A stretch of DNA of 64,000 bases, taken from NCBI GenBank assembly GCA_022563395.1, contig JADFNM010000001.1, positions 334,342 through 398,341 on the forward strand, read 5' to 3'. Of the stretch, positions 1 through 64,000 are shown piece by piece; within the stretch, counting starts at the first letter, position 1; each line of letters begins with the position of its first letter. The position numbers and the translations under genes were made by a program. Source of the DNA: Patescibacteria group bacterium. Its GTDB lineage: Bacteria; Patescibacteriota; Minisyncoccia; Minisyncoccales; UBA10102. The notes under the pieces were generated by a model, which saw nothing but the letters and a program-made list of their open reading frames with translations, was not told where the DNA came from and did not search any database.

Positions 1-35
1 GCCCCAGGCACCAAAGATAAATAAATAACTCACAT

Positions 36-1715
36 ATGACAAAACCACAGACGCAACCAATAAAGATTATCCCCCTAGGAGGATTAGGTGAGGTTGGGAA
101 AAACATGATGGTCATTGAGGACCAGGGCAAAATCCTCATTATTGACATGGGTCTTCGCATGCCAGAAGAAGACATGCCGGGCATTGACTATATCATTCCC
201 AACATTATTTCCTTGCGGGGCAGGGAAAAAGACATTGTTGGCATTCTCATCACCCACGGACACCTCGACCACATTGGCGCCATTCCCTACCTGGTAGGCA
301 AACTTGGCAATCCTCCCATGTTTGTAGCTCCCCTTGCAAAAGGCATTCTCTTGAAACGCCAGGAGGATTTCTCGCGCCAGCCAAAGCTCAAAATCTCTCC
401 CATAGAAGACGGGAAAATATTGAGGCTCGGGCCGTTTAAAATAGAGCCCTTTCGACAAAACCACAATATCAACGACAACTTCGGGTTTGTTATTGAAACG
501 TCGCAAGGAAACATTGTCCACAGCTCAGACTTTAAGTTTGACGACAGCCCAGTCAATGATCCCCCAACAGACTATAATCGTTTTAAAAAGATTGGGAGAA
601 ACAAGGTATTACTGTTAATGTCTGACTCCACAAACGCGGAACAGCCCAATCATTCCCTATCAGAAAAGGTCATCATGGAAAACCTGGACGAAATCTTCAA
701 GAAAGCACAGGGGAGAATCATTACCGCAACCTTTAGTTCTTTGCTCAACCGCATCCAACAAATCATCACACTCTCTGAAAAATACGGACGGAGGGTTGCC
801 ATTGAGGGATATTCCATGAAAACCAATGTGGAGATTGCAAAACGACTGGGGTATATTAAGGCAAGAAAGGGAACCCTGCTTACAACAAAAGAGGTATTAA
901 AATACCCCGACAACAAGATAACAATTCTCTCCACGGGAGCTCAGGGAGAAGAGAATGCGGTCTTAATGCGCATTATCAACAAAGAGCACAAGGTTTTAAA
1001 AATCCAACGGGGAGATTCTGTCATTTTTTCCTCTTCTGTTATTCCGGGCAATGAGAGAACGGTGCAATTTGTGAAAGATCATCTCTATAGACAGGGCGCC
1101 ATTGTGTTCCATTATAAAATGATGGATATTCATGCTTCGGGGCACGCCAATCAAGAAGAACTCAAAGAACTCATCTCATACTTAAAGCCCACGTTCTTTA
1201 TGCCCATTCATGGACAGTTCTCCATGATGTATACCCATGCTGACCTGGCAAGGGAAGAGGGTATCCCTGAAAAAAATATCGTCATACCGGAAAACGGGAA
1301 TATCATACATCTGACCCGAAGCCAAATCTCCATTGATAAAAAGAGTGTCCCCGCAAACCTCATTATGGTTGATGGTTTGGGTGTGGGAGATGTTGGAGAG
1401 ATTGTGCTGCGGGACCGCCAGAACCTGGCCAAAGACGGTATGTTCGTAATTATTGTTGTGGTGGACCGCCAGAAAGGAACCGTGCGGGGCTCCCCCGACA
1501 TTATCTCACGCGGTTTCATTTACCTGAGGGAATCCAAAGATCTCCTGCGGGACGTAAGGCGCAGAGTGGTGGGAGTCGTAAATAAGGCATCTCAAACCGG
1601 TGGAGCTGTCAACTGGGTGCATGTAAGAGACCAGGTGAAAAAAGAGGTTTCTGATTTTCTCCAAAAGAAACTGGACCGTCACCCCATGGTATTACCCGTC
1701 ATCATTGAGGTATGA
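36..1715 (+). CDS. rnj: Ribonuclease J (metallo-beta-lactamase/beta-CASP RNase)
   Basis: 559-aa ORF with ATG at 36. The N-terminus 'IIPLGGLGEVGKNMMVIE' and the His motif 'ITHGHLDHIGAIPYL' are typical of the RNase J MBL domain. Later 'HASGHA' and 'MPIHGQ' His motifs are also present. Confidence 0.85.
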   Translation: MTKPQTQPIKIIPLGGLGEVGKNMMVIEDQGKILIIDMGLRMPEEDMPGIDYIIPNIISLRGREKDIVGILITHGHLDHIGAIPYLVGKLGNPPMFVAPLAKGILLKRQEDFSRQPKLKISPIEDGKILRLGPFKIEPFRQNHNINDNFGFVIETSQGNIVHSSDFKFDDSPVNDPPTDYNRFKKIGRNKVLLLMSDSTNAEQPNHSLSEKVIMENLDEIFKKAQGRIITATFSSLLNRIQQIITLSEKYGRRVAIEGYSMKTNVEIAKRLGYIKARKGTLLTTKEVLKYPDNKITILSTGAQGEENAVLMRIINKEHKVLKIQRGDSVIFSSSVIPGNERTVQFVKDHLYRQGAIVFHYKMMDIHASGHANQEELKELISYLKPTFFMPIHGQFSMMYTHADLAREEGIPEKNIVIPENGNIIHLTRSQISIDKKSVPANLIMVDGLGVGDVGEIVLRDRQNLAKDGMFVIIVVVDRQKGTVRGSPDIISRGFIYLRESKDLLRDVRRRVVGVVNKASQTGGAVNWVHVRDQVKKEVSDFLQKKLDRHPMVLPVIIEV

Positions 1716-1722
1716 TGGTGCA

Positions 1723-2706
1723 ATGAGGATATTCTCTGGCATACAACCAACAGGACAGCTCCATATTGGAAACTACCTGGGAGCTACCAAAAACTGGGCC
1801 GAACTCCAAGCCAAACACGACTGCTTTTTTATGGTAGCTGACTTGCATGCGCTCACTGCTTTGCAAGACCCAAAACAATTCTCCAAGACCACTCTCGCAA
1901 AGTTTGTAGAGCTTCTTTCTGTAGGGCTCAATCCTGAAAAGTGCATTATCTTTATACAGTCCCACATCAAAGAACACACCGAGTTAGCTTGGATTTTCAG
2001 CACCCTCACCCCTCTTGGGGAGTTGGAACGCATGACCCAGTTTAAAGACAAGGTAAAAAAGCAACACGGAAATATCAACGCAGGGCTTTTAACCTACCCT
2101 GCCTTAATGGCAGCTGACATCCTCTTGTACAAAACACAAGGGGTCCCTGTGGGAAAAGACCAAACGCAACATCTGGAACTTGCCCGCAGCATTGCAAAGA
2201 AGTTTAACTTAACCTATGGAAAAACATTCCCAGAGCCAGAAACTATTTTGGTGAAAGAAGGCTCAAAAATCATGTCGCTGAAAGAACCAAAGAAAAAAAT
2301 GTCAAAATCTGATGCGAAAGAATCCTTTATTAGCATTTTTGAAGAACCAGAAAGCATCTTAAAAAAGATTCGGGGGGCCATTACCGATACTGGCAAAGAA
2401 ATCAAATATAATCCCACAAAAAAGCCGGGGATTTCAAATCTTTTGACCATATACGCTCTTTTTTCTGGTGAATCAATCCTAGAAATAGAAAAAAGGTTCA
2501 AGGGAAAAGGATATGCCACCTTTAAAAAATCACTGGCAGATCTTCTCGCAAAAAAGCTGGAACCATTGCGTAAAAGGCAAAAAGAGCTGGACTCACGCGA
2601 ACTCTACGTAAAGGAAATCCTCCGCCAAGGGGAAAATAGGGCGCGTTCCATTGCCAAAAACACCATGGAGGAAGTTCGCGAGAAGGTTGGACTTCTAGAG
2701 GCCTAG
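1723..2706 (+). CDS. trpS: Tryptophan--tRNA ligase
   Basis: Class I aaRS motifs 'GIQPTGQLHIGNYLGA' (HIGH-type) and an exact 'KMSKS'. Length ~327 aa from the ATG at 1723. The track start at 1705 is an in-frame TTG that overlaps the rnj stop. Confidence 0.9.
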   Translation: MRIFSGIQPTGQLHIGNYLGATKNWAELQAKHDCFFMVADLHALTALQDPKQFSKTTLAKFVELLSVGLNPEKCIIFIQSHIKEHTELAWIFSTLTPLGELERMTQFKDKVKKQHGNINAGLLTYPALMAADILLYKTQGVPVGKDQTQHLELARSIAKKFNLTYGKTFPEPETILVKEGSKIMSLKEPKKKMSKSDAKESFISIFEEPESILKKIRGAITDTGKEIKYNPTKKPGISNLLTIYALFSGESILEIEKRFKGKGYATFKKSLADLLAKKLEPLRKRQKELDSRELYVKEILRQGENRARSIAKNTMEEVREKVGLLEA

Positions 2707-4109
2707 CTAAGCCCGAGCTTCAGATAGTGCTCTTTTGTAACGGGCACGCCGAGCTTAGAAAACAAGTCAAGAAAATCCCGTTCTATCCTTTCCAGATCTT
2801 CTTTCGTTTCTCCTTCAAATCTACACTTCACGTGTGGACTTGTATTGGCTGCTCTCACTAAAGCCCACCCCTTTTCAAGCTGAATCCTTGCTCCATCAAC
2901 ATCAATAAGCGAATATCCCTCTTTCTTGAAATACTCTAACAACTTGCTGACAAGTCCAAACTTTGTTTTGTCTGGAACGTCGATAAACAGCTCGGGGCTC
3001 GCTTCATAATGCGGGAGGGTATCAATGTATGCTGCAAAGTCTTGCTGTGAAGAAGCAATTTCAGCCAACTTCAGAGAGGCGAACAAAGCATCATCTACAG
3101 GATAGTACTCCTGGGGAAAAATGAAATGCAGGGTAATCTCTCCGCCGAATACGGCTCCAGTCTCCTCAATTTTCTTTATCACCGCATTGTGGTGAGAAAC
3201 AGAAAAGTGCGTAGGAACTCCCAACTTTCTCATTTCGTCTAAAAAAGCTTTGGACACTCGAACGTCATGCACCACGGGTCCCTTCTGCTTTTTTACTGCC
3301 TGCAAGGCCAACATGAGCATTGCAAAATCTCCCGACACCACCCTACCTTTATTATCTACAATGCCAACCCGATCTCCGTCGGCATCATACGCTAAACCAA
3401 TGTCAGCTCCATCTTTGAGCACTGCTTCTTTTAAGTCTTTTAAGTTCTCCTCTTGGTAAGGATCGGGCGGATGATTCGGGAACGTGCCGTCATATTCTCC
3501 ATACAGTGTTCTCACCGTACACCCCAGCTTTTGGAACACCTTTTCTGGAAGAAACCCCATGGCCCCGTTTCCAGAATCAACAACCAAGGAGAGCCGACGC
3601 TTCAAACGAATGCGAGAAGAAACATATTCTGTGTACTCCTCAACAGAATCTCTGGTCTCTACTTTCCCAGGAACGTCAGCTGAAATCAACCTTTCTTCTT
3701 CTGCAAGATCACGAATGCTGCTCAGTTCCTCTCCAACAACGTCATAGGGAACATCCTCTCCTTCGCGCTTCACGCTCATGCTCAAACCGTTAAAGGAGCC
3801 CAAGCTGTGGGATCCGGAAACTACAATTCCCCCGTCGTATCCGTGGTGAAACAGGGTAAAGTAGAACAGGGGGTCGGGTGCCAAGCCCAAATCAACAACG
3901 TTCTTTCCAGAGGCCAAAAAAACCTCTCTTACTGCCTCAGCAAGCAGAGGAGAACTCAGTCTCGTATCATGAGCCAACACCAAGGTTTTCACATGGGGAT
4001 AGAGCCTGAGATATGCCTTTGCAATGCGAGATACCACCTCTTCTGAAAGCTCTTCTGGATACCTTCCCCGAATGTCATATGTCCGAAATATACTGGGATT
4101 TACGTTCAT
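2703..4109 (-). CDS. Phosphomannomutase/phosphoglucomutase family (alpha-D-phosphohexomutase)
   Basis: 468 aa. Active-site Ser loop 'VVSGSHSLGSFNG', Mg-binding loop 'AYDADGDRVGIVD', and 'FGGEITLH' sugar-binding-type loop. Converges on and overlaps the trpS 3' end by 4 nt. Confidence 0.85.
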   Translation of the reverse strand: MNVNPSIFRTYDIRGRYPEELSEEVVSRIAKAYLRLYPHVKTLVLAHDTRLSSPLLAEAVREVFLASGKNVVDLGLAPDPLFYFTLFHHGYDGGIVVSGSHSLGSFNGLSMSVKREGEDVPYDVVGEELSSIRDLAEEERLISADVPGKVETRDSVEEYTEYVSSRIRLKRRLSLVVDSGNGAMGFLPEKVFQKLGCTVRTLYGEYDGTFPNHPPDPYQEENLKDLKEAVLKDGADIGLAYDADGDRVGIVDNKGRVVSGDFAMLMLALQAVKKQKGPVVHDVRVSKAFLDEMRKLGVPTHFSVSHHNAVIKKIEETGAVFGGEITLHFIFPQEYYPVDDALFASLKLAEIASSQQDFAAYIDTLPHYEASPELFIDVPDKTKFGLVSKLLEYFKKEGYSLIDVDGARIQLEKGWALVRAANTSPHVKCRFEGETKEDLERIERDFLDLFSKLGVPVTKEHYLKLGLS

Positions 4110-4137
4110 CCACCTTAGTATACCATACTGTGCTCTT

Positions 4138-4181
4138 GCTTAAATTTCATTTAGTTATCCACACCTAAACGAGATTTAAGC
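4138..4181. repeat. REP-like hairpin, variant with 10-nt loop 'TTATCCACAC'
   Basis: 'gcttaaatttcatttag' + 'ttatccacac' + 'ctaaacgagatttaagc'. The arms are inverted copies (2 mismatches). The same unit recurs at 18722-18765 and 22804-22836. Confidence 0.8.
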
Positions 4182-4186
4182 AGAGG

Positions 4187-4215
4187 TTGACCATGCAACT
4201 CAAATAGGATATGCT
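4187..4215 (+). promoter_or_regulatory. Candidate sigma70-type promoter of the rpsF-ssb-rpsR operon
   Basis: TTGACC (4187-4192), a 17-nt spacer, then TATGCT (4210-4215). The -10 element ends only 8 nt before the rpsF ATG. Confidence 0.3.
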
Positions 4216-4223
4216 ACCTGCGT

Positions 4224-5116
<893 letters not shown>

Positions 5117-5118
5117 CT

Positions 5119-5316
5119 ATGGAGTGCTATTTGTGCAAAAAGAACATTAAAGACATTGATTTTAAGAATACTCAACTCTTTCGAAACTACATTTCAGGAT
5201 TGGGAAAGATACGCCCCAAAACAAAAACAGGGCTTTGTTCCACCCATCAAAGACGCATAGCCAAGGCAATCAAGCGAGCGCGGCACTTGGGTCTGCTCTC
5301 TGCCTCAGCTAAGTAG
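5119..5316 (+). CDS. rpsR: 30S ribosomal protein S18
   Basis: 65 aa. '[48 protein letters not shown]' matches the S18 core. Confidence 0.85.
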
Positions 5317-6294
5317 CTTTTCTCGAATCTCCTTTGCAAGCTTGGGGTTCTCTTGTAAGAACTTTTTTGAGGCCTCCATGCCCTGCCCCAGTTTTGTTGT
5401 TTCGTACTGCAGCCAGGAACCTGCCTTCTTGACCACTCCTTCTTTTAAACCTGCGTTCAAAAGGTCCGCTGCAGCAGAAATGCCTTCGTTGTAATAGATG
5501 TCAAACTCGGCTATCTTGAAGGGAGGTGCCACCTTATTTTTCACAATCTTTGCTCGAAGACGGTTCCCGATAATCTGGTCTCCGGATTTTAACTGTGCAA
5601 TGCGGCGCAGCTCAATGCGAACCGAGGAGTAGAACTTAAGGGCCAATCCTCCCGGTGTGGTTTCTGGGTTTCCGAACATAACCCCAATCTTCATTCGAAT
5701 CTGATTTATGAAGATAACGGTTGTCTTTGTTCTAGAAACAATCCCAGAGAGTTTTCGCAAGGCAGAAGACATTAACCGGGCTTGCAGGCCAATCGGAAAC
5801 TCCCCCATCTCCCCTGCAATCTCACTTTTGGGAGTGAGGGCTGCAACCGAGTCAATAACAATGACGGCTACCTCGCCTGACCTTGCCAGGGTTTCTAAAA
5901 TCTGCAGGGCCTGCTCGCCGGAATCTGGTTGGGAAATCAACAGATCATCCACGTTCACTCCAATCTTCTTTGCATAATCAGGATCCAAAGCGTGTTCTGC
6001 ATCAATAAAAGCTCCAACCCCCCCCTTCTTTTGCGCTTCAGCTATAATATGCAGTGAGAGAGAGGTTTTCCCGGTTGCTTCGGGCCCATAGATTTCAATA
6101 ACTCTTCCTTTGGGGACTCCTCCAACTCCCAAAGCAAGGTCAATGGAAACTGATCCGGTGGAGATAACCTCAACATCCATGGCCTTGGCTTCAGACAGGC
6201 GCATGATAGCTCCCTCTCCAAACCTCTGCTTTATCTCATCTATGGCTTCCTGGAGGTCTGCTAATTCTTTTTTTTCTTGTTTCTTTTTTGCCAT
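5305..6294 (-). CDS. recA: Recombinase RecA
   Basis: 329 aa. 'FGEGAIMRL', Walker A '[10 protein letters not shown]', '[10 protein letters not shown]', '[22 protein letters not shown]'. Confidence 0.95.
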
Positions 6295-6315
6295 GTTCTT
6301 GTATTCTAGTAAAAA

Positions 6316-8490
6316 TTACGGAGAAAACCAGTCAGAGGCGCCAGCACCCTCTCCTTGAGGGACACCATACACCTCTCTGGGTTTCGCTCCTTCTCCTGGA
6401 CCAATAACTCCTCTCTGCTCTAAAATATCCAGCAAACGGGCAGCCCTGGCATATCCAACCCTCAAGCGCCTTTGCAATAAGGAAGCTGATGCCTTCTTGG
6501 ATTCCACAACTACCCTCTTTGCCTCCTCATACATAGGATCCTCGTCGTCTCCCCTGTTTTCTATGGCTTCCATGCCGCTTGCTGCTGCCTTGGCAAGCTC
6601 ATCTTCTGCAATCTCTTCTCTGACATAGTCTTTGGTGTTCTTTTGAATCCACTCCACCACGTGCTTTACATCCTTGTCTGAGACATAAGAACCCTGAATT
6701 CTTTTTGGTCGGGAAAACTCAGAAGAAATGAACAGCATGTCTCCCCTTCCCAAGAGCTTTTCTGCGCCAGCCGCGTCTAGGATGGTACGTGAATCCACTT
6801 GTGAAGCAACCTGGAATGCGATGCGGGCAGTAATATTGGCCTTAATTAACCCGGTGATGACCTCCACAGAAGGGCGCTGGGTTGCCAAGACCAGGTGAAT
6901 GCCAACGGCTCTCGCCATCTGGGCTAATCTCACCACCAAGGCCTCAACCTCTTTTCCTCGAGAAGCCATTAAGTCAGCTAACTCGTCAATAATGACGACA
7001 ATGTAGGGCATTTGTTCTACCTCCTCACTCCTTTCCTTTCTCTTCTTTTGTTGTTCTTGCTGCCAGAGCGCATGGTAGCTTGCAATGTCTTTTGTCCTTG
7101 CAGCAGACAACACCTGAAACCTCCGTTCCATCTCTTTTATCAGCCATTTTAAGGCGTTGAGGGCGTGCTGGGTATCCAAGATAACAGGGGTTAGGAGGTG
7201 GGGAAGGTCGTTGTACACCAGAAACTCCACTCGCTTTGGGTCAACCAAGACAAACCTGAGGTTGGAGGGTGGGTTGCGGTAAATCAGGCTTAAGATAATG
7301 TTGTTTAAGGCAATGGTTTTTCCGGTTCCCGTAGCTCCTGCAACCATAAGGTGGGGCATTCGAGCCAAATCCGTGAAGATGGGACTTCCTGCAACATCCC
7401 TTCCCAAAGACATTAACAATGGATCAGTAGAGTTCTTGAATCTGGAGTTTTCAACTAAGGTGCGCAGGCGGACTGTGGTTCGTGCCTTGTTGGGAATCTC
7501 AATTCCCACCAAAGACCTCCCTGGGATGGGGGCCTCAATACGAATGGGATGCGCTGCCAAGGCTAAGGCCAAGTCACTGGAAAGCGCAGTAATTCTTGAG
7601 AGCTTTACGCCCTCGGCCGGTTTAAACGCATACTGCGTGACTGCGGGCCCAATATTCACCTCGGAGATCTCCACTGGAATGTCAAAGTTTGCCATCGTCT
7701 TTTTAATAATTGCAGAATATATCTTAATGTCCCCCGCATTGGGAACACCGCTCTCTGTTTCCAGAAGCGAAGAAGGCGGGAACTGGTAGTTTCCGGCCAA
7801 AGGCAAGGTTTGAAAACCTCTATCCTTTTCTTCTTTCCCGCCTCCGTGGCGAGGTACCGCTGAGGCGACTTCTTGCTCTTCTGGTTTTAAGTCCTCATCT
7901 TTGGGCCCTGGCTCTACTGCCTCTACTTCAAATTTGGGTTCAAAGATTTTCTTTACCTTTTCCTTTGCTCCTTGCGCAAAGGAAGACTCCTTGATCCTTT
8001 CGTGGTCCAAAAGCTGCCAAAAGATAATACCCGAAACTAAAACCACGCCGCCAAAGATAATCTCTGAAACCCAGAATCCAAAAGCAGAAAACGCGGGCCA
8101 GGAAACCAAGAGTCCAAGCCAACCTGAAACTTCTTGAATGTTTAACTCTTGAAAGCGAGCCACAGTTCCCACAATCCCCCCTGTTCCTAAAAAGAGCAAC
8201 GCTAAAGCGAGCAGTACCTGCCATAAACCCCAGTAGCGCATACCAAAAAACACCAACCCTGCAATCACCAAGAACAAGGGAATGAGAAATACCGCTTTCC
8301 CGAGCACAAGAACTGCACCAGAAAAGAGAAGGGTTCCGGCAAATCCTGCCTTTTGAAAGAAAGCAAAGGCAAAGATGAGCGCCAGAACAAACATCAAAAC
8401 GCCAGCTATCTTTCGCTTGGCGTCGTCTGGCACCTGAATACTCAGCCCTCTTTTGTTTCCCTTATTCTTATTCTGTTTCTTTCTTGCCAC
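6316..8490 (-). CDS. ftsK: DNA translocase FtsK/SpoIIIE
   Basis: N-terminal TM helices and a charged linker. Walker A 'VAGATGTGKT', Walker B 'IVVIIDELADL'. C-terminal gamma winged helix 'ASASLLQRRLRVGYARAARLLD'. The start codon at 8490 is GTG. Confidence 0.9.
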   Translation of the reverse strand: MARKKQNKNKGNKRGLSIQVPDDAKRKIAGVLMFVLALIFAFAFFQKAGFAGTLLFSGAVLVLGKAVFLIPLFLVIAGLVFFGMRYWGLWQVLLALALLFLGTGGIVGTVARFQELNIQEVSGWLGLLVSWPAFSAFGFWVSEIIFGGVVLVSGIIFWQLLDHERIKESSFAQGAKEKVKKIFEPKFEVEAVEPGPKDEDLKPEEQEVASAVPRHGGGKEEKDRGFQTLPLAGNYQFPPSSLLETESGVPNAGDIKIYSAIIKKTMANFDIPVEISEVNIGPAVTQYAFKPAEGVKLSRITALSSDLALALAAHPIRIEAPIPGRSLVGIEIPNKARTTVRLRTLVENSRFKNSTDPLLMSLGRDVAGSPIFTDLARMPHLMVAGATGTGKTIALNNIILSLIYRNPPSNLRFVLVDPKRVEFLVYNDLPHLLTPVILDTQHALNALKWLIKEMERRFQVLSAARTKDIASYHALWQQEQQKKRKERSEEVEQMPYIVVIIDELADLMASRGKEVEALVVRLAQMARAVGIHLVLATQRPSVEVITGLIKANITARIAFQVASQVDSRTILDAAGAEKLLGRGDMLFISSEFSRPKRIQGSYVSDKDVKHVVEWIQKNTKDYVREEIAEDELAKAAASGMEAIENRGDDEDPMYEEAKRVVVESKKASASLLQRRLRVGYARAARLLDILEQRGVIGPGEGAKPREVYGVPQGEGAGASDWFSP

Positions 8491-8574
8491 GTAAAATTTA
8501 CTGTGTGATTGTTTCTGTATTATACCAAGAATCCCTTATCTATCCAAACTAACATTGTGGAAATCCGTCTTCAT

Positions 8575-8601
8575 AAAAAATCGCCTCCTTGGCGATTTTT
8601 T
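8575..8601 (-). terminator. Intrinsic (bidirectional-looking) terminator downstream of rpoC
   Basis: 'aaaaaa-tcgcc-tcctt-ggcga-tttttt'. A 7-bp stem AATCGCC/GGCGATT with a 5-nt loop, flanked by an A-run and a T-run. Confidence 0.6.
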
Positions 8602-8623
8602 GTTTTGAGATAAACGCATATCT

Positions 8624-8641
8624 CCTAAATCTCGTTTAAGC
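8624..8641. repeat. Solo REP-like unit
   Basis: 'cctaaatctcgtttaagc'. A single unit, itself a 6-7-bp mini-hairpin, lying between the terminator and the rpoC stop. Confidence 0.6.
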
Positions 8642-8664
8642 ATGATTGATTCTATTGAATAATG

Positions 8665-11600
8665 CTATTTTTTCTTAAATCCGGTGCCGGCTGGAATGAG
8701 TTTTCCAATAATTACATTTTCCTTTAAGCCTCGCAGCCGGTCCTCCTTCCCTTCTAAAGCTGCCTTAATTAAAACGCGGGAGGTCTCCTGAAAGGAAGCC
8801 GAAGACAGAAAACTGTCTGTGGTTAGGGCAACTTTGGAAATGCCCAGGAGAAGCTGCGCGGCGCTCGCTCTTTTCTTTGTGAGTTTCTTCACCCTGGCAT
8901 TCTCTTCTAAGAACACGGTCCGTTCTATTACCTCCCCCTCCGTGAATTTGGTGTCTCCTACATTTTTGATGCGAACCCGAGAAAACATCTGACGTGCAAT
9001 GATCTCAATGTGTTTGTCATGAATAGAAGCACCCTGGGAGGTATAAATGCCCTGCACCTCTCTTACGATATAATTTGCAGTATTTTCTTTCCCGGTTAAG
9101 GAGAATACCTCTTGTAAGTCTAGGTGTCCTTCGCAGAGCTGCTGGCCTTGTGTGATCAGGTCTCCAACTTTCACCCACAAAGCTCTCTTTGCTGGAATCT
9201 GGTATTCCATAACTCCCGAATCCTGAGATTTGGAACCTGAAACCTGCATGCCAGATTTTTTGGTTTCATGTTTCAGGTTACGCGTTTTATGTTGCTTGTC
9301 GTTAATCACTTTAATCCTTACTATTCCTTCTGGAGTCACTTCTTGTACCTGCCCGTCCACTTCAGAGACTACTGCCTTCCCCGAAGGAGTCCTTCCTTCA
9401 AAGATTTCCTCCACACGGGGAAGACCCTGGGTAATGTCACCTCCTCCAGCAACTCCTCCTGTGTGAAAGGTTCTCATGGTAAGCTGTGTTCCGGGTTCTC
9501 CAATGGATTGCGCGGCCACAATGCCGACTGCAGCTCCAAGTTCAACCTCCTGGTTTCTTCCCAGGTCCCACCCATAGCACTTTTGACATACTCCACGCAC
9601 TGCCCTGCAAGACAGGGGGGAGCGAACCTGAACTTCAGATACCTTCTCATCTTCCCCTATTTGTTGCGCCATATCCCAATCAATGTATTGCCCCTTTTTA
9701 ACAATCCCCTTCAGGTCTGTCAAAAACATCCTGCCAGCAAGTTTTAAAGCAATATTCTGCCCAAGTTCTTCTGCTGCAGCTTTTGTAATGGTAATGCCCT
9801 CGGTATCCTTACAGTCGCTTAAGGTCACCAACACATCATGAGCAACATCAATCAAGCGCCGAGTCAAATATCCTGCAGTAGATGTTCTCAAGGCGGTGTC
9901 TGCGGTTCCCTTTCTTGCACCATGCGTAGAAATAAAGTATTCCAAAACGTTAAACCCTTCCTTAAAGGAACTGATCACGGGCAACTCAATGATACGCCCG
10001 GCCGGGTTAATCACCAACCCTTTCATTCCTGCCATCTGAACTGGTTGTGACCAAGACCCCCTTGCCCCAGAGTCAATAATGGAGAACACCGAGCCGCCTT
10101 CTGGCAACGCTTTTGGCACGAGTTTCTCTATGCTGGACTTTACCCGCTGCCAGATTTCAATAACCTTGGCAGATCTCTCCTCTTTAGAAAGGAATCCTTT
10201 TGCAAAGTGGGAGTCAATGACCTCAACCTCTTTTCTTGCGACGCTAAGCAGTTGTTTTTTCTCTGGCGGCACCAAAAGGTCATCCATACCCCAGGTAACG
10301 CCGGACTTGGTTGCATATTTAAATCCCAGCTCCTTTATCTTGTCCAACATCCCGGGAGCTTCTTTGGCAGGATAGTGCTTGATGATGTCTGCTACCAGGC
10401 GTTCCATTTTCTTTGCCGTAATCTGCTCGTTCATAAAGGGGAACCCCAAAGGCAGGGACTCATTGAAAATAATCCGTCCCGCTGTGGTTTCAACAAGAGA
10501 AATTGCATCGCCTCCCCAGTTTTCTGAGAGCCGGACCTTTATCATCTCTCGCAATTTAACAACCCCGGCTTCCATGGCAAGCATTGCTTCTTCGGGAAAC
10601 GCAAAATTCTTTTGCTGCCTTACTTGTCCTGAGCTTGTTGGAGGATCCACGCCTGTAAGATAATAACACCCAAGCACCATGTCCTGCCTTGGGCTTGTCA
10701 CCGGAATGCCTGTGGCGGGCTTGAGCAGATTCCTGTGAGACAGCATAAGGTCTCGTGCCTCTTCTTGCGCTTCCTTGGAAAGCGGGACGTGAACTGCCAT
10801 CTGGTCTCCATCAAAGTCAGCATTGTAGGCAGAACACACTAAGGGATGTAGGCGGATTGCCGCCCCCTCCACAAGCAGGGGGTAAAAAGCCTGAATTCCC
10901 AAACGGTGAAGCGTGGGCGCGCGGTTTAAAAGCACAAGTTTTTCTGAAACAACCTCTTCCAAGATCGCCCATATGTCATCGGTTTCTTGCTCAATCAAAC
11001 GGTTTGCCCCTCGGACATTAAAAGCAAACTCCCGTTCCAAGATCTTGTGAATGACAAAGGGTTTAAAAAGTTCCAAGGCCATACGCTTTGGCAACCCTAC
11101 GTTATCAAGATTCATGGTGGGGCCAACTACAATTACCGATCTCCCAGAGTAATCCACGCGCTTTCCCAAAAGGTTCTGACGAAACCTTCCCTGCTTTCCC
11201 TTGAGCATATCAGCTAAGGATTTCAACAGGCGTTTTCCCCCGGTGGTAGCCTGGGTCATTTGCCCCTTTCTCATGGAGTTGTCAATTAAGGCGTCCACTG
11301 CTTCTTGCAGCATTCGCTTTTCGTTGCGCACAATAACGTCTGGGGCTCCAATATCCAAAAGATACTTTAACCGGTTGTTTCGGTTAATAACCCTGCGGTA
11401 CAGGTCATTTAAGTCAGAGGAAGCATACCTTCCACCATCCAACTGCACCATGGGACGAAGATCAGGGGGCAGAATAGGCAGGTGCGTTAAAAACATCCAC
11501 TCGGGTCGAATAGATGACTCAATCATGCCTTGGATGAATCGAAGGCGAAGCAAAAGCTTTCGCTTAGCTTGTATACTTGCCTTTTCTAGGTTCTTTTTTA

Positions 11601-12288
11601 CCTGGCTGAGCAACTTTTTCAAATCCACCTCCTCAAAGATCTTACGCAAAGCTTCCCCTCCAGTTCCCGCCTCAAAGACCTGCCCATATTTTAAAGAAAG
11701 GTTCTGGTATTCTAATTCAGAAAGAATTTTCATTGGCTGAAGTCCTCGAAGCTCCTCTTTTGCCCTATCCCGCGCTCCCTTTAGGTCCTGCTTTTCTTTT
11801 TCTGTCTGTCCTTTTACCTTTTGTTTGAATTCCGCGTCAATCTCATCAGCAGCTTTTTGTTTCGTTTCTTCATGAACATTGGTAACAATGTAGGAGGCAA
11901 AATAGATGACTCGCTCTAAAGACGAGGCCGGAATGTCCAAAACCAAGCCCATGCGGGACGGCAGTCCCCGCAAGAACCAAATATGAGAACAGGGTACGGC
12001 AAGCTTGATGTGCCCCATACGCTCTCGCCGAACCGAGGATTTGGTTACCTCAACCCCACACCGGTCGCACACCACGCCTTTGTATCGGATCTTTCGATAT
12101 TTCCCACAGTAACATTCATAGTCCTTTTCCGGGCCAAAGATGCGCTCGTCAAACAACCCATCCTTTTCCGCCTTCTGGGTTCGGTAATTGATGGTTTCGG
12201 GCTTCGTAACCTCCCCAAAAGACCAGGAAAGAATATTATCGGGAGAGGCCAGCTTAATCCGAATCGATTCTAAATCAGTTACCCTCAT
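8665..12288 (-). CDS. rpoC: DNA-directed RNA polymerase subunit beta'
   Basis: 1207 aa. Zn finger '[23 protein letters not shown]', catalytic 'NADFDGDQM', and '[10 protein letters not shown]'. Confidence 0.95.
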
Positions 12289-15200
12289 GGTTCTCTTGGT
12301 TATTTCTTGCTTCTCTTTTTTGCTGGGTTTCCTTTAGCTCAATGTTTAGACCTAAAGATCTCAGCTCAGCGACCAACAAGCTAAAGGAAGCAGGGAGGTT
12401 TGGGGTCTGAATGGGACTTCCCCGCAAGATACTCTCATAGGTTGAAGCTCTTCCCGGCACATCGTCTGACTTGATGGTAAGCATTTCTTGCAAGGTGTGT
12501 GAGGCTCCATATCCTTCCAAGGCCCATACCTCCATTTCCCCGAACCGCTGCCCTCCAAATTGTGCCTTTCCTCCCAGGGGCTGCTGAGTAATCAAAGAAT
12601 AGGGACCAATGGAACGCATGTGAATCTTGTCTTCCACCATGTGAATTAACTTCATCATGTAAATGTACCCAACCGTAATCTTTTGGGGGAAGGACTCCCC
12701 GTCTCGCCCGTCAAACAAGGTCACCTTTCCATCTTCCGGGAGTCCTTGCGTCTTAAGCTCACTTTTAATGTCCTCTTCGGTGGCCCCTGCCAGCCCAGGA
12801 GTTATAGCATAGTATCCGCCTTCTTTTGCTGCCCAGCCAAGGTGGGTTTCCAGAATCTGGCCAATGTTCATTCGAGATGCCACGCCAAGAGGGTTTAAAA
12901 CAATATCCACGGGGGTTCCATCTTCCATGAATGGCATATCCTCTTCTGGCAACACAAAGGAAATAACTCCTTTGTTTCCGTGACGTCCTGCCAGTTTGTC
13001 TCCTGGCTGCACCTTTCTTAACTCCGCTACCTCAACATGGATACGCTTTATAATGCCGGGTTCCAGTTTGTGACCCTGGGCCCTTTCAAATATCTTTACA
13101 TTAACCACTTTTCCTCGTTTTCCATGCGGCATTAACAAAGAACTATCTTTCACGTCACGGGCCTTTTCCCCAAAGATGGCGCGCAACAATCGCTCTTCTG
13201 CGGTAAGGTCAGCTTCTCCCTTCGGAGAGATTTTCCCTACCAAAATGTCGTTGGGGCCTACTTCGGCTCCAATGCGAATCACTCCTTCCTCGTCCAAATC
13301 TTTGAGTTTCTCCTCTCCAACATTGGGAATGTCTGAAGTGATGACTTCGGGCCCCAGCTTGGTTTCCCTGATGTCAGCTACAAAATCCTCAATGTGAATT
13401 GAGGTGAACCGGTCGTCTCGTGCGAGCCGCTCTGAGATGATAATGGCATCCTCGTAGTTCCCTCCATGCCAAGAAATAAAGGCAACCAACAGGTTGGTTC
13501 CCAAGGCCAGACGCCCTTGGTCAATGGCGCCTCCGTCTGCAATAACCTGTCCCTTCTTTACTTTGTCTCCAATGTTTACAATAGGACGCTGATGAAAAGA
13601 GGTGTACTGGTTAGTCCTGACAAAATTCTTTAAGTTATGAGTTGTAACACGACCATTTTTTGGTTTTAAAGCTATGTGTTTTGCATCAACTTCAACGACC
13701 GTGCCATCCTCTTTTGCCATTATGGCAAGCCCTGAATCCTCTGCCACCTTTTCTTCAAGGCCGGTTCCCACCAAAGGGCTTTGAGGACGAAGCAGAGGAA
13801 CTGCCTGGCGTTGCATGTTGGAACCCATGAGGGCACGGTTTGCATCATCATTTCTCAAAAAAGGAATTAAGCCAGTTGCGATAGAAATGGACTGCTCTGC
13901 AGCAACATCAAAAAGGGTGACGGTATCTCTTGCGGCAATGCTGGGCTCCCCCTTTACCCTGGCCTCCACCTTACTTGGGATAATCTTACCATTTTTGTCC
14001 AAAGGAGTTCCCGCATGCGCTATAATCTCCTGCTCTTCTTCAAAAGCATTGAGGTATCTTACATCTTTTGTTACCCTTCCTTTCTCTACTAAAAAGTACG
14101 GGGTTTCCAAGAACCCATAGGAGTTGAGGCGAGCATAGCTTGCCAGATGCCCCACCAAACCAATGTTGGGACCTTCTGGAGTTTGAATGGGGCAAATTCT
14201 TCCATAGTGGGAGGGCTGTACATCTCTGACCTCAAATCCAGCCCTCTCTCTTGTTAATCCGCCAGGCCCGGTTGCTGACACCCTTCTCTTGTGTTCCAGC
14301 TCCGCCAAGGGATTTTCGTTGTCCATGAACTGGGTAATCTGAGAAGAAGTGAAAAACTCCTTGATTATAGCCATGACCGGCCTGGGGTTCACCAACTGGA
14401 CAGGGGTCAGCGTGGCAGAATCCAAGGTAGACATCCGGTCTTTTATAATTCGTTCCATTCTCATAAATCCAACCCGCAACCTATTCTGCAAAAACTCAGC
14501 AAAGGTCCTCACCCTTCTGTTCCCCAGGTGGTCAATCTGATCTGGCTGTACCCCTGGTGTATTATTGAGCCGGATGATTTCGCGGAGCACTTCTATCACA
14601 TCTTCTAACTTCAAAACGCGATCTTCAATGGTAATCTCCTCTCCTGAAACCTGGAGCTTGGAACGTGAAACACTTTTTGTGTTTTGGGTTTCATGTCTCA
14701 CGCTTTGTGTTTTATGCTTCAACGCTGGCAGACGCTGCAAAGTTTTCCATCTTCCAACCCGGGAAAGATCATATCTCTCAAAATTAAAGAACATATTCCA
14801 GATGAGCTCTTTTGCCGTGTCTGGAGTCACGTAGTCACCGGGGCGCAACCTTCGGTAGATTTCCACTAAGGCCTCGCCCTGTCCTTTGCTGGTATCTTTT
14901 TTCAGAGTTTCCGTAATGAAACTCACCTCTCCCGTGTCCACGTCTTGAAATGCACTCCGTATGGCCTCTTCGGTCTCCAAGCCAAATGCCTTCAAAAGCG
15001 TGGTAACAGGCGCCTTTCTCTTTCTATCAATGCGAACACCAATAAAGCCTGATTTTTCGGTCTCAAACTCCAACCAAGCACCACGATTGGGGATAATTTT
15101 TGCACCAAAGATTTTTCTTGTTGCAGTAACGTTCTGCCCGGTAAAGAAAGCTCCAGGGGAGCGGATGAGTTGCGAAATGGCAACCCGCTCCACGCCATTG

Positions 15201-15568
15201 ATAATGAACGTGCCGCGTTCTGTCATTAAAGGAAAGTCAGCTAAAAAAACCTCCTGCTCTTTTTGTTCTTTGGTTTTCAGATTCACCAGGCGAACCTTTA
15301 CTCGCAAGGAAGCCTCAAAGGAATCATCATTTTCTTTTGCATCTAGGTCTGAGGCGTAGTTTGGCTCTCCTATCTTGAAATCTAAAAACCATAGCTCAAA
15401 CTCTTTTTTCGTGTGGTCACGAATGGGAGAGATTTCTTGGAGCAGTGCTTTAAAATCTGCAGCCCAAAACTGGTTCCAGCTGTCGTGCTGTACCTGCAAA
15501 AGATAGGGCAGTGGGAGGTGAACGCCGGTCTTTGAGAAGTTTTTGAAAGAAGATTGCAGAGCGGGCAT
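12275..15568 (-). CDS. rpoB: DNA-directed RNA polymerase subunit beta
   Basis: '[10 protein letters not shown]', '[13 protein letters not shown]', '[13 protein letters not shown]', '[14 protein letters not shown]'. ATG at 15568; the track start at 15577 is TTG. Overlaps the rpoC start by 14 nt. Confidence 0.95.
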
Positions 15569-15680
15569 GAAAAACAAAGGTCCCTTTTCCCATGCAAAAA
15601 AGGGCCTTGCTATAGCTTACTGCTTATATAAAGAAAGGATTCAAGGTTGAGATATTTTTGAAAATATTTAACTAGAAAAT

Positions 15681-15709
15681 ATACTACAAGGTATTGCCAA
15701 AAATGTCAA
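15681..15709 (-). promoter_or_regulatory. Candidate sigma70-type promoter for rpoBC
   Basis: On the minus strand: TTGACA (plus 15704-15709), a 17-nt spacer, then TAGTAT (plus 15681-15686). Lies ~113 nt upstream of the rpoB ATG. Confidence 0.4.
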
Positions 15710-15777
15710 CCCTTCCTGTCAAGGGGGTCTTTTCCCCAGGTTTTCAACAGGGACTATTGCTCCCCTTCAGGGATTGT

Positions 15778-18102
15778 TTATTCTTGGATTTCAGGCGGGG
15801 TTTCTTGGATGGGGGGCTCTGAAACCTGAATGCCTTCAAGAGCCGGAAGCCCCTGCTCCAGGTTTGCCAAAATCTTCTTTATCTCCTCATTGCTCGGGTT
15901 CAATCTTTCCACCTCAGAAAACTCCAGCTTTGCTGCACCTTTATCCCCTTTTGCATCATGCACCAGTCCCAAAATGTATCGTGCGTTGGAGTAATCAGGA
16001 TTAATCACAATTGCTCGCTCCAGTTCAGATTGGGCTTTGTCCAATTCTTTGCGCTGCCAGTATAAGACTCCCAGCTGAAAGGCCAAACCAATGTCGTTGG
16101 GCGAGGCAATGAGTTTTGTTTCCTCCAGCTTTGCCACGGCTTCGTCCGACTTTCCCTGCTGGTCATACACTACGGCAGTCAAAAAGTGGGCAGGGGCATA
16201 GTCATTCTTTAACTCCAAGGCCTTTGTAAGATTCTCCAAGGCTTCCTCTAGTACTTTTGCTCTTGTCGCCTCAGCTTCTCCAAGAGCAAGGGTTTGGGCC
16301 TGTACAACCTTAGAACGCGCCAACTCAGTCCATGGGAAAGGAGAGGTTGGTTCCAGTTCTGCTGCTTTAAGATAGGATTCCTGTGCCAAGGCTTCTGCTC
16401 CCTGAATACCAATAAGGTTCCGGTACACAAATCCCTGTACGTTCCAGTTTGCAACGTTTGCTGGAGCTACCTTAGTCGCAGCCCGCGCAGCTGCTACCGC
16501 ATTGGATACTGCAACCTGCGTTTGTTGCTGGCGTTCTTCTTGCGTAAGCTCCTGATTGACTGCAATCTGGTTCACCCGTGTAAGGTAGAGCTGGGAAAGA
16601 TCTCGCCAGTACAAATCCACCGCAGGATTAAGGTTTGCTGCCGACAGAATCTTGCTAATGGCGCCGTCCAGGTCTCCTGTTACAGATGCTCTTGCACCCT
16701 TGAGGTACTGAGCTTCTGCCGCATACTTTTGTCCTCCGATAAACAAAAGCCCGAGACCAAAGATTAGAATAATCAAGAATACAAAAGAGGAGCCCAGGGC
16801 AAGGAATGGATAGGTGGTAACGCTAAAATGCAAAACTTTTCCCGCTCCCGTAAAGGCGAGGGCGCCAAGCAAGGTCCAGAATAGAAACCACAGCATAAAA
16901 GAAGAAGGATAGAAGAATGTAGAAACAATAAGGGCAACCAAAGAAGCAAAGGTTCCCAGACCCAGCATCCACACAAAGTTTTCTTTTTCAAAACGCACTA
17001 ATGCTTTTGCTCCCATAACTTTTATCGTTCCAAACAGCGCCAATAGTAAAAGTAAGCCAACGGCTCCCTTGGTTACCAGCCAGTTTTGAACCTCAGAGGC
17101 ACCCGAAGCAAATCGCGTTCCAAAGAACACGGTTTGGTTCAATTCTGCTGGCCGGTACTGAGTATACTGCAAGACAAAGGTTCCGGGTCCCCCACCAAAG
17201 AGCGCTCGCTGCTGCAGCGTGCTTTTTGCAACGTTCCAGGTTGCCCCCTGGTTTAGCGAAACCTCAAGCGGCAAGGTTCTTGGGGCTAGAGGAAGCGCCA
17301 CCTGAAATACCATAAAGAACACGGCCACAATAATTAAGGCCATGGGCAAGGAAACCCACCCAAACTCAGCTTTCTTTCGCATGTTCCACATGCCAAAGGC
17401 TAAAAGCACCAAGAGGCCGGCTGTCAGGACTACCCAGGCTGTCTGAAAGTTTAGCAACACAAGCGAGACAAACAGTACGACTGCCACTGCCCAAAGAATC
17501 CAGCGCAAGAGCATGTTTGAAGCAAAGGCCAGGACCAGGGCCAAAGGCAAGAGTACTGCTGAAAAAATCGCAACCCCATTCATACTCCCCAAGGTGTTAA
17601 AGGTTGCAATCTTTGCAAAGTCAAAGGGAAGAAGATACAGCTGGTAGGCCTGCAGCAAGGTATATAAGACTGCAATGCCAGAAGAAACCAGTAGAGTCAA
17701 CAGCAAACGAAAGAGATGCTTTGGATCTTCAACTACCTGAAAAACCAGAAAAGAGAACAAAGCAAAGACCGCAAAGGTCAAGAAGTTATCGCTTAAGTTC
17801 AAAGGCCAGCCCCAGAAAGAAGCTGCGACCCATCGGGACAGCAAAGTGGAAATGCCAATGCCGAGAAGCAACAGGGCAACGGGGATATACAGAAAGGATA
17901 CCCTCAGACGAATCTCTCCTTGGCTCACTACCTTAGCTAACCAGGCAACCAAACCAACAAATACCAGCATCACCAGCAAAGCCTGCTTTTGATACACAAG
18001 AACATTTTGAGTCAGGGGCAAAAACCACAAAGGCAGCAAGAACACCGTTGCATACAAACTTCCTTTTGCGACCTTATCTAATATTGAAATGGACTGCATC
18101 AT
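15778..18102 (-). CDS. Polytopic membrane protein, O-antigen-ligase-like, with C-terminal TPR repeats
   Basis: 774 aa. At least 12 hydrophobic segments over ~450 aa, then TPR-like repeats (e.g. 'DIGLAFQLGVLYWQRKELDKAQSELERAIVINPDYSNARYILGLVHDAKGDK'). The ligase assignment rests on architecture only. Confidence 0.5.
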   Translation of the reverse strand: MMQSISILDKVAKGSLYATVFLLPLWFLPLTQNVLVYQKQALLVMLVFVGLVAWLAKVVSQGEIRLRVSFLYIPVALLLLGIGISTLLSRWVAASFWGWPLNLSDNFLTFAVFALFSFLVFQVVEDPKHLFRLLLTLLVSSGIAVLYTLLQAYQLYLLPFDFAKIATFNTLGSMNGVAIFSAVLLPLALVLAFASNMLLRWILWAVAVVLFVSLVLLNFQTAWVVLTAGLLVLLAFGMWNMRKKAEFGWVSLPMALIIVAVFFMVFQVALPLAPRTLPLEVSLNQGATWNVAKSTLQQRALFGGGPGTFVLQYTQYRPAELNQTVFFGTRFASGASEVQNWLVTKGAVGLLLLLALFGTIKVMGAKALVRFEKENFVWMLGLGTFASLVALIVSTFFYPSSFMLWFLFWTLLGALAFTGAGKVLHFSVTTYPFLALGSSFVFLIILIFGLGLLFIGGQKYAAEAQYLKGARASVTGDLDGAISKILSAANLNPAVDLYWRDLSQLYLTRVNQIAVNQELTQEERQQQTQVAVSNAVAAARAATKVAPANVANWNVQGFVYRNLIGIQGAEALAQESYLKAAELEPTSPFPWTELARSKVVQAQTLALGEAEATRAKVLEEALENLTKALELKNDYAPAHFLTAVVYDQQGKSDEAVAKLEETKLIASPNDIGLAFQLGVLYWQRKELDKAQSELERAIVINPDYSNARYILGLVHDAKGDKGAAKLEFSEVERLNPSNEEIKKILANLEQGLPALEGIQVSEPPIQETPPEIQE

Positions 18103-18326
18103 AGATATGAAATAAAGAAACTAGTTAATTGTTATTTATACCTTGCTTTCCCAACCCTTGCAACTTTTGTAAAACTTGCCTGGCTGTCGGGGTTTAACTC
18201 AAAGACCCTTTCAAACTGCAAAATTGCCTCTTGCGCTTCAACTACATTATAACAACAGCCGTCCTAGTTGAAAAGAGCTCCCCACATGTACGGGATAATG
18301 AAGTCTAGTAACTCTCCCATAATTTC

Positions 18327-18713
18327 CTAGTCTTCAACAATATTCTCATAGTGGTCTATGCGCCGCAATCCTTCATTTTCATCTATCACTAAGCACATAG
18401 CATCTATACGATAAGGGCCGTTATGTTTTTTTCGATGAATGTATGCTGCCGCGTTTCGCTTTAATCTCATGCGTTTTTTATAATCAATAGTTTCTTCTGG
18501 GGTTCCATAATGCTCGCGGCGTTTGGTGCGTACTTCCACGAATACGAGGGTACTTTTGCTGCGTCCGCAAAGGCCCCGGCGAAGGTGGGCAATGATATCA
18601 ATTTCTGCCCTCTTTGTCCTGTAATTTTGTTCAATAATCTTATATCCCTTGTTCTCTAAATACTTTCTTGCAATCTCCTCCCCTTCCTTTCCTATAGTAT
18701 TGTGTTTTGCCAT
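18327..18713 (-). CDS. yraN: YraN-family (UPF0102) endonuclease-like protein
   Basis: 128 aa. 'GKEGEEIARKYLENKGYKIIEQNYRTKRAEIDIIA...LVFVEVRTKR' matches the YraN pattern. Confidence 0.7.
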   Translation of the reverse strand: MAKHNTIGKEGEEIARKYLENKGYKIIEQNYRTKRAEIDIIAHLRRGLCGRSKSTLVFVEVRTKRREHYGTPEETIDYKKRMRLKRNAAAYIHRKKHNGPYRIDAMCLVIDENEGLRRIDHYENIVED

Positions 18714-18721
18714 GAGTCTTT

Positions 18722-18765
18722 GTCTTAATCTCGTTTAGTTATCCACACCTAAACGAGATTTAAGC
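18722..18765. repeat. REP-like hairpin, 'TTATCCACAC'-loop variant
   Basis: 'cttaatctcgtttag' + 'ttatccacac' + 'ctaaacgagatttaagc'. Located between the yraN start and the comM stop. Confidence 0.8.
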
Positions 18766-18774
18766 AAACTCAAC

Positions 18775-20310
18775 TTAATAGATTTCGTAGGACTTGGGAC
18801 GGTACTGCAAAGCTTCTGCCATATGACCTTTCTCAATCTGTTCTGTTCCCGCCAGGTCTGCTATACTGCGAGCAATTTTTATCATTTTCATGTATGATCT
18901 GGCCGAAAGCTGATACTGAAGCGCTGCTCTTGCTAACACTTGTTCTGCTTCTTTTGTAAAGTTGGCATATTTTTTAATATGTGTATTTTTCATCTCGGCG
19001 TTGGCATAGATAGGTTCTTTAAAGAATCTCCTTTCTTGCAGTCTTCTTACCTTTGTGATGCGCTCACGAACACTCCCTGAATCCTCTGTAGTGCTTAAAG
19101 CTCGTTGATTATCACCAAACTCTTTCACATCAACCTCTGGCACCTCAACATGCAAATCAATGCGGTCCAAAAGAGGCCCGGAAACTCGTTTTCTATATTT
19201 CTTTACCTCTCTTGGAGTACACACACAGGGCTTTTGGGGATGGTTGAGGTATCCGCACGGGCAAGGATTGCAAGATGCCACCAACATAAAGCGGCAAGGG
19301 TAGGTTACCCGCTCACGAGATCGTGAAATCGTAAGCATGCCGTCTTCCACGGGCTGGCGAAGTCCTTCCAATACAGATCGGGGAAACTCGTTAAACTCGT
19401 CTAAGAATAAAACTCCTCGATGTGCCAAGCTTACCTCGCCTGGCTGGGGTTTTTGACCACCTCCAATTAAGCCAACTTGAGAAACGCTGTGATGAGGAGA
19501 ACGAAAAGGTCGTGTGGTAATAAGCGATCCTCGGGGAGGAATAGACCCCGCAATAGAATAGATTTTTGTGACCTCAAGAGACTCTTCTTCGTTCAATTTT
19601 GGCAGAATCCCTGGCAGGGCCCGTGCCAGCATGGTTTTCCCCGAACCAGGGCTTCCTATCATTAATATATTGTGGCCACCCGCTGCAGCTATCTCAATGG
19701 CGCGTTTTGCGGTTTCCTGCCCAAGAATTTCTGCCATGTCAAACTCAATATCTTCCTTAAAATTCTCTTCTTTCTCTTCATACGAAACCGGCTTTAAAAA
19801 AGATTTCCCTAAAAGAAGTGCAGCTATCTCGGTAAGACTTTCTATCCCGTATACGTTTACGCCTCGAATAATGGCGGCCTCGTTTGCAGATTCTGCTGGC
19901 ACAAAAACATTTTGGAGCCCGTGCTCTTTTGCAAAAAGTGCCATAAGTACAGCCCCTTTTGTATGGCGCAGTTTTCCATCTAAAGAAAGTTCTCCTAAAA
20001 ATAGACTATCCTTGGGAACCTCATACTGCAGAACTGAGGCCATAATACCCACAGCTATTGGCAGGTCATACAAAGAACCTTCTTTGGGAATGTCGGCTGG
20101 CGCCAAATTCACCGTAATCTTTCTTTGAGGAAACTCAATTCTTGAATTGCCAATGGCAGCCCTCACCCTTTCCTTGCTCTCTTGAACCGCCTTGTCTGGC
20201 AGCCCCACAATGTCAAAACCCGGCAATCCTCTGTTAGAAACACTCACCTCAATATCAACCCCGAGAGCCTCCAGACCAGAATTTGCCGCAGATTGTACTT
20301 TAAATAACAT
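18775..20310 (-). CDS. comM: ComM/YifB Mg-chelatase-like AAA+ protein
   Basis: 511 aa. N-terminal Lon-like domain ('ITVNLAPADIPKEGSLYDLPIAVGI'), Walker A 'GSPGSGKTMLA', 'GVLFLDEFNEF', and a C-terminal ChlI-type region. Confidence 0.9.
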   Translation of the reverse strand: MLFKVQSAANSGLEALGVDIEVSVSNRGLPGFDIVGLPDKAVQESKERVRAAIGNSRIEFPQRKITVNLAPADIPKEGSLYDLPIAVGIMASVLQYEVPKDSLFLGELSLDGKLRHTKGAVLMALFAKEHGLQNVFVPAESANEAAIIRGVNVYGIESLTEIAALLLGKSFLKPVSYEEKEENFKEDIEFDMAEILGQETAKRAIEIAAAGGHNILMIGSPGSGKTMLARALPGILPKLNEEESLEVTKIYSIAGSIPPRGSLITTRPFRSPHHSVSQVGLIGGGQKPQPGEVSLAHRGVLFLDEFNEFPRSVLEGLRQPVEDGMLTISRSRERVTYPCRFMLVASCNPCPCGYLNHPQKPCVCTPREVKKYRKRVSGPLLDRIDLHVEVPEVDVKEFGDNQRALSTTEDSGSVRERITKVRRLQERRFFKEPIYANAEMKNTHIKKYANFTKEAEQVLARAALQYQLSARSYMKMIKIARSIADLAGTEQIEKGHMAEALQYRPKSYEIY

Positions 20311-21178
20311 GAAACTTGCCCTGCTCTTTTGTAATATGTCCTTTTAGTTGCAGCATCGAAATTGCAGCCCCCAGCTGTGCAGCCGGTATCTCAAGCTTTC
20401 TGGTAAGTGTGTCAATCTCCATCGCCTCCTTTTTAAGTTGTTCAACAATCTTTTGTTCCAATTCTCCTTCTACTTCTTCTAAGCGAGGTTTGCCCAAACG
20501 AGATTTAGGAGCTCCTAAATCTCGTTTAGGCAAACCATAATACTGCAGAATATCTTGTGCACTACTCACCAAAGTTGCACCTTCTTTGAGAAGCTGCGTC
20601 ACTCCTTGAGAAACAGCACTCGTAAGTGGATTTGGCACGGCAAATACCTTTCTTCCATACTTTTTTGCAAGGTTTGCGGTAATTAAGGCACCGCTGTCCT
20701 CACCTGCCTCCACCACAAGCGTTGCTTTTGATAACCCGGCAACAATGCGGTTCCGTCTAGGAAACGTCCAAGAAATTGCAGGGTGAGTGTCTTCGTACTC
20801 TGAGATTATCAAACCTCCTGTATCTAGAATTTCTTGATATAAATCTGCCTGGTACTCCGGATATACCACATCAATACCGCAAGGCATCACGGCAATGGTT
20901 TTGCCTTCGGCCTTCACCGCTGCCTTGTGAGCCTCAGCATCAATGCCATACATAAACCCAGAAACAATGGTTACTCCTGCCGCCGCCACTTCTCCCACAA
21001 TCTGTTCTGTCATGTGCCTTCCGTAGCCTGTCATTCTGCGCGTCCCAACCACCGCTAAGCACCTGTCAAAAATCTCGGGGTCCCAGTTTCCCTTGTAATA
21101 CAGCTGCTTTGGCGCATCCCCAATACTTTTGAGTACCTTTGGATACTTGGAATTTCCCTTTTCAATTACACCTCCCAT
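20300..21178 (-). CDS. dprA: DNA-processing protein DprA
   Basis: 'LAVVGTRRMTGYG', 'TIVSGFMYGIDAEAHKAA', 'TIAVMPCGIDVVYP', and a C-terminal winged-helix-like tail. I place the start at the ATG at 21178. The longer track ORF would overlap comF and cross a REP hairpin. Confidence 0.85.
   Translation of the reverse strand: MGGVIEKGNSKYPKVLKSIGDAPKQLYYKGNWDPEIFDRCLAVVGTRRMTGYGRHMTEQIVGEVAAAGVTIVSGFMYGIDAEAHKAAVKAEGKTIAVMPCGIDVVYPEYQADLYQEILDTGGLIISEYEDTHPAISWTFPRRNRIVAGLSKATLVVEAGEDSGALITANLAKKYGRKVFAVPNPLTSAVSQGVTQLLKEGATLVSSAQDILQYYGLPKRDLGAPKSRLGKPRLEEVEGELEQKIVEQLKKEAMEIDTLTRKLEIPAAQLGAAISMLQLKGHITKEQGKFHVI
20492..20531. repeat. 40-bp REP-like palindrome embedded in-frame in dprA
   Basis: 'gcccaaacgagatttaggagctcctaaatctcgtttaggc'. 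Inverted 17-20-nt arms with 1 mismatch. Read in dprA as 'LPKRDLGAPKSRLGKP'. Confidence 0.85.
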
Positions 21179-21199
21179 GTTTTTAAAACTCGCATACCT

Positions 21200-21235
21200 C
21201 CTTAATGAAATTAAGGATTCCTTAATTTCATTAAG
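21200..21235. repeat. REP-like palindrome, 'AATGAAATT' subtype
   Basis: 'ccttaatgaaattaagg' + 'att' + 'ccttaatttcattaag'. Located between the comF stop and the dprA start. Confidence 0.75.
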
Positions 21236-21237
21236 TT

Positions 21238-21966
21238 TTATGGGGTGCGGGCTATAGTAAAGCCCCACACTTCTTTTACGCCTGCTTTTTTCAAAGCCCT
21301 GCAGCACTCTTTCATTGTGGCTCCCGTGGTCCACACGTCATCTATCAAAACCACCCTCTCAATCCCAGTTCCACTAGGACTGGCTATTAATTCAAACGTA
21401 CCCTTTACGCTATGGAGCCGCTCTTCTTTGGTAAGATCTACCTGGGGCTTTGTGTCTTGTATTTTTTCTAACGTCCCGCGCACCTCTTTTTGTGCCAACT
21501 TTGCAACCTCTCTTGCGAATACTGCTGCTTGATTAAATCCGCGCTTCCTCTCCTTTTTTCTGTACATGGGCACGTATGTTACAAAAACGTTTTCTGAGAA
21601 CAAAAATGAGAGAAATGCCCCAAATCGCTTCTCGTCTTTTATCATTGTTTCAAAGGCGTGCCTTGTAGTCTCCTCCACAGCATGGGTAACGCCAGCATAC
21701 TTCACATAATGCAGCAAACTTTTCATGAGCCCTTCGTATTCCCACACACTTGCCAATCCCTCCAACCCATACATGGCTCTGCAGGCATGATGCCGCTCTC
21801 CTCCAAAGCTTGACTGCTGGCACGCCGGGCAAATCAACGCAACCTCACCCACAAAACCCTCGCACCTGGCACACATATATTTCCCTTCCTTCCCGCAACC
21901 CATGCAGGTTGCGGGAAATAATGCATCCAGCATACCACTCTTCACTTTTTCTAGAATTGTCATCAT
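21238..21966 (-). CDS. comF: ComF-family protein (ComFC-type phosphoribosyltransferase-like)
   Basis: N-terminal Cys clusters 'CMGCG...CARC...CPAC' and the PRT-type motif 'RVVLIDDVWTTGATM'. Confidence 0.8.
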   Translation of the reverse strand: MMTILEKVKSGMLDALFPATCMGCGKEGKYMCARCEGFVGEVALICPACQQSSFGGERHHACRAMYGLEGLASVWEYEGLMKSLLHYVKYAGVTHAVEETTRHAFETMIKDEKRFGAFLSFLFSENVFVTYVPMYRKKERKRGFNQAAVFAREVAKLAQKEVRGTLEKIQDTKPQVDLTKEERLHSVKGTFELIASPSGTGIERVVLIDDVWTTGATMKECCRALKKAGVKEVWGFTIARTP

Positions 21967-21997
21967 ATTCCTTCCTTCGTATATCTCCTTAATGAAA

Positions 21998-22717
21998 TTA
22001 CTCTAAAAACAGCTCATTCATCGCTCCCAGCCCCTTCTTTCCAAGAAGAATATCGCGCGCAAAGTCACGATATTGCTTTGGGCTGGAAAACAAATCTTCT
22101 GCAATTCCTTTCTCCACAATAATAGAATCCCGCTTCCCCAAGTATTCTTGGTGAGTACTCCAGGGATATTCTTTCGCAAATTTCAATATCCCCTCTACAT
22201 CCTGGGTACCCTGTTCTTTCAACATCGGCTCAATCTCCTGCCCGGGATTAATTACATTTATATATACAAGCAAATACTGAAGCTGCGTGTCTCTGTCTAC
22301 CATCACTGCCTTAAACACACCTTGGAACAATGAACCTACTCGTTCGTATTTTGTATTGAAATATTTTGTATATCCCACTCCAAGTTTCTGCATAAATTTT
22401 GAAATGCCGTCTTCTTGTATCTCCTCTAAAAGAAGGTGGAAATGGTTTGGCTTTAAGCAATCGGCCATAATACGCACTAGGGGTCTTCGTTCTACCCCCT
22501 CTTGTTTCATGTAGTCGCGTAAAATACCAAAGTGCATTTTGCCTTTTTCTTGCTCGAGTCGATACAGCAAATTGAGCGAACCGCCCTCATCGTTAAAAAG
22601 ATAGAGTCCCTGAAGAAATCTCTAGCGATCTCCATCGCTCAGAAAGATTTCACGCTTTTCAACGCCTCTATTGTATACATGATAAATTTTCCCTTTTTCA
22701 AATTTTACTCTTGCCAT
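21998..22717 (-). pseudogene. IS200/RAYT-like Y1 (HUH) transposase gene interrupted by one in-frame TAG
   Basis: My translation from the ATG at 22717 gives 'MARVKFEKGKIYHVYNRGVEKREIFLSDGDR*RFLQGLYLFNDEGGSLNLLYRLEQEKGKMHFG...'. This continues in frame into track ORF 21998..22570. HUH motif 'NHFHLLL'. Tyr motif 'GYTKYFNTKYERVGSLFQGVFKA'. The TAG is at 22622-22624. Confidence 0.7.
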
Positions 22718-22720
22718 TTT

Positions 22721-22878
22721 CTTATGCTTAAACGTTTCTTATGCTTAAACGAGATTTAGGAAGTATCTCTAATTATAACCCCACACGCAAAAATTTTACT
22801 ATTGCTTAAATCTCGTTTAGGTGTGGATAACTAAATTCCATCTGGGGGATACTCGGTGTGCTTAAATCTCGTTTAAGC
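22721..22878. repeat. Cluster of REP-like units upstream of the RAYT pseudogene
   Basis: Units 'gcttaaacgagatttagg' (22743-22760), 'gcttaaatctcgtttag'+'gtgtggataa' (22804-22830) and 'gcttaaatctcgtttaagc' (22860-22878). Also a short direct duplication 'cttatgcttaaacg' x2 (22721-22750). Confidence 0.75.
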
Positions 22879-23110
22879 AACCTTGGTTTATCTGAAGTAT
22901 TTATCTGAAGGAGGGATCTACATCATCTATTGCTGTAGCTCCTGCATCTATAGTAGAAAGTTCCCTGCTCAATCTCCACCAAACTTAGTCCGACTAACGC
23001 CCCCACTATACCCGCTCGTTACTTTCACGCCGGTGTTATCACCAGTAAGACGGTCGACATATCCAAGAGTGGAGGAAAGAGAAACCTTAAACTTACCGGC
23101 ATCACTCTGG

Positions 23111-23584
23111 TCAACGCCAATCGCCCAAGTCCTGGAAACTGTCTGCAAGTTCACGGCCCAACTCATACCAGGTGTCCTTGCCAAAAGCCATTCCAAAAGA
23201 CAAGAGAAGCACAATTGCTATTACTGCAATACCAAATCGAAAAGCAGCAAACGGACTCGGGGGGTGATAAACATCCCCCGCCCCGTGTTCATCACGGGGT
23301 GAGCCCGTCAACTCTTCTCCGGAAAATAGTTCTGCTGGAAGATTTTCTGGGGGTTCAGGCAAACTGCTTTGCCTAGGGCTTTTATCCCTGCCATTTTGAT
23401 ACAGGTCAGCATTATCCACATATTCATCAAGCCAGTGTTTGGTAGTAACCCAGTTTCTTCCCAGCTTTATCGCTTTCAGTTTTCCCTGCCGAGCACGCAA
23501 GCTTAAATACTCTTGCGAATAGCTGCAGAGTTCTGATGCCTTTTGCAAAGAAAGGTATTCAATTTGTGTGTCTTTTCTGTGCAT
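23111..23584 (-). CDS. Helix-turn-helix (excisionase/MerR-like HTH) protein with C-terminal TM segment
   Basis: 'EYLSLQKASELCSYSQEYLSLRARQGKLKAIKLGRNWVTTKHWLDEYV' followed by the hydrophobic 'FRFGIAVIAIVLLLSFGMAF'. ATG at 23584; the track start at 23620 is TTG. Confidence 0.6.
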   Translation of the reverse strand: MHRKDTQIEYLSLQKASELCSYSQEYLSLRARQGKLKAIKLGRNWVTTKHWLDEYVDNADLYQNGRDKSPRQSSLPEPPENLPAELFSGEELTGSPRDEHGAGDVYHPPSPFAAFRFGIAVIAIVLLLSFGMAFGKDTWYELGRELADSFQDLGDWR

Positions 23585-23850
23585 AACCTGTGGGCTAGCT
23601 TGGGGGAAAAAGGTGTACAAAATGTTGTCTTGACAAACATGGAGAAACTATCGGGGGCTTTTCTATTTTCCTGCCTGTTTAAAGCCAGTGACAAAGAACA
23701 TCTTGAATATGTTATTACATTATCCGCGAAACAAAAACTTCCGTCAAGAGAAGATATGTGGATAACCGATATAGCCCCACTCACCCTATCGGGTAAACGA
23801 TAATTTCTAAACTTGGTCATTGGGTATTGGGATTTAGCTAGACATTCAGA

Positions 23851-24942
23851 CTAGTGGCGTTTGATGCTCAAAAGGATCCCCAACCCCACATACAGAGCCA
23901 GCAGAGAAGACCCTCCATAGCTCACCAAAGGCAAGGGAAGACCAATAATTGGCAGTAGACCCAGGTTCATGCCTATATTCACAAAGAACTGAAGGATGAA
24001 AAGAGTAGCAAATCCAGCCACAAATAGGCGTGGAAAGTTGCTTTTAGCGCTTAACCCAATTTTAAACATCTTGTAAAGTAAGAGTAAGAACAAAACTACA
24101 AGCAAAAACACTCCTAAAAACCCAAATTCTTCTGCGATGGCAGCAAAAATGAAGTCAGTTTGGGGTTCTGAAAGAAACCCATACTGAGTTTGGGTTCCCT
24201 GGCCTATGCCCTGCCCCAAAATCCCCCCACTGCCAATGGCAATCTTAGATTGAGCCTGGCTCCATCCAATACCCAATGGATCCAGTTCTGGCTCCAGAAA
24301 GCTGATTATCCTACTTTTTTGGTAATCATGAAGCACAACACCCCAACCAAATGAGAACAAAACAGTACCAATAATAAGTAAAGTAACAAAGTGACGAAGT
24401 TTAATACCGGAAATTAGGAGTAAAACTACCCACAATACGGCCAACAAGACAGCTGAGCCAAGGTCTGGCTGAAGAAATATTAGAAGTATGGGTATGCCAA
24501 AATAGATTCCAGATAGCAATATATGTCGTATTCGGTACATTTCAATATGCCTTAATGAGAAGTATTTTGCCATAAGCACAAGGAGTACAATCTTCACGTA
24601 TTCAATGGGATCAATTGAAATATTTCCAATCCTATACCAGCTTTTCACGCCGCGTATTTCTGGGGCTAAAACAAAGAGTCCAATCAAGGCAAAAACCCCT
24701 ATAATCCATAAAATAAAGAGGAAATAGGGGTCATTTCGCAAGAGCCGCCAATCAAAATAAGAGATGCCCAGCATAAGCAATATTCCCATGAACAGAAAGA
24801 TTAACTGCTTTTGAAAGTTGCCAAAATCTTCAAGCCCAATTGAGGAACTATATAGAGAAACGAGTCCAAAAATGGATAAAAGTATTGCGATTCCGGCAAT
24901 ACTCCAGTCAATACTACGAAGATGAGTAAGAAATTTGCGCAT
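23851..24942 (-). CDS. SEDS-family cell-wall polymerase (RodA/FtsW)
   Basis: 363 aa and ~10 TM segments. 'QPDLGSA', 'GGILGQGIGQGTQTQYGFLSEPQTDFIFAAIAEEFGF', 'LPLVSYGGSS'. Confidence 0.85.
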   Translation of the reverse strand: MRKFLTHLRSIDWSIAGIAILLSIFGLVSLYSSSIGLEDFGNFQKQLIFLFMGILLMLGISYFDWRLLRNDPYFLFILWIIGVFALIGLFVLAPEIRGVKSWYRIGNISIDPIEYVKIVLLVLMAKYFSLRHIEMYRIRHILLSGIYFGIPILLIFLQPDLGSAVLLAVLWVVLLLISGIKLRHFVTLLIIGTVLFSFGWGVVLHDYQKSRIISFLEPELDPLGIGWSQAQSKIAIGSGGILGQGIGQGTQTQYGFLSEPQTDFIFAAIAEEFGFLGVFLLVVLFLLLLYKMFKIGLSAKSNFPRLFVAGFATLFILQFFVNIGMNLGLLPIIGLPLPLVSYGGSSLLALYVGLGILLSIKRH

Positions 24943-24955
24943 ATAACATTGATTG

Positions 24956-24993
24956 CCTAAACGAGATTTAGGAGTCCCTAAATCTCGTTTAGG
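24956..24993. repeat. REP-like palindrome (CGAG subtype)
   Basis: 'cctaaacgagatttagg' + 'agtc' + 'cctaaatctcgtttagg'. Perfect 17-nt inverted arms. Confidence 0.85.
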
Positions 24994-25009
24994 AACACAC
25001 CCAAAATAT

Positions 25010-25119
25010 GTTTGAAACTAGGATATAATGGTGATACAAAACCTACTTTTTAAACATTGTGCAGCTATCCTAGTTTTAAACAGATTATGCCAGAGATTAA
25101 ACGTTTAAAACTAGGAATA
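25010..25119. repeat. Three copies of a 16-17-nt motif GTTT(G/A)AAACTAGGA(T/A)A
   Basis: Copies at 25010-25025 (+), 25066-25081 (inverted) and 25103-25119 (+). They lie between two REP palindromes, just 3' of the RAYT-like gene. Confidence 0.6.
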
Positions 25120-25129
25120 CTGACTGGTT

Positions 25130-25169
25130 GCTTAAATGAGATTTAAGAGCTCTTAAATCTCATTTAAGC
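25130..25169. repeat. Perfect 40-bp REP-like palindrome (TGAG subtype)
   Basis: 'gcttaaatgagatttaagagctcttaaatctcatttaagc'. Supplies the last Ala codon and the TAA stop of the RAYT-like gene. Confidence 0.9.
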
Positions 25170-25862
25170 AGTGTCAAAAAACAGTTTTCTTCCCTCATTC
25201 TGTAAATCCTCTATATACGAGGTATAATCTTGTCTATCAGCAAAGAACTCCCCACCCAGAATCTTTAAAAGATTTGCTCTGCCCTCTGGGGAAAGCAAAT
25301 GAGAGGTTCTGGTTCCAAAAAGGTCAGGAAAGCTTGAATAAGGATACTGCAAAAGAGCGTCTTGGCTGTAGTGGTCAAGTATCTTTTTTATATTAATGTA
25401 TTTCACCACGCTTGCCAGCTGCTTTGAGTTTACAATGGGGGCAGCTTTAAATCGCCCTTCAAATAAAGTGCCGGTTCTCTTGTTTTTAAGGTTGTAGTAT
25501 TTAGCAAAGCCCAAGTTAAGCTTTTGCATGTATAAAGGGATTCCCTCTTTTTTTGCCGGGACTATGCCTAAGTGGTAGCGGTCTTTACCAAGAGCAAAGC
25601 TAAAGAGGTGCACTAAGGGATCGTGCTCATTTTGCACAAAACCCTTGGGGATCGGCTCACCCTGCAAAATGGCGTTTGATATCTGAAAAATGTCTTTTCG
25701 GTACAGGTTAATAACGGGCTTTCCAATGTTTGCAGCATACATTTGAAACACAAACCGGGCCCGATCCTCTTTGGCCGCAAAAATCTCCCTGCCCTCTACC
25801 GCCTTTCCTAAAATATGGTAGGGGCGTATTTTCTCAGTGAGCTGTTCTTTTCTTTTTGGCAT
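25164..25862 (-). CDS. IS200/RAYT-like tyrosine transposase homologue (variant HUH region)
   Basis: 232 aa. N-terminus 'YHILGKAVEGREIFAAKEDRARFV' aligns with the pseudogene N-terminus. Tyr motif 'GFAKYYNLKNKRTGTLFEGRFKA'. The HUH position reads 'DRYHLGIV', so the first His appears replaced. Confidence 0.65.
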   Translation of the reverse strand: MPKRKEQLTEKIRPYHILGKAVEGREIFAAKEDRARFVFQMYAANIGKPVINLYRKDIFQISNAILQGEPIPKGFVQNEHDPLVHLFSFALGKDRYHLGIVPAKKEGIPLYMQKLNLGFAKYYNLKNKRTGTLFEGRFKAAPIVNSKQLASVVKYINIKKILDHYSQDALLQYPYSSFPDLFGTRTSHLLSPEGRANLLKILGGEFFADRQDYTSYIEDLQNEGRKLFFDTA

Positions 25863-25936
25863 AGGCTAAGGATATTTTAGCAGGAAAATAAAAAAGCACC
25901 AAGAGGCGCAATCCACAGCGTATAATCCCCCATGTT

Positions 25937-25976
25937 GCTTAAATGAGATTTAGGAACTCCTAAATCTCATTTAAGC
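25937..25976. repeat. 40-bp REP-like palindrome (TGAG subtype)
   Basis: 'gcttaaatgagatttaggaactcctaaatctcatttaagc', with one central mismatch. Lies upstream of the RAYT-like gene. Confidence 0.9.
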
Positions 25977-25997
25977 AGAATCATCTGCTTCATAGAG

Positions 25998-28070
<2,073 letters not shown>

Positions 28071-28123
28071 TTACAAAAACGGGGTAAGGAGCCCTTATCC
28101 CACCTCTGGAAATCTGAGAAAAC

Positions 28124-28537
28124 CTACCTTGCTATTCTCACCGCGCGCCTCGCCTCCTTGTAGCTTCCCGTTGCCTTCACGCAGTAGTTGAAGCCGAGAG
28201 CGCCAGGACACCCTCCTGTCCCGGCGTCCTCTGCCAAAAGCACGAAACTTGCCCCGTTCGCCAAGATAAGCTCCCCGGGCGGGATGTTCGAAAACTCCGT
28301 GGTGAGACAGGGTGCGTGCTCCTCCTCGTTCGCGCAAAAGGTATTATCAATAAACAGGGCGCGCTCCACACCGGCTTCCGTTGCGTAAAAGGCAAGGACC
28401 GCATGCCCCATGCCCCGCAGGATGCCGAGCTGGGAGAACAGAAGGGCACTCGTGCCAAGGGCAATGCCCAAGAGGGTAGTCATAATCATAAAAGCAATAT
28501 ACAGAGATACCCCTTTTTGGCTTTGGAAATTGGTCAT
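28124..28537 (-). CDS. PilX-N-domain-like pilus/pseudopilus protein
   Basis: 137 aa. 'QKGVSLYIAFMIMTTLLGIALGTSALL' then 'AFYATEAGVERAL', which is the PilX N-terminal pattern. Last gene of the pilin-like operon. Confidence 0.65.
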   Translation of the reverse strand: MTNFQSQKGVSLYIAFMIMTTLLGIALGTSALLFSQLGILRGMGHAVLAFYATEAGVERALFIDNTFCANEEEHAPCLTTEFSNIPPGELILANGASFVLLAEDAGTGGCPGALGFNYCVKATGSYKEARRAVRIAR

Positions 28538-28552
28538 TGAAAATTGAAAATT

Positions 28553-29095
28553 CTAATTAGGGACATCTACTTTTCTCTGGGATACCGTTGTATGCAGCTG
28601 AATGCTCGGCTTGGATTCCGGCTTTGGGCCCTGACCCTGAATCACCATGCCGAAGGTCACCCGGGGCTGAAGGTCGTCGGTCTGGTTCTCACCCAAAAGC
28701 ACGAACTGTAAAGATACGACCTCAAGGTTGTCTGAGGTAAGAAACTCGGCTGGGGCTGGGGGAATGGATTCTTGGATCCTTGTTCCCTGCAGCAGGAACT
28801 CATGACATTGGCCGGCGTTGTTCAGGAACTTCACACCCTGCCCGCCCAGGGTGAGCTCATAGTTGAGCCCGCTCGTGGAAAGGCAGGTTGGGCCCAGGTC
28901 CTTTTGCGCCTGGCGCAGGACTCTCGTCATGTATTCTGCAAGAAAGGAAGTCTGGTCGAGAAGCTCTTCGGTCGCAAGGGAGTGGCGCTGGGCTATGATG
29001 CCCGTGAGTAGAAGGTTTGTGGCTCCCCCGATGACCAAAGAAAAAGCAAGGAGCGAAACCAAGAGTTCTGGAATGGTAAATCCTCGTTCTTTCAT
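28553..29095 (-). CDS. Prepilin-type N-terminal motif protein (PilW/GspJ-position)
   Basis: 'MKERG|FTIPELLVSLLAFSLVIGG'. Gly-Phe cleavage site, Glu at +5, and a hydrophobic helix. Confidence 0.75.
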   Translation of the reverse strand: MKERGFTIPELLVSLLAFSLVIGGATNLLLTGIIAQRHSLATEELLDQTSFLAEYMTRVLRQAQKDLGPTCLSTSGLNYELTLGGQGVKFLNNAGQCHEFLLQGTRIQESIPPAPAEFLTSDNLEVVSLQFVLLGENQTDDLQPRVTFGMVIQGQGPKPESKPSIQLHTTVSQRKVDVPN

Positions 29096-29100
29096 ATGCT

Positions 29101-29592
29101 TTAAGGGGCCGGAAGCCAGTTATATAGTTCGGTGGCTATCGTCACGTCGTGACTCCTCGTTCTCTCTACCCACGTTACCTGGACCAAAACCTCCAGAACC
29201 TCCGCGGAAGGCTGGGTCACCGTAATCTTTCTTTTAAACAGCGTGTTGGTCCCCACAGTATAGTTGTACAAGCCCGAGCTCAGCTTCAAGACCGAGTCCG
29301 TATAGGACACCAAGGCGGCCTGGGTATAGTCGGCCTCGCACCCCGTGGTGCACCCTGTGAGGTTGTCAGTCCAATCTCCCCCCAGCCCCTTGTGAATCTT
29401 CAAAAGGTTGGTGTCCCGGATGTTCCGCGTGATCTCAATTCCCTCCTGGGCCAAGTAGGTGGCTTCCAGCTGGAAGACGGCATTCGTGGTAAAGGTGACA
29501 GTCTGCTGCACCAACGCAAAGACTCCCCCTGCTCCTAGAACCACCAGGAAGGACGCTGCCAGGACTTCAATTAAGGTGAAGGCTCGCTGCAT
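29101..29592 (-). CDS. Prepilin-type N-terminal motif protein (PilV/GspI-position)
   Basis: 'MQRA|FTLIEVLAASFLVVLGAGGVFAL'. Class III signal peptide with Glu at +5. Confidence 0.75.
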   Translation of the reverse strand: MQRAFTLIEVLAASFLVVLGAGGVFALVQQTVTFTTNAVFQLEATYLAQEGIEITRNIRDTNLLKIHKGLGGDWTDNLTGCTTGCEADYTQAALVSYTDSVLKLSSGLYNYTVGTNTLFKRKITVTQPSAEVLEVLVQVTWVERTRSHDVTIATELYNWLPAP

Positions 29593-29594
29593 GG

Positions 29595-30143
29595 TTAATC
29601 AACATCAATGATACCCTTACTGCTTACGGTGACAATCCTCGTGCCAGCAACCCCGTCCTTTCGCTCAAGCACGATCTGCGCCTGCGAGGGGTCTCCCGGC
29701 TTTATCCACACAATGGGAGTGGGAGGGATGAACACGATGCTCACGGCGGGAGTAGGCGTGACACTCTGCATCTGTACTCCACTCTCCATGGTAATCGTTT
29801 CTACCACCCCGTCCAATCCGGCATCATACGTGTTTGTGTCGTTGCACTCCGCGAACAGAATGTATGACTCAGGGGTGTTCACATTAAAGTAGATGCCGTA
29901 CCCGGTAATGCTCCCTGTGGCGCAGGTGTAGGCCTGGGCCCTCATGGCGAGCTCCTGCGCCCGCCTCACGTCCTGGCCCACCTTGGCTGCCGTTCTCGCC
30001 AAGGCAAGGCTCCGATCCCCTGACCTCCAGTTGGGCAGGATGAGGGAGGTCATGAGAACAATAATGCCAACCACCACCAGGAGCTCTGTCATGGTATATC
30101 CTCCATCTCCTTCATTTGTTAAAAGGGTGAAATCTCTTGCCAT
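29595..30143 (-). CDS. Prepilin-type N-terminal motif protein (FimT/GspH-position)
   Basis: '...EGDGG|YTMTELLVVVGIIVLMTSLILPNW'. Gly at -1, Glu at +5. The start overlaps the upstream giant gene by 25 nt. Confidence 0.7.
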   Translation of the reverse strand: MARDFTLLTNEGDGGYTMTELLVVVGIIVLMTSLILPNWRSGDRSLALARTAAKVGQDVRRAQELAMRAQAYTCATGSITGYGIYFNVNTPESYILFAECNDTNTYDAGLDGVVETITMESGVQMQSVTPTPAVSIVFIPPTPIVWIKPGDPSQAQIVLERKDGVAGTRIVTVSSKGIIDVD

Positions 30144-33100
30144 TCTGGGAATGGAAGGGTTACGTTTACGGTATTTGTATCGGTGCAGGTTCCCGCATCA
30201 TCCGTTGCTTGGAAAGTCACAAGATAGGCGCCGTTCACGGCATAGATGTGCAAAGGATTCTGCAGGGTTGAGGTTGCCGTATCTCCGAAGTCCCACGACC
30301 AGCTCTGACCCGTAGAGCTGGGATCATAGACGGTCTGGTCGGTGAATTGGATTTCTTCTTCGGCAGAAGGGAAAACCGGGACCCACGCAAAGTCTGTGGT
30401 AGGATAGGCGTGTACGGGCGTGGTAAAGAAAGGACCCGTTGCCCATTCGGGAGAGGATTGTTGATCAAAGCTGTCCCATACCTTTACCCGCCAGTGGTAG
30501 GTGGTGGCATATAAGAGGCCCACGGGAGTATACTCGCTGTTGGAGCTCGTGACCTTTCCTTCATCATCAACGATGTTTGTGAACCCGGCATCGGTTGCCA
30601 CCTGCACCTGGTAAGCAGACTGGGAATCCCCGGGATTGGGGTCTGAAAACGTCCAAGAAAGGGTCACGTCGGGCGCGGAAACAAAGCAGTAGTCCGTCGT
30701 TGCGTTGTTGTGCGCAAGGTTTATGGCCTGGGGCGCAGTGTTCACGGTAACAACAATGGAAACCGTATCCTGCGCAGTGGCGCTTCCCCGGTCAACCTGC
30801 GTGTTCGCGGTGTAGGTGCTGGGACTAGCGTAAATGCACAGGTCCTGCACGGCAAAGATATCGGGGGCTGTCACCCTGGTGTTGAAACCGTTGCGCAGCA
30901 CCCAGCCTGGGTCCGAAACTGACAGGTCAATTCCTGTTACCTCATACTCCCACAGGCTGTCGTTCGTGCAGTCAAACTTAAAGCCGGCGCTCCCTGACGC
31001 GGTTCCCGCAACCTGAGAGGAAAGGTCAAAGTTCGTCGTGGTAATCCCAGAGGAAGGGATGGCAGAAAGCGTCACGGAAAGGCTGTCCACCGTAACCACG
31101 CCGAATCCCCAGCCCGTGTTCCCGGGGCTGGGAAGGGTGAAGTCTGTGCAGCTAAAGGAAACGTCGTAGCTGCCGGGCGAGGCGAACGTGTGGTCAACGG
31201 ATACGGTGCACGCTTCCCCGTTCTCGCAGGGAAGCGGGATGATGGTCGTTGCCCCACCGGTGTTCCATTCAGGATTGCCAACCAGCCTCCAAAAGAAGGT
31301 GCAGCTCGCAACCTTGCCCACGGGGTCTGACAAAGAAGAGCTGTAGTTCTGGGAAACCCCGGCCTGGGCAGTGGAGGGGGCTGGGGTGCCAACCACCGGG
31401 TCTGTGAAGTCCACGCTAAAGTCAAAGCTCTGCCAGCCCGACGTGTTGCCAGCAAGGTCAAAGGCCTGGGTGCGGACTCGGCACCTGTTTATTCCTTCAA
31501 ACTCGCACACCTCGGGATTTGGCCCCACGCCGATGGTCTTCGTATCCAGGTTGCAGAGGCGCGTTAAGGTGCCGGACGTCGTGTCTGGCCCCCCGGGATT
31601 GAGGCCGATGAACTCGTACTCACAACTGGCTGCAAGCCCTGAACCAAGGTCAGAATCATCAAAGGTCGCAGTAAAGTTGTCCCTATACCAGGTGCCGGGT
31701 GCGGGGTCGGTCACTACTGCCGTGGGATTCTGCTTGTCCACCTGGATCCTCTGGGGCGTGCTTTCAACTGTTGGGTTGTTGGCATTGTCCAGCACGTGGA
31801 GGCCGTACCAGTAGGAGGCGGTTGCCAAAAGATTGGTATCAATGTAGGAATCGGTGTCGGTGCTCAATGTGGTAAAACCGGTGGTCTTCGTAGAAATAGG
31901 GTTGCTCTCTTCGTTTCCCGGATCGTCCCACTCATTCGGGGATACGGTATCAAGTACGCCATTGCCATTTATATCAAAAGCTCTCCACACCTCAATTTGT
32001 TGTAAGTTGGAGCCTCCGGCATCGGAAACGCTCCACGAAACCGTCCCGTTCGGAGCAGCGTTGTTTATCCAAGCCGGAAAAGCAGGAGTTGCCGTAAAGA
32101 TGGAAATGCTGGGGTCTGTGGCATCTACCAAGAAGGCTCCAGAACTGGAAGAGGAGCAAAGGTCGCTGGTGTCACACACAAAGGCAAAGTAGTTGTTGGT
32201 GCCCTCATCCGCAGCCTGGGTGGTATATGTAGGGTTGCACGTTGCGTCCGTGCCAGATGGTACAGGGGTAGTATTTCTACACCATCGATTTACAGCTCCT
32301 CCAGAACAATCTCCTCCGGAAGGAGTGGTATTGTTTTTGCATACATAGAAGGTTACCGAATCTCCATCTGGGTCGCTCCAGTTTGCCGTAAACGTGATCT
32401 GTGCTGCTGCTTTGATTGGATCTGGTGTATCAGAAACAGTTGAGATGGTGGGGGCTTGGTTTAAGATAATGTTCCATGTATAGGAGGCGGGCGTCGGATC
32501 TGTGTTCCCTGCAAGATCAGTAGCCTGTACATCAAAGGTATGGGAGGCCTCAGAGAGTCCAGAATAGTTTTTGGGAGAAGTGCAACTTGAAAACCCTCCA
32601 CCGTCCAACTGACACTCGAATGTGCCAGATTCCGTACTGGTGAAGGAAAAAGATGCTGAACTCGAAAAACTCGGATTGGGTGGGTTACTGGTAATAGTGG
32701 TATTAGGAGGCGTGATATCCTTTATCAGTTTGATGGGCCCCCGCACCGTTCTGCTGGGGTCCAGACTATCGGAGGAAACCCCTCCGCAGTGGGCGGTTGC
32801 CTCATCAATGCAGTTGTTTGCATTATCCACGGTATGTACACCGTACCAGTAGGTGCCCTCTGGGAGGCCGCTGTTGATAAAAACATCGTCATCCGTATCT
32901 AGGGTGTCAAACCCGGTGGTCTTGGTGAAGACGGGGTTTGGTTGCGTGCCTGCAGTGGGACTGCTGTCATCCCACTCCGACCCTTGAAGGATTCCGTCTC
33001 CATTCGCATCCCACGCCCTCCACACCTCAATCTGCTTTAAGTGCGATTCGCCGGTATCCAAAGTAGTCCAGGCGATGGAAGGATCGCCATTGATTATAAC

Positions 33101-33904
33101 CGTAGTAGTGGAGCATGCGGCGCCCGTACAAGAAGTGCCGTCCACAGAAAAAGCGGTAATGTTGGGAGCAATGAGGTCTATCGTGACAATCTGCTCTTTG
33201 GTAATTTCCGTATTCCCTGCGGTATCCAAAGAGCGGAAACGCACGATGTGCGTGCCGCTGGTCGTCAGGTCAAAGGGGACGCTGTAGGTCAGGCTGGGTA
33301 CGCAGGCACTCCCTATACAATATTGCGTGATGTCGCAGCCTGAATGCGGGTCGGCGCAAGAGAGGGAAACGGAAACTGTCTCTGCGTACCACGTGCCCAG
33401 ACAAGAGACAGAGTTACAGGCAATGTTCGTGGTTGGGGCTTGATAGTCGACGTTGAAGTTCGGCGCTGCCACATTACAGAACGCAAAATCGTCTGGGCAC
33501 TGTGTTACATTCCCGGCATTGTCTTCTGCACGAAGGTCAAGCTGACATTTTGAACTTCCTTGCCCATCCTCTGCACAATAGCCAGTATCTCCTACGGTAA
33601 CAGTCACGGTTAAGGTGACAGATTCGCCCTCGCACGTTCCCGTTGCGTTCAGCCACGCTGTCGTCCATCCTGGCAAATCAACGTTCCAGAGGCGGTATTG
33701 ACATTCTTCGAGACCGGAGCCGCCTGTATCTTCGTAGACCACCTGGCAAGTAAAGTCCGCAGTTTTCCATCCAGACCCCGCTGCCTGGCTGCACAGATGC
33801 GAAATTGCACCTACGTTATAGGCAAACCCAAACAAAAACACAAAAACCACCAAAACAATGGCATGTCTCTCAAGTTTTGTTAAAGCTGTAATCCTTTGCC
33901 TCAT
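30119..33904 (-). CDS. Giant membrane-anchored surface protein with PKD/Fn3/Ig-like repeats
   Basis: The track ORF starts at a GTG (34102); I prefer ATG 33904 ('MRQRITALTKLERHAIVLVVFVFLFGFAY...') or ATG 33940. C-terminal PKD signature 'WSWDFGDTATSTLQNPLHIYAVNGAYLVTFQATDDAGTCTD'. Fn3-like 'YQVQVATDAGFTNIV...YHWRVKVWD'. Internal duplication 'LKQIEVWRAWDANGDG...YWYGVHTVDNANN' / 'LQQIEVWRAFDINGNG...YWYGLHVLDNANN'. Confidence 0.75.
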   Translation of the reverse strand: MRQRITALTKLERHAIVLVVFVFLFGFAYNVGAISHLCSQAAGSGWKTADFTCQVVYEDTGGSGLEECQYRLWNVDLPGWTTAWLNATGTCEGESVTLTVTVTVGDTGYCAEDGQGSSKCQLDLRAEDNAGNVTQCPDDFAFCNVAAPNFNVDYQAPTTNIACNSVSCLGTWYAETVSVSLSCADPHSGCDITQYCIGSACVPSLTYSVPFDLTTSGTHIVRFRSLDTAGNTEITKEQIVTIDLIAPNITAFSVDGTSCTGAACSTTTVIINGDPSIAWTTLDTGESHLKQIEVWRAWDANGDGILQGSEWDDSSPTAGTQPNPVFTKTTGFDTLDTDDDVFINSGLPEGTYWYGVHTVDNANNCIDEATAHCGGVSSDSLDPSRTVRGPIKLIKDITPPNTTITSNPPNPSFSSSASFSFTSTESGTFECQLDGGGFSSCTSPKNYSGLSEASHTFDVQATDLAGNTDPTPASYTWNIILNQAPTISTVSDTPDPIKAAAQITFTANWSDPDGDSVTFYVCKNNTTPSGGDCSGGAVNRWCRNTTPVPSGTDATCNPTYTTQAADEGTNNYFAFVCDTSDLCSSSSSGAFLVDATDPSISIFTATPAFPAWINNAAPNGTVSWSVSDAGGSNLQQIEVWRAFDINGNGVLDTVSPNEWDDPGNEESNPISTKTTGFTTLSTDTDSYIDTNLLATASYWYGLHVLDNANNPTVESTPQRIQVDKQNPTAVVTDPAPGTWYRDNFTATFDDSDLGSGLAASCEYEFIGLNPGGPDTTSGTLTRLCNLDTKTIGVGPNPEVCEFEGINRCRVRTQAFDLAGNTSGWQSFDFSVDFTDPVVGTPAPSTAQAGVSQNYSSSLSDPVGKVASCTFFWRLVGNPEWNTGGATTIIPLPCENGEACTVSVDHTFASPGSYDVSFSCTDFTLPSPGNTGWGFGVVTVDSLSVTLSAIPSSGITTTNFDLSSQVAGTASGSAGFKFDCTNDSLWEYEVTGIDLSVSDPGWVLRNGFNTRVTAPDIFAVQDLCIYASPSTYTANTQVDRGSATAQDTVSIVVTVNTAPQAINLAHNNATTDYCFVSAPDVTLSWTFSDPNPGDSQSAYQVQVATDAGFTNIVDDEGKVTSSNSEYTPVGLLYATTYHWRVKVWDSFDQQSSPEWATGPFFTTPVHAYPTTDFAWVPVFPSAEEEIQFTDQTVYDPSSTGQSWSWDFGDTATSTLQNPLHIYAVNGAYLVTFQATDDAGTCTDTNTVNVTLPFPEWQEISPF

Positions 33905-34083
33905 TAAAACAGTTTCTTTATTATATCCCTTCCGCTCCATAGAATAAAGCAACTTACCCACAGCGTGAAAGCAAGAGAAGGCATGGAGGGTCACTTTGTG
34001 CTCTTCCGCGTCGACTCCATAACGCAAGAAGGAGCCAAGATCTCCTACTTGTTCCGCTAAGTGCGAAGGCACAAAGCGGGAAA

Positions 34084-34114
34084 GGGGTCGGTTGAAACAC
34101 ACCGGCCCCTTTTT
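34084..34114 (+). terminator. GC-rich hairpin plus T-run (terminator-shaped; target transcript unclear)
   Basis: 'ggggtcgg'-'ttgaaacaca'-'ccggcccc' followed by 'tttttctttgttttt'. Lies in the divergent intergenic region, upstream of both flanking genes. Confidence 0.3.
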
Positions 34115-34145
34115 CTTTGTTTTTACCTTTACCTTGACAAGAAAA

Positions 34146-34212
34146 CTTAACGAGATTAAGTTCTCCTAAATCTCGTTTAGGACATATTCGGGAATCCTTA
34201 ATTTCATTTAGG
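34146..34212. repeat. REP-like units inside the GC-rich block
   Basis: 'cttaacgagattaag' (34146-34160), 'cctaaatctcgtttagg' (34165-34181), 'ccttaatttcatttagg' (34196-34212). Confidence 0.75.
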
Positions 34213-34226
34213 AAATATGCGAAAGG

Positions 34227-34255
34227 TTGACAAACCTACTTTTGGAGGGTATAAT
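34227..34255 (+). promoter_or_regulatory. Consensus sigma70-type promoter
   Basis: TTGACA (34227-34232), a 17-nt spacer, then TATAAT (34250-34255). Followed by the Shine-Dalgarno 'AAGGAGGTG' 7 nt before the ATG at 34321. Confidence 0.7.
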
Positions 34256-34320
34256 ATAGGCAGATCCTGAACAAGTGAATATTCGCGAGTTTGGGATACT
34301 CAAAGAAAGGAGGTGCCGAA

Positions 34321-35085
34321 ATGGCACACGCAGAACATTCGCAGCAGGTTGCGGTGCCAAAGCGCATCTCCACGCGTTGGCCTGCAATCCTCATACCCAT
34401 AGTCCTCATGGCTTTTCTTCTGGGCTTGGGGGCACTGATCGTCCTGAACATTGGTTCTGCAGGGGAGACTTCCTCGCAGACAGAGACAGTGGATACTGCT
34501 CCGGCAGTGACGGAGAGCGAACCAGCTCAAAACCTTGAGCCGGGAATGTCTGCGCCTGCTACACCCATAATCTCCCTCCAAGAGGTAGACTGGGTAGGGG
34601 TAGACCTACAGATTTTCACGTGGGATCAGATGTATCTCCGTGAAGAGAAAGAGGAATGGCTCCGTGAAAATGTCTACCCGAAGATTCAGCGAGATCCCTG
34701 GTTCTTAAAGCCCGGCGCCAAAGAAGGTTTCCCTGCGGGGTTCGTCTCGCTGTATGCCGATGGCAATGTCTGGTTTGCCTCAGTAATAGACCTGACATGT
34801 CTTCAAAACTGCGTTCGTCCTGCTGACCTCGTTGGAACCCAGAGGGATATAGTGACTCGCTTCACCTATCGGCTTCTTGCTTCGCTTGACGCAGGAGAAA
34901 CGTGGATGGAGTTCGTACCACCCTCTCAGTACCACCAAGACAACCTTCCCCTGGCAGGAGAGGGTTACACCATAGGAGTGCGGGACAACGGGGAAACAGC
35001 AAGCTTCTACATCGGCATCCAGGAACCCGGCAAAGGTTCCGTGTACCGAGAATACCAGGCCACGATACCCAAGAGCCCTTCCTAG
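34321..35085 (+). CDS. Membrane-anchored hypothetical protein
   Basis: ATG at 34321 with a strong SD; the track start at 34291 is TTG. TM segment 'WPAILIPIVLMAFLLGLGALIVL', an acidic Ser/Thr/Pro linker, then a ~170-aa domain with no motif I recognise. Confidence 0.75.
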   Translation: MAHAEHSQQVAVPKRISTRWPAILIPIVLMAFLLGLGALIVLNIGSAGETSSQTETVDTAPAVTESEPAQNLEPGMSAPATPIISLQEVDWVGVDLQIFTWDQMYLREEKEEWLRENVYPKIQRDPWFLKPGAKEGFPAGFVSLYADGNVWFASVIDLTCLQNCVRPADLVGTQRDIVTRFTYRLLASLDAGETWMEFVPPSQYHQDNLPLAGEGYTIGVRDNGETASFYIGIQEPGKGSVYREYQATIPKSPS

Positions 35086-35134
35086 AGAGAAATCTCAAAG
35101 GAGGGCTTCTTTTTATTTTTCAAGATTATTACTT

Positions 35135-38100
35135 TTACTGAGGGGGCGTATAATCCACCCCAAATTGGAAATAGTTAATGTCATCATGAGTATCAGGAAA
35201 ATCAATATAGCTTTGCTCGTCACTAGGGGCAATACGTATAGCGACCTCCTCGTTCGCCGCAGCATCAACAGCGTAGGCCTCAAGGGTACAGTTGTTGTTC
35301 TCTTCGGTTCTGCAATCCCCCGTAGGGCCCACGGTGAAGGTGAAGATTTTGGTGGTGATGGTGCCGCTGCAGGCAACCTCTTGTTCTTGTGTGCCGAAAA
35401 TTTGATCGGTGATACGCAACCTGCAGAGAGAAAGCCCACCAGCATCTTTGTATTTCACGCTTACAGAATAGATGCGGTTTGTTCCGTCGTCTTTTGCCCG
35501 GATAAAGGCGCATATCTGTCCAGCAGTACAACTCCCCAGAGGAGCTATGCTTCCATCTCGGTACCCGATTGCCTGCCCTGAGTCAGGAGAAGAAATGCTC
35601 ATAATCTTTGCTTCACTGGGGGCGACACTGTCAATGCAGGTATTCAGCGGGAAGTTTGCTGTTTGGCCGAGGTTGCATGTTTGAGTCGTGGACACCGCAT
35701 CGGTGTTCGCACTACCGCTTCCCGGGGTGCAGTGAGCATCTGTAATACATTCCACAAGGTTATGGTTAGTCCCCCATAAACCCTCCACTCTTCCGTTTGC
35801 TGCGCTGTCAGAATACAAAGCGTCCACAGAGTAGAAAACATCGCTCGAGAGCACGGGGTGAGTATCTATATACTGATCCTCCCCCACAGCAGAGAGGCCT
35901 AAAATCGAATCCGCTTCAACAAATCTGCAGTATCTTTCGCTTGGCGGAATAAGGAGGTCGTACCCCCATCTCATATCCTCCGTGCTATCCTGAGATACAA
36001 ATGAAGAGGTAGTCCAGAAATTCCATTGCGTTGGGGAGGGATCCTCCCAATCTGTCCACCATTTAAGAGCAGGGCCGCAATCTCCCGCACCAGGTGCATC
36101 CTCATCCATTTCAATACTGGAAGAGAATGCCACACCCCCTCCGCGGGGTATTTGCGGGGTACTGCTTGTACGCTCGTAAGAAAGCGAGCCACCGCCTGTA
36201 ACATTAATTCCTTTATGAGTAATGAGAAGAGGACAGGTTTTTGGTGCTCCGGCAGTTATTATCGACACGTTAAACGTATCCTCTTTGGGGCTTGAGGTCT
36301 TCTGGCAAGTACTAACACTTACCCCCACGATGTCGGACTGCTCCCCGTCGTCGTCTGTCCCATTTAGAGGACTGCTCAAATCAATCCTTGCCCAGAAATC
36401 AACCACCCCACCGCCAAACCCGATTCCCGTTGTAAATCCGATCTGGCAGTAGCCGGAACTGATGACGCAGGAACCAAACGACCCGGGCAAGTTGAATGTG
36501 TTCCAGAAGAAAACCGTCCTCCCCTCGCAAGCACCCGCACAGTACGCTTTTAACGTTAACGTCTCACCCTCTACAATAGAGGTCGGTTCAACCACAAGCC
36601 GAAGCTTTGGCGTAAACATCACCCTGGCATTGCCCGTGTTGTCATAGTACTCAAAGAGGTAGTTGAACGAGCCAACCCCAAGATTGATGCTCCCCGTTGT
36701 TGTGCGGTAACTGCCGTCTCCCCACTGGTCTGCAATTGTGACACCGCCTACGGTTAAGCGCGCCCCGTCGTCAGAACCAATCATGAATTCGTAAACGCCA
36801 GTCGTGCCCACGGTAAAGCTCCTGCTGGACTTAAAACCAACCAAATCGGATGGGCCGCCGCTGAAAGGAACTCCGGCACCCCAGTTCGTATCAAAACGCC
36901 CAGAGCTTTCACTCGACGTCCCAAGGTAATTGCAGTCAGTAAACGTTGGGCTTACGCCAGATACCGAATACCAGAGACGCTGCCAACTCGTAGAGGGATA
37001 GGTGAGAGCGGGTACCGCTATGTTCAAAGCATTGTCTGCCGTCTGACTCGCCTGATAGCTCGTATCACCCTTAAACCGCACATAAAAGCTGTTGGTGCCA
37101 AGGTAGGTTGAGCAGGACGGTGTCCAGACATACAGCCTGGTACCAGTCGCATCAGTCTGGGAGCCCGCCTCATCTGCGCCCAGCCACGTTGCCCATGTGC
37201 CGTCCGATTTCCTGAGTTCAAGCGGCTTTCCCGCAAGCCCTCCTGCGTTTCCATCTAAAAGGCGGCCTCCAACCGATACATTCTCTCCCGGAACAAGGAG
37301 GGTTTTGCTAAAAATGCAGTTGCCATAAACACATTCAACCGAGGTCGAGTCGTTTACGGTTAATGTATCAAATAGTTCATTGTTGGTTTCGTTCGACTCC
37401 GTCACGTTGCAAAGGTCGTCTACGTACATCCATATCGTCTTGCTTCCGCCGGTCGCAAACCCTCCGCTCTTCACGAGAACAAATGGTTTGGTTGCGCCTC
37501 CCGCAATGGTACCCAAGGTCTGGGCCGCAAACCAATCCGCGCTACCACACAAGGGCGGATCCGAATTATACCCCGTAATCCACCCGCCAGAAGACTCCAG
37601 GGCCCCCTGGTTTTTCACTACCACAGCGTAGCTAATATCCTCTCCGGGCAGAGGGCTTGGAGGAGTTGGAATAATGGACTGGACAATGAGGTCGGGCGGA
37701 CCTTGCCACGTAACCAAGGTGCCGGCAGAAATTGATTTAATAATGGTTGCAGCAGAATTCTCTATTTTCGCAGTGTAGCTGATGGCCGTATCGCTGTTGC
37801 TGACATCAAGCGTGCATTCTGTTCCCGAGCCGCAAGTTTTCAGTTGGGTGCTCCCATCATAGATGCGAATGAAGTAGGGGCTGAAACCAATGTTAAAGTT
37901 GCTCGTGGCAGTGAGGGTAACCGAGGTGCCGTTGGCAACCGGACCGCCCGCATCATCAGAGATGCCGGCAATCCAATCATCACCGGTTCCAGAAACAGTC
38001 CTGTTGAGCGGACCACCTTCCCCGGAGAACTCGGCCGTGCCGCTGCTGAATATCGCGGTGGTGGGCAAAAACCGTATTGTTACGTTCTGGGTCGCTGCCC

Positions 38101-40387
38101 CGCTCAGGTTATAAGTGCCGCATCCGCTGAAACAAGAAAAGGGAGCTGCCAGGCCGGAAACAATACCTGTAACCGTGAGACCCCCAGAGTTTGAAACCGT
38201 GAAGTCTTGGTTTTGCCAGCTACCAATGCCTATGGTCCCGAAGCTCAAAGACGTTGGGGTCACGGCAATCTGGGCATTCGGCTGCCACGTGATTGCCCAA
38301 GGACCAGAACTTGATTTAATAACGCTTCCAGTAGAATTCTCAATTCTCGTAGTGTAGGTCTTGGTTGTGTCGGTAAAACCTCCCACATTGACCAAGCATG
38401 TCGTTCCCGAAGCGCAAGATACCAGGAAGCTGGGCCATACGTTTGAGCCTTCGTAGATGCGAATCCAGTAGGGGCTGGTATTAACGGCGGCGTTGCTCGT
38501 ACCAGTGATGGTGACGACGGTTCCATTGAGACACGTGGCGCAAGGCGCAGCATTGAGGCCAGCAACCCAGTCTACCCCAACCCCAGAAAGCGATACGCTA
38601 TCTCCCCCTGCACCAGAGAAGTTGGCAATATCACTAAAATTCCCTGCGCTCGTGGGTGCAAAGCGCAAATTGACGTTAATACTACTACCTGCCCCAACGC
38701 TATAGTTGGTACAGTTGCTGGTACAAGAAAAGGGAGCTGCCAGGCCAGAGACGGAGCCCGAAAGCGTGCTGCCTCCGGCGTTTGACACCGTGAAGCCCAC
38801 GGTTAAACCGTCATCAACCCCAAAGGTCTCATAGTTCTTGGAGCTTGGGGTCACGGAAATCTGGGCAGGAGGATTACTAACGGTTACCGTATTTGAGGTG
38901 AACCCAGTCGTATTGTTTGACCCGTCAAACACAAAAATAGTATAAGTGTAGTCTCCAGCAGTTGATTCTGAGGTGGTGAAACTATGGTTGCAAGAGGAAG
39001 CTCCTCCGCAACTCCAAAATTCACCGGTTTTCGTGAAATTCAGCCAATCAACACCGGAATGAGAATCTGCACCGGTTGTGGGAATGGTTATCGTATCTCC
39101 TGTAAACACGCTTGTCGGGCTTGCGCTCACACTCCCTGTTGGAGAGGTATAGTCAATGGAAAAAGAGCGCGTGGAAGCCCCTCCGAATCCAAAGGAAGTG
39201 CCGCCTCCGGCCTGTTGGCTGCCGGCATCCACGGTTACCGAACATGTATTGCTTCCTTGCGTGCTGCATGAACCTCCCGAGCCTGCGGACACCGTGTCGC
39301 TGCCGTTGCATGTGCGCACCCCAAGGTCCGGGGAGGTCTGCCAGCAGGTGGTAAGCTCGGCACCTGCGGGAACAGAGTCCGAAACAGAAATCGAGAAAGA
39401 AGAATTAAACCAAGATCCTGAGGACGGAGACGTTATTGTAGAACTGGATTGGCATTCGCTGGTGTGTTGGAACCCTGCCGCACAGGAAGCGGCCAGGAAT
39501 ACCGCACCGTACTTGCCTTTAGAAGCGCTCTTAAAGTAAGGCCTCAGGATTGCAGGCGTATCCTCGTCCAGCTTAAACTCCCCCTCCTGCAAGGAAGAAA
39601 CAATGTTGAAGTTGTGCCTGATTCCACGCTGGATGGTTTCTAGTCCTTTTGCTGCGTGCTCCGGCTTGAGGCTGGGGTAATACTGCTGGAACATCGCAAT
39701 ATCCATGCCCTCCGCATACGCAAGGGCCTTTGTAACGAACCCTTCGGCCTCCTCAAAACGGTCCAACTCAATATACACGGCGGCCAGCCCCTGGTTGGCA
39801 AGGAAGCTAGAGGGGCGCTTCTCTGAAAGCTCTTGGAGAATCTCTTCTGCATCTTCAAACCTGTTTTGCAGGAACATCACGTAGGCCAGGTCATTGAGCC
39901 CCGCCTCACTGTTTGGATAAAAGCCAAGGAACGAACGAAAGTCCTGCTCAGCAAGTTTGAGCTCCTCCAAAAAGGCGTATGTAAGGCCTCTCATGTAAAA
40001 GGAGCTGGCGCTGTCTTTATGCAGGGCAATCTCTTGGTTGAATTCTCCAAGCGCCCTCTTAAGCTCATTGCCAGAGAAATAAATGCGCCCGAGCTGGTGG
40101 TGCGCCCACTGAACCGTTGGGTTCATATCCAGCGCTTGGAGGTACGCCTGCTCTGCGTTTTCAAAATCATAGCTCTCAAAGAACTCGTTCGCCGTCTCAA
40201 ACTGTTCTTGGGCCAAGGACCCTTGCACATCTGCCGCTGTCAGCACAGCTCCCGCAGTAAGCGCAAAGAAAACTGCAAGGCCGCCGGCAACCACCGTAAA
40301 AATCCCCACGTGTTTCCGTCCTAACGTTGGCATATTCTCGGCCGGAGTAATGGCGGAATTCTGTTGTGTTTTACTCGCTTTATTCAT
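35135..40387 (-). CDS. Giant membrane-anchored TPR / Ig-like / CARDB / PA14 surface protein
   Basis: ATG at 40387; the track start at 40393 is TTG. N-terminal TM 'VGIFTVVAGGLAVFFALTAGAVL'. TPR block (~residues 60-260). Two ~190-aa tandem modules ('...FTVSN(A/S)GG...GLAAPFSC...IRIY(E/D)GS...IENS...'). CARDB-like 'PDLIVQSIIPTPPSPLPGEDISYAVVVKNQG...ESNETNNE'. PA14-like 'GVYEFMIGSDDGARLTVGGVTIADQWGDG...FEYYDNTGNARV'. Confidence 0.8.
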   Translation of the reverse strand: MNKASKTQQNSAITPAENMPTLGRKHVGIFTVVAGGLAVFFALTAGAVLTAADVQGSLAQEQFETANEFFESYDFENAEQAYLQALDMNPTVQWAHHQLGRIYFSGNELKRALGEFNQEIALHKDSASSFYMRGLTYAFLEELKLAEQDFRSFLGFYPNSEAGLNDLAYVMFLQNRFEDAEEILQELSEKRPSSFLANQGLAAVYIELDRFEEAEGFVTKALAYAEGMDIAMFQQYYPSLKPEHAAKGLETIQRGIRHNFNIVSSLQEGEFKLDEDTPAILRPYFKSASKGKYGAVFLAASCAAGFQHTSECQSSSTITSPSSGSWFNSSFSISVSDSVPAGAELTTCWQTSPDLGVRTCNGSDTVSAGSGGSCSTQGSNTCSVTVDAGSQQAGGGTSFGFGGASTRSFSIDYTSPTGSVSASPTSVFTGDTITIPTTGADSHSGVDWLNFTKTGEFWSCGGASSCNHSFTTSESTAGDYTYTIFVFDGSNNTTGFTSNTVTVSNPPAQISVTPSSKNYETFGVDDGLTVGFTVSNAGGSTLSGSVSGLAAPFSCTSNCTNYSVGAGSSINVNLRFAPTSAGNFSDIANFSGAGGDSVSLSGVGVDWVAGLNAAPCATCLNGTVVTITGTSNAAVNTSPYWIRIYEGSNVWPSFLVSCASGTTCLVNVGGFTDTTKTYTTRIENSTGSVIKSSSGPWAITWQPNAQIAVTPTSLSFGTIGIGSWQNQDFTVSNSGGLTVTGIVSGLAAPFSCFSGCGTYNLSGAATQNVTIRFLPTTAIFSSGTAEFSGEGGPLNRTVSGTGDDWIAGISDDAGGPVANGTSVTLTATSNFNIGFSPYFIRIYDGSTQLKTCGSGTECTLDVSNSDTAISYTAKIENSAATIIKSISAGTLVTWQGPPDLIVQSIIPTPPSPLPGEDISYAVVVKNQGALESSGGWITGYNSDPPLCGSADWFAAQTLGTIAGGATKPFVLVKSGGFATGGSKTIWMYVDDLCNVTESNETNNELFDTLTVNDSTSVECVYGNCIFSKTLLVPGENVSVGGRLLDGNAGGLAGKPLELRKSDGTWATWLGADEAGSQTDATGTRLYVWTPSCSTYLGTNSFYVRFKGDTSYQASQTADNALNIAVPALTYPSTSWQRLWYSVSGVSPTFTDCNYLGTSSESSGRFDTNWGAGVPFSGGPSDLVGFKSSRSFTVGTTGVYEFMIGSDDGARLTVGGVTIADQWGDGSYRTTTGSINLGVGSFNYLFEYYDNTGNARVMFTPKLRLVVEPTSIVEGETLTLKAYCAGACEGRTVFFWNTFNLPGSFGSCVISSGYCQIGFTTGIGFGGGVVDFWARIDLSSPLNGTDDDGEQSDIVGVSVSTCQKTSSPKEDTFNVSIITAGAPKTCPLLITHKGINVTGGGSLSYERTSSTPQIPRGGGVAFSSSIEMDEDAPGAGDCGPALKWWTDWEDPSPTQWNFWTTSSFVSQDSTEDMRWGYDLLIPPSERYCRFVEADSILGLSAVGEDQYIDTHPVLSSDVFYSVDALYSDSAANGRVEGLWGTNHNLVECITDAHCTPGSGSANTDAVSTTQTCNLGQTANFPLNTCIDSVAPSEAKIMSISSPDSGQAIGYRDGSIAPLGSCTAGQICAFIRAKDDGTNRIYSVSVKYKDAGGLSLCRLRITDQIFGTQEQEVACSGTITTKIFTFTVGPTGDCRTEENNNCTLEAYAVDAAANEEVAIRIAPSDEQSYIDFPDTHDDINYFQFGVDYTPPQ

Positions 40388-40399
40388 AGACAATCAGAC

Positions 40400-40990
40400 C
40401 TAACCAGGCAAGAACTGAGGATAGAAGCCGCTGTAGGGAGAGAAGCCGCTGTAGGGAGAGAACTGAGGGTAGAACTGAGGGTAGAAGCCGCTGTAGGGAG
40501 AGAACTGAGGGTAGAACTGAGGATAGAAGCCGCTGTAGGGAGAGAACTGGGGGTAGAACTGCGGGTAGAACTGCGGGTAGAAGCCGGTGTAGTAGAGAGA
40601 CTGGGCATAGGGAGAGAACTGAGGGTAGAACTGCGGGTAGAAGCCGGTGTAGTAGAGAGACTGGGCATAGGGAGAGAACTGAGGGTAGAACTGCGGGTAG
40701 AAGCCGATGTAGGGCAAGAACTGAGGGTAGAACTGAGGGTAGAACTGCGGGTAGAAGCCGATGTAGGGCAAGAACTGAGGGTAGAACTGAGGGTAGAACT
40801 GAGGGTAGAACTGCGGGTAGAAGCCGGTGTAGTAGAGAGACTGGGCATAGTAGAGAGACTGGGCATAGTAGAGAGACTGGGCATAGGGAATGTCTGCTTG
40901 AACTACACCGAAAAACCCGAAAAAGAAAAGAGAGCAAAGTATTCCTACTCCTACCAAACACAATGCAAGCTTCCTTTTGCGACTAATCAT
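40400..40990 (-). CDS. Secreted low-complexity protein built from 19 FYPQ repeats
   Basis: Signal peptide 'MISRKRKLALCLVGVGILCSLFFFGFFGVVQA'. The ATG (40988-40990) overlaps the upstream TGA as ATGA. The TAG stop lies 12 nt before the next ATG. The mature part uses only D, I, P, Y, A, Q, S, L, T, G and F. Confidence 0.7.
   Translation of the reverse strand: MISRKRKLALCLVGVGILCSLFFFGFFGVVQADIPYAQSLYYAQSLYYAQSLYYTGFYPQFYPQFYPQFYPQFLPYIGFYPQFYPQFYPQFLPYIGFYPQFYPQFSPYAQSLYYTGFYPQFYPQFSPYAQSLYYTGFYPQFYPQFYPQFSPYSGFYPQFYPQFSPYSGFYPQFYPQFSPYSGFSPYSGFYPQFLPG
40409..40888. repeat. Tandem 12-nt-period DNA repeat with higher-order units
   Basis: 'gaactg(a/c/g)gggta' is iterated ~20 times. It is interspersed with 'gaagccg(c/g/a)tgtag...' blocks, and ~60-nt higher-order units are repeated exactly. 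All six frames are open across it. Confidence 0.9.
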
Positions 40991-41394
40991 GGTTCAACTA
41001 CGATGATTTCGCCTGTGACATACGGCATCAAATGGTCGTGCATACCCCATTCACCCACCTTTTCAAAAATAAACCCCCATTCTTCGCCTGGTCCAATGGT
41101 TTGTTTGGGGTCAAACTCTGAATACAGTGTATGCGTAGGATGAATATCCGAAGCCGGCCAGTGCCATTCATCAGTTTTGTTCACAAAACGAACATATGTA
41201 CCTTTTTTTACCTGCAGGGTTTGTGGGGTAAATCCATCTTCTGTAATCATAATAACATCTCCAGACGAAAAAAGGAGAGGGAAGGAAGGTATGCTTATTC
41301 CTCCTTTCCAAAATATTCCTCCTGCAATTACCAGTATACCAACTCCTCCGGCAAAAAGCACCCGCGAGAAGAAAAATGACTTCGATGGAATCAT
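40987..41394 (-). CDS. Membrane-anchored cupredoxin-like domain protein
   Basis: 135 aa. TM 'VLFAGGVGILVIAGGIFW', then 'FTPQTLQVKKGTYVRFVNKTDEWHWPASDIHPTH...GEWGMHDHLMPYVTGEIIVV'. This is the cupredoxin-like beta-sandwich pattern with a His/Met-rich site. Confidence 0.6.
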   Translation of the reverse strand: MIPSKSFFFSRVLFAGGVGILVIAGGIFWKGGISIPSFPLLFSSGDVIMITEDGFTPQTLQVKKGTYVRFVNKTDEWHWPASDIHPTHTLYSEFDPKQTIGPGEEWGFIFEKVGEWGMHDHLMPYVTGEIIVVEP

Positions 41395-41510
41395 GCAGTT
41401 AAAAAAATGTATTTCTTTCCCACAAAAAACAAAGCTGGCTTTTAGTATCGATACGCTCTTTCATTATACAAAGTTATGATAAAATTGGGAATACAGGGTT
41501 GTGATATACA

Positions 41511-42776
41511 TCATAAAACACGTTTGTTTAGGCAAGATTCGACATACGCCGGTTCGCTGTTGGCACAATACTCACGCAGAATTTCTTCCGAATAATAGTT
41601 CTCGTTATTCCCAAAGCCAATATTACTATAACAGGCAGCTTTTGCTTCTTCTTCAACTTTGCGGCAGAGTTGAAAAGGATTCTTGTTGCTCAGTAATGGA
41701 TCGAACAATACCCAGTAGCGAACAGTGCCGGCATAGCAAAATCGTACATATTCCTTATCGGAATATGCCCTACAAGATTCGATAAGATCAGTAATCTTTT
41801 CTTCATTACTTAAGTCTGGCTGGTTGAGTAGTTGAATAAGAAGAGAGTTTGCAGCAGAATCATAGCATCGTCGAATATAATCGTCTCTTTTAACCGGATC
41901 GGGTTCCGGAATGTTGTCGCAACCCTTAAAGTCATCTGCAGAATCAGCAGTATGGGTCCTTCCCGGCACATGACTGTAGCAATGCCCGCGGAACTTTTCT
42001 TCAATGTCGCCGCAAGGATAATAAAGATCATCCTCACTCCACACATTTTCGATGTTATGATTAAGATCACCATCTACACTACCGGGCTGGGAGCCGGCAT
42101 GAAAAACTCCACTTAAACAAAGCTGCACATCGTCGCTCAAAAATTCATCGCTCAATCCATCACACAATGCAAGTGTCTCTGTAAGGGGGACGTCTGCAAA
42201 AATAGCCATACCGTGCCCAAACCAATGCAAACACTGGTTAATGTAATATTGCGTCTCTTGAATTAACGGATTCTCCATACATGCCTCCCTAATTACTGTT
42301 GGACGTTCTTTGATCGGCAAATATGATAAAGCAGTCTCAATGACACCGTGGTAACATGCAAAAGCTCCAAAGCCATCACATTCTACGAGGGCCTTCCCGA
42401 TCCGAGATTTAAGATCCGTATCTGGTCCCCCATAATACTTGATTCCGTGATTTCCGATGGTATGGCCAAATGGATGGCTATAGGAAAGAAGATAGGTAAA
42501 CTCCTGAGAAAGCGGCTCAATCACCTGTAGTGCGGCGGGTATTCCTTTCTGTTCCGCAAGGAAAATAAGAACTTTATCTATACATTTAATTTGCTCTGCC
42601 TCGTCTTCAAACGTAAGGCATGATCTTACTTCAGCAGAGTATGTAGCAGCATCAAAGGTTTTATTGCTCTCACCCGTCTCGTCTGGTGTTGCTGCAGAAG
42701 TATAAGCTGCCACCCCAAAGACGACAAAGAACGCTAGAAGGTAAAGATATCTAATATGGAATAATACATTCTTCAT
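41511..42776 (-). CDS. Cys-pair/His-motif repeat protein, paralog 8 (pair D), function unknown
   Basis: ATG at 42776 forms an ATGA overlap with the upstream stop. TM 'YLYLLAFFVVFGVAAY'. Motifs 'FGHTIGNHG', 'ACYHGVIE', 'CLHWFGHGM', 'LYYPC'. Many C-x10-15-C pairs. Confidence 0.8.
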   Translation of the reverse strand: MKNVLFHIRYLYLLAFFVVFGVAAYTSAATPDETGESNKTFDAATYSAEVRSCLTFEDEAEQIKCIDKVLIFLAEQKGIPAALQVIEPLSQEFTYLLSYSHPFGHTIGNHGIKYYGGPDTDLKSRIGKALVECDGFGAFACYHGVIETALSYLPIKERPTVIREACMENPLIQETQYYINQCLHWFGHGMAIFADVPLTETLALCDGLSDEFLSDDVQLCLSGVFHAGSQPGSVDGDLNHNIENVWSEDDLYYPCGDIEEKFRGHCYSHVPGRTHTADSADDFKGCDNIPEPDPVKRDDYIRRCYDSAANSLLIQLLNQPDLSNEEKITDLIESCRAYSDKEYVRFCYAGTVRYWVLFDPLLSNKNPFQLCRKVEEEAKAACYSNIGFGNNENYYSEEILREYCANSEPAYVESCLNKRVL

Positions 42777-43972
42777 AATTCTTGCGAACGCTGTCCCAGA
42801 CAAACTTCATGAAAAGGACCACCCAACTCTTTACATAAAGTAATACGATTCTGAATACCTAAAAATTCCTCTATTACGTCTCCAAGCCTCTCGTGGCAGT
42901 ATGCCCGGAAAGCGTCGGGCGCCGTATTGCAAATTGCAAATCCCACCTCGGGAGTTGAGTTTGTATCGGCGATAACAGTCTTTGCTGCTCCAGAAATACA
43001 GAGACTGATCATTTCTTCATTATATCCTTCACTACAGCTTTCTGCAACGAACAAGGGATCATTGGGAGTTGCGAGAAATAAGCTTTCTCCGATCCGCGCC
43101 GTACATTCCCTTTGATAGTCTGACGGCACCCGTCTACATGTTGCAAATGCCTCCTTTGGATTAAGGGTTCTCCCATACGCAAGATATCCTGCAAAGATAA
43201 AGCAAGATCTCCTATACGTGGCATCGACCTGAACACAAAAGCTGGCTATATCCTGCGGCATGGCTGATCGCTGAATCTGCTCGGGAGATAGAGTACTTAA
43301 AACCATAAACACCGCATGCCCGCATTGAAACCTTCCCTCTTCATCTTGTAACACATCACATCGATCAAGGTTTGCCTGGAGGTCTGTTCCAAACAAATCA
43401 GTGATACCATGGCCAAAGCCATGGTAACAAGCCGAGACTCTCTTTTTATCTCCGGCATAATCCGGAGGATTACAAAAACCATCCACACTCTCAATACTAT
43501 TTCCGAGGGTAAGATATGTGTGGCCGACTCCGTTAAAACAACCTCCTTCGCATGCACTAGAACAATGAGTAAGAATATCAAGGCCATCATAACCTATCAT
43601 TATTGCAGCCTGCCCCAAATCATGGCCCAAACTATGACAAGGTGCTCCCTGTAAAACCATACCCTCTTTTGTTGCAATATAGGAATCGAATGCCTCTGAA
43701 ATTACTGCGAGACCATGCTCCTTCATGCCATCAAAAAATGCACGCTGATAACATGCATATCGGGGAGAACGGTCAAACTGACCCTCAAAAGGAAATACTT
43801 CGCAAGAACGAAACCATTGAAGAGCGCTCAAAGTATCGTGCCTCTGAGACTTTGGTAGAGGAGGAGAAGATTCAAAATAGCTATCGGACAAAAAACCCAA
43901 AACAATGCCGCCTACCATTACTACGGCTGCAAACATGAACAATGTCTTTTTTTCACTAAGTATGGCGTGCAT
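42773..43972 (-). CDS. Cys-pair/His-motif repeat protein, paralog 7 (pair D), function unknown
   Basis: TM 'LFMFAAVVMVGGIVLGF'. Motifs 'CHSLGHDLG', 'GCFNGVGH', 'CYHGFGHGI'. Repeated pairs such as 'FCVQVDATYRRSC' and 'TCRRVPSDYQREC'. Confidence 0.8.
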   Translation of the reverse strand: MHAILSEKKTLFMFAAVVMVGGIVLGFLSDSYFESSPPLPKSQRHDTLSALQWFRSCEVFPFEGQFDRSPRYACYQRAFFDGMKEHGLAVISEAFDSYIATKEGMVLQGAPCHSLGHDLGQAAIMIGYDGLDILTHCSSACEGGCFNGVGHTYLTLGNSIESVDGFCNPPDYAGDKKRVSACYHGFGHGITDLFGTDLQANLDRCDVLQDEEGRFQCGHAVFMVLSTLSPEQIQRSAMPQDIASFCVQVDATYRRSCFIFAGYLAYGRTLNPKEAFATCRRVPSDYQRECTARIGESLFLATPNDPLFVAESCSEGYNEEMISLCISGAAKTVIADTNSTPEVGFAICNTAPDAFRAYCHERLGDVIEEFLGIQNRITLCKELGGPFHEVCLGQRSQEL

Positions 43973-44050
43973 AGATGCGCTTTTTATTCTGCCAAAACCC
44001 CTCTTTTTACAACACGTGCTGTCATGGGATACTCACTATTTTTTTGAACT

Positions 44051-45148
44051 CTAACGATACGATTCAAGGGCTGAGTAACAAAAGTCTGCATCTTCTGATG
44101 TCTCCATTTGCTCGCAAAATAGTTCAGGGGCATTGCTTCCAAAATCAACCGGATTTTGATAAAAAGTGAGAATAATGCCTTTCACACACTTTCTAAAATA
44201 CTGCTCTCCCAAAGAATGACATGCTTCCCGTTTTGCCTTCATACTATATGGCTCATAGGCAATGCTTCCATAAACCTGGTGCTTACAGGTCTTTTGAGCC
44301 TCTTGATCCGGGACTTCCCCACATATTGGGAGCACATCCGGATAGGAAATCCCGGCAGAAATTGCCCTTTTTGCCACGTCAACATAACAGGTCCAGCGAT
44401 ACTCTTCAGGGATAATACCGCACGGATAGAATGGATCTTCCTCTTTATAAAAACGAGGGGGAGGAACTTCGAAATTACGATTGGCTAACTCCATAAAAAC
44501 ACCTGCCTGACACCAACGACGTTCGCGCAGTGCAAGAGAAGTTTCGTCGCATGCTTGAAGGGGCGAGATCAAATCATTTCTATCAAAGTCTGCCAGACCA
44601 TGGCCAAGACCATGAAGACATTCCTCAAGAAAATTTGGTTTTATTGCCTGAAATGAATGGCAAAGCCTACTCCCCTCTTTTACAAATTCATCAATAGTCC
44701 AATTATTAACGATGTGCAATTCCGAAAATAATCCATGAAGATACCCCCACGAACATAACGGACTTAATGACTCAAACGCCTCCTCAAACCCTCTCTGTGT
44801 AACGGCGGCCCGACTGATAGTATGTCCCAGACTATGACAACCACCCAAGGTTACGTACCGTTCATCATATAAGAACTGAAGTGCTGTTTGGGCTTGAGCG
44901 GAACCAAAACGGAGCACAATATTCGAAAGCTCTTTTTGCATGCAAAGCGTATCTTCAATCCTCCGATTCTCCTCTTGACCATCTGGGGGACGGCATTGCT
45001 CAACAATGACTTGTGCATACGACTCAACCGACTCCTGGGAACGAAAAGAAGAGGACTTTAAGAGTATTCCTAAATAAAACAAAAAACCTCCAATAAAAAA
45101 AATAAATGCAAAACCGAGCACCACTATAAAAAACAGGTTCCGCTTCAT
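44051..45148 (-). CDS. Cys-pair/His-motif repeat protein, paralog 6 (pair B), function unknown
   Basis: TM 'LFFIVVLGFAFIFFIGGFLFYLGIL'. Motifs 'GCHSLGHTI', 'CSWGYLHGL', 'CLHGLGHGL', 'CQAGVFMEL', 'DPFYPC'. Confidence 0.8.
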   Translation of the reverse strand: MKRNLFFIVVLGFAFIFFIGGFLFYLGILLKSSSFRSQESVESYAQVIVEQCRPPDGQEENRRIEDTLCMQKELSNIVLRFGSAQAQTALQFLYDERYVTLGGCHSLGHTISRAAVTQRGFEEAFESLSPLCSWGYLHGLFSELHIVNNWTIDEFVKEGSRLCHSFQAIKPNFLEECLHGLGHGLADFDRNDLISPLQACDETSLALRERRWCQAGVFMELANRNFEVPPPRFYKEEDPFYPCGIIPEEYRWTCYVDVAKRAISAGISYPDVLPICGEVPDQEAQKTCKHQVYGSIAYEPYSMKAKREACHSLGEQYFRKCVKGIILTFYQNPVDFGSNAPELFCEQMETSEDADFCYSALESYR

Positions 45149-46263
45149 TAAAAAAGTGACGCACGAGCGTATTCAACTGCTCCAAAACAACCTTCTCGAT
45201 CGATTCTGTCTGGCAAGGAGTTACAAAGCATTTCTGCTTGTTGAGACTGTTGCGCGAACGAATAATGCGTTGCAGCGGTAGAAGTACACAACGTCCGGTA
45301 TGTTGGATCGTACGTTACAAGTTTGTTGCATTCTTCAATAACTCGCTTTGGCTCACTGCTAAAATCCTGATTAATTGCAGAGCCCATTGCTCCAAAACAT
45401 TCCCGCAAGGTATCTTCCGCTGTGAAGTATAAACAGTATTCAGCACTTTTATCTACATCCTTCCATCCAAAATTATTTCGAACATGAAAGATGTGCTCTC
45501 GTACGCAGGCGGCCTCATACTGTTGGGGAACGCTGTTGCAGGGATAATACGGATCCTCCGAATACAACTGGTCGAGTGCACCCTCCCTCTCGTGCCTTCG
45601 CACCACATTCTCCATAGAAACCCCATCGTAACAATAAAAGCTAGCGAGTTTATCCAGAGACATACGATCGCAATCTTCATAAGAAGGAATGAGATCATAT
45701 CCTCGTACCACCATAATAGCATGCCCAATACCGTGAATACAGGCCGTAGTAGTTGTTCCGCTATGGGGGAGACTGAGGCATCCGTCGGCCAACTCCTCCA
45801 GGAGTTTTTGATTATAGCCGCTTTGCCGAATCGCCTCCAAAACAACTCCGTGGTAACATCCAAACTTAAAAAATGAATCACAGATGTTAAATGCCCCATA
45901 CCCCAGTTTTAAAAATGCAGCTTCGCCAATGACATGAATGAGTTCATGGTCATCCGCAGGCTCGTCAGAATAGACATCTCTCAAAAACTGCCGCGCTCTC
46001 TCATATCCGTATGCTTTGGCCCACTCTTTAAGCAAACGAACCTGTTCAAGCGAAGCAAGTGATGAATAACGAAACTTTTCGCCGTCAAACGGAGGAATGG
46101 ACCATTTGTTCAAAGGTTCTTCTTGTGATTGTGCGCTCTCCTTTTCAAATTCTGTCCCACCTGCAAAAAGTGGCAGATGATTTTTGCCAAAAAGAAATGC
46201 CTGAAAAATCATAACGCCAAGCAATATGTATATAAGGCTTATTCCGATAGATTGTATCTTCAT
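45148..46263 (-). CDS. Cys-pair/His-motif repeat protein, paralog 5 (pair C), function unknown
   Basis: TM 'IGISLIYILLGVMIFQAFLF'. Motifs 'HELIHVIGE', 'GCYHGVV', 'CIHGIGHAI', 'CYDGVSMEN', 'DPYYPC'. Confidence 0.8.
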   Translation of the reverse strand: MKIQSIGISLIYILLGVMIFQAFLFGKNHLPLFAGGTEFEKESAQSQEEPLNKWSIPPFDGEKFRYSSLASLEQVRLLKEWAKAYGYERARQFLRDVYSDEPADDHELIHVIGEAAFLKLGYGAFNICDSFFKFGCYHGVVLEAIRQSGYNQKLLEELADGCLSLPHSGTTTTACIHGIGHAIMVVRGYDLIPSYEDCDRMSLDKLASFYCYDGVSMENVVRRHEREGALDQLYSEDPYYPCNSVPQQYEAACVREHIFHVRNNFGWKDVDKSAEYCLYFTAEDTLRECFGAMGSAINQDFSSEPKRVIEECNKLVTYDPTYRTLCTSTAATHYSFAQQSQQAEMLCNSLPDRIDREGCFGAVEYARASLF

Positions 46264-46293
46264 GCTGGTAGCACGTTTGTAAAGGCAAAGTCT

Positions 46294-47343
46294 CTAAAAA
46301 TTTTGCTGCGACCGAAATGACTGAATTCTATTCAGACATGCGCTTTGATCTTCGATGTTGAGAAACGTTGCGCACAATTGCTCAGCATAGGCGAATCGTT
46401 TCGTCATTGAGAAATTGGTTACCGCGCCAAAAATACAAAAGCGGAAATATGCACCACTTTTTCGACAGTGTTCAATAACCGCTTCCGGATCATCATACAA
46501 TACTTCGGCATCTTGACTTCCTATCATACTAATACATTCTTGGCGGGTTTGTTCCTCCTTAAAAGAAAGGCAAAATGCCACCATTTCTTCAAGGTTAAAT
46601 CCGAAATTCCGCTGCAGAAATCCGATATGATTGCGCACGCACACGGCTTCGTACTTCTGAGGAATACTATTACAGGGATAGTAGGGGTCTTCATCGCTTC
46701 CATAGGGTTCGGATTCTGAGTCTATCATTGAACGGGTAATGTTTTCCATTGTTACACCGTCTTGGCACCAAAAACTTTCATCCGAGTTCAAAAACCGTTC
46801 GCACTCCTCATATGCTTTAAGAAGGTTATATTGTTTTATAACCATAATAGCATGCCCAAGACCGTGAAGACAGTTGCCAGGAAACGGCGAGCTGCGCCTA
46901 CAAGCTTCCCAAAGACCCTCACCTAAAAGTGGTTGTTCTCCATGGAAACGAATCGCAGCAAGCGCCGCTCCGTGAAAACATCCAAAGTTTAAAAACGTAT
47001 CGCAGCGTCCAAATCCGTCAAGACCTAATTCTTTAATTGCAATTTCGCCTAGTTTGTGACTCAGATCATGTTTTGATGGGGGTTCATCCGGATATGCTGA
47101 CTTCAGAAAACTCCAGACCGTATCAAAATTTTGGATGTTGCTCATATCATCTAACGCTCGGATTTGCATTTCATGCGACAACGTGCGAAAACGTTCTATC
47201 GAAATGCTGGATTTTTGCGAAATCTCCTCAGGGATGATACCCCCTCCTTGACTATAAAAATTATGCAGACCAAAAACCACCATACCCACAACCGAAAAAA
47301 AGGTGAAAAGGATTAAGGCCTTCTTCACTATAATTCTACGCAT
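46294..47343 (-). CDS. Cys-pair/His-motif repeat protein, paralog 4 (pair C), function unknown
   Basis: TM 'ALILFTFFSVVGMVVFGL'. Motifs 'HDLSHKLGE', 'GCFHGAA', 'CLHGLGHAI', 'CQDGVTMEN', 'DPYYPC'. Confidence 0.8.
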   Translation of the reverse strand: MRRIIVKKALILFTFFSVVGMVVFGLHNFYSQGGGIIPEEISQKSSISIERFRTLSHEMQIRALDDMSNIQNFDTVWSFLKSAYPDEPPSKHDLSHKLGEIAIKELGLDGFGRCDTFLNFGCFHGAALAAIRFHGEQPLLGEGLWEACRRSSPFPGNCLHGLGHAIMVIKQYNLLKAYEECERFLNSDESFWCQDGVTMENITRSMIDSESEPYGSDEDPYYPCNSIPQKYEAVCVRNHIGFLQRNFGFNLEEMVAFCLSFKEEQTRQECISMIGSQDAEVLYDDPEAVIEHCRKSGAYFRFCIFGAVTNFSMTKRFAYAEQLCATFLNIEDQSACLNRIQSFRSQQNF

Positions 47344-47447
47344 ATATCATCGTATTATAGACACTTTTCATGCATGTAAACAAGAGTCAATACAAATACA
47401 TACCACGTATTTCTGCTCGCAGCTGAATCTATTACATCCTGGCATTA

Positions 47448-48623
47448 TTATGGTTTTGAAGGTTTCAAAGCCGATTGGCATATCGCCAACTCTGCTCCGA
47501 CCATAACGTTACAGAATTGCTCAGGGGCGTCTTTATCAAAATTGATTACATTAGAAAGGGTATGAACAACGCCTTTGATACATTTCTTGGAGTACGCATC
47601 CCCCAGTGAACGACAGTTCTCAAGCCTCCCTTCCATATCGGGTCCTCCCCACGTGATACTCCCATAGAGCTGACTCATGCAATTCACAATCGCCCTTTTA
47701 TCAGGAATTCTTTGGCACAATGACACTACATCGGGGAAGGGAACGTCTGCATAAATTGCCCTAGGTGATACATCAATATAGCACGCCCAACGATATTCTT
47801 TTGGAGTAATATCGCACGGATAGAATGGATCTTCCTCTTTATAAAAATACGCCTTTTCTCCTTGGTTGGGCCGAGCCAACTGCATAAACACACCTGCTTG
47901 ACACTGCTGGCGGTCCTCAAAATCTTCTGAAGCTTTATCGCATGCTTTTAGGGGAGCAATCAAATCTTTGGGGTTAAAATCCGTAAGACCGTGCCCAAGA
48001 CCATGGAAGCAATTCCTAAGAAATTTTTTGGTTTCGCTTTCACCCTGTATACGACATGCCTCTCCGCCTTTTGCTGCGAATATATCAATTGTCCAATTTT
48101 GAGTGCTTTGGAGGGCGAAAAAAACTCCGTGGAGATAACCCCAGCTACAAAACGGATCTAATGCTCCCAAAGCTTCATCAATTCCTTTTTGAACGACTGT
48201 TACCCGGCCCACAAGATGCGCAATATTGTGACACTCGCCGAGATTTACACGACCATCTTCATAAAGTGTCCCAAGTGCTACTTGAGCCTCGGCGGTTCCA
48301 AAATCCGTCACAATCTCTTCTAGTACATTCTGTAGGCATCTATCCTCATCTATATCTAAATCTCCGGGTCTATCATCAATACACTTATTTACTATGAGTT
48401 TAACTTGCGACTCTGATAATTTTTTGGGGAAATGACTAAAAAATAGAGTGAATTCCGAAAATATTTTTTGGCTCCCAAACAACCCAACTACAAAAAAAAG
48501 GAGGAAGAAAGCGGCTAACACTATAATGAGTAACCTGCTGCTAAAATGTCTACCACCTTTTACTTTCAGCGTTGAAAAATGGTCTAATTGTATACGCATA
48601 TATATAAAATTCTGTATCGTCAC
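47448..48623 (-). CDS. Cys-pair/His-motif repeat protein, paralog 3 (pair B), function unknown
   Basis: The track start is GTG at 48623, giving a GTGA overlap with the upstream stop. An alternative ATG lies at 48599. TM 'LLIIVLAAFFLLFFVVGLFG'. Motifs 'ECHNIAHLVG', 'CSWGYLHGV', 'CFHGLGHGL', 'CQAGVFMQL', 'DPFYPC'. Confidence 0.8.
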   Translation of the reverse strand: MTIQNFIYMRIQLDHFSTLKVKGGRHFSSRLLIIVLAAFFLLFFVVGLFGSQKIFSEFTLFFSHFPKKLSESQVKLIVNKCIDDRPGDLDIDEDRCLQNVLEEIVTDFGTAEAQVALGTLYEDGRVNLGECHNIAHLVGRVTVVQKGIDEALGALDPFCSWGYLHGVFFALQSTQNWTIDIFAAKGGEACRIQGESETKKFLRNCFHGLGHGLTDFNPKDLIAPLKACDKASEDFEDRQQCQAGVFMQLARPNQGEKAYFYKEEDPFYPCDITPKEYRWACYIDVSPRAIYADVPFPDVVSLCQRIPDKRAIVNCMSQLYGSITWGGPDMEGRLENCRSLGDAYSKKCIKGVVHTLSNVINFDKDAPEQFCNVMVGAELAICQSALKPSKP

Positions 48624-49777
48624 TGTTCATCAAAACAAAAGGCGGCTTCTGATGGACCAAACATATTACAAAAACTCTCTTTCCCGCCTTCACCATGCAG
48701 CTTTTCAACATTTTGTCCAAGATACACAAAACAAACACGTTGGAGTTCTTCTTCTAGTACCCCGCACAAAGAACCCCCCAGTGATCCTGAAGGATCGGTA
48801 ACAAAACTTGAGAAAATCGCCCCCTCAACACACGCTTCTTTTTGATGCTGTTTACCAAATTTGCATGCCTCCCAAATTTTCTCTACTCGGCCTTGAGAAA
48901 GAAAAAATAGGTCTGCTCCTATAACAAAGTTGCATTCTTTAAAAAGAAGCGGTGATATACTCTCACAAGTTTGAAATGCTTTTTGGATATTATTCGATCT
49001 CTTCAATTCAAAACCTCCCACACTCTTTAAACATAAATCGGCATATATGCCAGGCAAAGTCTGACAAAAGCGAGGAATGTCTTGAGGTATTTCAAGGCGT
49101 GGATGACTTTCTGTGGGAGCATCAAAAATCTCCATAAAAACCCCAGTAGCACACTCATTTTGGGCATTCGTGTTATCAAGAAGATCGCATAAGTTTAGTG
49201 TCTTCACAAGGTCAAACTGAACCATACTAGCAAGCCCGTGCCCCAATCCATGATTGCAGGCAGTAAGATCTTGACCGGGCAGTGGGGAAGGAGAAAGTTT
49301 CTCACACACCGAAGGAAGATCATCTAGTAAGTTGGGATTAAGACGTAATACTCCGAGAGCCGCGCCGTGCGTGCATCCAAATCCGCACTTTCTTGTACAG
49401 CTTGCAAGAACTTCACCCGCATCTTCTTGTAACTCAATACCAAGCTCTCCGACCACATGACCAAGATTATGACAGGAAACTCTGGAGGCAACCCCTCCCG
49501 ATTCCTCATTCAAATATTCAAGCTCACTCATCATTGCATTCACACCATATCTAGAAACAAGCGGTCGGCTCTTCTCCCTGAAACAGCGAAAATAATGAGC
49601 CGTGTTGGTGTCTTCACCACATTCCTTCAAAACAGATGTGAGCTCGAAAGAAAGATCCTCTGCTTGGATGTCTGTACTTGACTCTCCGGAAAGAAAGGAC
49701 ATCATTCCCGCCACAAATCCACCTCCAAAAAATATAACAATGCTTATTTGAAAAATGAATTTTTTTATACGAGCCAT
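48620..49777 (-). CDS. Cys-pair/His-motif repeat protein, paralog 2 (pair A), function unknown
   Basis: TM 'FIFQISIVIFFGGGFVAGMM'. 20 Cys. Motifs 'SCHNLGHVVG', 'GCTHGAA', 'CNHGLGHGL', 'CATGVFMEI'. Confidence 0.8.
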   Translation of the reverse strand: MARIKKFIFQISIVIFFGGGFVAGMMSFLSGESSTDIQAEDLSFELTSVLKECGEDTNTAHYFRCFREKSRPLVSRYGVNAMMSELEYLNEESGGVASRVSCHNLGHVVGELGIELQEDAGEVLASCTRKCGFGCTHGAALGVLRLNPNLLDDLPSVCEKLSPSPLPGQDLTACNHGLGHGLASMVQFDLVKTLNLCDLLDNTNAQNECATGVFMEIFDAPTESHPRLEIPQDIPRFCQTLPGIYADLCLKSVGGFELKRSNNIQKAFQTCESISPLLFKECNFVIGADLFFLSQGRVEKIWEACKFGKQHQKEACVEGAIFSSFVTDPSGSLGGSLCGVLEEELQRVCFVYLGQNVEKLHGEGGKESFCNMFGPSEAAFCFDEQ

Positions 49778-49779
49778 GT

Positions 49780-50967
49780 TTAATTATTCAGCTGGGTAAG
49801 ACAGTGTTTTTGAAACGAATCGGGAATAACCGAAGATTCGCAAAACTGTTCCTGTTTTTGCGGCCCGTGTCGCTCTTTAACATACAAACCAAGTAATTCA
49901 AAACATGTTGGCTTAAAACCTTCTTCGATAATCACGCATAAAGAAGCTCCATGCCGTTCTGAGTCGGATATGACGCTCGAAACCAACGCTCCCTCAAGGC
50001 ATGCACGATACGAGGCTGGGGAGGGCGCCTTTTTGCAGGAACGAACTATATCTTCTCTCTCTCCCTCAAAAACAAAGTAAAAGTTTTGGCCGGTAGAAAC
50101 GATACACGGGCGTTGTAAGGATGAAGGCGCCTCCCCACATGTTGTAAATGCCTTTTCCTCATCCCTCGATCTCCCATACTCGTGTACCCCGGCAGTAACA
50201 TAGCATACTTCTGCATACACCCCCCAGAGCGTACTGCAGAAATCGGGTATGTCTTCAGGAAACTCGAGAAGAGGATGCTCAAAACTTGAAGGTTCGTAGA
50301 GTTCCATAAAAACGCCAGTACCACAATCTTTTCTTTCCTCCTCCTTTTGTAGGGAGTCGCAAAGCTCAAGGGATCTTTTAAGTTTGTATCCTGCAATGGT
50401 GGCGACGCCGTGGCCAAGCCCGTGAAAACATGCCGAGCGAGATCCACGATTCAAATCATCATCTGGTATTGCAGCACAAAGTTTCGGAAGTTCGTCAAGC
50501 AGGTTGGCTCCACGAGCAAGAAAACCCTCGACTACTCCATGATAACAACCATATGTACAGAGAGACGAACAGCTTGAAATCGTTGAATCCATATTCTTAG
50601 AATGCAGACCTCCTACCTGACCAATGGCATGAAGAAGATCATGGCACTGTGTAATGGCTCCGGCTTGACTAGTATTGCGAGCGGTGAACATCTGTTCAAC
50701 GGCATTAATAAAGGGAGAGATTCCGTACGTTTTTACCGCCTCTTCGATATGCTTTCTAAAACAAAGTATGCTGCGAGACCGGTCACTTTCCGGTTTGCAT
50801 ATGTTTTGAACGTTTATGATCTGAGAAGAAATATCATCTTGATAATTCTCAGAGAAAGAAATCCGTGAATTGTACAGCGAAACAAAAGATAGTCCAAAAT
50901 GGACATTCAGAATAATCCCGAACAAAAAAACAAAAGTTAAAACTATGCCCAAAACAGATGGTCTCAT
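49780..50967 (-). CDS. Cys-pair/His-motif repeat protein, paralog 1 (pair A), function unknown
   Basis: ATG at 50967; the track start at 50976 is TTG. TM 'VLGIVLTFVFLFGIILNV'. 20 Cys. Motifs 'QCHDLLHAIG', 'GCYHGVV', 'CFHGLGHGV', 'CGTGVFMEL'. Confidence 0.8.
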   Translation of the reverse strand: MRPSVLGIVLTFVFLFGIILNVHFGLSFVSLYNSRISFSENYQDDISSQIINVQNICKPESDRSRSILCFRKHIEEAVKTYGISPFINAVEQMFTARNTSQAGAITQCHDLLHAIGQVGGLHSKNMDSTISSCSSLCTYGCYHGVVEGFLARGANLLDELPKLCAAIPDDDLNRGSRSACFHGLGHGVATIAGYKLKRSLELCDSLQKEEERKDCGTGVFMELYEPSSFEHPLLEFPEDIPDFCSTLWGVYAEVCYVTAGVHEYGRSRDEEKAFTTCGEAPSSLQRPCIVSTGQNFYFVFEGEREDIVRSCKKAPSPASYRACLEGALVSSVISDSERHGASLCVIIEEGFKPTCFELLGLYVKERHGPQKQEQFCESSVIPDSFQKHCLTQLNN

Positions 50968-51071
50968 ACAAACCAAAAATAGAAATGTGTATTCCCCCTA
51001 CGTCAGTACCCCTATTTTATTCTTTCCTTAAGGCGGGCTTTTCTGCAAAGGAAATGTAAAAAAAGCATCTT

Positions 51072-51647
51072 TTACTGAGGGGCTGTTTCTGGACTACCCA
51101 CCATCTCCATATATCCTACGATATTTCTGGATTCGCCACAGGAAATACCATACCATCCCGGCCCATTTGGAAACTGGGTATCAATGCTCTTTTCCTCGCC
51201 TGCTGCCACAAAAACATTTTTATCACCAACTAAAATTAGATGATCTACTGAAGCCGTGCTCTTAAACGTAAATGGCAAACCTTTTAGGGGGCGTACAACA
51301 AGCGGTGTGAGTACACAGCCTTCACCGATTTCCATGGTATTTGTTTCTACGGTCAACCTACCCATCTGGGCATTGAAAGCTGTCTTTTCCTCCTCAGAAG
51401 CATTTTCTGTTGGCAACAAAGACAATTCCCCTATCAGAGGAACACTGTCCCCACGAGTCCGAGTCGGTGATGCTATCTCTGGAGAAACTGAAGAGGATGG
51501 AGCCGGTTGCCCTATCTCCCCTTCTCCTGTTTTCTTTTCTTCTTGCTGCTGGAATTGCTTGAACGAAATACCAACAACATTCCCCAAAATAAGAGCCGCG
51601 CCCAGGATTAAAATAATGATGATAACTTTCTTTGTTTTACTTCTCAT
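51072..51647 (-). CDS. Membrane-anchored cupredoxin-like domain protein (degenerate site)
   Basis: TM 'VIIIILILGAALILGNVV' and a Pro/Ser/Glu linker. C-terminal 'LPFTFKSTASVDHLILVGDKNVFVAAGEEKSIDTQFPNGPGWYGISCGESRNIVGYMEMV' carries His...Cys...Met in cupredoxin-like order. Confidence 0.5.
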   Translation of the reverse strand: MRSKTKKVIIIILILGAALILGNVVGISFKQFQQQEEKKTGEGEIGQPAPSSSVSPEIASPTRTRGDSVPLIGELSLLPTENASEEEKTAFNAQMGRLTVETNTMEIGEGCVLTPLVVRPLKGLPFTFKSTASVDHLILVGDKNVFVAAGEEKSIDTQFPNGPGWYGISCGESRNIVGYMEMVGSPETAPQ

Positions 51648-51790
51648 GGTACTTTTGTTATTGAATTATCCGATTCATACATCGAACAAATAGAGAATAC
51701 TCTCCGTATTGTGCTTCTATCCATCTGTTCGACCGCCAGATTACATGAAAACATCTTCATTCCATTCATGGTGTTCATAATTATACATAA

Positions 51791-52369
51791 TCACATCTCT
51801 TTCTTTCTTTTGGAATAAAATACTGTGCTCCCGATTATCCCCAGTATAGCACCTCCTCCAAATGTAATAACCCATAGAAAGTTACGCAAGTCAATAGTTT
51901 CCTTATTTTTATATACAGGTTCAAAGGGCGGGACCACGGAAAAAGAGAAAGAGGTCTCTGCCAGTGTTTCCTCCGTACCTTCAAAACTCAGTGTCGCATT
52001 ATATGGTCCTTCTTTTGGGAAAGTCGCGACCAACCGCGTACTCCCCGAAACCAATTTTGATTCATCCAGTGATGAAACTAATATTACCGATCCACCACTC
52101 TTTGCAAACCGCACAAACAGGTAATCAAATGGGGTGCTCCCCTGGTTTGTAGCATCAAGGAGACGGAACGTAAAAGAAACTGCCTCACCGCTGTATATCT
52201 CGGGGGTATCATATGCAAATTCAACTGTATAGTCGCCAACAGTTTGAATTTGCTCCGTATCAAAGCCATGCCCCCAAGAAAAAAGTGGGGTAAGGGTCAC
52301 AAAAAATACTCCGAATACGGCTGGAAGAAAAGGTAGGAAGTGTTTGAAAAAAAATACTGTTTTTCTCAT
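51791..52369 (-). CDS. Secreted beta-rich protein with C-terminal TM anchor, function unknown
   Basis: ATG at 52369; the track start at 52387 is GTG. Signal-like 'FLPFLPAVFGVFFVTLTPLFSWG' followed by 'HGFDTEQ...'. C-terminal TM 'LWVITFGGGAILGIIGSTVFY' and a 'KRKKE' tail. Confidence 0.65.
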   Translation of the reverse strand: MRKTVFFFKHFLPFLPAVFGVFFVTLTPLFSWGHGFDTEQIQTVGDYTVEFAYDTPEIYSGEAVSFTFRLLDATNQGSTPFDYLFVRFAKSGGSVILVSSLDESKLVSGSTRLVATFPKEGPYNATLSFEGTEETLAETSFSFSVVPPFEPVYKNKETIDLRNFLWVITFGGGAILGIIGSTVFYSKRKKEM

Positions 52370-52471
52370 GAAATAATATGTAAACACAAAGTAAAGATGC
52401 TGGAGCTACATGATATTCTATCATATTTTCAGATGGCAAACAAACTCATCAAGAAGACCACTTCGTTATAT

Positions 52472-53194
52472 TTAAAGACAAAAAGTTGCAGTATAGAGTG
52501 GGGCAAATTCTTTAGGAACAGAACAGACTATTATCATAATTACTTTCTGCCCATCTGGAGTTATGACAGGAGCGCGTGTATCTATTCCCCCTTTTTTCCC
52601 GTCCTCCGTTGTTCTAAAAACTCCACAGTTAGTTAATTCTGAACTGTTTTGTGGATCACTAAGTTTCTGACACAGTATGGTGTCAATTTGGGGTATAAAT
52701 TGATCTGTAAAGACACCTGCCATCAATGATATGGCCCGTGTTTCGTCCACTACAGTTCCTAAAGCAAATGTCCATCCTCGTATATACGTTGGGGTCTTAG
52801 AGGAAGAATCTTCTACATAGAGCACTGTAAAAAATCTATTGTCTTTATTCCAGCTTCCCACATATTCATTGCCGCCGCCACTATTTAATGGAGCTCGCTG
52901 AAAAACAACTCCTTCTGGTAAAAACTCTTCCCGAAATACGTTCTTGATAAACTGCATTATCGTTTGTCTGGCTTCATCGTCCAATTCCGAACTCATAACC
53001 ATGCTGGAGATTTCAGGTTCTTTGGGTTCTCCGACGCTTCCTGTGCTAAAAAAATATTCTGGGATGAAAAAAATACTGAGCACAATTCCTGCCCCTACCA
53101 ATACAAAGACCTTAATACTCTTTAAAAAGTTGTGACTATACATTAATTGTTTCATATTCTTCATAAAAACTCCGCCATAAGGCAGGAGCAACAT
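52472..53194 (-). CDS. Membrane-anchored hypothetical protein
   Basis: 240-aa ORF. TM 'IKVFVLVGAGIVLSIFFIPEYFF'. No motif recognised. Confidence 0.6.
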   Translation of the reverse strand: MLLLPYGGVFMKNMKQLMYSHNFLKSIKVFVLVGAGIVLSIFFIPEYFFSTGSVGEPKEPEISSMVMSSELDDEARQTIMQFIKNVFREEFLPEGVVFQRAPLNSGGGNEYVGSWNKDNRFFTVLYVEDSSSKTPTYIRGWTFALGTVVDETRAISLMAGVFTDQFIPQIDTILCQKLSDPQNSSELTNCGVFRTTEDGKKGGIDTRAPVITPDGQKVIMIIVCSVPKEFAPLYTATFCL

Positions 53195-53230
53195 ATGGGT
53201 GTACGTACTGCTTTTGTATGTGAAGTAAAG

Positions 53231-55909
53231 CTAAAACGTGTCATTTTTTTCAACAATAATTATTTTCTGGTTCAACTGCACGTTAAAGAGTGTTTGGATT
53301 GCTCCACTCGGCCATTCAACTTTAACTACGTCAGCACGAGAAGATATTCCCAGCCCAAATGTTTGCCACAGGCTGTTCTGAGAAAGAAAAGAGGAGCCGT
53401 TGATTATCTCTCGTATTTGATATTTTTCCCCCGTTGTAATGGTTATTCGTGCTCCGATACCATCTCTATTACTCTTTGTTCCGACGAGCTGAACGGTCAG
53501 CCAGTTATTGCTGTTGCCCTGATTCTGGTAGAGACGGTGTGAGGATTTCTCTTCAAGATGGCTTGAAACTACTATAACATCGATAAATCCATCGTTATTA
53601 TAATCTGCAAACGCTGCTCCCTCTTTTGCATCACTACCGTATATTCCTTCTTGTAAAGACACTTCGGTGAATACTCCCTCTCCGGTATTTTTATAAAGTT
53701 TATCGGTCACATTCATCTGAAAAGCGATCGTCCTCCTGCTGGGCACTCCCCCCGACAGTCCGGCGGGGCGGGCTTCAACAGTTACGCTCCCATTTATGTC
53801 ATAGAGATCAAGATTGCCATCGTTATCATAATCCAAAAACCCAACCGCCCACCCCAAAGATGAACTATCTGCCGTTCCCGTACGTTGTGCCACTTCGGTG
53901 AAGGTATCATCCCCATTGTTCTCCCAGAAATAATTTGGGCCTGTATTGGTAACATATAAATCTAGGTCACCGTCGTTATCATAGTCCCCCACCGTTACGC
54001 CCATCCCTGTGCCCTTCAAACACAATCCGGCTTCTTGTGTTACATCCGTGAATGTGCCATCTCCGTTGTTCCGATACAAAGGGCTGATACTGGCATCGGT
54101 TGCAATAAATAGGTCCGGCCTTCTATCATTATTGTAGTCAAACCATATTGGCTGGAACGCTATTTTCCAGGGACCATTTCTAACCGTAAAATCTAACCCT
54201 TCACCTGGGGTAAACCCCGAACAATCAGCAATGCCCATTACCCCCGATTCTTCTGTTGTATCTGTAAAGGTGCCATCGCCGTTATTGCGATAGAGAATAT
54301 TTGGCTCCGATATGTATGTCTCGAATGCTATTCGCTCACCATAGTTCGCAACATAAATATCTACATATCCATCATTATTATAATCGGCCCATGCTATTCC
54401 GGTTCCACGGTACGTATCTTCTATCCCTGCAGCACTACTCACATCCGTAAAGGTACCATCACAGTTATTGCGGTAGAGGGTGTCCGATCTTTTATCAAAT
54501 CGATTTGATACATATAAGTCAATACACCCATTATTATCGTAGTCTGCGAAAGCTCCTGCCCAAGAAATAGGGGCATGGCCAATAATCGCATTGGGCTTAA
54601 TTCCGGCTTCTTTTGTTACGTCCGTGAATGTGCCATCTTTGTTGTTCCGATACAGTTTATTCCCGTCTCTTCCCCCCAGCATAAGAAGATCGAGATATCC
54701 ATCGTTATTATAATCAGCCCATGCAACTCCGGTTGACTCGCCTCCTTTTTTTATCCCAGAATCTTTTATCACATTAACAAAAGTGGGGGTAGAGTTAGAA
54801 ATTAACGTACCTTCGACTACTAAAATAAAGGTCCCCCCCGCTATTCCGGTTCCTACAACAGCCATAAATAGGATGATGGCAAGTTTTTTGGAGAAATACT
54901 TTCCAATGACAAAAGTTGAAAAAATGCTGTAGGCAGGTAGGGTAATTAAAAGAGCTGCGGCGACACCAAGTGATAATCCGGCCTGGAGCAAAGCCAAGAC
55001 AAGAATAAGATCAACAAGCATAGGTATGGGGAGGGCGGTTCCAATGAGTGCCGCAGCTCCAATCAAAAGAAACTGATTCTGCGTTGGGTCAATGAAATTT
55101 TCAAGAGGAAACAGGGTAATGATGGTAGCCCCCAATACTCCAGCAAGAAGCATGAGGGGAACAACCAGAACTGCCAGTCTTGCTGTTTGATAAACGAATG
55201 ATGTTATTCCTGCCCGCAGTGCAAAAAACAAGCTTTCTTGTTCCCATTGAGTTTTTCCTTTCAGAACGAGGAAGGAGACGTTGCTTTTCTGCGTGAGAAA
55301 TCTTACGACAAAAGGAATAACCAAAAAGATGAGAAAGAGCGTTGCAATAACCTTGGTAACTGCTAACTCAAAAGGGAACACGGTAAAAACAATGCTGAGA
55401 GCAACGATATTCAAGGTAGGAGAAGCAAACATGGCAGAGAGCGTCGTCTCAAGACTCACTCCCCTTTTCTTCATTGCAACTCCAACCGGGGCAACACAGT
55501 TGGCGCAAATGCCCATCGGAGCTCCTATGAATATTCCAATCAAAGAGCCTCCGAGGCCCCTTACTGAAAAATATCTCCGGAGTGCCATCAACGGAGTCAA
55601 TAATGCGAGGAGTGCTCCTCCAAGAATGATACCAAAACTCATGCCTACCCTGTTTGCATATATCCAATCCAATGTGGTTTTGCCAATCACCACAAATGTA
55701 CTTTCTGGCTTTTGAGCATCAATCTCTACAATTTCATCTTTGGTGATGCTCCCCACGTTGCGTTCAAGCAGAGTTCCTTGTTGTGCTCTCTTTGCCTCAT
55801 ACAACAATTCCGGATACCGCGAAAACGCCCAAAAAGAAAGGCCTATGAACATAATAATCAGGATGTGTACCCCTAACCTTTTTTTGGAAATGTGAATCCT
55901 TTCTGGCAT
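53231..55909 (-). CDS. Fusion protein: polytopic permease-like domain + seven FG-GAP/VCBS repeats + ASPIC/UnbV-like C-terminus
   Basis: 892 aa. The N-terminal ~370 aa hold at least 8 hydrophobic helices and 'GAPMGICANCVAPVGVAMKKRG', which resembles the YraQ/ArsP 'predicted permease' pattern. Seven 'xADY(N/D)NDGxxDLxV' repeats follow. C-terminus 'NRDGIGARITITTGEKYQIREIINGSSFLSQNSLWQTFGLG'. Confidence 0.8.
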   Translation of the reverse strand: MPERIHISKKRLGVHILIIMFIGLSFWAFSRYPELLYEAKRAQQGTLLERNVGSITKDEIVEIDAQKPESTFVVIGKTTLDWIYANRVGMSFGIILGGALLALLTPLMALRRYFSVRGLGGSLIGIFIGAPMGICANCVAPVGVAMKKRGVSLETTLSAMFASPTLNIVALSIVFTVFPFELAVTKVIATLFLIFLVIPFVVRFLTQKSNVSFLVLKGKTQWEQESLFFALRAGITSFVYQTARLAVLVVPLMLLAGVLGATIITLFPLENFIDPTQNQFLLIGAAALIGTALPIPMLVDLILVLALLQAGLSLGVAAALLITLPAYSIFSTFVIGKYFSKKLAIILFMAVVGTGIAGGTFILVVEGTLISNSTPTFVNVIKDSGIKKGGESTGVAWADYNNDGYLDLLMLGGRDGNKLYRNNKDGTFTDVTKEAGIKPNAIIGHAPISWAGAFADYDNNGCIDLYVSNRFDKRSDTLYRNNCDGTFTDVSSAAGIEDTYRGTGIAWADYNNDGYVDIYVANYGERIAFETYISEPNILYRNNGDGTFTDTTEESGVMGIADCSGFTPGEGLDFTVRNGPWKIAFQPIWFDYNNDRRPDLFIATDASISPLYRNNGDGTFTDVTQEAGLCLKGTGMGVTVGDYDNDGDLDLYVTNTGPNYFWENNGDDTFTEVAQRTGTADSSSLGWAVGFLDYDNDGNLDLYDINGSVTVEARPAGLSGGVPSRRTIAFQMNVTDKLYKNTGEGVFTEVSLQEGIYGSDAKEGAAFADYNNDGFIDVIVVSSHLEEKSSHRLYQNQGNSNNWLTVQLVGTKSNRDGIGARITITTGEKYQIREIINGSSFLSQNSLWQTFGLGISSRADVVKVEWPSGAIQTLFNVQLNQKIIIVEKNDTF

Positions 55910-55974
55910 AGAATAGAGCTAATCTTCTTATAAGGATACCATATTACTGTAAACACAAATACTTTTTCAAAAAG

Positions 55975-56001
55975 AAAAAACCAGAGAGCCTCGGTTTTTT
56001 T
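55975..56001 (-). terminator. Weak hairpin with flanking A/T runs downstream of the sulfatase-fold array
   Basis: 'aaaaaacc-a-gag-agc-ctc-gg-ttttttt'. Short, imperfect stem. Confidence 0.3.
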
Positions 56002-56038
56002 GTAATGACAGAAATGTAACTGGCTACGCCGTGGACAT

Positions 56039-57481
56039 CTATTCTAGCTGCGATCTTTTCTTAAGATTTGTGAATTCCCATTCTTCAAATTTTTGCTTGA
56101 GCTTTGCGGCAACATCAGGATGCTGACTAATGACATTCTGTGTTTCTTTGGGGTCATCCTTAAGATTATAGAGTTCAAATCTTTCGCCAGCCTTCACAAT
56201 AAGTTTCCACTGTGAAGTACGTATAAACTGAAGTTCATCCAATCCCGACATCGCATCTCCCTCACCGTATGCATACTCACTAACATTAGGACCAGCTCTT
56301 CCTGTTAAGAGGGGGAGAAAACTCTTTCCTTGAAGTTGCTTCTTTACGTTTTTCTCAATTGGAATGCGGAGGATGTCTAAAATTGTAGGAAAGATATCAA
56401 TAAGTTGGATCTGTTCATTGACTTTTTGCTGTCCGAGCAAAGGATGTTTTATTAAGAGGGGGACACGAATGACTTCATCATATACTACCCCTCGATGCCC
56501 AACAAGTCTTGTCTTGTCGCTGAACACTTGTCTTGTCATATTGTCCATTGTGGTCAAGCCATGATCAGAAAAAATTATAACAAGAGAATTTTCATACAAC
56601 CCCATGTCTTGCAATACATCGAGAAATTGCTGAATAAGATAATCCGTATGCAATATTCTTCCATCTTGGTGTGCAATGGTATGATAGATATCTTGCGGTT
56701 CAAAAATAATAGTTTCATTCTCAAGCCGCATAACTGCTTGCCCCCCGATCTTTAAAATATTTCGCATAGCATGAAAATATGGAGGTTGGTTTGGGAGTGT
56801 CCTATAAGCAAACTCAATCAGCTCTTCGTTGTGCAATATCCCATCATAATCAGGGTCAAAAATATGGTCAAAGGAATTAACAACAGGGACTTCAAAAGGA
56901 GGGTGGGCATCATATGCATGGAGAAACAACAAAAACTTTTCAGCTTTGTTTTTTTTGAGCCACTCCACTGCAAGCGGTATTGTGCTCACAAAGCTTCTCC
57001 CGACATCATCTACATAGATATCAAACCCTTGAGCGAATCCAAACTGTCCAGAAAGGTGTCCGTCTCCTACAAAAGCAGCTGTTTTGTATCCTTGTCCTTT
57101 TAGGACTTCGGCCAATGTTACCCTGGAGTCGGCAAGCACCTCGGTCGCTTGCAGCAACCCATGAACACGAGGATATTGTGATGTGAAAAAAGATGCCTGG
57201 CTTGGGAGCGTATAAGATGCCTGTGCAATTGCCTGCTCAAAAAGGATGCTTTCCTCTGCAAACCGATCAAGGTTGGGAGAGGTGTCGCGAGAGTACCCAT
57301 ACATTCCGAGGTGGTCAGCTCGGAGGGTGTCGATGCCGATAATAATCACGTTATAGGGAACGGGGGGCTGGAATAACTTTTTAGAAGAAGGGGTAAGACT
57401 TTTCGGAAAATAAAAAAGTAATCCGGCAGAAAAAGTCAATAATCCTATGATAGCTACTGCGATAATGTACTTTTTGGACAT
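56039..57481 (-). CDS. Membrane-anchored sulfatase-fold (alkaline-phosphatase superfamily) protein, paralog 4
   Basis: TM 'IIAVAIIGLLTFSAGLLFYF'. 'IIGIDTLRADHLGMYGYSRDTSPNLDRFAEESILFEQAI'. The nucleophile region reads 'SYTLPSQASFFTSQYP', i.e. Thr-x-Pro-x-Gln rather than Cys/Ser-x-Pro-x-Arg. Confidence 0.8.
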   Translation of the reverse strand: MSKKYIIAVAIIGLLTFSAGLLFYFPKSLTPSSKKLFQPPVPYNVIIIGIDTLRADHLGMYGYSRDTSPNLDRFAEESILFEQAIAQASYTLPSQASFFTSQYPRVHGLLQATEVLADSRVTLAEVLKGQGYKTAAFVGDGHLSGQFGFAQGFDIYVDDVGRSFVSTIPLAVEWLKKNKAEKFLLFLHAYDAHPPFEVPVVNSFDHIFDPDYDGILHNEELIEFAYRTLPNQPPYFHAMRNILKIGGQAVMRLENETIIFEPQDIYHTIAHQDGRILHTDYLIQQFLDVLQDMGLYENSLVIIFSDHGLTTMDNMTRQVFSDKTRLVGHRGVVYDEVIRVPLLIKHPLLGQQKVNEQIQLIDIFPTILDILRIPIEKNVKKQLQGKSFLPLLTGRAGPNVSEYAYGEGDAMSGLDELQFIRTSQWKLIVKAGERFELYNLKDDPKETQNVISQHPDVAAKLKQKFEEWEFTNLKKRSQLE

Positions 57482-57499
57482 GGGGAGGGTATGATTTTA

Positions 57500-58936
57500 T
57501 TATAAGTCAGGTATGGTATGATTCTTTTCTAGCTGTGATTTTTTTCTAAGATTTGTAGATTCCCATTCTTCAAACTTTTGCTTAAGCTTCTCGGCAACGT
57601 CAGGATATTGATCAATAACATTCTGCGTTTCTTTTGGATCGTCCTGTAAATTGTATAATTCAAAGTATCCTTCTGATACCATAAGCTTCCACTGAACGGT
57701 CCGTATAAACACGGGCTGATGCCCGTCTGCTTGTCCGAAGACATACTCATTAAAATGCTCATCTGCCCTATCTTCTATGAGTGGGACTAAACTTTTCCCC
57801 TGAATTCGCTGCTTAATTTCTTCAGATATTGGAATATGAAGAAAATCTAGGATAGTAGGAAAAATATCAATAAGCTGTACTTGGGTGGATATTCTTTGCC
57901 CTTCAAAGTCAGGGTGTTTGATAAAAAGAGGGACATGAATAACTTCTTCATAGAGTCTACCATGACCAAAAAGTCTGTCATTTTCATCTTTCTCCCTTCT
58001 AAGAGAATCTACCAGCATCTCACCATGATCCGAAAGAACAATGATGATGGAGTTATCATATACACCCATTTCTTTGAGTGTATCAAAGAATTCTTCTAGA
58101 AGAGAATCGGTATAGAGTATTCCTCCATCATAATGAGCAATGACATGATCGATGTCCCGTTGTTCAAGTGGGATGACTTTATCGTTCCAGGAAAGAACGG
58201 GGTTGTGGTTGATATTTTTAATTGAATAGAGGATGGAATTTGGATCTCTTGTTTGATTGGGAGTGTAATCCAGGTAATACTGCTCATGATCACTCAATAT
58301 ACCGTCATAGCCAGGATCAAATATATGATCAAATGGCTCTGGTTTGTGAAGAGGAGGATGAACATCATATCCTTGCACAAATAAGAAAAAGTTTTCTCCT
58401 TTATTAAGTCTAAGCCACTCTACTGCTGGAGGAATAGTTTGGCTCAGGTAACCGAGGGGACCAAAGTCACGATCGTAAAGATCAAATCCTTGAAGAGAAT
58501 AACCTTCTGTTCCAGATATTTGCGCAAATGCAGCTGTTGTATAGCCCGTCTCCTGTAATATCTGCGCAAGGGTAATACTTGATAAACTTAATCTATCTGA
58601 TGTCTCTATTACCCCATGAACAGAGGGGTATTGTGATACAAGTAATGAAATTTGGCTTGCCAATGAATATGGTGCCTGAGTAATTGCCTGCTCAAAAAGG
58701 ATACTTTCCTTTGCAAGCCGATCAAGGTTGGGAGAGGTATTGCGAGAGTACCCATACATTCCGAGGTGATCAGCTCGGAGGGTGTCGATGATGACAAGAA
58801 TCACATTGTAGGGAACGGGGGGTTGGAATAACTTTTTAGAAGAAGGGGTAGAACTTTTCGGAAAATAAAAAAGTACTCCGGCAGAAAAAGTCAATAATCC
58901 TATGATGGCTGCTATGATGATATACTTTCTTAGCAT
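57500..58936 (-). CDS. Membrane-anchored sulfatase-fold protein, paralog 3
   Basis: Same architecture as the other paralogs. The nucleophile region reads 'PYSLASQISLLVSQYP'. Confidence 0.8.
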   Translation of the reverse strand: MLRKYIIIAAIIGLLTFSAGVLFYFPKSSTPSSKKLFQPPVPYNVILVIIDTLRADHLGMYGYSRNTSPNLDRLAKESILFEQAITQAPYSLASQISLLVSQYPSVHGVIETSDRLSLSSITLAQILQETGYTTAAFAQISGTEGYSLQGFDLYDRDFGPLGYLSQTIPPAVEWLRLNKGENFFLFVQGYDVHPPLHKPEPFDHIFDPGYDGILSDHEQYYLDYTPNQTRDPNSILYSIKNINHNPVLSWNDKVIPLEQRDIDHVIAHYDGGILYTDSLLEEFFDTLKEMGVYDNSIIIVLSDHGEMLVDSLRREKDENDRLFGHGRLYEEVIHVPLFIKHPDFEGQRISTQVQLIDIFPTILDFLHIPISEEIKQRIQGKSLVPLIEDRADEHFNEYVFGQADGHQPVFIRTVQWKLMVSEGYFELYNLQDDPKETQNVIDQYPDVAEKLKQKFEEWESTNLRKKSQLEKNHTIPDL

Positions 58937-58987
58937 AAAAAATAGGGGTGTAATTTATGATGAATCAGGCAGGGGCTGCTTCTTTAC

Positions 58988-60406
58988 TCATTGTGTTCTC
59001 TTCTGAATATTTACAAGCATCCATTCCTCAAGTTTTTGTTTAAGTTTCTCGGCAACGTCGGAATATTGATTAATGACGTCTTGAGTTTCTTTGGGATCAT
59101 CATGGAGATTGTATAATACAAAATCTCCACTCGATGAAACAAGCTTCCATTGATTGGTACGTATAAATACGGGTTGATGCCCGTCTGCTCGTCCAAATAC
59201 GTACTCATTAAAATTTTCATCCGCATTGCCCTCTATCAATGGAACCAGACTTTTTCCTTGAATTTGTTCTTCCACTTCTTTAGGTAGCAGAATGCGTATA
59301 AAATCAAATATGGTGGGGAAGATATCAATTAATTGCACCTGGGTGGATATGCTTTGTGGTCTAAAATCGGGGTGTCGTATGAGCAAAGGAACATGCACGT
59401 CTTCTTCATAGAGTCTTCCATGACCAAAAAGTCTTTCGTTGCCCATATCGCGCGCCAGAGAGTCCCCTAAACTCTCCCCATGATCTGAGAATAATATAAT
59501 AATGGAAGTATCATAAAGACCCATTTCTTTTAATGTCTCAAAGAATTGCTTTAGAAGAGAATCGGTATAAAGTATTCCTCCATCATAATGAGCAACAATA
59601 TGATCTATGTCTCTTTGGTCAAGCACAGTAGTCTGATCTTCTGATACCAAGGTGGGCCGGCCTTCAACGTTTTTGATTCGCTGCAAAGTATCATGTGGTG
59701 CTACATCGTAATCAAGATAGTACTGCTCGTGGTCACGTAATATACCATCGTAGTTGGGATCAAATATATGATCAAATGGCTCCGGTTTGTGAAGAGGGGG
59801 ATGGACATCATACCCATGAACAAACAAAAAAAAGTTTTCTCCTTTATTACGTTTAAGCCATTCAGTAGCAGAAGGGATGGTGTTCTGGAAAGAACCGTAT
59901 TTGTTGCTCTCATCAATTTGATGAGTGCCAAATCCCTGTGCAAAACCGTAACTCTCTCCCAGATGATTCCCAGCCACAAATGCGGCGGTCTTGTAGCCTG
60001 ATTGCTGCAACACTTCTGCAAGAGTATATTTTGATACATCTAACGTATCTAAAGTAGAGATTAACCCATGAACAGAAGAATATTGAGATAAAAACAGTGA
60101 AGCATGGCTTGCGAGACTATATGGTGCCTGAGCAATTGCCTGCTCAAAAAGGATGCTTTCCTCTGCAAACCGATCAAGGTTGGGAGAGGTATCGCGAGAG
60201 TACCCATACATTCCGAGGTGATCGGCTCGGAGGGTGTCGATGCTGATAAGAATGACATTGTAGGAAAATGAAGAAGTAAATGGAGATTCGGACGGCGTAG
60301 AGACGCTGAAGCTTAAAAGAAACCACACCCCGCCAGCAACGAGTAGGACACCCATGATGAGTACTGTTGTACGAAAGCGTTTATCCATAAAAACTGCTGA
60401 GTGCAT
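58988..60406 (-). CDS. Membrane-anchored sulfatase-fold protein, paralog 2
   Basis: Same architecture as the other paralogs. The nucleophile region reads 'PYSLASHASLFLSQYS'. TAATG overlap with the upstream gene. Confidence 0.8.
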   Translation of the reverse strand: MHSAVFMDKRFRTTVLIMGVLLVAGGVWFLLSFSVSTPSESPFTSSFSYNVILISIDTLRADHLGMYGYSRDTSPNLDRFAEESILFEQAIAQAPYSLASHASLFLSQYSSVHGLISTLDTLDVSKYTLAEVLQQSGYKTAAFVAGNHLGESYGFAQGFGTHQIDESNKYGSFQNTIPSATEWLKRNKGENFFLFVHGYDVHPPLHKPEPFDHIFDPNYDGILRDHEQYYLDYDVAPHDTLQRIKNVEGRPTLVSEDQTTVLDQRDIDHIVAHYDGGILYTDSLLKQFFETLKEMGLYDTSIIILFSDHGESLGDSLARDMGNERLFGHGRLYEEDVHVPLLIRHPDFRPQSISTQVQLIDIFPTIFDFIRILLPKEVEEQIQGKSLVPLIEGNADENFNEYVFGRADGHQPVFIRTNQWKLVSSSGDFVLYNLHDDPKETQDVINQYSDVAEKLKQKLEEWMLVNIQKRTQ

Positions 60407-61791
60407 TATTCAAGCTCTGCTCTTTTTGTGAGATTGATCAACTTCCATTCTTCAAGTTTTTGTTTTAGTCTTTCAGCAGTGTCCGAGTACTGACTGATTA
60501 CATTGTGGGTTTCTTTGGGATCGTCTTTGAGATTATACAATTCAAATTCTTCTCTAGATGATATAAGTTTCCATTGGTTGGTTCTGACAAATATATAATT
60601 ATAATTCAGTTGTTCCCCTCCTCCATATGTATACTCAAACTGTTTATCTGTCCTGCCCTCTATCAACGACACCAAGCTTCTTCCTTGAATCTGTTGTTTG
60701 GCTTCTTGGAATATCGAGAGGTCAAGAAAATCTAGGATGGTGGGGAAAATATCAATAAGCTGTACTTGGGTGGATATTCTTTGCCCTTCAAAGTCAGGGT
60801 GTCTTATTATCAGAGGAATACGTATAACTTCGTCGTAGAGCTCTCCGTGCCCGATGAGCCTACCCCCCTCCAAATACTGTCTGTCTAGGGATTCTCCCAG
60901 ACTTTCTCCGTGGTCGGAAAAGATCACAATTATGGAGGTATCATATAAATCCAACTCTTTTAACGTATTGAGAAATTGTTGGATAAGGGGGTCGGTATAG
61001 AGTATTCCATCGTCGTAGTGCGCAATGACGTGGTCAAGATCCCTTTGTTCAAGAGGGATTGTTTCGTTGCCCAACACAAGAAAAGGTTTGCCTTTAATTT
61101 TTTCAATAAAACGTAACTTAAAATTGGTGCTCTTGTGGTCACTAAATATGCCTTTATAATCGGGGTCAAAAACATGCTTAGGTGGATACTTCAGATATTG
61201 AAAACGAAGATCGCGGACATCATACCCATGCACAAACAAGAAAAATTTATCCTCTTTTTTGTTTTGCTTAAGCCATTTTATTGCAAGAGGGAAATTATCG
61301 GCGAGAGAGCCTCCATTAATGTAGGTATCAAATCCTCGATTAACGCCAGAACGATCAGACAATTGTGTGCCGGCTATAAATCCGGCTGTCTTAAACCCGT
61401 ATTGTTTCAAAACTTCCGCAAGCGTGAATCGTAAGGGAGATAACGTATCCAATGATTCAGTGCTTGTTCTATGAACATCTGGGTATTGAGAGGTAAATAA
61501 TGAAGCATGGCTCGGTAATGTTGCGCCTGCCTGAGTAATTGCCTGCTCAAAAAGGATGCTTTCCTCTGCAAACCGATCAAGGTTGGGAGAGGTATCGCGA
61601 GAGTACCCATACATTCCGAGGTGATCAGCTCGGAGGGTGTCGATGTTGATAAGAATGACATTGTAAGATTTTGGAGGAACGAGTAATTTCTCCAGGGGCA
61701 AAGTGTAATTTTGTGCAAAAGAAAACAAAAGTACGATAGACAAAATAAATATGCCCACAAAAGGAAGCATAATATTATATTTCTTGGTCAT
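60406..61791 (-). CDS. Membrane-anchored sulfatase-fold protein, paralog 1
   Basis: Same architecture as the other paralogs. The nucleophile region reads 'AGATLPSHASLFTSQYP'. Confidence 0.8.
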   Translation of the reverse strand: MTKKYNIMLPFVGIFILSIVLLFSFAQNYTLPLEKLLVPPKSYNVILINIDTLRADHLGMYGYSRDTSPNLDRFAEESILFEQAITQAGATLPSHASLFTSQYPDVHRTSTESLDTLSPLRFTLAEVLKQYGFKTAGFIAGTQLSDRSGVNRGFDTYINGGSLADNFPLAIKWLKQNKKEDKFFLFVHGYDVRDLRFQYLKYPPKHVFDPDYKGIFSDHKSTNFKLRFIEKIKGKPFLVLGNETIPLEQRDLDHVIAHYDDGILYTDPLIQQFLNTLKELDLYDTSIIVIFSDHGESLGESLDRQYLEGGRLIGHGELYDEVIRIPLIIRHPDFEGQRISTQVQLIDIFPTILDFLDLSIFQEAKQQIQGRSLVSLIEGRTDKQFEYTYGGGEQLNYNYIFVRTNQWKLISSREEFELYNLKDDPKETHNVISQYSDTAERLKQKLEEWKLINLTKRAELE

Positions 61792-61826
61792 AGAAAGTTG
61801 TCAAGCATTAGAATACCACACAAAAC

Positions 61827-62441
61827 CTACCCGCAGCGCAGAGAATGCAGTAGTCCTAAATCCCTGCTTTCCACAAATATTTCTGGTGGAAAAAATAATT
61901 TCATTTCAATAAACACGTCGTTTTTGGGACAATATAAAAATCCTATCAAGGATTTATATTTCACTTCATCAAGAGAACAGACCCCATAAGAGAATCTCTC
62001 GCTGGCGTACAGAATATAATAAGATACGCCATCCCGTATGCCACGAACGGGATGAAATTCATCGGGGCACTCCACATTGCGTGTTATTATACCCGGATAA
62101 TGGGCGGGTCCGGGAAGAAAAATAGATTCTATGCTAGCCTTTTTGTCTTCCGTGTAGAGCTGGGCTTCCCTTTCTTCCATATTCTCAACTAACTCTATAC
62201 GGGCAATAATGTTCTCATGCTTTGCTGATATTTTTGTGACTTTGAGGTCTATAATTTGTGTTGTTTTTATCTTATTGATGGAAAAACTCTGCGTCTCTTG
62301 AAAGAGTACTCCTTTTGTTTCTAGATACTCTTTAAGATTAGATGCAACAAAAGTGCTCTGTATTTTCCCAACGAGAAATACTGCCGAACCAACAAGGAAA
62401 ACAATGCCGATGAAAACTAAACTCTTTGGTATTTTCCTCAC
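61827..62441 (-). CDS. Membrane-anchored hypothetical protein
   Basis: 204-aa ORF with a GTG start. TM 'LVFIGIVFLVGSAVFLVG'. No motif recognised. Confidence 0.55.
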   Translation of the reverse strand: MRKIPKSLVFIGIVFLVGSAVFLVGKIQSTFVASNLKEYLETKGVLFQETQSFSINKIKTTQIIDLKVTKISAKHENIIARIELVENMEEREAQLYTEDKKASIESIFLPGPAHYPGIITRNVECPDEFHPVRGIRDGVSYYILYASERFSYGVCSLDEVKYKSLIGFLYCPKNDVFIEMKLFFPPEIFVESRDLGLLHSLRCG

Positions 62442-62457
62442 TTCATTGTGACAATCT

Positions 62458-64000
62458 TCATTCTGCTTTTATTTCTTCTAACATCCTCCCTTGTACATAT
62501 GGTGGCGACTCGATGCCCATCAGATTCAAAATGGTAGGCAACTGATCTATGTGAGAAATCGGATCGAGCAACTGAAATCCTTTTTTAACTCCAGGGCCCA
62601 TTACCACAAACGGCGTCCACATACAGCTGTTTTCCTTTGCATCTATGGTTTGCTTGTATCCGGATGTCAAAGGATTAGCAAACACCCTTAAATCCTCATC
62701 CATTTCTTCCGTCCAAAAATATCGAGGGGTAACCTCTATAACAACATCACCAACTCTATCGGTCGGTAACTCAAAGAACTTGGGAGCATCTTCCCATGGG
62801 ATAGCGTTTACGACCGGCTTAACTCCATTATCATCTTCTAAAGCCAATAATGTATCAATAACCTCCTGCCGTAATGCTTCATATTCGGCTCCCGAAGCTC
62901 TTTGCCAATCTCCGCCAAGTCCTTGAGGATGCACATAAATATGGGCCATCTTCAAATAGATGACTTTCGAATTGTCCCAGTCAATGGTAGGCTCTCCGGT
63001 CTTTTGATTGATAGTAAATTTTAGCCAGCCTTTTTGAGCAAACACATTATTCAATTTTACAAGCCGTTGAAGGGGGCAAACTCCATGGTCAGAACTTAAA
63101 ACAAATAAAGTGTCTTTATCCGCATTATCCATGGCTTCACCAATAATTGCATCCAATCCTTGATACATCTCCAAAATATCGGCCCAAGCGCCCTCCGCCT
63201 TTTTTTGGTCATAATCCTCTCTTGATGTATCAATCAACCTATGCCACCATCTGCTTTCCAGCATCTGATTTGGGGTGTAGATGTCTTGAATGAAGACATC
63301 TGGATTATAGTTTTCGTAGATAAAAGGTACCGCATTCTTGTGCCATTCCCAAGACATCCTTGCCTCTTCCAAAAATGTTTCTTTGTCTTCCTGTTCATAA
63401 ATAAGTTGGGGCGGCCAGTTATCTGCAAAATCAACCATCGGCCCCACATTCTCGGTAAGCTCGCCAGCTACCGAGGAAGGCTCCGTAACAAAGCGATTCA
63501 GGTTATTGTACAGAATCCTCACTCGAAAATTGCTCGTATCCCACAATTTGATGAGTTTAATTTTTATATCTGAATCAAAAGACGCATCTTGAAATGTTAA
63601 TTGAACAGGCAGCCAATTGCTCCATTCGCCCTGCGCAAGCTCTACAAAAGTGTCTGGGTTGGATTTATCAAGAGCAAACACGATGCGATCATAATTTTGA
63701 GCACTATCATCACTCGAATCGTAAATATAGGCATACACGGGCAATCCGTGCGCTTCTAGTGTTGCCTCCATCGGGTTACTCAATGATGTGGGGGCGCCAA
63801 CCCACCCCCCGGCATTATCTTTATCAACAAATTGCGTTAAGTGGGGTCCTAAGAAAAATAGTCGAAATCCCCTTCCCGCGTCTTTTCTTTCTTCAAGCTG
63901 CTCTTCTGACTCATATATAACCTTAAAAGTATCTGCTCCCCATCCTCCCCATCTTCCTCTTATTGTAATTCCCTCTTCTAATTCGGGGGGGGTAGAGCCC
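62458..64000 (-). CDS. Alkaline-phosphatase-superfamily enzyme, type I phosphodiesterase/nucleotide-pyrophosphatase-like (5'-partial)
   Basis: The C-terminal part has 'DTLFVLSSDHGVCP' and 'TPFVVMGPGVKKG'. The track start at 63783 is a TTG. I translated the same frame upstream codon by codon and found no stop through position 63999, so the gene runs off the window. Confidence 0.7.
   Translation of the reverse strand, partial: GSTPPELEEGITIRGRWGGWGADTFKVIYESEEQLEERKDAGRGFRLFFLGPHLTQFVDKDNAGGWVGAPTSLSNPMEATLEAHGLPVYAYIYDSSDDSAQNYDRIVFALDKSNPDTFVELAQGEWSNWLPVQLTFQDASFDSDIKIKLIKLWDTSNFRVRILYNNLNRFVTEPSSVAGELTENVGPMVDFADNWPPQLIYEQEDKETFLEEARMSWEWHKNAVPFIYENYNPDVFIQDIYTPNQMLESRWWHRLIDTSREDYDQKKAEGAWADILEMYQGLDAIIGEAMDNADKDTLFVLSSDHGVCPLQRLVKLNNVFAQKGWLKFTINQKTGEPTIDWDNSKVIYLKMAHIYVHPQGLGGDWQRASGAEYEALRQEVIDTLLALEDDNGVKPVVNAIPWEDAPKFFELPTDRVGDVVIEVTPRYFWTEEMDEDLRVFANPLTSGYKQTIDAKENSCMWTPFVVMGPGVKKGFQLLDPISHIDQLPTILNLMGIESPPYVQGRMLEEIKAE

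Follow-up and report, generated by a model that had tools for sequence, protein, structure and literature searches.

Similar in-frame segments in rpoB and rpoC of a Patescibacteria group bacterium: probable decayed heptanucleotide arrays in hypervariable loops, with a likely shared origin

Two similar segments in essential genes

Why should the genes for the two large subunits of RNA polymerase, which are otherwise unrelated, carry similar in-frame segments of about 75 nt? The question was raised by a first-pass annotation of a 64,000-nucleotide stretch of DNA from a Patescibacteria group bacterium (GCA_022563395.1 JADFNM010000001.1:334342-398341, hereafter the window), which proposed a single homologous segment present in both genes. 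The odd module apparently shared by two unrelated essential genes can be explained by a simple DNA-level process, as both segments are probably decayed in-frame heptanucleotide arrays in hypervariable loops and are likely to share a DNA origin within the genome. The genes and segments concerned are as follows.

8665..12288, minus strand: rpoC, RNA polymerase beta', 1207 aa (ORF and translation), host of copy 1
12275..15568, minus strand: rpoB, RNA polymerase beta, 1097 aa on public contigs, host of copy 2
9214..9291, minus strand: copy 1, 78 nt (26 codons), in the beta' jaw loop of rpoC
14642..14716, minus strand: copy 2, 75 nt (25 codons), in the beta lobe loop of rpoB

The Pfam domains RNA_pol_Rpb1_1-5 were found on the identical rpoC protein in public contigs, together with PDB beta' matches, while rpoB, whose mechanical ORF extends to 15577, carried RNA_pol_Rpb2 domains on the public-contig call and gave PDB beta matches. 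As rpoB overlaps the start of rpoC there is no intergenic spacer between the two genes in the window. On re-reading, the sequences, coordinates, strand, frame and peptides first reported for both segments were all exact. The beta-lobe and beta'-jaw copies are spaced 5.4 kb apart and were unchanged in four metagenome contigs that were assembled independently and match the window at 99.95-99.99% identity, ruling out an assembly artefact. The segments are A-rich (37% and 41% A) and both loops are K/S/T-rich and variable.

The 53 identical positions out of 75 counted earlier in the in-frame alignment were reproduced, and consist of 36/39 nt in the 13 codons for identical residues plus 17/36 nt in the remaining codons. 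The segment pair was also the top local alignment of rpoB against rpoC (79 nt, 68%, 37.9 bits, E 5e-5 for the gene pair), the second best reaching 28.4 bits. That this is a chance or compositional likeness of two low-complexity linkers, as might be supposed of A-rich segments in K/S/T-rich variable loops, is almost certainly wrong, since no shuffle that preserved composition or codons reached the observed score, either at the level of the whole gene (0/300 codon shuffles; mean 25.0, maximum 31.6 bits) or within the rpoB segment (0/20,000 against a real local score of 22; mononucleotide maximum 17, codon maximum 19). A similarity no better than shuffled controls had been named in advance as evidence against the proposal; the real score stood above every shuffle, and these controls effectively refute the chance reading. 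Peptide identity between the segments is 50%. At 10 of the 13 identical residues the codon is identical as well, compared with 5.0 expected (P = 0.004), although two arrays of one common unit in one phase could also give this excess. The similarity looks to be DNA-level rather than peptide-level.

Heptamer architecture of the segments

Both segments have a 7-nt period which the first reading overlooked. Self-identity at a lag of 7 nt was 0.52 in copy 1 and 0.56 in copy 2, against 0.13-0.38 at other lags, and was matched by 0/10,000 shuffles. Identity between rpoB and rpoC was 0.63-0.92 when the sequences were shifted by +7, +14 or +21 nt and 0.69-0.70 in register, so that the similarity is real but the description as one homologous 75-nt segment overstates the alignment. 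The layout of each copy is a forward C[A/C]TGAAA array, a short centre and an inverted TTTCAGG array. Arrays were scored against the template (C[A/C]TGAAA)5, built from the forward unit, with the inverted arrays scored on the plus strand.

9257..9291, minus strand: copy 1 forward array, CATAAAA CGCGTAA CCTGAAA CATGAAA CCAAAAA, template score 29/35
9243..9256, minus strand: copy 1 centre, ATCTGGCATGCAGG, including the small palindrome GCATGC (direct reading)
9215..9242, minus strand: copy 1 inverted array, TTTCAGG TTCCAAA TCTCAGG ATTCGGG, 27/35 on the plus strand
14675..14716, minus strand: copy 2 forward array, CATAAAA CACAAAG CGTGAGA CATGAAA CCCAAAA CACAAAA, template score 28/35
14671-14674, minus strand: copy 2 centre, AGTG
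14643..14670, minus strand: copy 2 inverted array, TTTCACG TTCCAAG CTCCAGG TTTCAGG, 25/35 on the plus strand
9234-9246 / 9267-9279: copy 1 hairpin arms, 92% complementary
14655-14671 / 14688-14704: copy 2 hairpin arms

The four arrays scored 25-29 of 35, compared with shuffle maxima of 22-25, and lag-7 identity and unit parsing agree on the head-to-tail 7-nt unit that defines heptanucleotide long simple-sequence repeats. Neither segment was called by Tandem Repeats Finder, the arrays being degenerate and below its threshold. With five or six forward units, a centre and four inverted units, each copy is an imperfect palindrome, and the hairpin potential noted earlier was confirmed (inverted arms of 13-17 nt; folding z-scores of -2.4 to -3.8). 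Rfam covariance models gave no match in window positions 8500-15800 at E <= 1.

Ideal arrays translate as HET*NMK for (CATGAAA)n and FQVSGFR for (TTTCAGG)n, and the window peptides correspond to these translations, with residues exchanged precisely where in-frame stops would fall: in units 2 and 5, rpoC has CGT/AAA and rpoB has CAA/CAA in place of TGA. The two segment peptides are similar because one unit is translated in one phase. A perfect forward array would be broken by stop codons at 21-nt intervals in all frames and could not have been inserted intact, so that stepwise growth or a source which had already decayed would be needed.

Loop sites and arrays in relatives

The flanking motifs of both segments were as originally described and their placement in variable regions was upheld, both sites being lineage-hypervariable loops where relatives have about 3 to 25 (rpoB) or 0 to about 35 (rpoC) extra residues. 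PDB mapping placed copy 1 between T. thermophilus beta' residues 1283 and 1301, and copy 2 between two matched stretches of proteobacterial beta chains which are separated by 8 residues in 7xya (414-423) versus 36 in the window; E. coli beta resumes at 418. AlphaFold fragment models gave a pLDDT of about 53 for residues 171-196 of the copy 1 fragment, between strands E160-165 and E197-201, and of 71/49/65 per 10-residue block for residues 151-175 of the copy 2 fragment, with flanks of 90 or above. Both inserts are accordingly predicted to be flexible (pLDDT about 50-70) between well predicted flanks. Both peptides are rich in K, S, T, Q and H, and these stretches are most likely tolerated disordered filler and not a selected module.

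Among relatives, sampled as 68 Parcubacteria loci (0.99 Mb), the commonest tandem-repeat period was 7, with 121 arrays of at least 3.5 copies versus 38 of period 6 and 16 of period 9, while shuffled controls contained none. Period 7 is thus over-represented in the lineage and its arrays are longer than chance, as is characteristic of heptanucleotide repeats. Although about 91% of this DNA lies inside ORFs of at least 120 aa, 53/99 arrays lay outside them. The arrays occupy mainly intergenic spacers, plus at least four hypervariable beta/beta' loops. At the rpoB loop of copy 2 we found (CCGAAAT)x4 in L006 and L027, (CAAAAAT)x5 in L067 and (TTCAAAA)x5 or more in L023, and at the rpoC loop of copy 1 (ACAATTG)x4 plus (GTCAAAA)x5 in L003. 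Arrays were also present at another loop of rpoB, in an N-terminal loop of rpoC and in the spacer between the two genes, which in relatives holds forward-plus-inverted array hairpins. Reuse of one unit at separate sites was seen in 14/84 within-locus pairs compared with 97/2,766 between-locus pairs, rpoB loops 1 and 2 of L067 being one such case. Orthologous loops differed widely in length and unit, and the window's loop sequence and peptide were absent from both genes of the closest relatives (77-87% identity over these regions).

Origin of the similarity

On the favoured reading, replication slippage of 7-nt units would generate heptamer arrays and template switching their inverted partners, and an array would survive in an essential gene only where the loop is tolerant and flexible, the length is divisible by 3 and stops have been removed. 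The beta-lobe and beta'-jaw loops of this Wildermuthbacteria-like Parcubacteria family have been filled repeatedly with heptamer-array DNA, and most likely the two arrays here have one DNA source in the genome, through copying of either into the other's loop or descent from a common array family. Among 1,849 loop pairs from 43 genomes, the rpoB-loop versus rpoC-loop pair of the window comes first with a score of 23, off-diagonal pairs having a mean of 8.5 and a maximum of 21. Six identical in-register deviations from the ideal unit are shared, versus 3.1 under unit-order permutation (P = 0.022), although we have to note that stop avoidance at equal phases forces part of this signal. Elsewhere in the 64-kb window there were no other arrays of the C[A/C]TGAAA unit and few other heptamer arrays, so that a source family is not seen within 64 kb. 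No copy-number variation of the segments, and hence no copy-number polymorphism, was found among the four assemblies, and ongoing slippage is not evident; a fixed copy number is expected of decayed arrays and speaks against current activity, not against the proposed origin.

If the two arrays grew separately, each in its own loop from an identical or similar heptamer seed and without DNA transfer, the common unit and phase and the shared constraints of stop avoidance and hydrophilicity would be the only causes of the likeness. We regard this convergence as unlikely, although it agrees with a cross-identity at shifts of 7, 14 and 21 nt which equals that in register, with deviations at units 2 and 5 that are forced by in-frame TGA and with the very frequent occurrence of inverted (TGAAACN)n arrays in metagenomes. 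Unrelated arrays also reached a loop-pair score of 21 (L067 rpoB vs L003 rpoC) against 23 here, and units matched within one mismatch in 21% of between-locus site pairs, indicating that independent arrays can look nearly as similar. What argues against convergence is that CATGAAA/CCTGAAA is rare among relatives (exact in 2/76 sites), that the copies agree in orientation, phase, start (CATAAAAC), end (GGA) and unit count, that they have non-forced deviations in common (G>A in unit 1 and TTCCAAR in inverted unit 2; P = 0.022) and that the within-genome pair tops all 1,849 loop pairs. It is quite unlikely, on the other side, that heptamer-array palindromes are an actively generated or mobile class of Patescibacteria DNA which rebuilds at least four RNAP surface loops, with transfer here between the beta-lobe and beta'-jaw loops by gene conversion or template switching. 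If the class were active and such transfer took place, matched flexible basic arms would lie on either side of the downstream-DNA channel and might be functional.

The suggestion of a mobile or recombining insertion in surface loops was sound as to the loops, which are variable, tolerant and predicted to be flexible, but mobility had neither a third copy in the 64 kb nor a target-site duplication behind it. We consider it very unlikely that a discrete mobile palindromic element (Rickettsia palindromic element (RPE), MITE or REP-like) entered both genes in frame, perhaps mobilised by an IS200-like Y1 transposase whose gene lies about 10 kb away (Y1_Tnp, 21998-22570; 26.8 bits, cutoff 23). Both copies do combine hairpin potential with in-frame residence in essential genes, as RPE- or MITE-like elements do, and a GC-rich heptamer-flanked palindrome, CCTGCCT(N5)GGCAGGCAGG, occurs both in the rpoB loop of L027 and, in L010, at an unrelated site, with a similar peptide, LPAGRQG, in a rpoC loop (P0131). 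Against this, there are just two copies in the 64-kb window and none near the Y1_Tnp gene, defined terminal repeats are missing, and the flanks GACAAGCAA...GTTATGGAA and GCGTTGAAG...GAGGAGATT contained no target-site duplication, the inverted symmetry being internal, between the arrays. The interior is a tandem array of a 7-nt unit and not unique sequence, a structure more in keeping with simple-sequence expansion than with a discrete transposable unit, and the closest relatives have other array units at the same sites, suggesting local turnover. The proposed peptide module or docking site was not supported either: the closest relatives lack the peptide, which is no more than the in-frame translation of the heptamer arrays. 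It is highly improbable that both subunits gained one flexible basic peptide under selection, for a common partner or for downstream DNA, even with 50% peptide identity, K/S/T/Q/H-rich and predicted flexible peptides that are fixed and identical in four samples, and sites on domains lining the downstream DNA channel. In RNAP the channel for the downstream duplex is flanked by the beta lobe and the beta' jaw; the sites were mapped by PDB matches and the channel geometry was taken from established structural knowledge of RNAP. The peptide is missing from the closest relatives in both genes, similarity between the two loops within a genome was seen in no other of the 43 genomes, the DNA repeat predicts the whole peptide sequence, and codon identity exceeds the expectation under peptide selection alone, though arrays of the same unit and phase also give that.

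Comparison with known repeats and insertions

According to Mrazek et al. (2007), as quoted in PMC4679880 and PMC4692102, no other class of long simple-sequence repeats is as abundant as the heptanucleotide one in most prokaryotic genomes, and polymerase slippage has been proposed as its cause. Published examples are of the GGGAATC type in Xanthomonas/Nostoc (PMC4692102) and TAACTGA in Beggiatoaceae and cyanobacteria (PMC4679880); such repeats also occur within ORFs, including an RNAP beta'-like ORF (PMC4679880), and occasionally as inverted pairs (PMC4692102). The present arrays share with them the 7-nt unit, the period-7 excess, a mostly intergenic distribution in the lineage, unit reuse within a genome, occasional inverted pairs and occasional location in ORFs, the RNAP beta'-like ORF included. 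Unlike the published repeats, the window arrays are decayed, fixed and in frame inside essential beta and beta' genes, combine a forward and an inverted array in one loop, have the unit CCTGAAA/CATGAAA and belong to a reduced Patescibacteria host. Our literature search found no paper describing such heptamer repeats in Patescibacteria. The setting is unusual, but the arrays belong to a kind of simple-sequence DNA that is already known and are not a new peptide module.

The cyanobacterial STRR that Mazel et al. reportedly described in 1990 are tandem heptamers of Calothrix/Anabaena (CCCCAGT and other units) and are mentioned in PMC4692102; they are likewise genome-dispersed heptanucleotide arrays, often stem-loop capable, but are extragenic, have other units and come from another phylum. 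RPE, said to have been described by Ogata et al. in 2000 as unique-sequence elements of 100-150 nt with dozens of dispersed copies, resemble the segments, when compared by description, as palindromic repeated DNA in frame in genes, at a tolerated protein-surface site and with a peptide without evident function, but the window holds two copies (in 64 kb) of a 75-78-nt array of a 7-nt unit. REP/BIME are short extragenic palindromes in many copies, typically flanking a RAYT gene; REP/BIME with a Y1 (RAYT) transposase was rejected, with no array copy near the Y1_Tnp gene and both copies intragenic. Schoelmerich et al. reportedly showed in 2023 that tandem repeats create disordered protein regions, for example in Borg elements. 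As there, DNA-level tandem repeats within genes yield new low-complexity, disordered protein segments, but the Borg repeats are said to be perfect with units that are multiples of 3 nt, whereas the window arrays are degenerate with a 7-nt unit, which keeps the frame only by 21-nt steps.

Sequence insertions of beta and beta' in bacterial RNAP are said to have been catalogued by Lane and Darst in 2010. BEAN/HABAS are lineage-specific insertion domains of bacterial RNAP (PMC11515920). The segments also sit at permissive positions of beta and beta', but such domains are folded and lineage-conserved, whereas the segments have 25-26 residues of low predicted confidence and are absent from the nearest relatives. 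An RNAP insertion domain (sequence insertion, BEAN/HABAS) was therefore rejected, with a pLDDT of about 50-70 and absence from relatives that are 77-87% identical.

Loops of the most conserved enzyme in a reduced Patescibacteria genome would thus be built from 7-nt arrays and not from codon-based repeats, so that a repeat which is not a multiple of three can seed new disordered segments, with stops removed at phases that can be predicted. Marker-gene alignments of rpoB/rpoC call for caution, as segments of this kind can pass for homology, shared motifs or horizontal transfer. Metagenomes very often contain inverted (TGAAACN)n arrays, and the inverted (GTGAAAC)n arrays that are widespread there deserve a survey of their own.

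Heptamer layout of the two segments

The segments under study lie in the genes for the beta' (copy 1) and beta (copy 2) subunits of RNA polymerase (RNAP).

8665-12288: rpoC open reading frame (ORF), host of copy 1
9214-9291, minus strand: rpoC segment, 78 nt
12275-15577: rpoB ORF, host of copy 2
14642-14716, minus strand: rpoB segment, 75 nt

The first-pass annotation had claimed a homologous segment of about 75 nt in both genes with 53 of 75 bases identical. Both segments read on the minus strand exactly as it had quoted them, the count of 53/75 was confirmed by in-frame alignment, and the real similarity was beaten by none of the whole-gene or within-segment shuffles. The best local alignment of rpoB with rpoC consisted of these segments (79 nt, 68%, 37.9 bits, E 5e-5; next alignment 28.4 bits) and was reached by 0/300 whole-gene codon shuffles (maximum 31.6 bits). 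Shuffles of the rpoB segment which kept either base or codon content never reached the local score of 22 (0/20,000; maxima 17 and 19). Identical residues were encoded by an identical codon at 10 of 13 positions, compared with 5.0 expected (P = 0.004).

Lag-7 self-identity was 0.52 and 0.56 in the two segments and 0.13-0.38 at other lags, and none of 10,000 shuffles reached the lag-7 values. Both segments have the same layout: C[A/C]TGAAA units are arrayed forward first, then their complement forms an inverted array, and hairpins result from this order. The hairpin potential noticed at first pass was borne out in both copies, with arms of 13-17 nt and folding z-scores of -2.4 to -3.8.

Heptamer parse of the two segments (coding strand)
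rpoC: CATAAAA CGCGTAA CCTGAAA CATGAAA CCAAAAA / ATCTGGCATGCAGG / TTTCAGG TTCCAAA TCTCAGG ATTCGGG A
rpoB: CATAAAA CACAAAG CGTGAGA CATGAAA CCCAAAA CACAAAA / AGTG / TTTCACG TTCCAAG CTCCAGG TTTCAGG A

When the segments were slid against each other by 7, 14 or 21 nt the identity was 0.63-0.92, compared with 0.69-0.70 in register, indicating that the similarity is one of the same unit in the same layout. The claimed homology held as a real, in-frame similarity, while a single intact 75-nt block over and above unit-level similarity is not demonstrable. Ideal arrays translate as HET*NMK for (CATGAAA)n, PET*NLK for (CCTGAAA)n and FQVSGFR for (TTTCAGG)n; translation of heptamer arrays explains the sequences of both peptides, and leaves the suggestion of a common docking peptide unsupported. 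In-frame TGA slots occur in units 2 and 5 only and are replaced by CGT and AAA in rpoC and by CAA and CAA in rpoB. The rpoB array resembles itself at an offset of 21 nt, or 7 codons (15/21 nt), which fits in-frame growth by three-unit steps.

No third copy was found in the window by blastn (word size 7), nhmmer with a two-copy profile, tblastn of both peptides, a 21-mer array search allowing up to 3 mismatches or a 35-nt template scan. A match of CAGGTTTCAG at 15819-15834, at the 3' end of the upstream TPR gene, was at chance level (E 0.36). The sole other strongly 7-nt-periodic stretch, of ATTGAAA units (28515-28556, lag-7 identity 0.69), is where two minus-strand ORFs meet. There was no Rfam family match. 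One ORF nearby matched a transposase family.

21998-22570, minus strand: ORF of 190 aa matching Pfam Y1_Tnp (IS200-like transposase), 26.8 bits, cutoff 23

By its sequence match this ORF is a candidate RAYT-like gene. Arrays of the heptamer unit seen in rpoB and rpoC do not adjoin it, and a link of the segments to it was rejected; the proposal that the segments are a mobile element is unproven, with neither a third copy in the window nor arrays beside this ORF.

Host loops in the RNAP subunits

Six or more contigs of several independent assemblies carry the exact rpoC protein, and both segments were unchanged in four of these contigs, each 99.95-99.99% identical to the window, which excludes an assembly artefact. 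Both arrays have decayed and are now fixed, the four assemblies showing no difference in them. The top protein and genome matches were to Patescibacteria/Parcubacteria (commonest name 'Candidatus Wildermuthbacteria'), the best relatives being at most 87% (rpoB) and 80% (rpoC) identical in the segment regions. In a search of 5.8 billion proteins and a scan of GTDB genomes the segment was absent from the best matches, whose identity in the rpoB region did not exceed 87%. The HKT..HET.. sequence was likewise absent from the closest relatives of rpoB (proteins P0001, P0002 and P0006, loci L001-L004) and of rpoC (proteins P0121 and P0122).

Both sites are hypervariable, K/S/T/Q-rich stretches in relatives. 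The rpoB site is bounded by QRLPxL and (E/D)(I/V)xxxDRVL, with about 3-25 extra residues among relatives, and the rpoC site by (V/I)(K/R)IK and xEYxIP, with 0 to about 35. On solved structures the rpoB insert mapped to the gap that separates the two stretches matched in proteobacterial beta chains (8 residues in 7xya, 414 to 423, compared with 36 in the window; E. coli beta resumes at 418), and the rpoC insert mapped between residues 1283 and 1301 of T. thermophilus beta' (17 residues there, 43 in the window). These sites are the beta lobe and the jaw, respectively, as the domains are named in the established RNAP literature. In AlphaFold models of the insert regions, built on 56-sequence alignments, pLDDT was about 53 across the rpoC insert, which is flanked by two confident strands, and 71/49/65 by 10-residue blocks across the rpoB insert, with flanks of at least 90. 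From this low pLDDT both inserts are predicted to be flexible surface loops and, the sites being hypervariable as well, the earlier suggestion of an insertion tolerated in surface loops is supported.

Heptamer arrays in relatives and metagenomes

A repeat census of 68 related Parcubacteria loci (0.99 Mb; 202 rows in total) gave period 7 as the commonest tandem-repeat period, with 121 arrays of at least 3.5 copies compared with 38 of period 6 and 16 of period 9; codon-block shuffled controls gave none. Of 99 arrays, 53 were outside ORFs of at least 120 aa, although ORFs of this size cover about 91% of that DNA. Near-perfect arrays occupied the same rpoB loop in several loci, namely (CCGAAAT)x4, encoding SEIRNPKSE, in L006 and L027, (CAAAAAT)x5 in L067, (TTCAAAA)x5 or more in L023 and (CGACAAA)x4 in L022. 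The same rpoC loop of L003 contained (ACAATTG)x4 and (GTCAAAA)x5. In relatives, in-frame arrays were also found in another loop of rpoB (HITIK...TYNLR, residues ~600-690) and in a loop in the N-terminal part of rpoC (residues ~158-180).

Arrays in these two further RNAP loops (locus, position)
L006: 11465-11495
L067: 7120-7151
L023: 2516-2552
L029: 6915-6951
L030: 7074-7107
L038: 5892-5922
L068: 6985-7011 and 8863-8923
L026: 13371-13407

Other large proteins with heptamer arrays were found in L059, L061 and L052. Loops with only a forward array are frequent in relatives, so a conserved RNA-hairpin function of the arrays is unlikely. The rpoB-rpoC spacer of relatives contains hairpins of forward and inverted arrays; in many it is 100-200 nt long and filled with inverted heptamer arrays. 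In the window the two genes overlap by 14 nt (12275-12288), leaving no spacer, and the C-terminal tail of rpoB may be left over from read-through into an array-filled spacer of this kind.

Some loops of relatives contain GC-rich palindromes with heptamer flanks. The rpoB loop of L027 (10492-10512) has an in-frame palindrome, CCTGCCTGACCGGCAGGCAGG, of the form CCTGCCT(N5)GGCAGGCAGG, with A-rich heptamer flanks, encoding LPDRQAG. A near-identical palindrome is present at an unrelated site of L010 (1371-1391), and LPAGRQG is encoded in an rpoC loop of another genome (protein P0131, residues 361-367). These hint at a dispersed palindromic element able to sit in frame in RNAP loops.

A metagenome scan with the pattern TGAAACNTGAAAC-N5-35-GTTTCANGTTYCA matched at least 120 DNA stretches. 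Among the matches listed (80 loci, L073-L152; GC 0.33 to 0.73), most were unrelated palindromes of the form (GTGAAAC)2-5, a 10-25-nt spacer and (GTTTCAC)2-5; 55 of 62 evaluable cases were outside ORFs, and none of the 80 was a source-species contig. Inverted heptamer arrays are thus widespread far beyond this Parcubacteria lineage. In the literature searched we found no description of the (GTGAAAC)n-spacer-(GTTTCAC)n hairpin class and no relevant paper on heptamer repeats in Patescibacteria.

Origin of the arrays and other repeats of the window

According to Mrazek et al. (2007), as cited in PMC4679880 and PMC4692102, heptanucleotide repeats outnumber every other class of long simple-sequence repeat in most prokaryotic genomes, and the proposed cause is slippage of the polymerase with a preference for about 7 nt. 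Inverted heptamer pairs and copies within ORFs, including a RNAP beta'-like ORF, have been described (PMC4692102, PMC4679880). The segments are an example of this known kind of sequence in an unusual and instructive place. Slippage-type arrays would persist in essential genes only where a loop tolerates extra residues, and would also need a length that is a multiple of three and removal of stops.

We consider it moderately probable that the rpoB and rpoC arrays share a DNA origin within the genome, by loop-to-loop copying or from a third source. The alternative is that they converged independently, as the equal identity under register shifts and the lack of a further copy of the unit in the window would allow. 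When the rpoB and rpoC loops of 43 genomes were compared, the window pair scored 23, the top of 1,849 pairings (off-diagonal mean 8.5), although unrelated arrays of different genomes reached 21. No other genome of the 43 had within-genome similarity of the two loops, so that it is not a family trait. Convergence is also argued against by the rarity of the window's unit among relatives, by agreement of the copies in phase, in number of units and at both ends, and by some non-forced deviations common to both (G>A in unit 1; TTCCAAR in inverted unit 2). Identical deviations numbered 6, compared with 3.1 under unit-order permutation (P = 0.022), which backs a common block only modestly, stop avoidance being a partial confounder that forced part of the shared changes. 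Among relatives, the same unit recurred at distant sites within one genome in 14/84 within-locus pairs, compared with 97/2,766 pairs between loci, for example in both rpoB loops of L067, and this too favors the shared origin. A residual possibility is that heptamer-array palindromes are actively exchanged or generated and so remodel RNAP loops, perhaps with a function at the downstream-DNA channel.

Other repeats were observed in the window. An intergenic palindrome of about 45 nt, CTTAAATCTCGTTTAG-TTATCCACAC-CTAAACGAGATTTAAG, is present in two copies (4139-4186 and 18722-18765) and carries a consensus DnaA box, TTATCCACA, in its loop; possible identities are a REP-like element, a terminator and a hairpin that titrates DnaA. 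The minus strand at 56038-61796 has four paralogous genes in tandem, each encoding about 460-480 aa, which are 60-68% identical in nucleotide sequence. A complex tandem repeat at 40406-40889, with nested periods of 12, 18, 42 and 54 nt and up to 28 copies, adjoins a 1752-aa ORF (35135-40393).

Follow-up and report, generated by a model that had tools for sequence, protein, structure and literature searches.

The described systems closest to the locus studied here are the REP/REPIN-RAYT systems (Bertels & Rainey 2011, PMC3116915; PMC3337134), for which the E. coli TnpA-REP structure 4ER8 shows a REP-associated tyrosine transposase in complex with a REP hairpin. In classical REPs, one of the ends has GTAG or CGTC as a conserved tetranucleotide (PMC3733652). 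The 64-kb stretch of Patescibacteria DNA analysed here, hereafter the window, resembles these systems in that short imperfect palindromes are repeated extragenically, with the inverted doublet as the apparent replicative form, in that an HUH-Y1 gene is flanked by repeats and encodes a protein whose predicted fold is closest to 4ER8, and in that this gene is presumably single-copy and vertically inherited, with genome-specific families evolving in place. It differs from them by its host, a member of the Patescibacteria with a genome of ~0.67 Mb, and by the tiny size of the units, which have a 5-8 bp stem and a 5-nt loop and form doublets whose units are 0-4 nt apart or separated by a conserved TTATCCACAC. 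The Y1 protein (239 aa) is extended at its C-terminus by a long helical region and is missed by the curated RAYT model, and many copies lie inside genes, whereas REPs are extragenic by definition. Furthermore, the CGAGA-family units of the window are devoid of the GTAG/CGTC tag, which is present in other lineages (in the dprA palindrome GTAGGGTCAGACCCTAC of the related locus L001, and in L054, L056, and L079).

A second point of comparison is provided by the Rickettsia palindromic elements (RPEs; Ogata et al. 2000, 2002, via PMC10969869). As reviewed in PMC10969869, RPEs are ~100-150 bp long and encode a conserved peptide, with no mention of an associated transposase. As portrayed there, they share with the present repeats the property of being palindromic mobile repeats inserted in frame in unrelated genes of a reduced genome and translated as extra segments at permissive surface sites of host proteins that remain intact. 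The elements described here are instead hairpin doublets of ~40-56 bp with a RAYT-like partner, and differing families have repeatedly hit one dprA linker and the same comFC regions. Homology with RPEs is unlikely because the sizes (40-56 bp vs 100-150 bp) and the hosts differ. In E. coli, a BIME-1/RIP element is made of an IHF site placed between two REPs in inverted orientation. A second type of doublet from our set, in which two hairpin units surround a conserved GTTATCCACAC that includes the DnaA-box consensus, has a similar layout around this putative protein-binding motif, but the central motif appears DnaA-box-like and not an IHF site, and the dprA copy belongs to the AGCT-spacer type and not to the central-motif type. 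A literature search turned up no relevant work on REPs, RAYTs, or coding palindromes of Patescibacteria/CPR, or on their occurrence in DprA linkers.

The palindrome that is the subject of this work is enclosed in the minus-strand ORF 20300..21334, in which Pfam recognizes a DNA_processg_A domain (residues 56-257) and a DprA_WH domain (residues 284-339). Since the orthologues begin at M53 of this ORF, the dprA gene probably starts at that codon (Table 1); it is neither split nor truncated. The DprA of the source contig corresponds to MCH7828629.1. The initial annotation had located a 40-bp palindrome at 20492-20531. The palindrome is real, but this extent is too short and corresponds to the inner 40 nt of a palindrome spanning 20487-20536, with two arms of 25 nt (20487-20511 and 20512-20536) that are 96% complementary, with one mismatch and no spacer. 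The outer arms of the doublet are TGCC/GGCA and GGTT/AACC. Chance origin is excluded because its 32-nt core found 0 matches in 100 shuffles. Folded as RNA, the palindrome reaches -39.2 kcal/mol, vs -13.5 +/- 2.9 for shuffles (z = -9). It encodes GLPKRDLGAPKSRLGKP, that is, residues 215-231 of the 292-aa DprA (ORF residues 267-283), and thus lies between both Pfam domains, in agreement with the initial placement between the Rossmann-like core and the winged-helix tail. In the AlphaFold model of DprA (pLDDT 87.5), residues 214-238 are coil and residues 221-231 have a pLDDT < 50, which puts the palindrome-encoded residues in a predicted disordered linker. Two further early remarks held true: a single frame out of three is open, in fact on each strand of the palindrome, and dprA uses it; and the two strands, initially described as encoding nearly the same peptide, encode the identical GLPKRDLGAPKSRLGKP, in which the plus-strand ORF 20316..20540 terminates. 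Use of the sole open frame is a survivorship condition with a prior of 1 in 3, and does not imply adaptation.

Table 1. Genes, hairpin repeats and coding palindromes located in the window.
Feature	Position	Strand	Remarks
Composite unit-TTATCCACAC-unit	4137..4182		between divergent phosphoglucomutase-like gene and rpsF
Single unit CCTAAATCTCGTTTAAGCA	8620..8645		intergenic spacer
Composite unit-TTATCCACAC-unit	18719..18768		comM/yraN spacer
dprA, intact	20300..21178	-	292 aa; Rossmann core and C-terminal winged helix; probable start M53 of ORF
15 nt AAACCTCGCTTAGAA (KPRLE)	20477..20491	-	codon alignment; only in window copy of dprA
In-frame hairpin doublet (REPIN-like)	20487..20536	-	two inverted CCYAAA-CGAGA-TTTRGG units, AGCT joint
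Second-type hairpin doublet CTTAATGAAATTAAGGA/TCCTTAATTTCATTAAG	21201..21235		comFC stop to dprA start
comFC	21238..21966	-	ComF family; double zinc ribbon and phosphoribosyltransferase domain
RAYT-like HUH-Y1 gene	21998..22717	-	Pfam Y1_Tnp; two genes from dprA
Three CGAGA units	22741..22881 (22741-22762, 22800-22821, 22861-22881)		just upstream of Y1 gene
Intergenic doublet, CGAGA family, TGCCTAAACGAGATTTAGGAGTCCCTAAATCTCGTTTAGGAA	24954..24995		upstream of ftsW
Perfect 42-nt doublet TGCTTAAATGAGATTTAAGAGCTCTTAAATCTCATTTAAGCA	25129..25170		outer end overlaps stop of ORF 25164..25862
Intergenic doublet, CGAGA family	25932..25981		directly 3' of ligA stop
Perfect 20+20 palindrome in frame in ligA	27507..27546	-	unlike that of dprA; no second copy in window
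CGAGA-type and TGAAA-type units	34146..34210		divergent intergenic region

The dprA palindrome belongs to a repeat family whose unit is a mini-hairpin of ~17-21 nt, CTAAA-CGAGA-TTTAG, of which the dprA copy is an inverted doublet; in the form TGCTTAAA-CGAGA-TTTAAGCA, the unit folds into a stem of 8 bp capped by a loop of 5 nt. Half-sites (TAAAYGAGATTTARG) number 20 in the 64-kb window, at ~10 places, vs 0.62 expected. Among the copies of the CGAGA unit in the window, the one in dprA is the sole coding copy, the rest being intergenic. They include full doublets of 42 nt (at 24954, 25129, and 25932), the perfect one at 25129 being regarded as a full-length element, as well as doublets of the spacer type (at 4137 and 18719). 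One of the three units upstream of the Y1 gene abuts GTGTGGATAAC (22822-22830). The CTTAATGAAATTAAGGA/TCCTTAATTTCATTAAG doublet of the second type in the spacer between comFC and dprA has an orthologous element at the same place in L085; this doublet would fall within the translated part of both the deposited DprA model (322 aa) and the long ORF. A metagenome-wide scan with a degenerate 34-nt doublet matched only the TARA relative already known.

In 18 out of 80 species-level loci, the dprA linker contains a palindrome whose arms reach 14 nt or more, and the sequences differ. Close relatives without a palindrome adjoin those with a linker palindrome and, in six cases (the window, L003, L004, L017, L018, and L050), the dprA palindrome matches further copies within its own locus. 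As judged from sequence comparison, the dprA linker is therefore a recurrent hot spot for differing palindromes across lineages. The density of palindromes per kb reaches 0.25 in dprA and 0.48 in comFC, to be compared with 0.39 in non-coding DNA, 0.026 in other coding DNA, and 0.026 in comM, and the excess in dprA vs other genes is supported by a gene-level Fisher test (p = 3e-8). Competence-linked function could be another explanation for an enrichment of dprA and comFC that does not extend to comM. Of the 143 long palindromes of the related loci, 67 fall inside ORFs of at least 90 aa as delimited by a crude greedy caller, whose ORFs take up 93% of the DNA; when the minimum ORF length is raised to 150 aa and the 80 species loci are considered, 51 palindromes are coding and 59 non-coding.

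A further in-frame palindrome is present in ligA, where it encodes ~14 extra residues (14 codons) in a loop of the adenylation domain; neither the 666-aa relatives nor the solved LigA structures have this insert. Both dprA and ligA thus display what would be expected of an RPE-like insertion, namely an in-frame palindrome in an intact gene, located at the surface or in a disordered part of the protein, and lacking in some orthologues. The best reading of the coding palindromes of dprA, comFC, and ligA, by analogy, is that they may represent a Patescibacteria counterpart of the protein-coding palindromes of Rickettsia.

The Y1 gene of the window encodes a protein matched by Pfam Y1_Tnp with 26.8 bits vs a cut-off of 23, and both the HUH motif NHFHLLL and a tyrosine region YINVINP are present; H92, H94, and Y148/Y152 are invariant in the family. 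The gene carries an in-frame TAG (22622-22624) in place of the family-invariant W32, so that it is possibly a recent pseudogene, or the TAG possibly a sequencing error. The best Foldseek match of the predicted model (pLDDT 88.7) is 4er8_A (E 1e-6, target TM 0.69), which outranks the IS200/IS605 transposases. Sequence searches gave a different picture: the protein scored 18.3 bits with NCBIfam REP_Tyr_transpos, under the cut-off of 80, a profile search of PDB sequences retrieved only the ISDra2 TnpA (E 0.66), hhalign against E. coli RayT aligned the HUH motif alone (probability 0.8%), and phmmer against PDB sequences brought no support for RAYT. By sequence, the Y1 protein is outside the curated RAYT family, and its likeness to RAYTs comes solely from comparison of the predicted fold. 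In 31 of the 80 species-level loci, the gene is syntenic with dprA, at a distance of no more than 3 kb. Furthermore, palindromes flank 26 of 50 Y1 gene ends vs 119 of 1373 other gene ends (p = 3e-14). The comM gene is as near the Y1 gene as dprA and comFC are, yet it is unenriched in palindromes while these two are enriched.

As to its age, the insert turned out not to be unique to this genome, so that its lineage specificity, which the initial annotation had left to be checked, applies to a clade and not to a single organism. Indeed, the peptide KRDLGxPKSRLG is common to orthologues P0002-P0008 and P0010, which are ~79-87% identical to the window protein, and this indicates a clade-level and fairly old insertion. 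The same palindrome core is found in the DNA of five independent assemblies, the sequence having been recovered from TARA, JGI, ENA, Logan, and NCBI. No orthologue shares the segment while lacking a REP family, since those relatives carry their own hairpin-doublet families; in their short contigs, the CGAGA unit was detected only in dprA. In L006, L034, and L055, whose DprA proteins are 56-68% identical to that of the window, an identical CGAGA 15-mer is located beside the Y1 gene but not in the dprA linkers. The family is therefore older than the dprA insertion. The short contigs of the relatives had suggested that the intergenic family of the window could have arisen from the dprA copy as its seed; this was rejected given the presence of the unit beside Y1 in these distant loci. 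Neither a transposition event nor a target duplication nor a clean empty site is visible at dprA; the latter cannot be defined because every outgroup has another variable segment there. The linker is hypervariable, outgroups bearing other ~16-aa segments, and a palindrome sought in the RGHAKIRRTAARNYAE-type linkers of L088 and its relatives was limited to a 5+5 centre, with no convincing relic.

Between the two possibilities put forward at the outset, the analysis supports the one in which a mobile REP-like repeat inserted in the linker and was tolerated there: the unit is repeated intergenically, a RAYT-like gene preceded by such units is near, and the encoded residues are predicted to be disordered. 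The dprA palindrome is thus probably a REPIN-like non-autonomous mobile element, presumably mobilised by Y1 and tolerated in a permissive linker. The element would be an inverted doublet (full length ~42 bp, 14 codons) of the hairpin unit CTAAA-CGAGA-TTTAG, the latter stemming from an old repeat family of the Patescibacteria group. We infer that the neighbouring, presumably single-copy RAYT-like HUH-Y1 enzyme mobilises the CGAGA unit on single-stranded DNA. A copy would have landed in the disordered-linker codons of dprA in the ancestor of the window's clade; falling in the one stop-free frame of three and having a length multiple of three, it would be read through, giving ~14-17 extra or replaced linker residues. 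DprA would stay functional with these added residues, the insertion being presumably tolerated or neutral with regard to DprA function. A permissive linker would let insertions survive there repeatedly in different lineages, which may well be the cause of the hot spot, and comFC and the ligA loop would take such insertions likewise.

Some features of the dprA copy invite a different reading, according to which it is a selected nucleic-acid element whose presence in the linker is functional rather than just tolerated, be it an mRNA hairpin tuning translation or stability of the comFC-dprA-comM transcript or a protein-bound DNA hairpin. We regard this as unlikely. The third positions of the arms are 85% identical among clade members vs 64% gene-wide, with only 1 of 289 contiguous third-position windows as conserved as the arms, and L086 harbors four changes that are fully compensated and preserve the long palindrome as well as the inner hairpins. 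Pure neutrality does not predict these features, which hint at a constraint on the DNA itself. A selected element would also fit with the many lineages that have palindromes at one dprA site, with the enrichment in dprA and comFC and none in comM, and with the high stability of the hairpin (-39 kcal/mol). However, hairpin-templated correction of quasi-palindromes is an established mutational mechanism that can give compensated changes without selection. Moreover, the sequences are wholly different among lineages and close relatives are devoid of a palindrome, the CGAGA unit is an ordinary intergenic repeat, and ligA and large unrelated proteins carry inserts of a similar kind. The structured-RNA element in the coding region, initially envisaged as an alternative, gained no positive support: the window gave no match in an Rfam scan at gathering thresholds and none in a tRNA/tmRNA scan, the terminator scan found no T-tract and made no terminator-like call at 20487-20536, no U-tract lies 3' of the hairpin, and mismatches in the coding palindromes comprise 20 G.U (G.T in DNA) vs 20 A.C, that is, no excess on the sense strand but symmetry at the DNA level, as suits a mobile DNA element.

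Gene context suggests yet another reading, in our opinion distinctly improbable, in which the genome-specific hairpin repeats and the RAYT-like gene in the comFC-dprA-comM-yraN cluster belong to the transformation machinery. The repeats would then be self-DNA marks or processing signals on incoming single strands, and the copies in dprA and comFC would not be accidental. The proximity of the Y1 gene to dprA in those 31 of 80 loci, across deep divergence, the action of HUH-Y1 enzymes on single-stranded hairpins (as in the matched 4er8 and IS608 structures), and the enrichment of palindromes in comFC and dprA all point in this direction, but the argument is one from gene context, and the repeats resemble ordinary REPs in intergenic positions of all kinds. 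In addition, the window Y1 gene contains a stop codon, many dprA loci have no nearby Y1 gene, and inserts are found in ligA and other unrelated genes too. There is little chance that Y1 is a conserved member of a Y1-comFC-dprA-comM-yraN transformation cluster and that the repeats are domesticated hairpin marks instead of selfish DNA; if true, the repeats, among them the nucleotide-conserved copies of dprA and comFC, would signal self-recognition, processing, or recombination targeting on single-stranded DNA in natural transformation. It is hardly credible, finally, that the linker is native, with a duplicated PKxxLG peptide under protein-level selection and a coincidental likeness to the repeats, or that the palindrome is an assembly artefact. 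Conservation of KRDLGxPKSRLG in orthologues and a similar linker length in palindrome-free lineages would agree with a native linker, but the halves are inverted rather than direct at the DNA level, intergenic copies here and in distant genomes have the identical 15-mer, and shuffles gave no chance match, while the identical sequence in the independent assemblies listed above argues against an artefact.

If the dprA palindrome is indeed a tolerated REPIN-like insertion, the ultra-small genomes of Patescibacteria harbor hairpin repeats of the REPIN/RAYT type, which are routinely translated there and reshape inter-domain linkers and loops of DprA, ComFC, and LigA, all core proteins of DNA metabolism, in the manner of Rickettsia palindromic elements. 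The hypervariable linkers of these three proteins may be mostly derived from mobile DNA. In practice, such palindromes will make gene callers and aligners misplace starts and indels. The RAYT-like gene is stably syntenic with competence genes and the dprA copy is conserved at the nucleotide level, which leads to a concrete question that can be tested: in an organism dependent on DNA uptake, are the repeats selfish DNA and nothing more?

The window copy of dprA also differs from the others by the 15-nt segment AAACCTCGCTTAGAA, which is identical at 10 of 15 positions to the preceding AAATCTCGTTTGGGC (KSRLG). From this resemblance, AAACCTCGCTTAGAA is likely to be a decayed slippage duplication of one palindrome arm. 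A comparable partial duplication is present in the dprA gene of L085.

The palindrome that the initial annotation reported inside dprA is real, and its first interpretation, a tolerated linker insertion of a mobile repeat, was right: the repeat family is intergenic in the window, the linker is predicted to be disordered, and the partner, a RAYT-like HUH-Y1 transposase-like gene (hereafter Y1), is flanked by palindromes. The 40 nt originally noticed at 20492-20531 are the inner part of a longer palindrome, whose two 25-nt arms abut without a spacer and pair with a single mismatch. Its 32-nt core did not occur in 100 dinucleotide-preserving shuffles, and its sense strand has a fold energy of -39.2 kcal/mol (z = -9). 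ORF and Pfam positions confirm that it lies between the core and the winged helix of an unsplit dprA, a split gene having been named as refuting evidence, and the protein matches exactly the deposited DprA MCH7828629.1 ("Patescibacteria group bacterium"), encoded on a contig of 671,501 bp. As orthologues start at M53 of the ORF, the gene is probably shorter than the ORF, with 292 aa, which places the palindrome at DprA residues 215-231, encoding GLPKRDLGAPKSRLGKP. It was also correctly seen that a single frame lacks stops and is the one in use; each strand has just one such stop-free frame. The opposite strand, noted as giving nearly the same peptide, encodes an identical one, in which the plus-strand ORF terminates. 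The window copy of dprA carries 15 additional nt (KPRLE), identical at 10/15 positions to one palindrome arm, that look like a decayed duplication of this arm; a similar partial duplication is found in the close relative L085. The 5' extension of the ORF contains a separate palindrome (SPHPIKLNEIKESLISL), through which both the deposited DprA model (322 aa) and the long ORF run upstream to overlap the 3' end of comFC. Since the Met used by orthologues is the later one (21178), this extension is probably an annotation artefact arising from a stop-free intergenic palindrome.

Features of the dprA region and of the repeat family (window coordinates unless stated)
Feature	Position	Strand	Remark
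dprA palindrome	20487-20536
ORF holding the palindrome	20300..21334	minus
DNA_processg_A	ORF residues 56-257	minus	Pfam, 244 bits
DprA_WH	ORF residues 284-339	minus	Pfam
Probable dprA gene	20300..21178	minus
dprA 5' extension	21179-21334	minus
Palindrome in 5' extension	21201-21235
ORF ending in the palindrome peptide	20316..20540	plus
Y1-comFC-dprA-comM-yraN	18327-22717		L081: 958-5327
Y1 gene	21998..22717	minus	TAG at 22622-22624
Y1 to ftsW	22883-23850
Singlet units	8620, 22861		intergenic
Head-to-head doublets, GAGCTC centre	24954, 25129, 25932		intergenic
Doublets with TTATCCACAC spacer between units	4137, 18719		intergenic
Perfect DnaA boxes	4155, 18739, 22822, 23412, 23757, 29702
ligA ORF	25998..28040	minus
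ligA palindrome	27507-27546		20+20, perfect

Two copies of a mini-hairpin unit make up the dprA palindrome as an inverted doublet; the intergenic form of this unit, TGCTTAAA-CGAGA-TTTAAGCA, has a stem of 8 bp and a loop of 5 nt. In the window there are 20 occurrences of the half-site TAAAYGAGATTTARG, where 0.62 would be expected, and all copies other than those of dprA are intergenic. The doublet at 25129-25170, which is perfect and spans 42 nt or 14 codons, is taken as the full-length element. With a CGAGA loop, such a doublet reads LKRDLRALKSRLS in the dprA frame without any stop and meets TAA/TAG in the other two; the 25129 copy has a TGAGA loop, placing a TGA in the frame used by dprA. Given this length and two stop-bearing frames, an insertion has a one-in-three chance of being read through, and the frame beyond it always stays unshifted; that the dprA insert is in the "right frame" is a survivorship condition. 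In an AlphaFold model built from 40 homologues (pLDDT 87.5), both DprA domains are confident, residues 214-238 form a coil and pLDDT falls below 50 at 221-231, so the palindrome-encoded insert is predicted to lie within a disordered inter-domain linker, a point that the initial annotation had proposed to check.

The insert is older, and its site more recurrent, than could be seen from the single sequence. All of the nearest DprA proteins (P0002-P0008 and P0010, 79-87% identity) contain KRDLGxPKSRLG, and the core CTAAACGAGATTTAGG-NNNT-CCTAAATCTCGTTTAG is common to 5/5 independent relatives (L081 from TARA, with L082 and L083 as further contigs; L084 and L086 from JGI; L085 from Logan; L087 from ENA), which makes the insert clade-wide and no artefact. 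On lineage specificity, which the initial annotation had proposed to check, the insert is peculiar to the window's clade and not to this genome alone; the linkers of L006, L034 and L055 (DprA 56-68% identical) lack this palindrome. The identical 15-mer of the unit flanks Y1 in these three loci, so the repeat family predates the dprA insertion. On the short contigs of close relatives, the CGAGA unit is found only in dprA, and the hairpin doublets lying between genes belong to other sequence types (CTTAACTTAGTTAAG, CTTAATGAAATTAAG, CTTGCTCNGAGCAAG, CTTGCCGAGGGCAAG).

Among 80 species-level dprA loci surveyed for palindromes with arms of at least 14 nt, 18 have one in exactly this linker, with unrelated sequences: a GTAG-tagged doublet GTAGGGTCAGACCCTAC in L001, CCTAAGCTAAGCTTAGG in L003, CCTAAACCAGGTTTAGG in L004, a 30+30 palindrome in L030, and GTCGGAC-containing types in L073, L076 and L078. 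In the window (64 kb) and in L003, L004, L017, L018 and L050 (at most 20 kb per locus), the palindrome in dprA has matching copies elsewhere in its own locus. When ordered by DprA similarity, lineages with a palindrome adjoin close relatives without one (L001/L002, 18% distance; L050/L027; L075/L067), which indicates fast turnover. Palindrome density per kb reaches 0.25 in dprA, 0.48 in comFC and 0.39 in non-coding DNA, against 0.026 each in comM and in all the remaining ORFs (150 aa or longer; dprA versus other genes, gene-level Fisher test, p = 3e-8). In comFC, inserts recur at about three sites (roughly 70-155, 360-370 and 490-590 nt into the ORF). This ORF, upstream of dprA, has in-frame palindromes in L007, L017, L018, L027, L032, L045, L050 and L069, with a maximum per gene of three in L045, and its density exceeds that of non-coding DNA. 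The ligA palindrome, in frame (CCTTAGTTTAGCCAAGGATATATCCTTGGCTAAACTAAGG) and with no other copies in the window, adds about 14 residues to an adenylation-domain loop of the NAD-dependent DNA ligase; these residues are missing from solved LigA structures and 666-aa relatives, are common to the two nearest LigA proteins, and are replaced in other lineages by different palindromic-looking peptides. Long in-frame hairpin doublets also occur in very large proteins of related genomes (L088 6148-6189, L008 2722-2777, L065 7581-7638, L034 4367-4403), with called ORFs from about 1,100 aa up to 2,500 aa or more, the L088 gene being recorded as 6,102 aa.

Y1, two genes from dprA, matches Pfam Y1_Tnp and belongs to a family of 1252 members (E <= 1e-5) whose source names, where given, are "transposase" or "putative transposase". 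Sequence methods gave no connection to characterised RAYTs; the best PDB match of its AlphaFold model (pLDDT 88.7) is 4er8_A (E 1e-6), the E. coli REP-associated tyrosine transposase in complex with a REP hairpin, with the transposases of ISDra2 and IS608 ranking below it. The Y1-comFC-dprA-comM-yraN order is conserved in many Patescibacteria species, Y1 lying within 3 kb of dprA in 31/80 loci at 35-73% identity. Its gene ends are beside palindromes in 26/50 cases, versus 119/1373 for other gene ends (p = 3e-14), loci containing it have more palindromes (p = 0.015), and a dprA palindrome is present in 12/34 loci with Y1 versus 6/46 without (p = 0.03). In the window gene, an in-frame TAG takes the place of the family-invariant W32 (GDRWRF to GDR*RF), which could reflect pseudogenisation, a sequencing error or readthrough. 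A stop is present in the Y1 match of L076 as well, and some database homologues (several) are annotated at about 178-191 aa, without the N-terminal part.

Pairwise nucleotide identity within the window's clade averages 80% across dprA (64% at third positions) and 93% in the palindrome arms (85% at third positions); among 289 contiguous third-position windows, the only one as conserved as the palindrome is the palindrome itself. L086 has four substitutions (AAA to AAG twice, GAT to GAC, CGT to CGC) that, taken together, leave the long palindrome as well as both small hairpins intact. These conserved synonymous sites and compensated changes are the best argument for some nucleic-acid constraint. 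The structured RNA proposed as a second interpretation received no positive support, with no match in Rfam, no U-tract after the dprA hairpin, and sense-strand mismatches of coding palindromes equally divided between G.T and A.C (20 vs 20), as predicted for a DNA-level palindrome, whereas a sense-RNA helix would favour G.U. Because the 15-mer survives at 56-68% DprA identity, the conservation and the L086 changes fit a constraint by transposase specificity, which across the whole family is a compatible alternative source, and hairpin-templated correction is a possible further cause. A place for Y1 and the associated hairpins within the transformation system would agree with the synteny of Y1 with the dprA cluster and with the enrichment, and we regard it as very improbable.

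A Y1 partner, palindrome flanking and their association are hallmarks of the REPIN-RAYT system (PMC3116915, PMC3337134), which the window family resembles in mechanism and architecture. It differs in lacking the GTAG/CGTC tag, a classical REP feature (PMC3733652), and in a Y1 protein that falls outside the curated RAYT family at the sequence level. The consequence is like that of the Rickettsia palindromic elements translated inside genes (summarised in PMC10969869). In the literature searched, neither REP/RAYT nor coding palindromes are described for Patescibacteria or for DprA. Set against known systems, the present one is distinguished by its Patescibacteria host, its tiny unit, a divergent and longer Y1 protein, and a single linker occupied repeatedly by different families.

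The window also holds six perfect copies of the DnaA-box 9-mer TTATCCACA, against 0.51 expected. Those at 4155, 18739 and 22822 make up the spacer GTTATCCACAC, which has hairpin units on both sides or next to it, and those at 23412 and 23757 lie between Y1 and ftsW, where there are only weak overlapping ORFs and no Pfam match beyond a sub-threshold HTH_17. A hairpin-GTTATCCACA(C/G)-hairpin layout, with varying hairpin sequences, is kept across L002, L003, L006, L008, L009, L081, L084 and L088 and may be an analogue of the E. coli REP-IHF-REP elements, with putative DnaA binding.

Follow-up and report, generated by a model that had tools for sequence, protein, structure and literature searches.

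A putative cell-surface metal-binding module of cupredoxin-domain proteins and disulfide-rich α-solenoids in Patescibacteria

The window, a stretch of 64,000 nucleotides from a 671-kb Patescibacteria MAG contig, carries an array of eight paralogs set between two small membrane-anchored proteins, CUP and P191, with NHIS, P240 and an 892-aa permease fusion beyond P191 and a low-complexity protein on the far side of CUP (Table 1). A sequence-only reading had singled out CUP, P191, NHIS and the fusion as parts of a possible extracytoplasmic metal or redox module, and all four ORFs were found where it had placed them, on the minus strand, together with the peptides and motifs quoted from them. In the NCBI annotation the three small proteins go under 'hypothetical protein' and the 892-aa one under 'VCBS repeat-containing protein'. 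The start of the YPQF protein and the CUP stop share 4 bases, its gene contains tandem DNA repeats (period 12/54), its matches in loci L005-L007 are of low complexity only, and its membership of the module is uncertain. Homologues of P240 were found in L002, L006 and L007; its cluster is present in 9 of 88 loci, and a Pfam search with it found no family.

Table 1. Features of the locus, in window coordinates
Feature	Position	Strand	Description
YPQF protein	40400..40990	-	196-aa, TM-anchored, low-complexity 'YPQF' repeats
CUP	40987..41394	-	135-aa membrane-anchored cupredoxin without type-1 ligands
CUP motif HDH	41032-41040	-	invariant
CUP motif WPAS[DN]xHP[ST]H	41131-41160	-	invariant
Paralog array	41511..50976	-	8 TM-anchored members (alignment, AF2, conservation)
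Array paralog 1 in coordinate order	41511-42803	-	
Array paralog 2	42773-43972	-	
Array paralog 3	44051-45148	-	
Array paralog 4	45148-46263	-	
Array paralog 5	46294-47343	-	
Array paralog 6	47448-48623	-	
Array paralog 7	48620-49777	-	
Array paralog 8	49780-50976	-	
P191	51072..51647	-	191-aa membrane-anchored second cupredoxin-like protein
P191 residues	C111 51315-51317; H136 51240-51242; C170 51138-51140	-	
NHIS	51791..52369	-	signal peptide, His first, 8-strand sandwich, C-terminal TM helix
NHIS His34	52268-52270	-	predicted first mature residue
NHIS alternative GTG start	52387	-	
P240	52472..53194	-	240-aa TM-anchored protein, recurrent in these loci
892-aa fusion	53231..55909	-	ArsP-type permease + FG-GAP/VCBS propeller repeats + ASPIC/UnbV (Pfam, NCBIfam)
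Permease domain of 892-aa fusion	residues ~90-355; CANC at 55496-55507	-	

To judge from its profile matches, CUP is a true cupredoxin, preceded by an N-terminal TM anchor. The Pfam family Cupredoxin_1 matches it with E 6.7e-5 and 23.3 bits, under the cut-off of 27, and the orthologue at locus L008 scores above the cut-offs for both Cupredoxin_1 and Copper-bind. A family profile of 11 sequences matches PDB structures at E 7e-7 to 7e-10, namely the NirK C-terminal cupredoxin domain (E 6.9e-10), amicyanin (E 7e-7) and also plastocyanin, with the whole domain covered. Across 123 domains, H85 (122), H88 (121), H119 (123), D120 (117) and H121 (123) form an invariant pattern, HPxH...HDH, whose four His and Asp all lie at one end of the fold; the type-1-equivalent positions, unlike these, are variable. 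The blue-copper ligands are lost, and CUP differs from type-1 cupredoxins in having an invariant Asp at the Cys position, no conservation of the second His or the Met, and a 7-residue WPASDxHP insertion. In HMM alignments, the HDH triplet falls on the 'H-C-x' / 'H-C-H' segment of amicyanin/NirK and HPxH on the His-rich segment beyond the first ligand; like the domains of NirK and the multicopper oxidases (MCOs), CUP has its type-1 Cys position flanked by His on both sides and is rich in His past the first ligand position. In multicopper oxidases and NirK, the positions aligned with HDH and HPxH are occupied by copper ligands at the interface.

P191, which also has a TM anchor, found no Pfam match when searched alone, and its cupredoxin-like nature emerges from profile comparison. 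Its family profile (23 sequences) aligns with the CUP family over 78 columns (hhalign probability 93%, E 2.9e-7), and its best PDB matches are cupredoxins throughout, with 4hcf at 1e-3 and plastocyanin at 7e-3. C111 and C170 are invariant and H136 is present in 15 of 20 sequences: of the type-1 ligands, P191 retains only Cys170 and, usually, the first His, is without the CxxH...M loop ligands, and adds the invariant C111 at the start of the domain. Met is unconserved here as in the CUP family. Both proteins are sequence-detectable homologues of the fold of amicyanin, plastocyanin and the NirK/MCO domains, and differ from these in being single membrane-anchored domains. The cupredoxin fold proposed for the two flanking proteins was thus borne out, the type-1 copper ligands were found in neither, and the residues quoted as ligand-like do not make up blue-copper sites.

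The array proteins between them are disulfide-rich α-solenoids. The AF2 model of one member (pLDDT 93) is all-α, and five near-invariant His (HxxxH, H, HxxGH), each present in 272-276 of 277 domains, sit on consecutive solenoid repeats. The Cys residues, which had been counted among the metal-type residues, come and go strictly as pairs, as disulfides would, and were rejected as metal ligands for this reason; each protein would hold roughly 8-10 disulfides. Searches with the array proteins found no PDB sequence or fold match and no Pfam family, and their likeness to known solenoids is limited to weak resemblance to ARM/HEAT binding scaffolds.

NHIS belongs to an unannotated family of 376 cluster representatives, for which a Pfam search returned no family. 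Its signal peptide is predicted to end between ...LFSWG and HGF, and among 147 members the column after the AxA-type signal-peptidase site is His in 98%, with Ala, Gly or Ser at position -1 in 99% and Gly at +2 in 79%, in agreement with the His-first mature protein anticipated for it. The AF2 model (pLDDT 90) likewise matches the expected β-rich body and C-terminal anchor, with residues 38-146 forming an 8-strand Ig-like sandwich and residues 161-191 a TM helix. A second conserved ligand was sought in the family alignment, which holds no conserved Trp, Glu or His. The best fold matches include the copper proteins PmoD, CrdA and FetP, at weak values (E ~1e-4) and intermixed with generic Ig and FN3 domains.

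A His that becomes N-terminal on removal of a signal peptide is a predictor of metal binding (PMC12537917), and the resemblance to YcnI suggested for NHIS holds at the level of layout: B. subtilis YcnI (DUF1775), which binds Cu(II), has the same signal peptide, His1, extracellular β-sandwich and C-terminal TM helix (PMC8424229). Homology to YcnI/CopC was rejected, since DUF1775/CopC did not match NHIS in Pfam or PDB profile searches and YcnI is absent from its top 50 fold matches. Nothing conserved in NHIS corresponds to the Glu and Trp that YcnI has as co-ligands, and the usual partners of NHIS are a His-rich cupredoxin and the solenoid array rather than CopCD. At L008, NHIS does follow a CopC(+CopD, YtkA) protein, just as ycnI follows ycnJ (CopC-CopD-YtkA) in the ycnKJI operon. 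Another parallel is offered by the mono-histidine-brace 'anglerase' domains Ang-1 and Ang-2 and other signal-peptide-His families, membrane-tethered Ig-like sandwiches with an invariant His1 and poorly conserved surrounding ligands, for which metal-ion capture has been proposed (PMC12537917). Ang domains are, however, fused to HupE/UreJ-2 permeases in Pseudomonadota and Actinomycetota (PMC12537917), whereas NHIS has a single C-terminal helix, no Pfam match, and Patescibacteria-type MAG loci beside cupredoxin genes.

The 'CANC' pair noted in the fusion lies within its N-terminal 360 residues, which Pfam matches to ArsP_1 at 52.7 bits (cut-off 32.3); beyond them come FG-GAP_3, in seven stretches, and UnbV_ASPIC. 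A Gottesmanbacteria orthologue and a homologue on a Phaeobacter plasmid both keep C135-A-N-C138 unchanged; the orthologue at L025 has the same architecture and likewise CANC. Membership of the ArsP / SO_0444 / SaoE family (PF03773) is qualified by CANC in place of the hallmark CSC (10.1101/2022.07.06.499078), by the fused FG-GAP/ASPIC ectodomain, and by NCBIfam matches to SaoE and the SO_0444 Cu/Zn efflux model that are weak and far under the equivalog cut-offs (37.6 vs 325, 31 vs 300). Just 4 of the 88 loci carry a relative of the 892-aa protein, only two of them with the permease domain; the permease is no more than loosely linked to the module.

Conserved co-occurrence, proposed as a check, was assessed in 79 loci from different GTDB species, found through the CUP motif. 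Array-family genes lie within 10 kb of CUP in 73 of these and CUP is fused to an array domain as one ORF in 48, while NHIS occurs in 22 and the P191 family in 19, frequencies that are conditional on CUP because the loci were chosen through it, and are the best-scoring relatives. In unbiased clustering NHIS and P191 came out ahead of every other accessory family, NHIS directly adjoins a standalone CUP in 11 loci, and loci retrieved independently from the array side hold the same gene sets; the clustering is far beyond chance. At L008, the CopC(+CopD, YtkA) protein lies immediately upstream of NHIS, followed by CUP and then array genes, an adjacency of CopCD and NHIS seen in only 1 of 24 NHIS loci.

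Several explanations can be weighed against these observations. The locus may be a variable cell-surface or host-interaction island without metal chemistry, in which the solenoids are episymbiont binding or adhesion scaffolds, the β-sandwich proteins are structural or assembly partners, and the His serve folding, pH sensing or non-metal catalysis. The paralogs are divergent (about 20-25% identity) and number up to 10 per locus, ARM/HEAT scaffolds are their only likeness, giant TPR/CARDB/PA14 and PKD proteins and pilin-like genes are neighbours in the window, L006 and L007, and glycosyltransferase-like genes (recognised by eye rather than by a database match) stand between NHIS and CUP in three loci. 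Such neighbours are frequent and, with the DsbA, VKOR or thioredoxin genes of a few loci, would suit a general surface island, a real if minority possibility. Binding surfaces usually vary, however, yet hardly any variation is seen at nine His and one Asp over hundreds of very divergent sequences, and a His fixed at the first mature position of a family is a metal ligand in all studied cases (PMC12537917, PMC8424229). An oxidative-folding module, with P191 and its neighbours forming the array disulfides, would account for the two invariant Cys of P191, the demand for disulfides, the DsbA gene directly upstream of P191 in L005 and the VKOR and thioredoxin genes in L001; it is very improbable, as DsbA-like genes occur in 2 and VKOR-like genes in 1 of the 79 loci, the P191 Cys are 59 residues apart within the cupredoxin fold with no CxxC redox motif, and the His clusters, N-terminal His and CUP-array fusions would go unexplained.

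A metal(loid) efflux or resistance operon built around the permease would draw on its ArsP_1 match, efflux-model matches and membrane Cys pair, but given the rarity of its relatives, the low equivalog scores and the polysaccharide-export cluster in which the closest non-CPR homologue (Phaeobacter) sits, we give this little credence. Metal chemistry with a metal other than copper is unlikely but deserves more weight, either as a Zn/Fe-dependent enzyme set or as EfeO-like extracytoplasmic iron handling by a cupredoxin, a helical metal-binding domain and a P19/FetP-like sandwich. Sites built of His and Asp alone, with neither Cys nor Met, suit Zn, Fe or Ni as well as Cu(II), and FetP is among the NHIS fold matches. 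The Pfam family matched by CUP, Cupredoxin_1, includes the N-terminal domain of EfeO, and the fused CUP-array proteins, extracytoplasmic like EfeO, likewise place such a domain before an all-α domain with conserved metal-type residues. N-terminal-His proteins are also known for Ni (DUF4198; PMC12537917). Against this, the α domain here is a disulfide-rich solenoid without PDB relative, the array proteins and loci searched gave no Peptidase_M75/imelysin, Ftr1/EfeU or DyP signal, the partners EfeU/EfeB were not found in the loci, and the sole classical metal-homeostasis neighbour seen is CopC/CopD.

The reading that we favour, tentatively and at slightly less than an even chance, is that the locus is one copy of a conserved Patescibacteria module whose His clusters bind a transition metal, copper being the best guess. 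Its core would be the cupredoxin domain, with four invariant His and an Asp, partnered with five-His disulfide α-solenoids, and its recurrent accessories P191 (Cys/Cys/His) and NHIS (Ig-fold, His1, C-terminal helix tether). NHIS may take up the ion, or retain it, at the membrane surface in a mono-histidine-brace-type site, like YcnI and Ang-1; CUP could pass the metal to the solenoids or supply the missing part of an inter-domain site shared with them, and the divergent solenoid paralogs might act on different substrates outside the cell, by metal-dependent binding or redox chemistry. Copper is hinted at by the L008 gene order, which mirrors ycnJ-ycnI, by the NHIS fold matches and by the neighbouring permease of the ArsP / SO_0444 Cu/Zn-efflux family, a weak assignment because it draws on analogy and a single locus where a CopC-CopD gene lies beside NHIS. 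Counting against the metal module are the absence of any known copper ligand set from CUP and P191, the want of a second conserved NHIS ligand and its weak, mixed fold matches, the single CopCD-NHIS locus, the Phaeobacter homologue's setting, and island-type neighbours together with frequencies conditional on CUP.

The metal-module reading, in which we infer binding, metal identity, direction of transfer and any catalysis, is plausible but unproven. The module itself is kept across hundreds of ultra-small (CPR) bacterial species, appears to be specific to Patescibacteria, and consists of proteins that look membrane-anchored and outward-facing. It looks like a putative, previously undescribed cell-surface metal-binding system.

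The proteins that flank the paralog array, and the array itself, belong to a conserved, outward-facing, membrane-anchored module. Its core pair consists of a His-rich cupredoxin domain without a type-1 site and a disulfide-rich solenoid with five conserved His, and its frequent accessories are another cupredoxin-like protein and an Ig-fold protein with an N-terminal His. The window is part of a Patescibacteria (CPR) metagenome-assembled genome (MAG), on a contig of 671 kb, and all its genes between 35 kb and 64 kb are minus-strand genes that overlap or are separated by short gaps. The ORFs and quoted peptides of the sequence-only reading are all present. NCBI names the two array-flanking proteins, CUP and P191, and the N-terminal-His protein, NHIS, 'hypothetical protein', and calls the 892-aa permease fusion a 'VCBS repeat-containing protein'.

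Genes in and around the module in transcription order, with positions in the window
Order	Feature	Position	Strand	Basis
1	Five alkaline-phosphatase/sulfatase-superfamily genes	63783-56039	-	Pfam on two; two-member HMM matches the first four
2	892-aa permease–FG-GAP protein	55909-53231	-	Pfam
3	240-aa protein P240	53194-52472	-	
4	N-terminal-His protein NHIS	52369-51791	-	
5	191-aa protein P191	51647-51072	-	
6	Eight array paralogs	50976-41511	-	
7	135-aa protein CUP	41394-40987	-	
8	Repeat protein	40990-40400	-	
9	1752-aa TPR/CARDB/PA14 surface protein	after the repeat protein	-	

Both array-flanking proteins had been described as cupredoxin-like, and profile comparisons bear this out. A CUP profile built from 11 family members matches, over the full domain, the C-terminal cupredoxin domain of NirK in the PDB (E 6.9e-10), as well as amicyanin (7e-7) and plastocyanins. 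The window CUP scores 23.3 bits against Pfam Cupredoxin_1 (PF13473; gathering cut-off 27), its L008 orthologue reaches 34.6 bits against the same family and 25.3 bits against Copper-bind (cut-off 21.2), and precomputed PF13473 matches exist for four homologues in the database (P0016-P0019). P191 has no Pfam match, and its homologue in L005 scores 17.3 bits against Cupredoxin_1 (cut-off 27). A P191 profile of 23 members from related loci nevertheless aligns with CUP in hhalign at 93% probability (E 2.9e-7, 78 columns), and its best PDB matches are all cupredoxins, so that both flanking proteins can be called cupredoxin-like; a smaller profile of four sequences gave 29% against CUP and E 0.39 against the PDB.

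The copper ligand motifs quoted for these proteins were wrong, as neither has the blue-copper His...Cys-x(n)-His-x(n)-Met set. When CUP is aligned to amicyanin, an invariant Asp stands at the Cys92 position (117 of 123 domains) and the residues at the His53, His95 and Met98 positions vary, which excludes a type-1 (blue) copper protein or electron carrier. The P191 family keeps the Cys in 19 of 20 members and the first His in 15 of 20, with an extra invariant Cys at the domain start; the downstream His is absent and the Met is not conserved, and a blue-copper electron carrier is rejected here as well. The residues that CUP does conserve lie in two invariant motifs, WPAS[DN]xHP[ST]H and HDH: among the 123 domains, H119 and H121 are found in all, H85 in 122, H88 in 121 and D120 in 117. 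In NirK and multicopper oxidases, interface copper ligands occupy the positions that flank the type-1 Cys and that follow the first ligand. HMM alignment with the NirK chain 9cck_A places H119-D120-H121 of CUP on 'YHCH' and its HPxH on 'HFHGTH'; in this alignment CUP has His on both sides of the type-1 Cys position but lacks the Cys itself, and any further ligands would have to come from a partner domain. No relevant paper on CPR cupredoxins turned up in a literature search. Two related loci carry a second small Cupredoxin_1-type gene (L001 3009-3506, L003 4713-5111), separated from CUP by a family of ~475-aa multi-pass membrane proteins (L001 3510-4940, L003 5318-6739) that is missing from the window and has no Pfam match. 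These proteins have a His right after the signal peptide ('A|HGFGQ', 'A|HAFGQ') and could act as transporters that have an N-terminal-His site themselves.

The eight array paralogs share 20-25% identity with the first of them. The family has 63 database matches, most without a source name; the named ones are 'hypothetical protein', and Patescibacteria-group MAGs account for most of them, one fragment being labelled Pseudomonadota. It contains no Pfam domain and has no relative among PDB sequences at E<=10. The AF2 model, built from a 65-sequence alignment, is a confident all-α solenoid (pLDDT 93, pTM 0.84) for which Foldseek returned no significant structural match, the best being ARM/HEAT repeats at E 0.019 and a TM of about 0.2. 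The helical domain of EfeO is of the Peptidase_M75/imelysin type, which has no counterpart in the array: Peptidase_M75 is not matched at E<=1 in 65 family members, and no imelysin occurs among the fold matches. Five His are nearly absolute across 277 domains (H110 in 276, H114 in 275, H152 and H193 in 274 each, H197 in 272). In consecutive repeats they take up equivalent 'C-x-H' positions (model helices 103-123, 147-159 and 185-201), and from the solenoid geometry they would be expected to form a row on one face. The Cys behave differently: C142 and C150 are both present in 172 domains and both absent from 105, C295 and C313 are both present in 208 and both absent from 69, and neither pair is ever represented by one Cys alone. 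Such strictly pairwise gain and loss points to disulfides, one per repeat, and rules out the Cys as metal ligands, so that the Cys of the His/Cys-rich array do not support the proposed metal function.

A word-indexed search with NHIS retrieves near-identical copies only, while an exhaustive HMMER search yields 376 cluster representatives at E<=1e-3, nearly all of 160-190 aa; those with source names are all 'hypothetical protein'. In 147 aligned members the His34 column is His in 98%, preceded at -1 by Ala (82%), Gly (11%) or Ser (6%) and at -3 by a small or aliphatic residue, and followed at +2 by Gly (79%). This pattern indicates a signal-peptidase-I site that would leave His as residue 1, and the comparative evidence of an AxA-type site thereby supports the cleavage originally predicted from a single protein. 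There is no further highly conserved His, Cys, Met, Trp or Glu column in this alignment; among polar residues, conservation is limited to Tyr47 and Tyr53, which probably lie in the core. The AF2 model (pLDDT 90) shows an eight-strand sandwich at 38-146 and a transmembrane (TM) helix at 161-191. NHIS matches no Pfam family, its profile finds only weak filamin-type Ig matches in the PDB, and Foldseek matches of the model to PDB structures (E ~1e-4) include the copper proteins PmoD, CrdA and FetP among generic Ig, MG2 and FN3 domains. Twenty-one stretches of P0082, a database protein of 6060 aa, match the sandwich domain (E 2.2e-39); the fold thus also exists as an internal repeat unit, a setting that precludes an N-terminal His.

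NHIS had been compared with YcnI/CopC-type proteins, and of this comparison the layout stands and the homology does not. Like YcnI, NHIS has a predicted His as its first mature residue, an extracellular sandwich and a C-terminal TM helix, but the Glu and Trp co-ligands of YcnI (Glu50 and Trp137 in BsYcnI; PMC8424229) have no highly conserved counterpart columns. DUF1775 (PF07987) gives no match to the window protein at E<=1 and is not among the 25 Pfam families most often matched by 62 NHIS members (E<=1; best count 9/62). No YcnI chain appears in the profile search of the PDB, and both YcnI and CopC are absent from the top 50 Foldseek matches. CopC (PF04234) likewise has no Pfam match in NHIS, and its PDB chain 5icu reaches E 1.3 only; the CopC brace pairs His1 with a D-x-H motif, whereas NHIS lacks a second conserved His. 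Membership of NHIS in DUF1775 or CopC is excluded by these Pfam, PDB profile and Foldseek results, and its resemblance to YcnI (features from PMC8424229) is one of architecture, not of homology.

Conserved synteny, proposed as a check on the module, is found across related genomes. Scanning with the CUP motif, at one genome per GTDB species, gave 366 loci, of which the 79 best-scoring were fetched. These appear to be CPR-type MAGs, and many record titles carry other taxon labels: in L009-L087, 'uncultured Gammaproteobacteria', 'Methanosarcinales archaeon' and 'Saccharibacteria' are seen, probably as automatic mislabels. Within 10 kb of CUP, array-family genes occur in 73 of the 79 loci (92%), and in 48 (61%) CUP and the array domain are fused in one ORF, a link as strong as genomic association gets. 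NHIS is found within the same distance in 22 loci, P191 in 19 and P240 in 5. All these counts are lower bounds, since the family HMMs had few seed sequences, and they describe best-scoring relatives picked through CUP with mechanical ORF calling. A stretch of 20 kb makes up some 2% of a CPR genome, which puts the 24-28% co-occurrence of the accessories more than 10x above chance. Label-free clustering of all genes in 88 loci also returns NHIS (24 loci) and P191 (21) as the commonest accessory families, with P240 in nine loci and the FG-GAP protein in four, and a standalone CUP directly adjoins NHIS in 11 loci.

The same gene sets recur whether loci are retrieved with CUP or with the array family. 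In L001-L003, retrieved by CUP protein search, CUP homologues adjoin array-family, NHIS, P240 and FG-GAP/ASPIC genes; L005-L008 were found from the array side. The order in L006 and L007 is P240, CUP–array fusion, array genes, P191, array genes and CUP; in L005 it is DsbA, P191 and array genes; and in L008 CopC(+CopD, YtkA), NHIS, CUP, array genes, and HTTM with a sulfatase. The fusion ORFs (L002 3780-5225, of 481 aa; L006 3310-4794; L007 4532-5983) consist of an N-terminal TM anchor, CUP and the array solenoid domain, and the window holds the two domains in unfused forms only. A search for CopCD across the loci found L008 and a weak match in L070. The L008 protein (4820-7714) is a 964-aa fusion of CopC with weak CopD and weak YtkA matches, directly upstream of the NHIS homologue, and further downstream lie an HTTM (vitamin-K carboxylase-like) gene and the sulfatase-family gene. 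In L010, L026 and L077 (e.g. L077 8277-9851), a ~525-aa multi-pass protein sits between NHIS and CUP; by eye, we take it to resemble PMT/ArnT-type glycosyltransferases, and the GT2-like, DegT-like and methyltransferase-like genes near it, also judged by eye, are presumably glycosylation genes.

The 'CANC' pair reported in the permease-like domain of the 892-aa protein is present, and this domain matches Pfam ArsP_1 (PF03773) above cut-off (52.7 bits against 32.3, residues 92-354), alongside seven FG-GAP_3 stretches and UnbV_ASPIC. The NCBIfam models SO_0444 Cu/Zn efflux (31 bits, equivalog cut-off 300) and SaoE (37.6 bits, equivalog cut-off 325) are matched only weakly, and the motif is CANC, not CSC. 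CSC, the hallmark of the ArsP family, is a putative soft-metal-binding motif (10.1101/2022.07.06.499078). A Gottesmanbacteria orthologue (L025) and a Phaeobacter plasmid protein share both the fusion and an invariant CANC (C135-C138). Permease–FG-GAP fusions also occur in marine Roseobacter-group plasmids; the Phaeobacter sp. G2 gene (L088, plasmid CP104103.1, 7779-10985) lies inside a polysaccharide biosynthesis/export cluster, beside a giant Ig-like protein. The permease is only loosely associated with the module and may instead be part of surface-polysaccharide biology.

The five tandem phosphatase/sulfatase paralogs upstream of the module are TM-anchored, and sulfatase-family genes also adjoin it in L008, L034, L057 and L062. 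Sulfatases carry C/S-x-P-x-R; one window paralog has 'TLPSQ' at this place, and the paralogs may therefore be phosphotransferase-like rather than true sulfatases. The TM-anchored repeat protein consists of nearly nothing but 'YPQF'/'YAQSLY' repeats, encoded by DNA tandem repeats of period 12/54 with several open frames on both strands, and its gene start overlaps the CUP stop codon by 4 bases. G+C is 0.50-0.56 at 28000-40400, against 0.40-0.46 across most of the remaining window; this region spans two giant surface proteins, of 1327 aa (PKD/Ig) and 1752 aa, adjoined by two pilin-like N_methyl genes (28553-29592).

Of the metal (Cu?)/redox module put forward by the sequence-only reading, the module itself is supported by synteny and fusions; the blue-copper ligands and the array-Cys ligands fall away. 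We infer that the His clusters would bind a transition metal, given that His and Asp are almost absolutely conserved in otherwise very divergent sequences, that the CUP residues lie on both sides of the former Cys and after the first ligand position, and that in earlier cases a His fixed as first mature residue chelates metal (PMC12537917, PMC8424229, PMC12362106). A non-metal surface or adhesion island would suit the neighbourhood of pilins, giant proteins and glycosyltransferase-like genes (labels given by eye), but not the invariant His. A disulfide-formation module fits the few loci, two or three, that contain DsbA or VKOR, and the remaining evidence does not fit it, just as an efflux operon would explain the permease and nothing else.

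For metal binding by the His clusters, copper is the leading candidate: the fold family points to it, as do the one CopC/CopD neighbour, in L008, and the NHIS fold matches to copper proteins, although all-N/O sites would be equally suited to Zn, Ni or Fe. In 61% of loci CUP and solenoid are fused, which suggests direct action of the two domains on each other; CUP might pass metal to the solenoid domain, or both might share one site. We consider it rather unlikely that they form an inter-domain and possibly multinuclear copper centre of a new extracytoplasmic copper enzyme class, expanded as paralog arrays in CPR, with NHIS as a mono-histidine-brace metal supplier.

Patescibacterial genomes are tiny, and very few metalloenzymes have been recognised in them. 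Despite this, the module takes up 5-15 kb in hundreds of species (366 loci among GTDB species representatives). All three core families are unannotated, which makes them a good target for biochemistry, and the cupredoxin–solenoid fusions are ready-made constructs. If the His clusters bind metal, the His-rich cupredoxin, the five-His disulfide-rich solenoid without structural relatives and the N-terminal-His Ig-fold family of 376 sequence clusters would each be a testable metalloprotein candidate, and together they would offer a way into the surface chemistry of CPR episymbionts.
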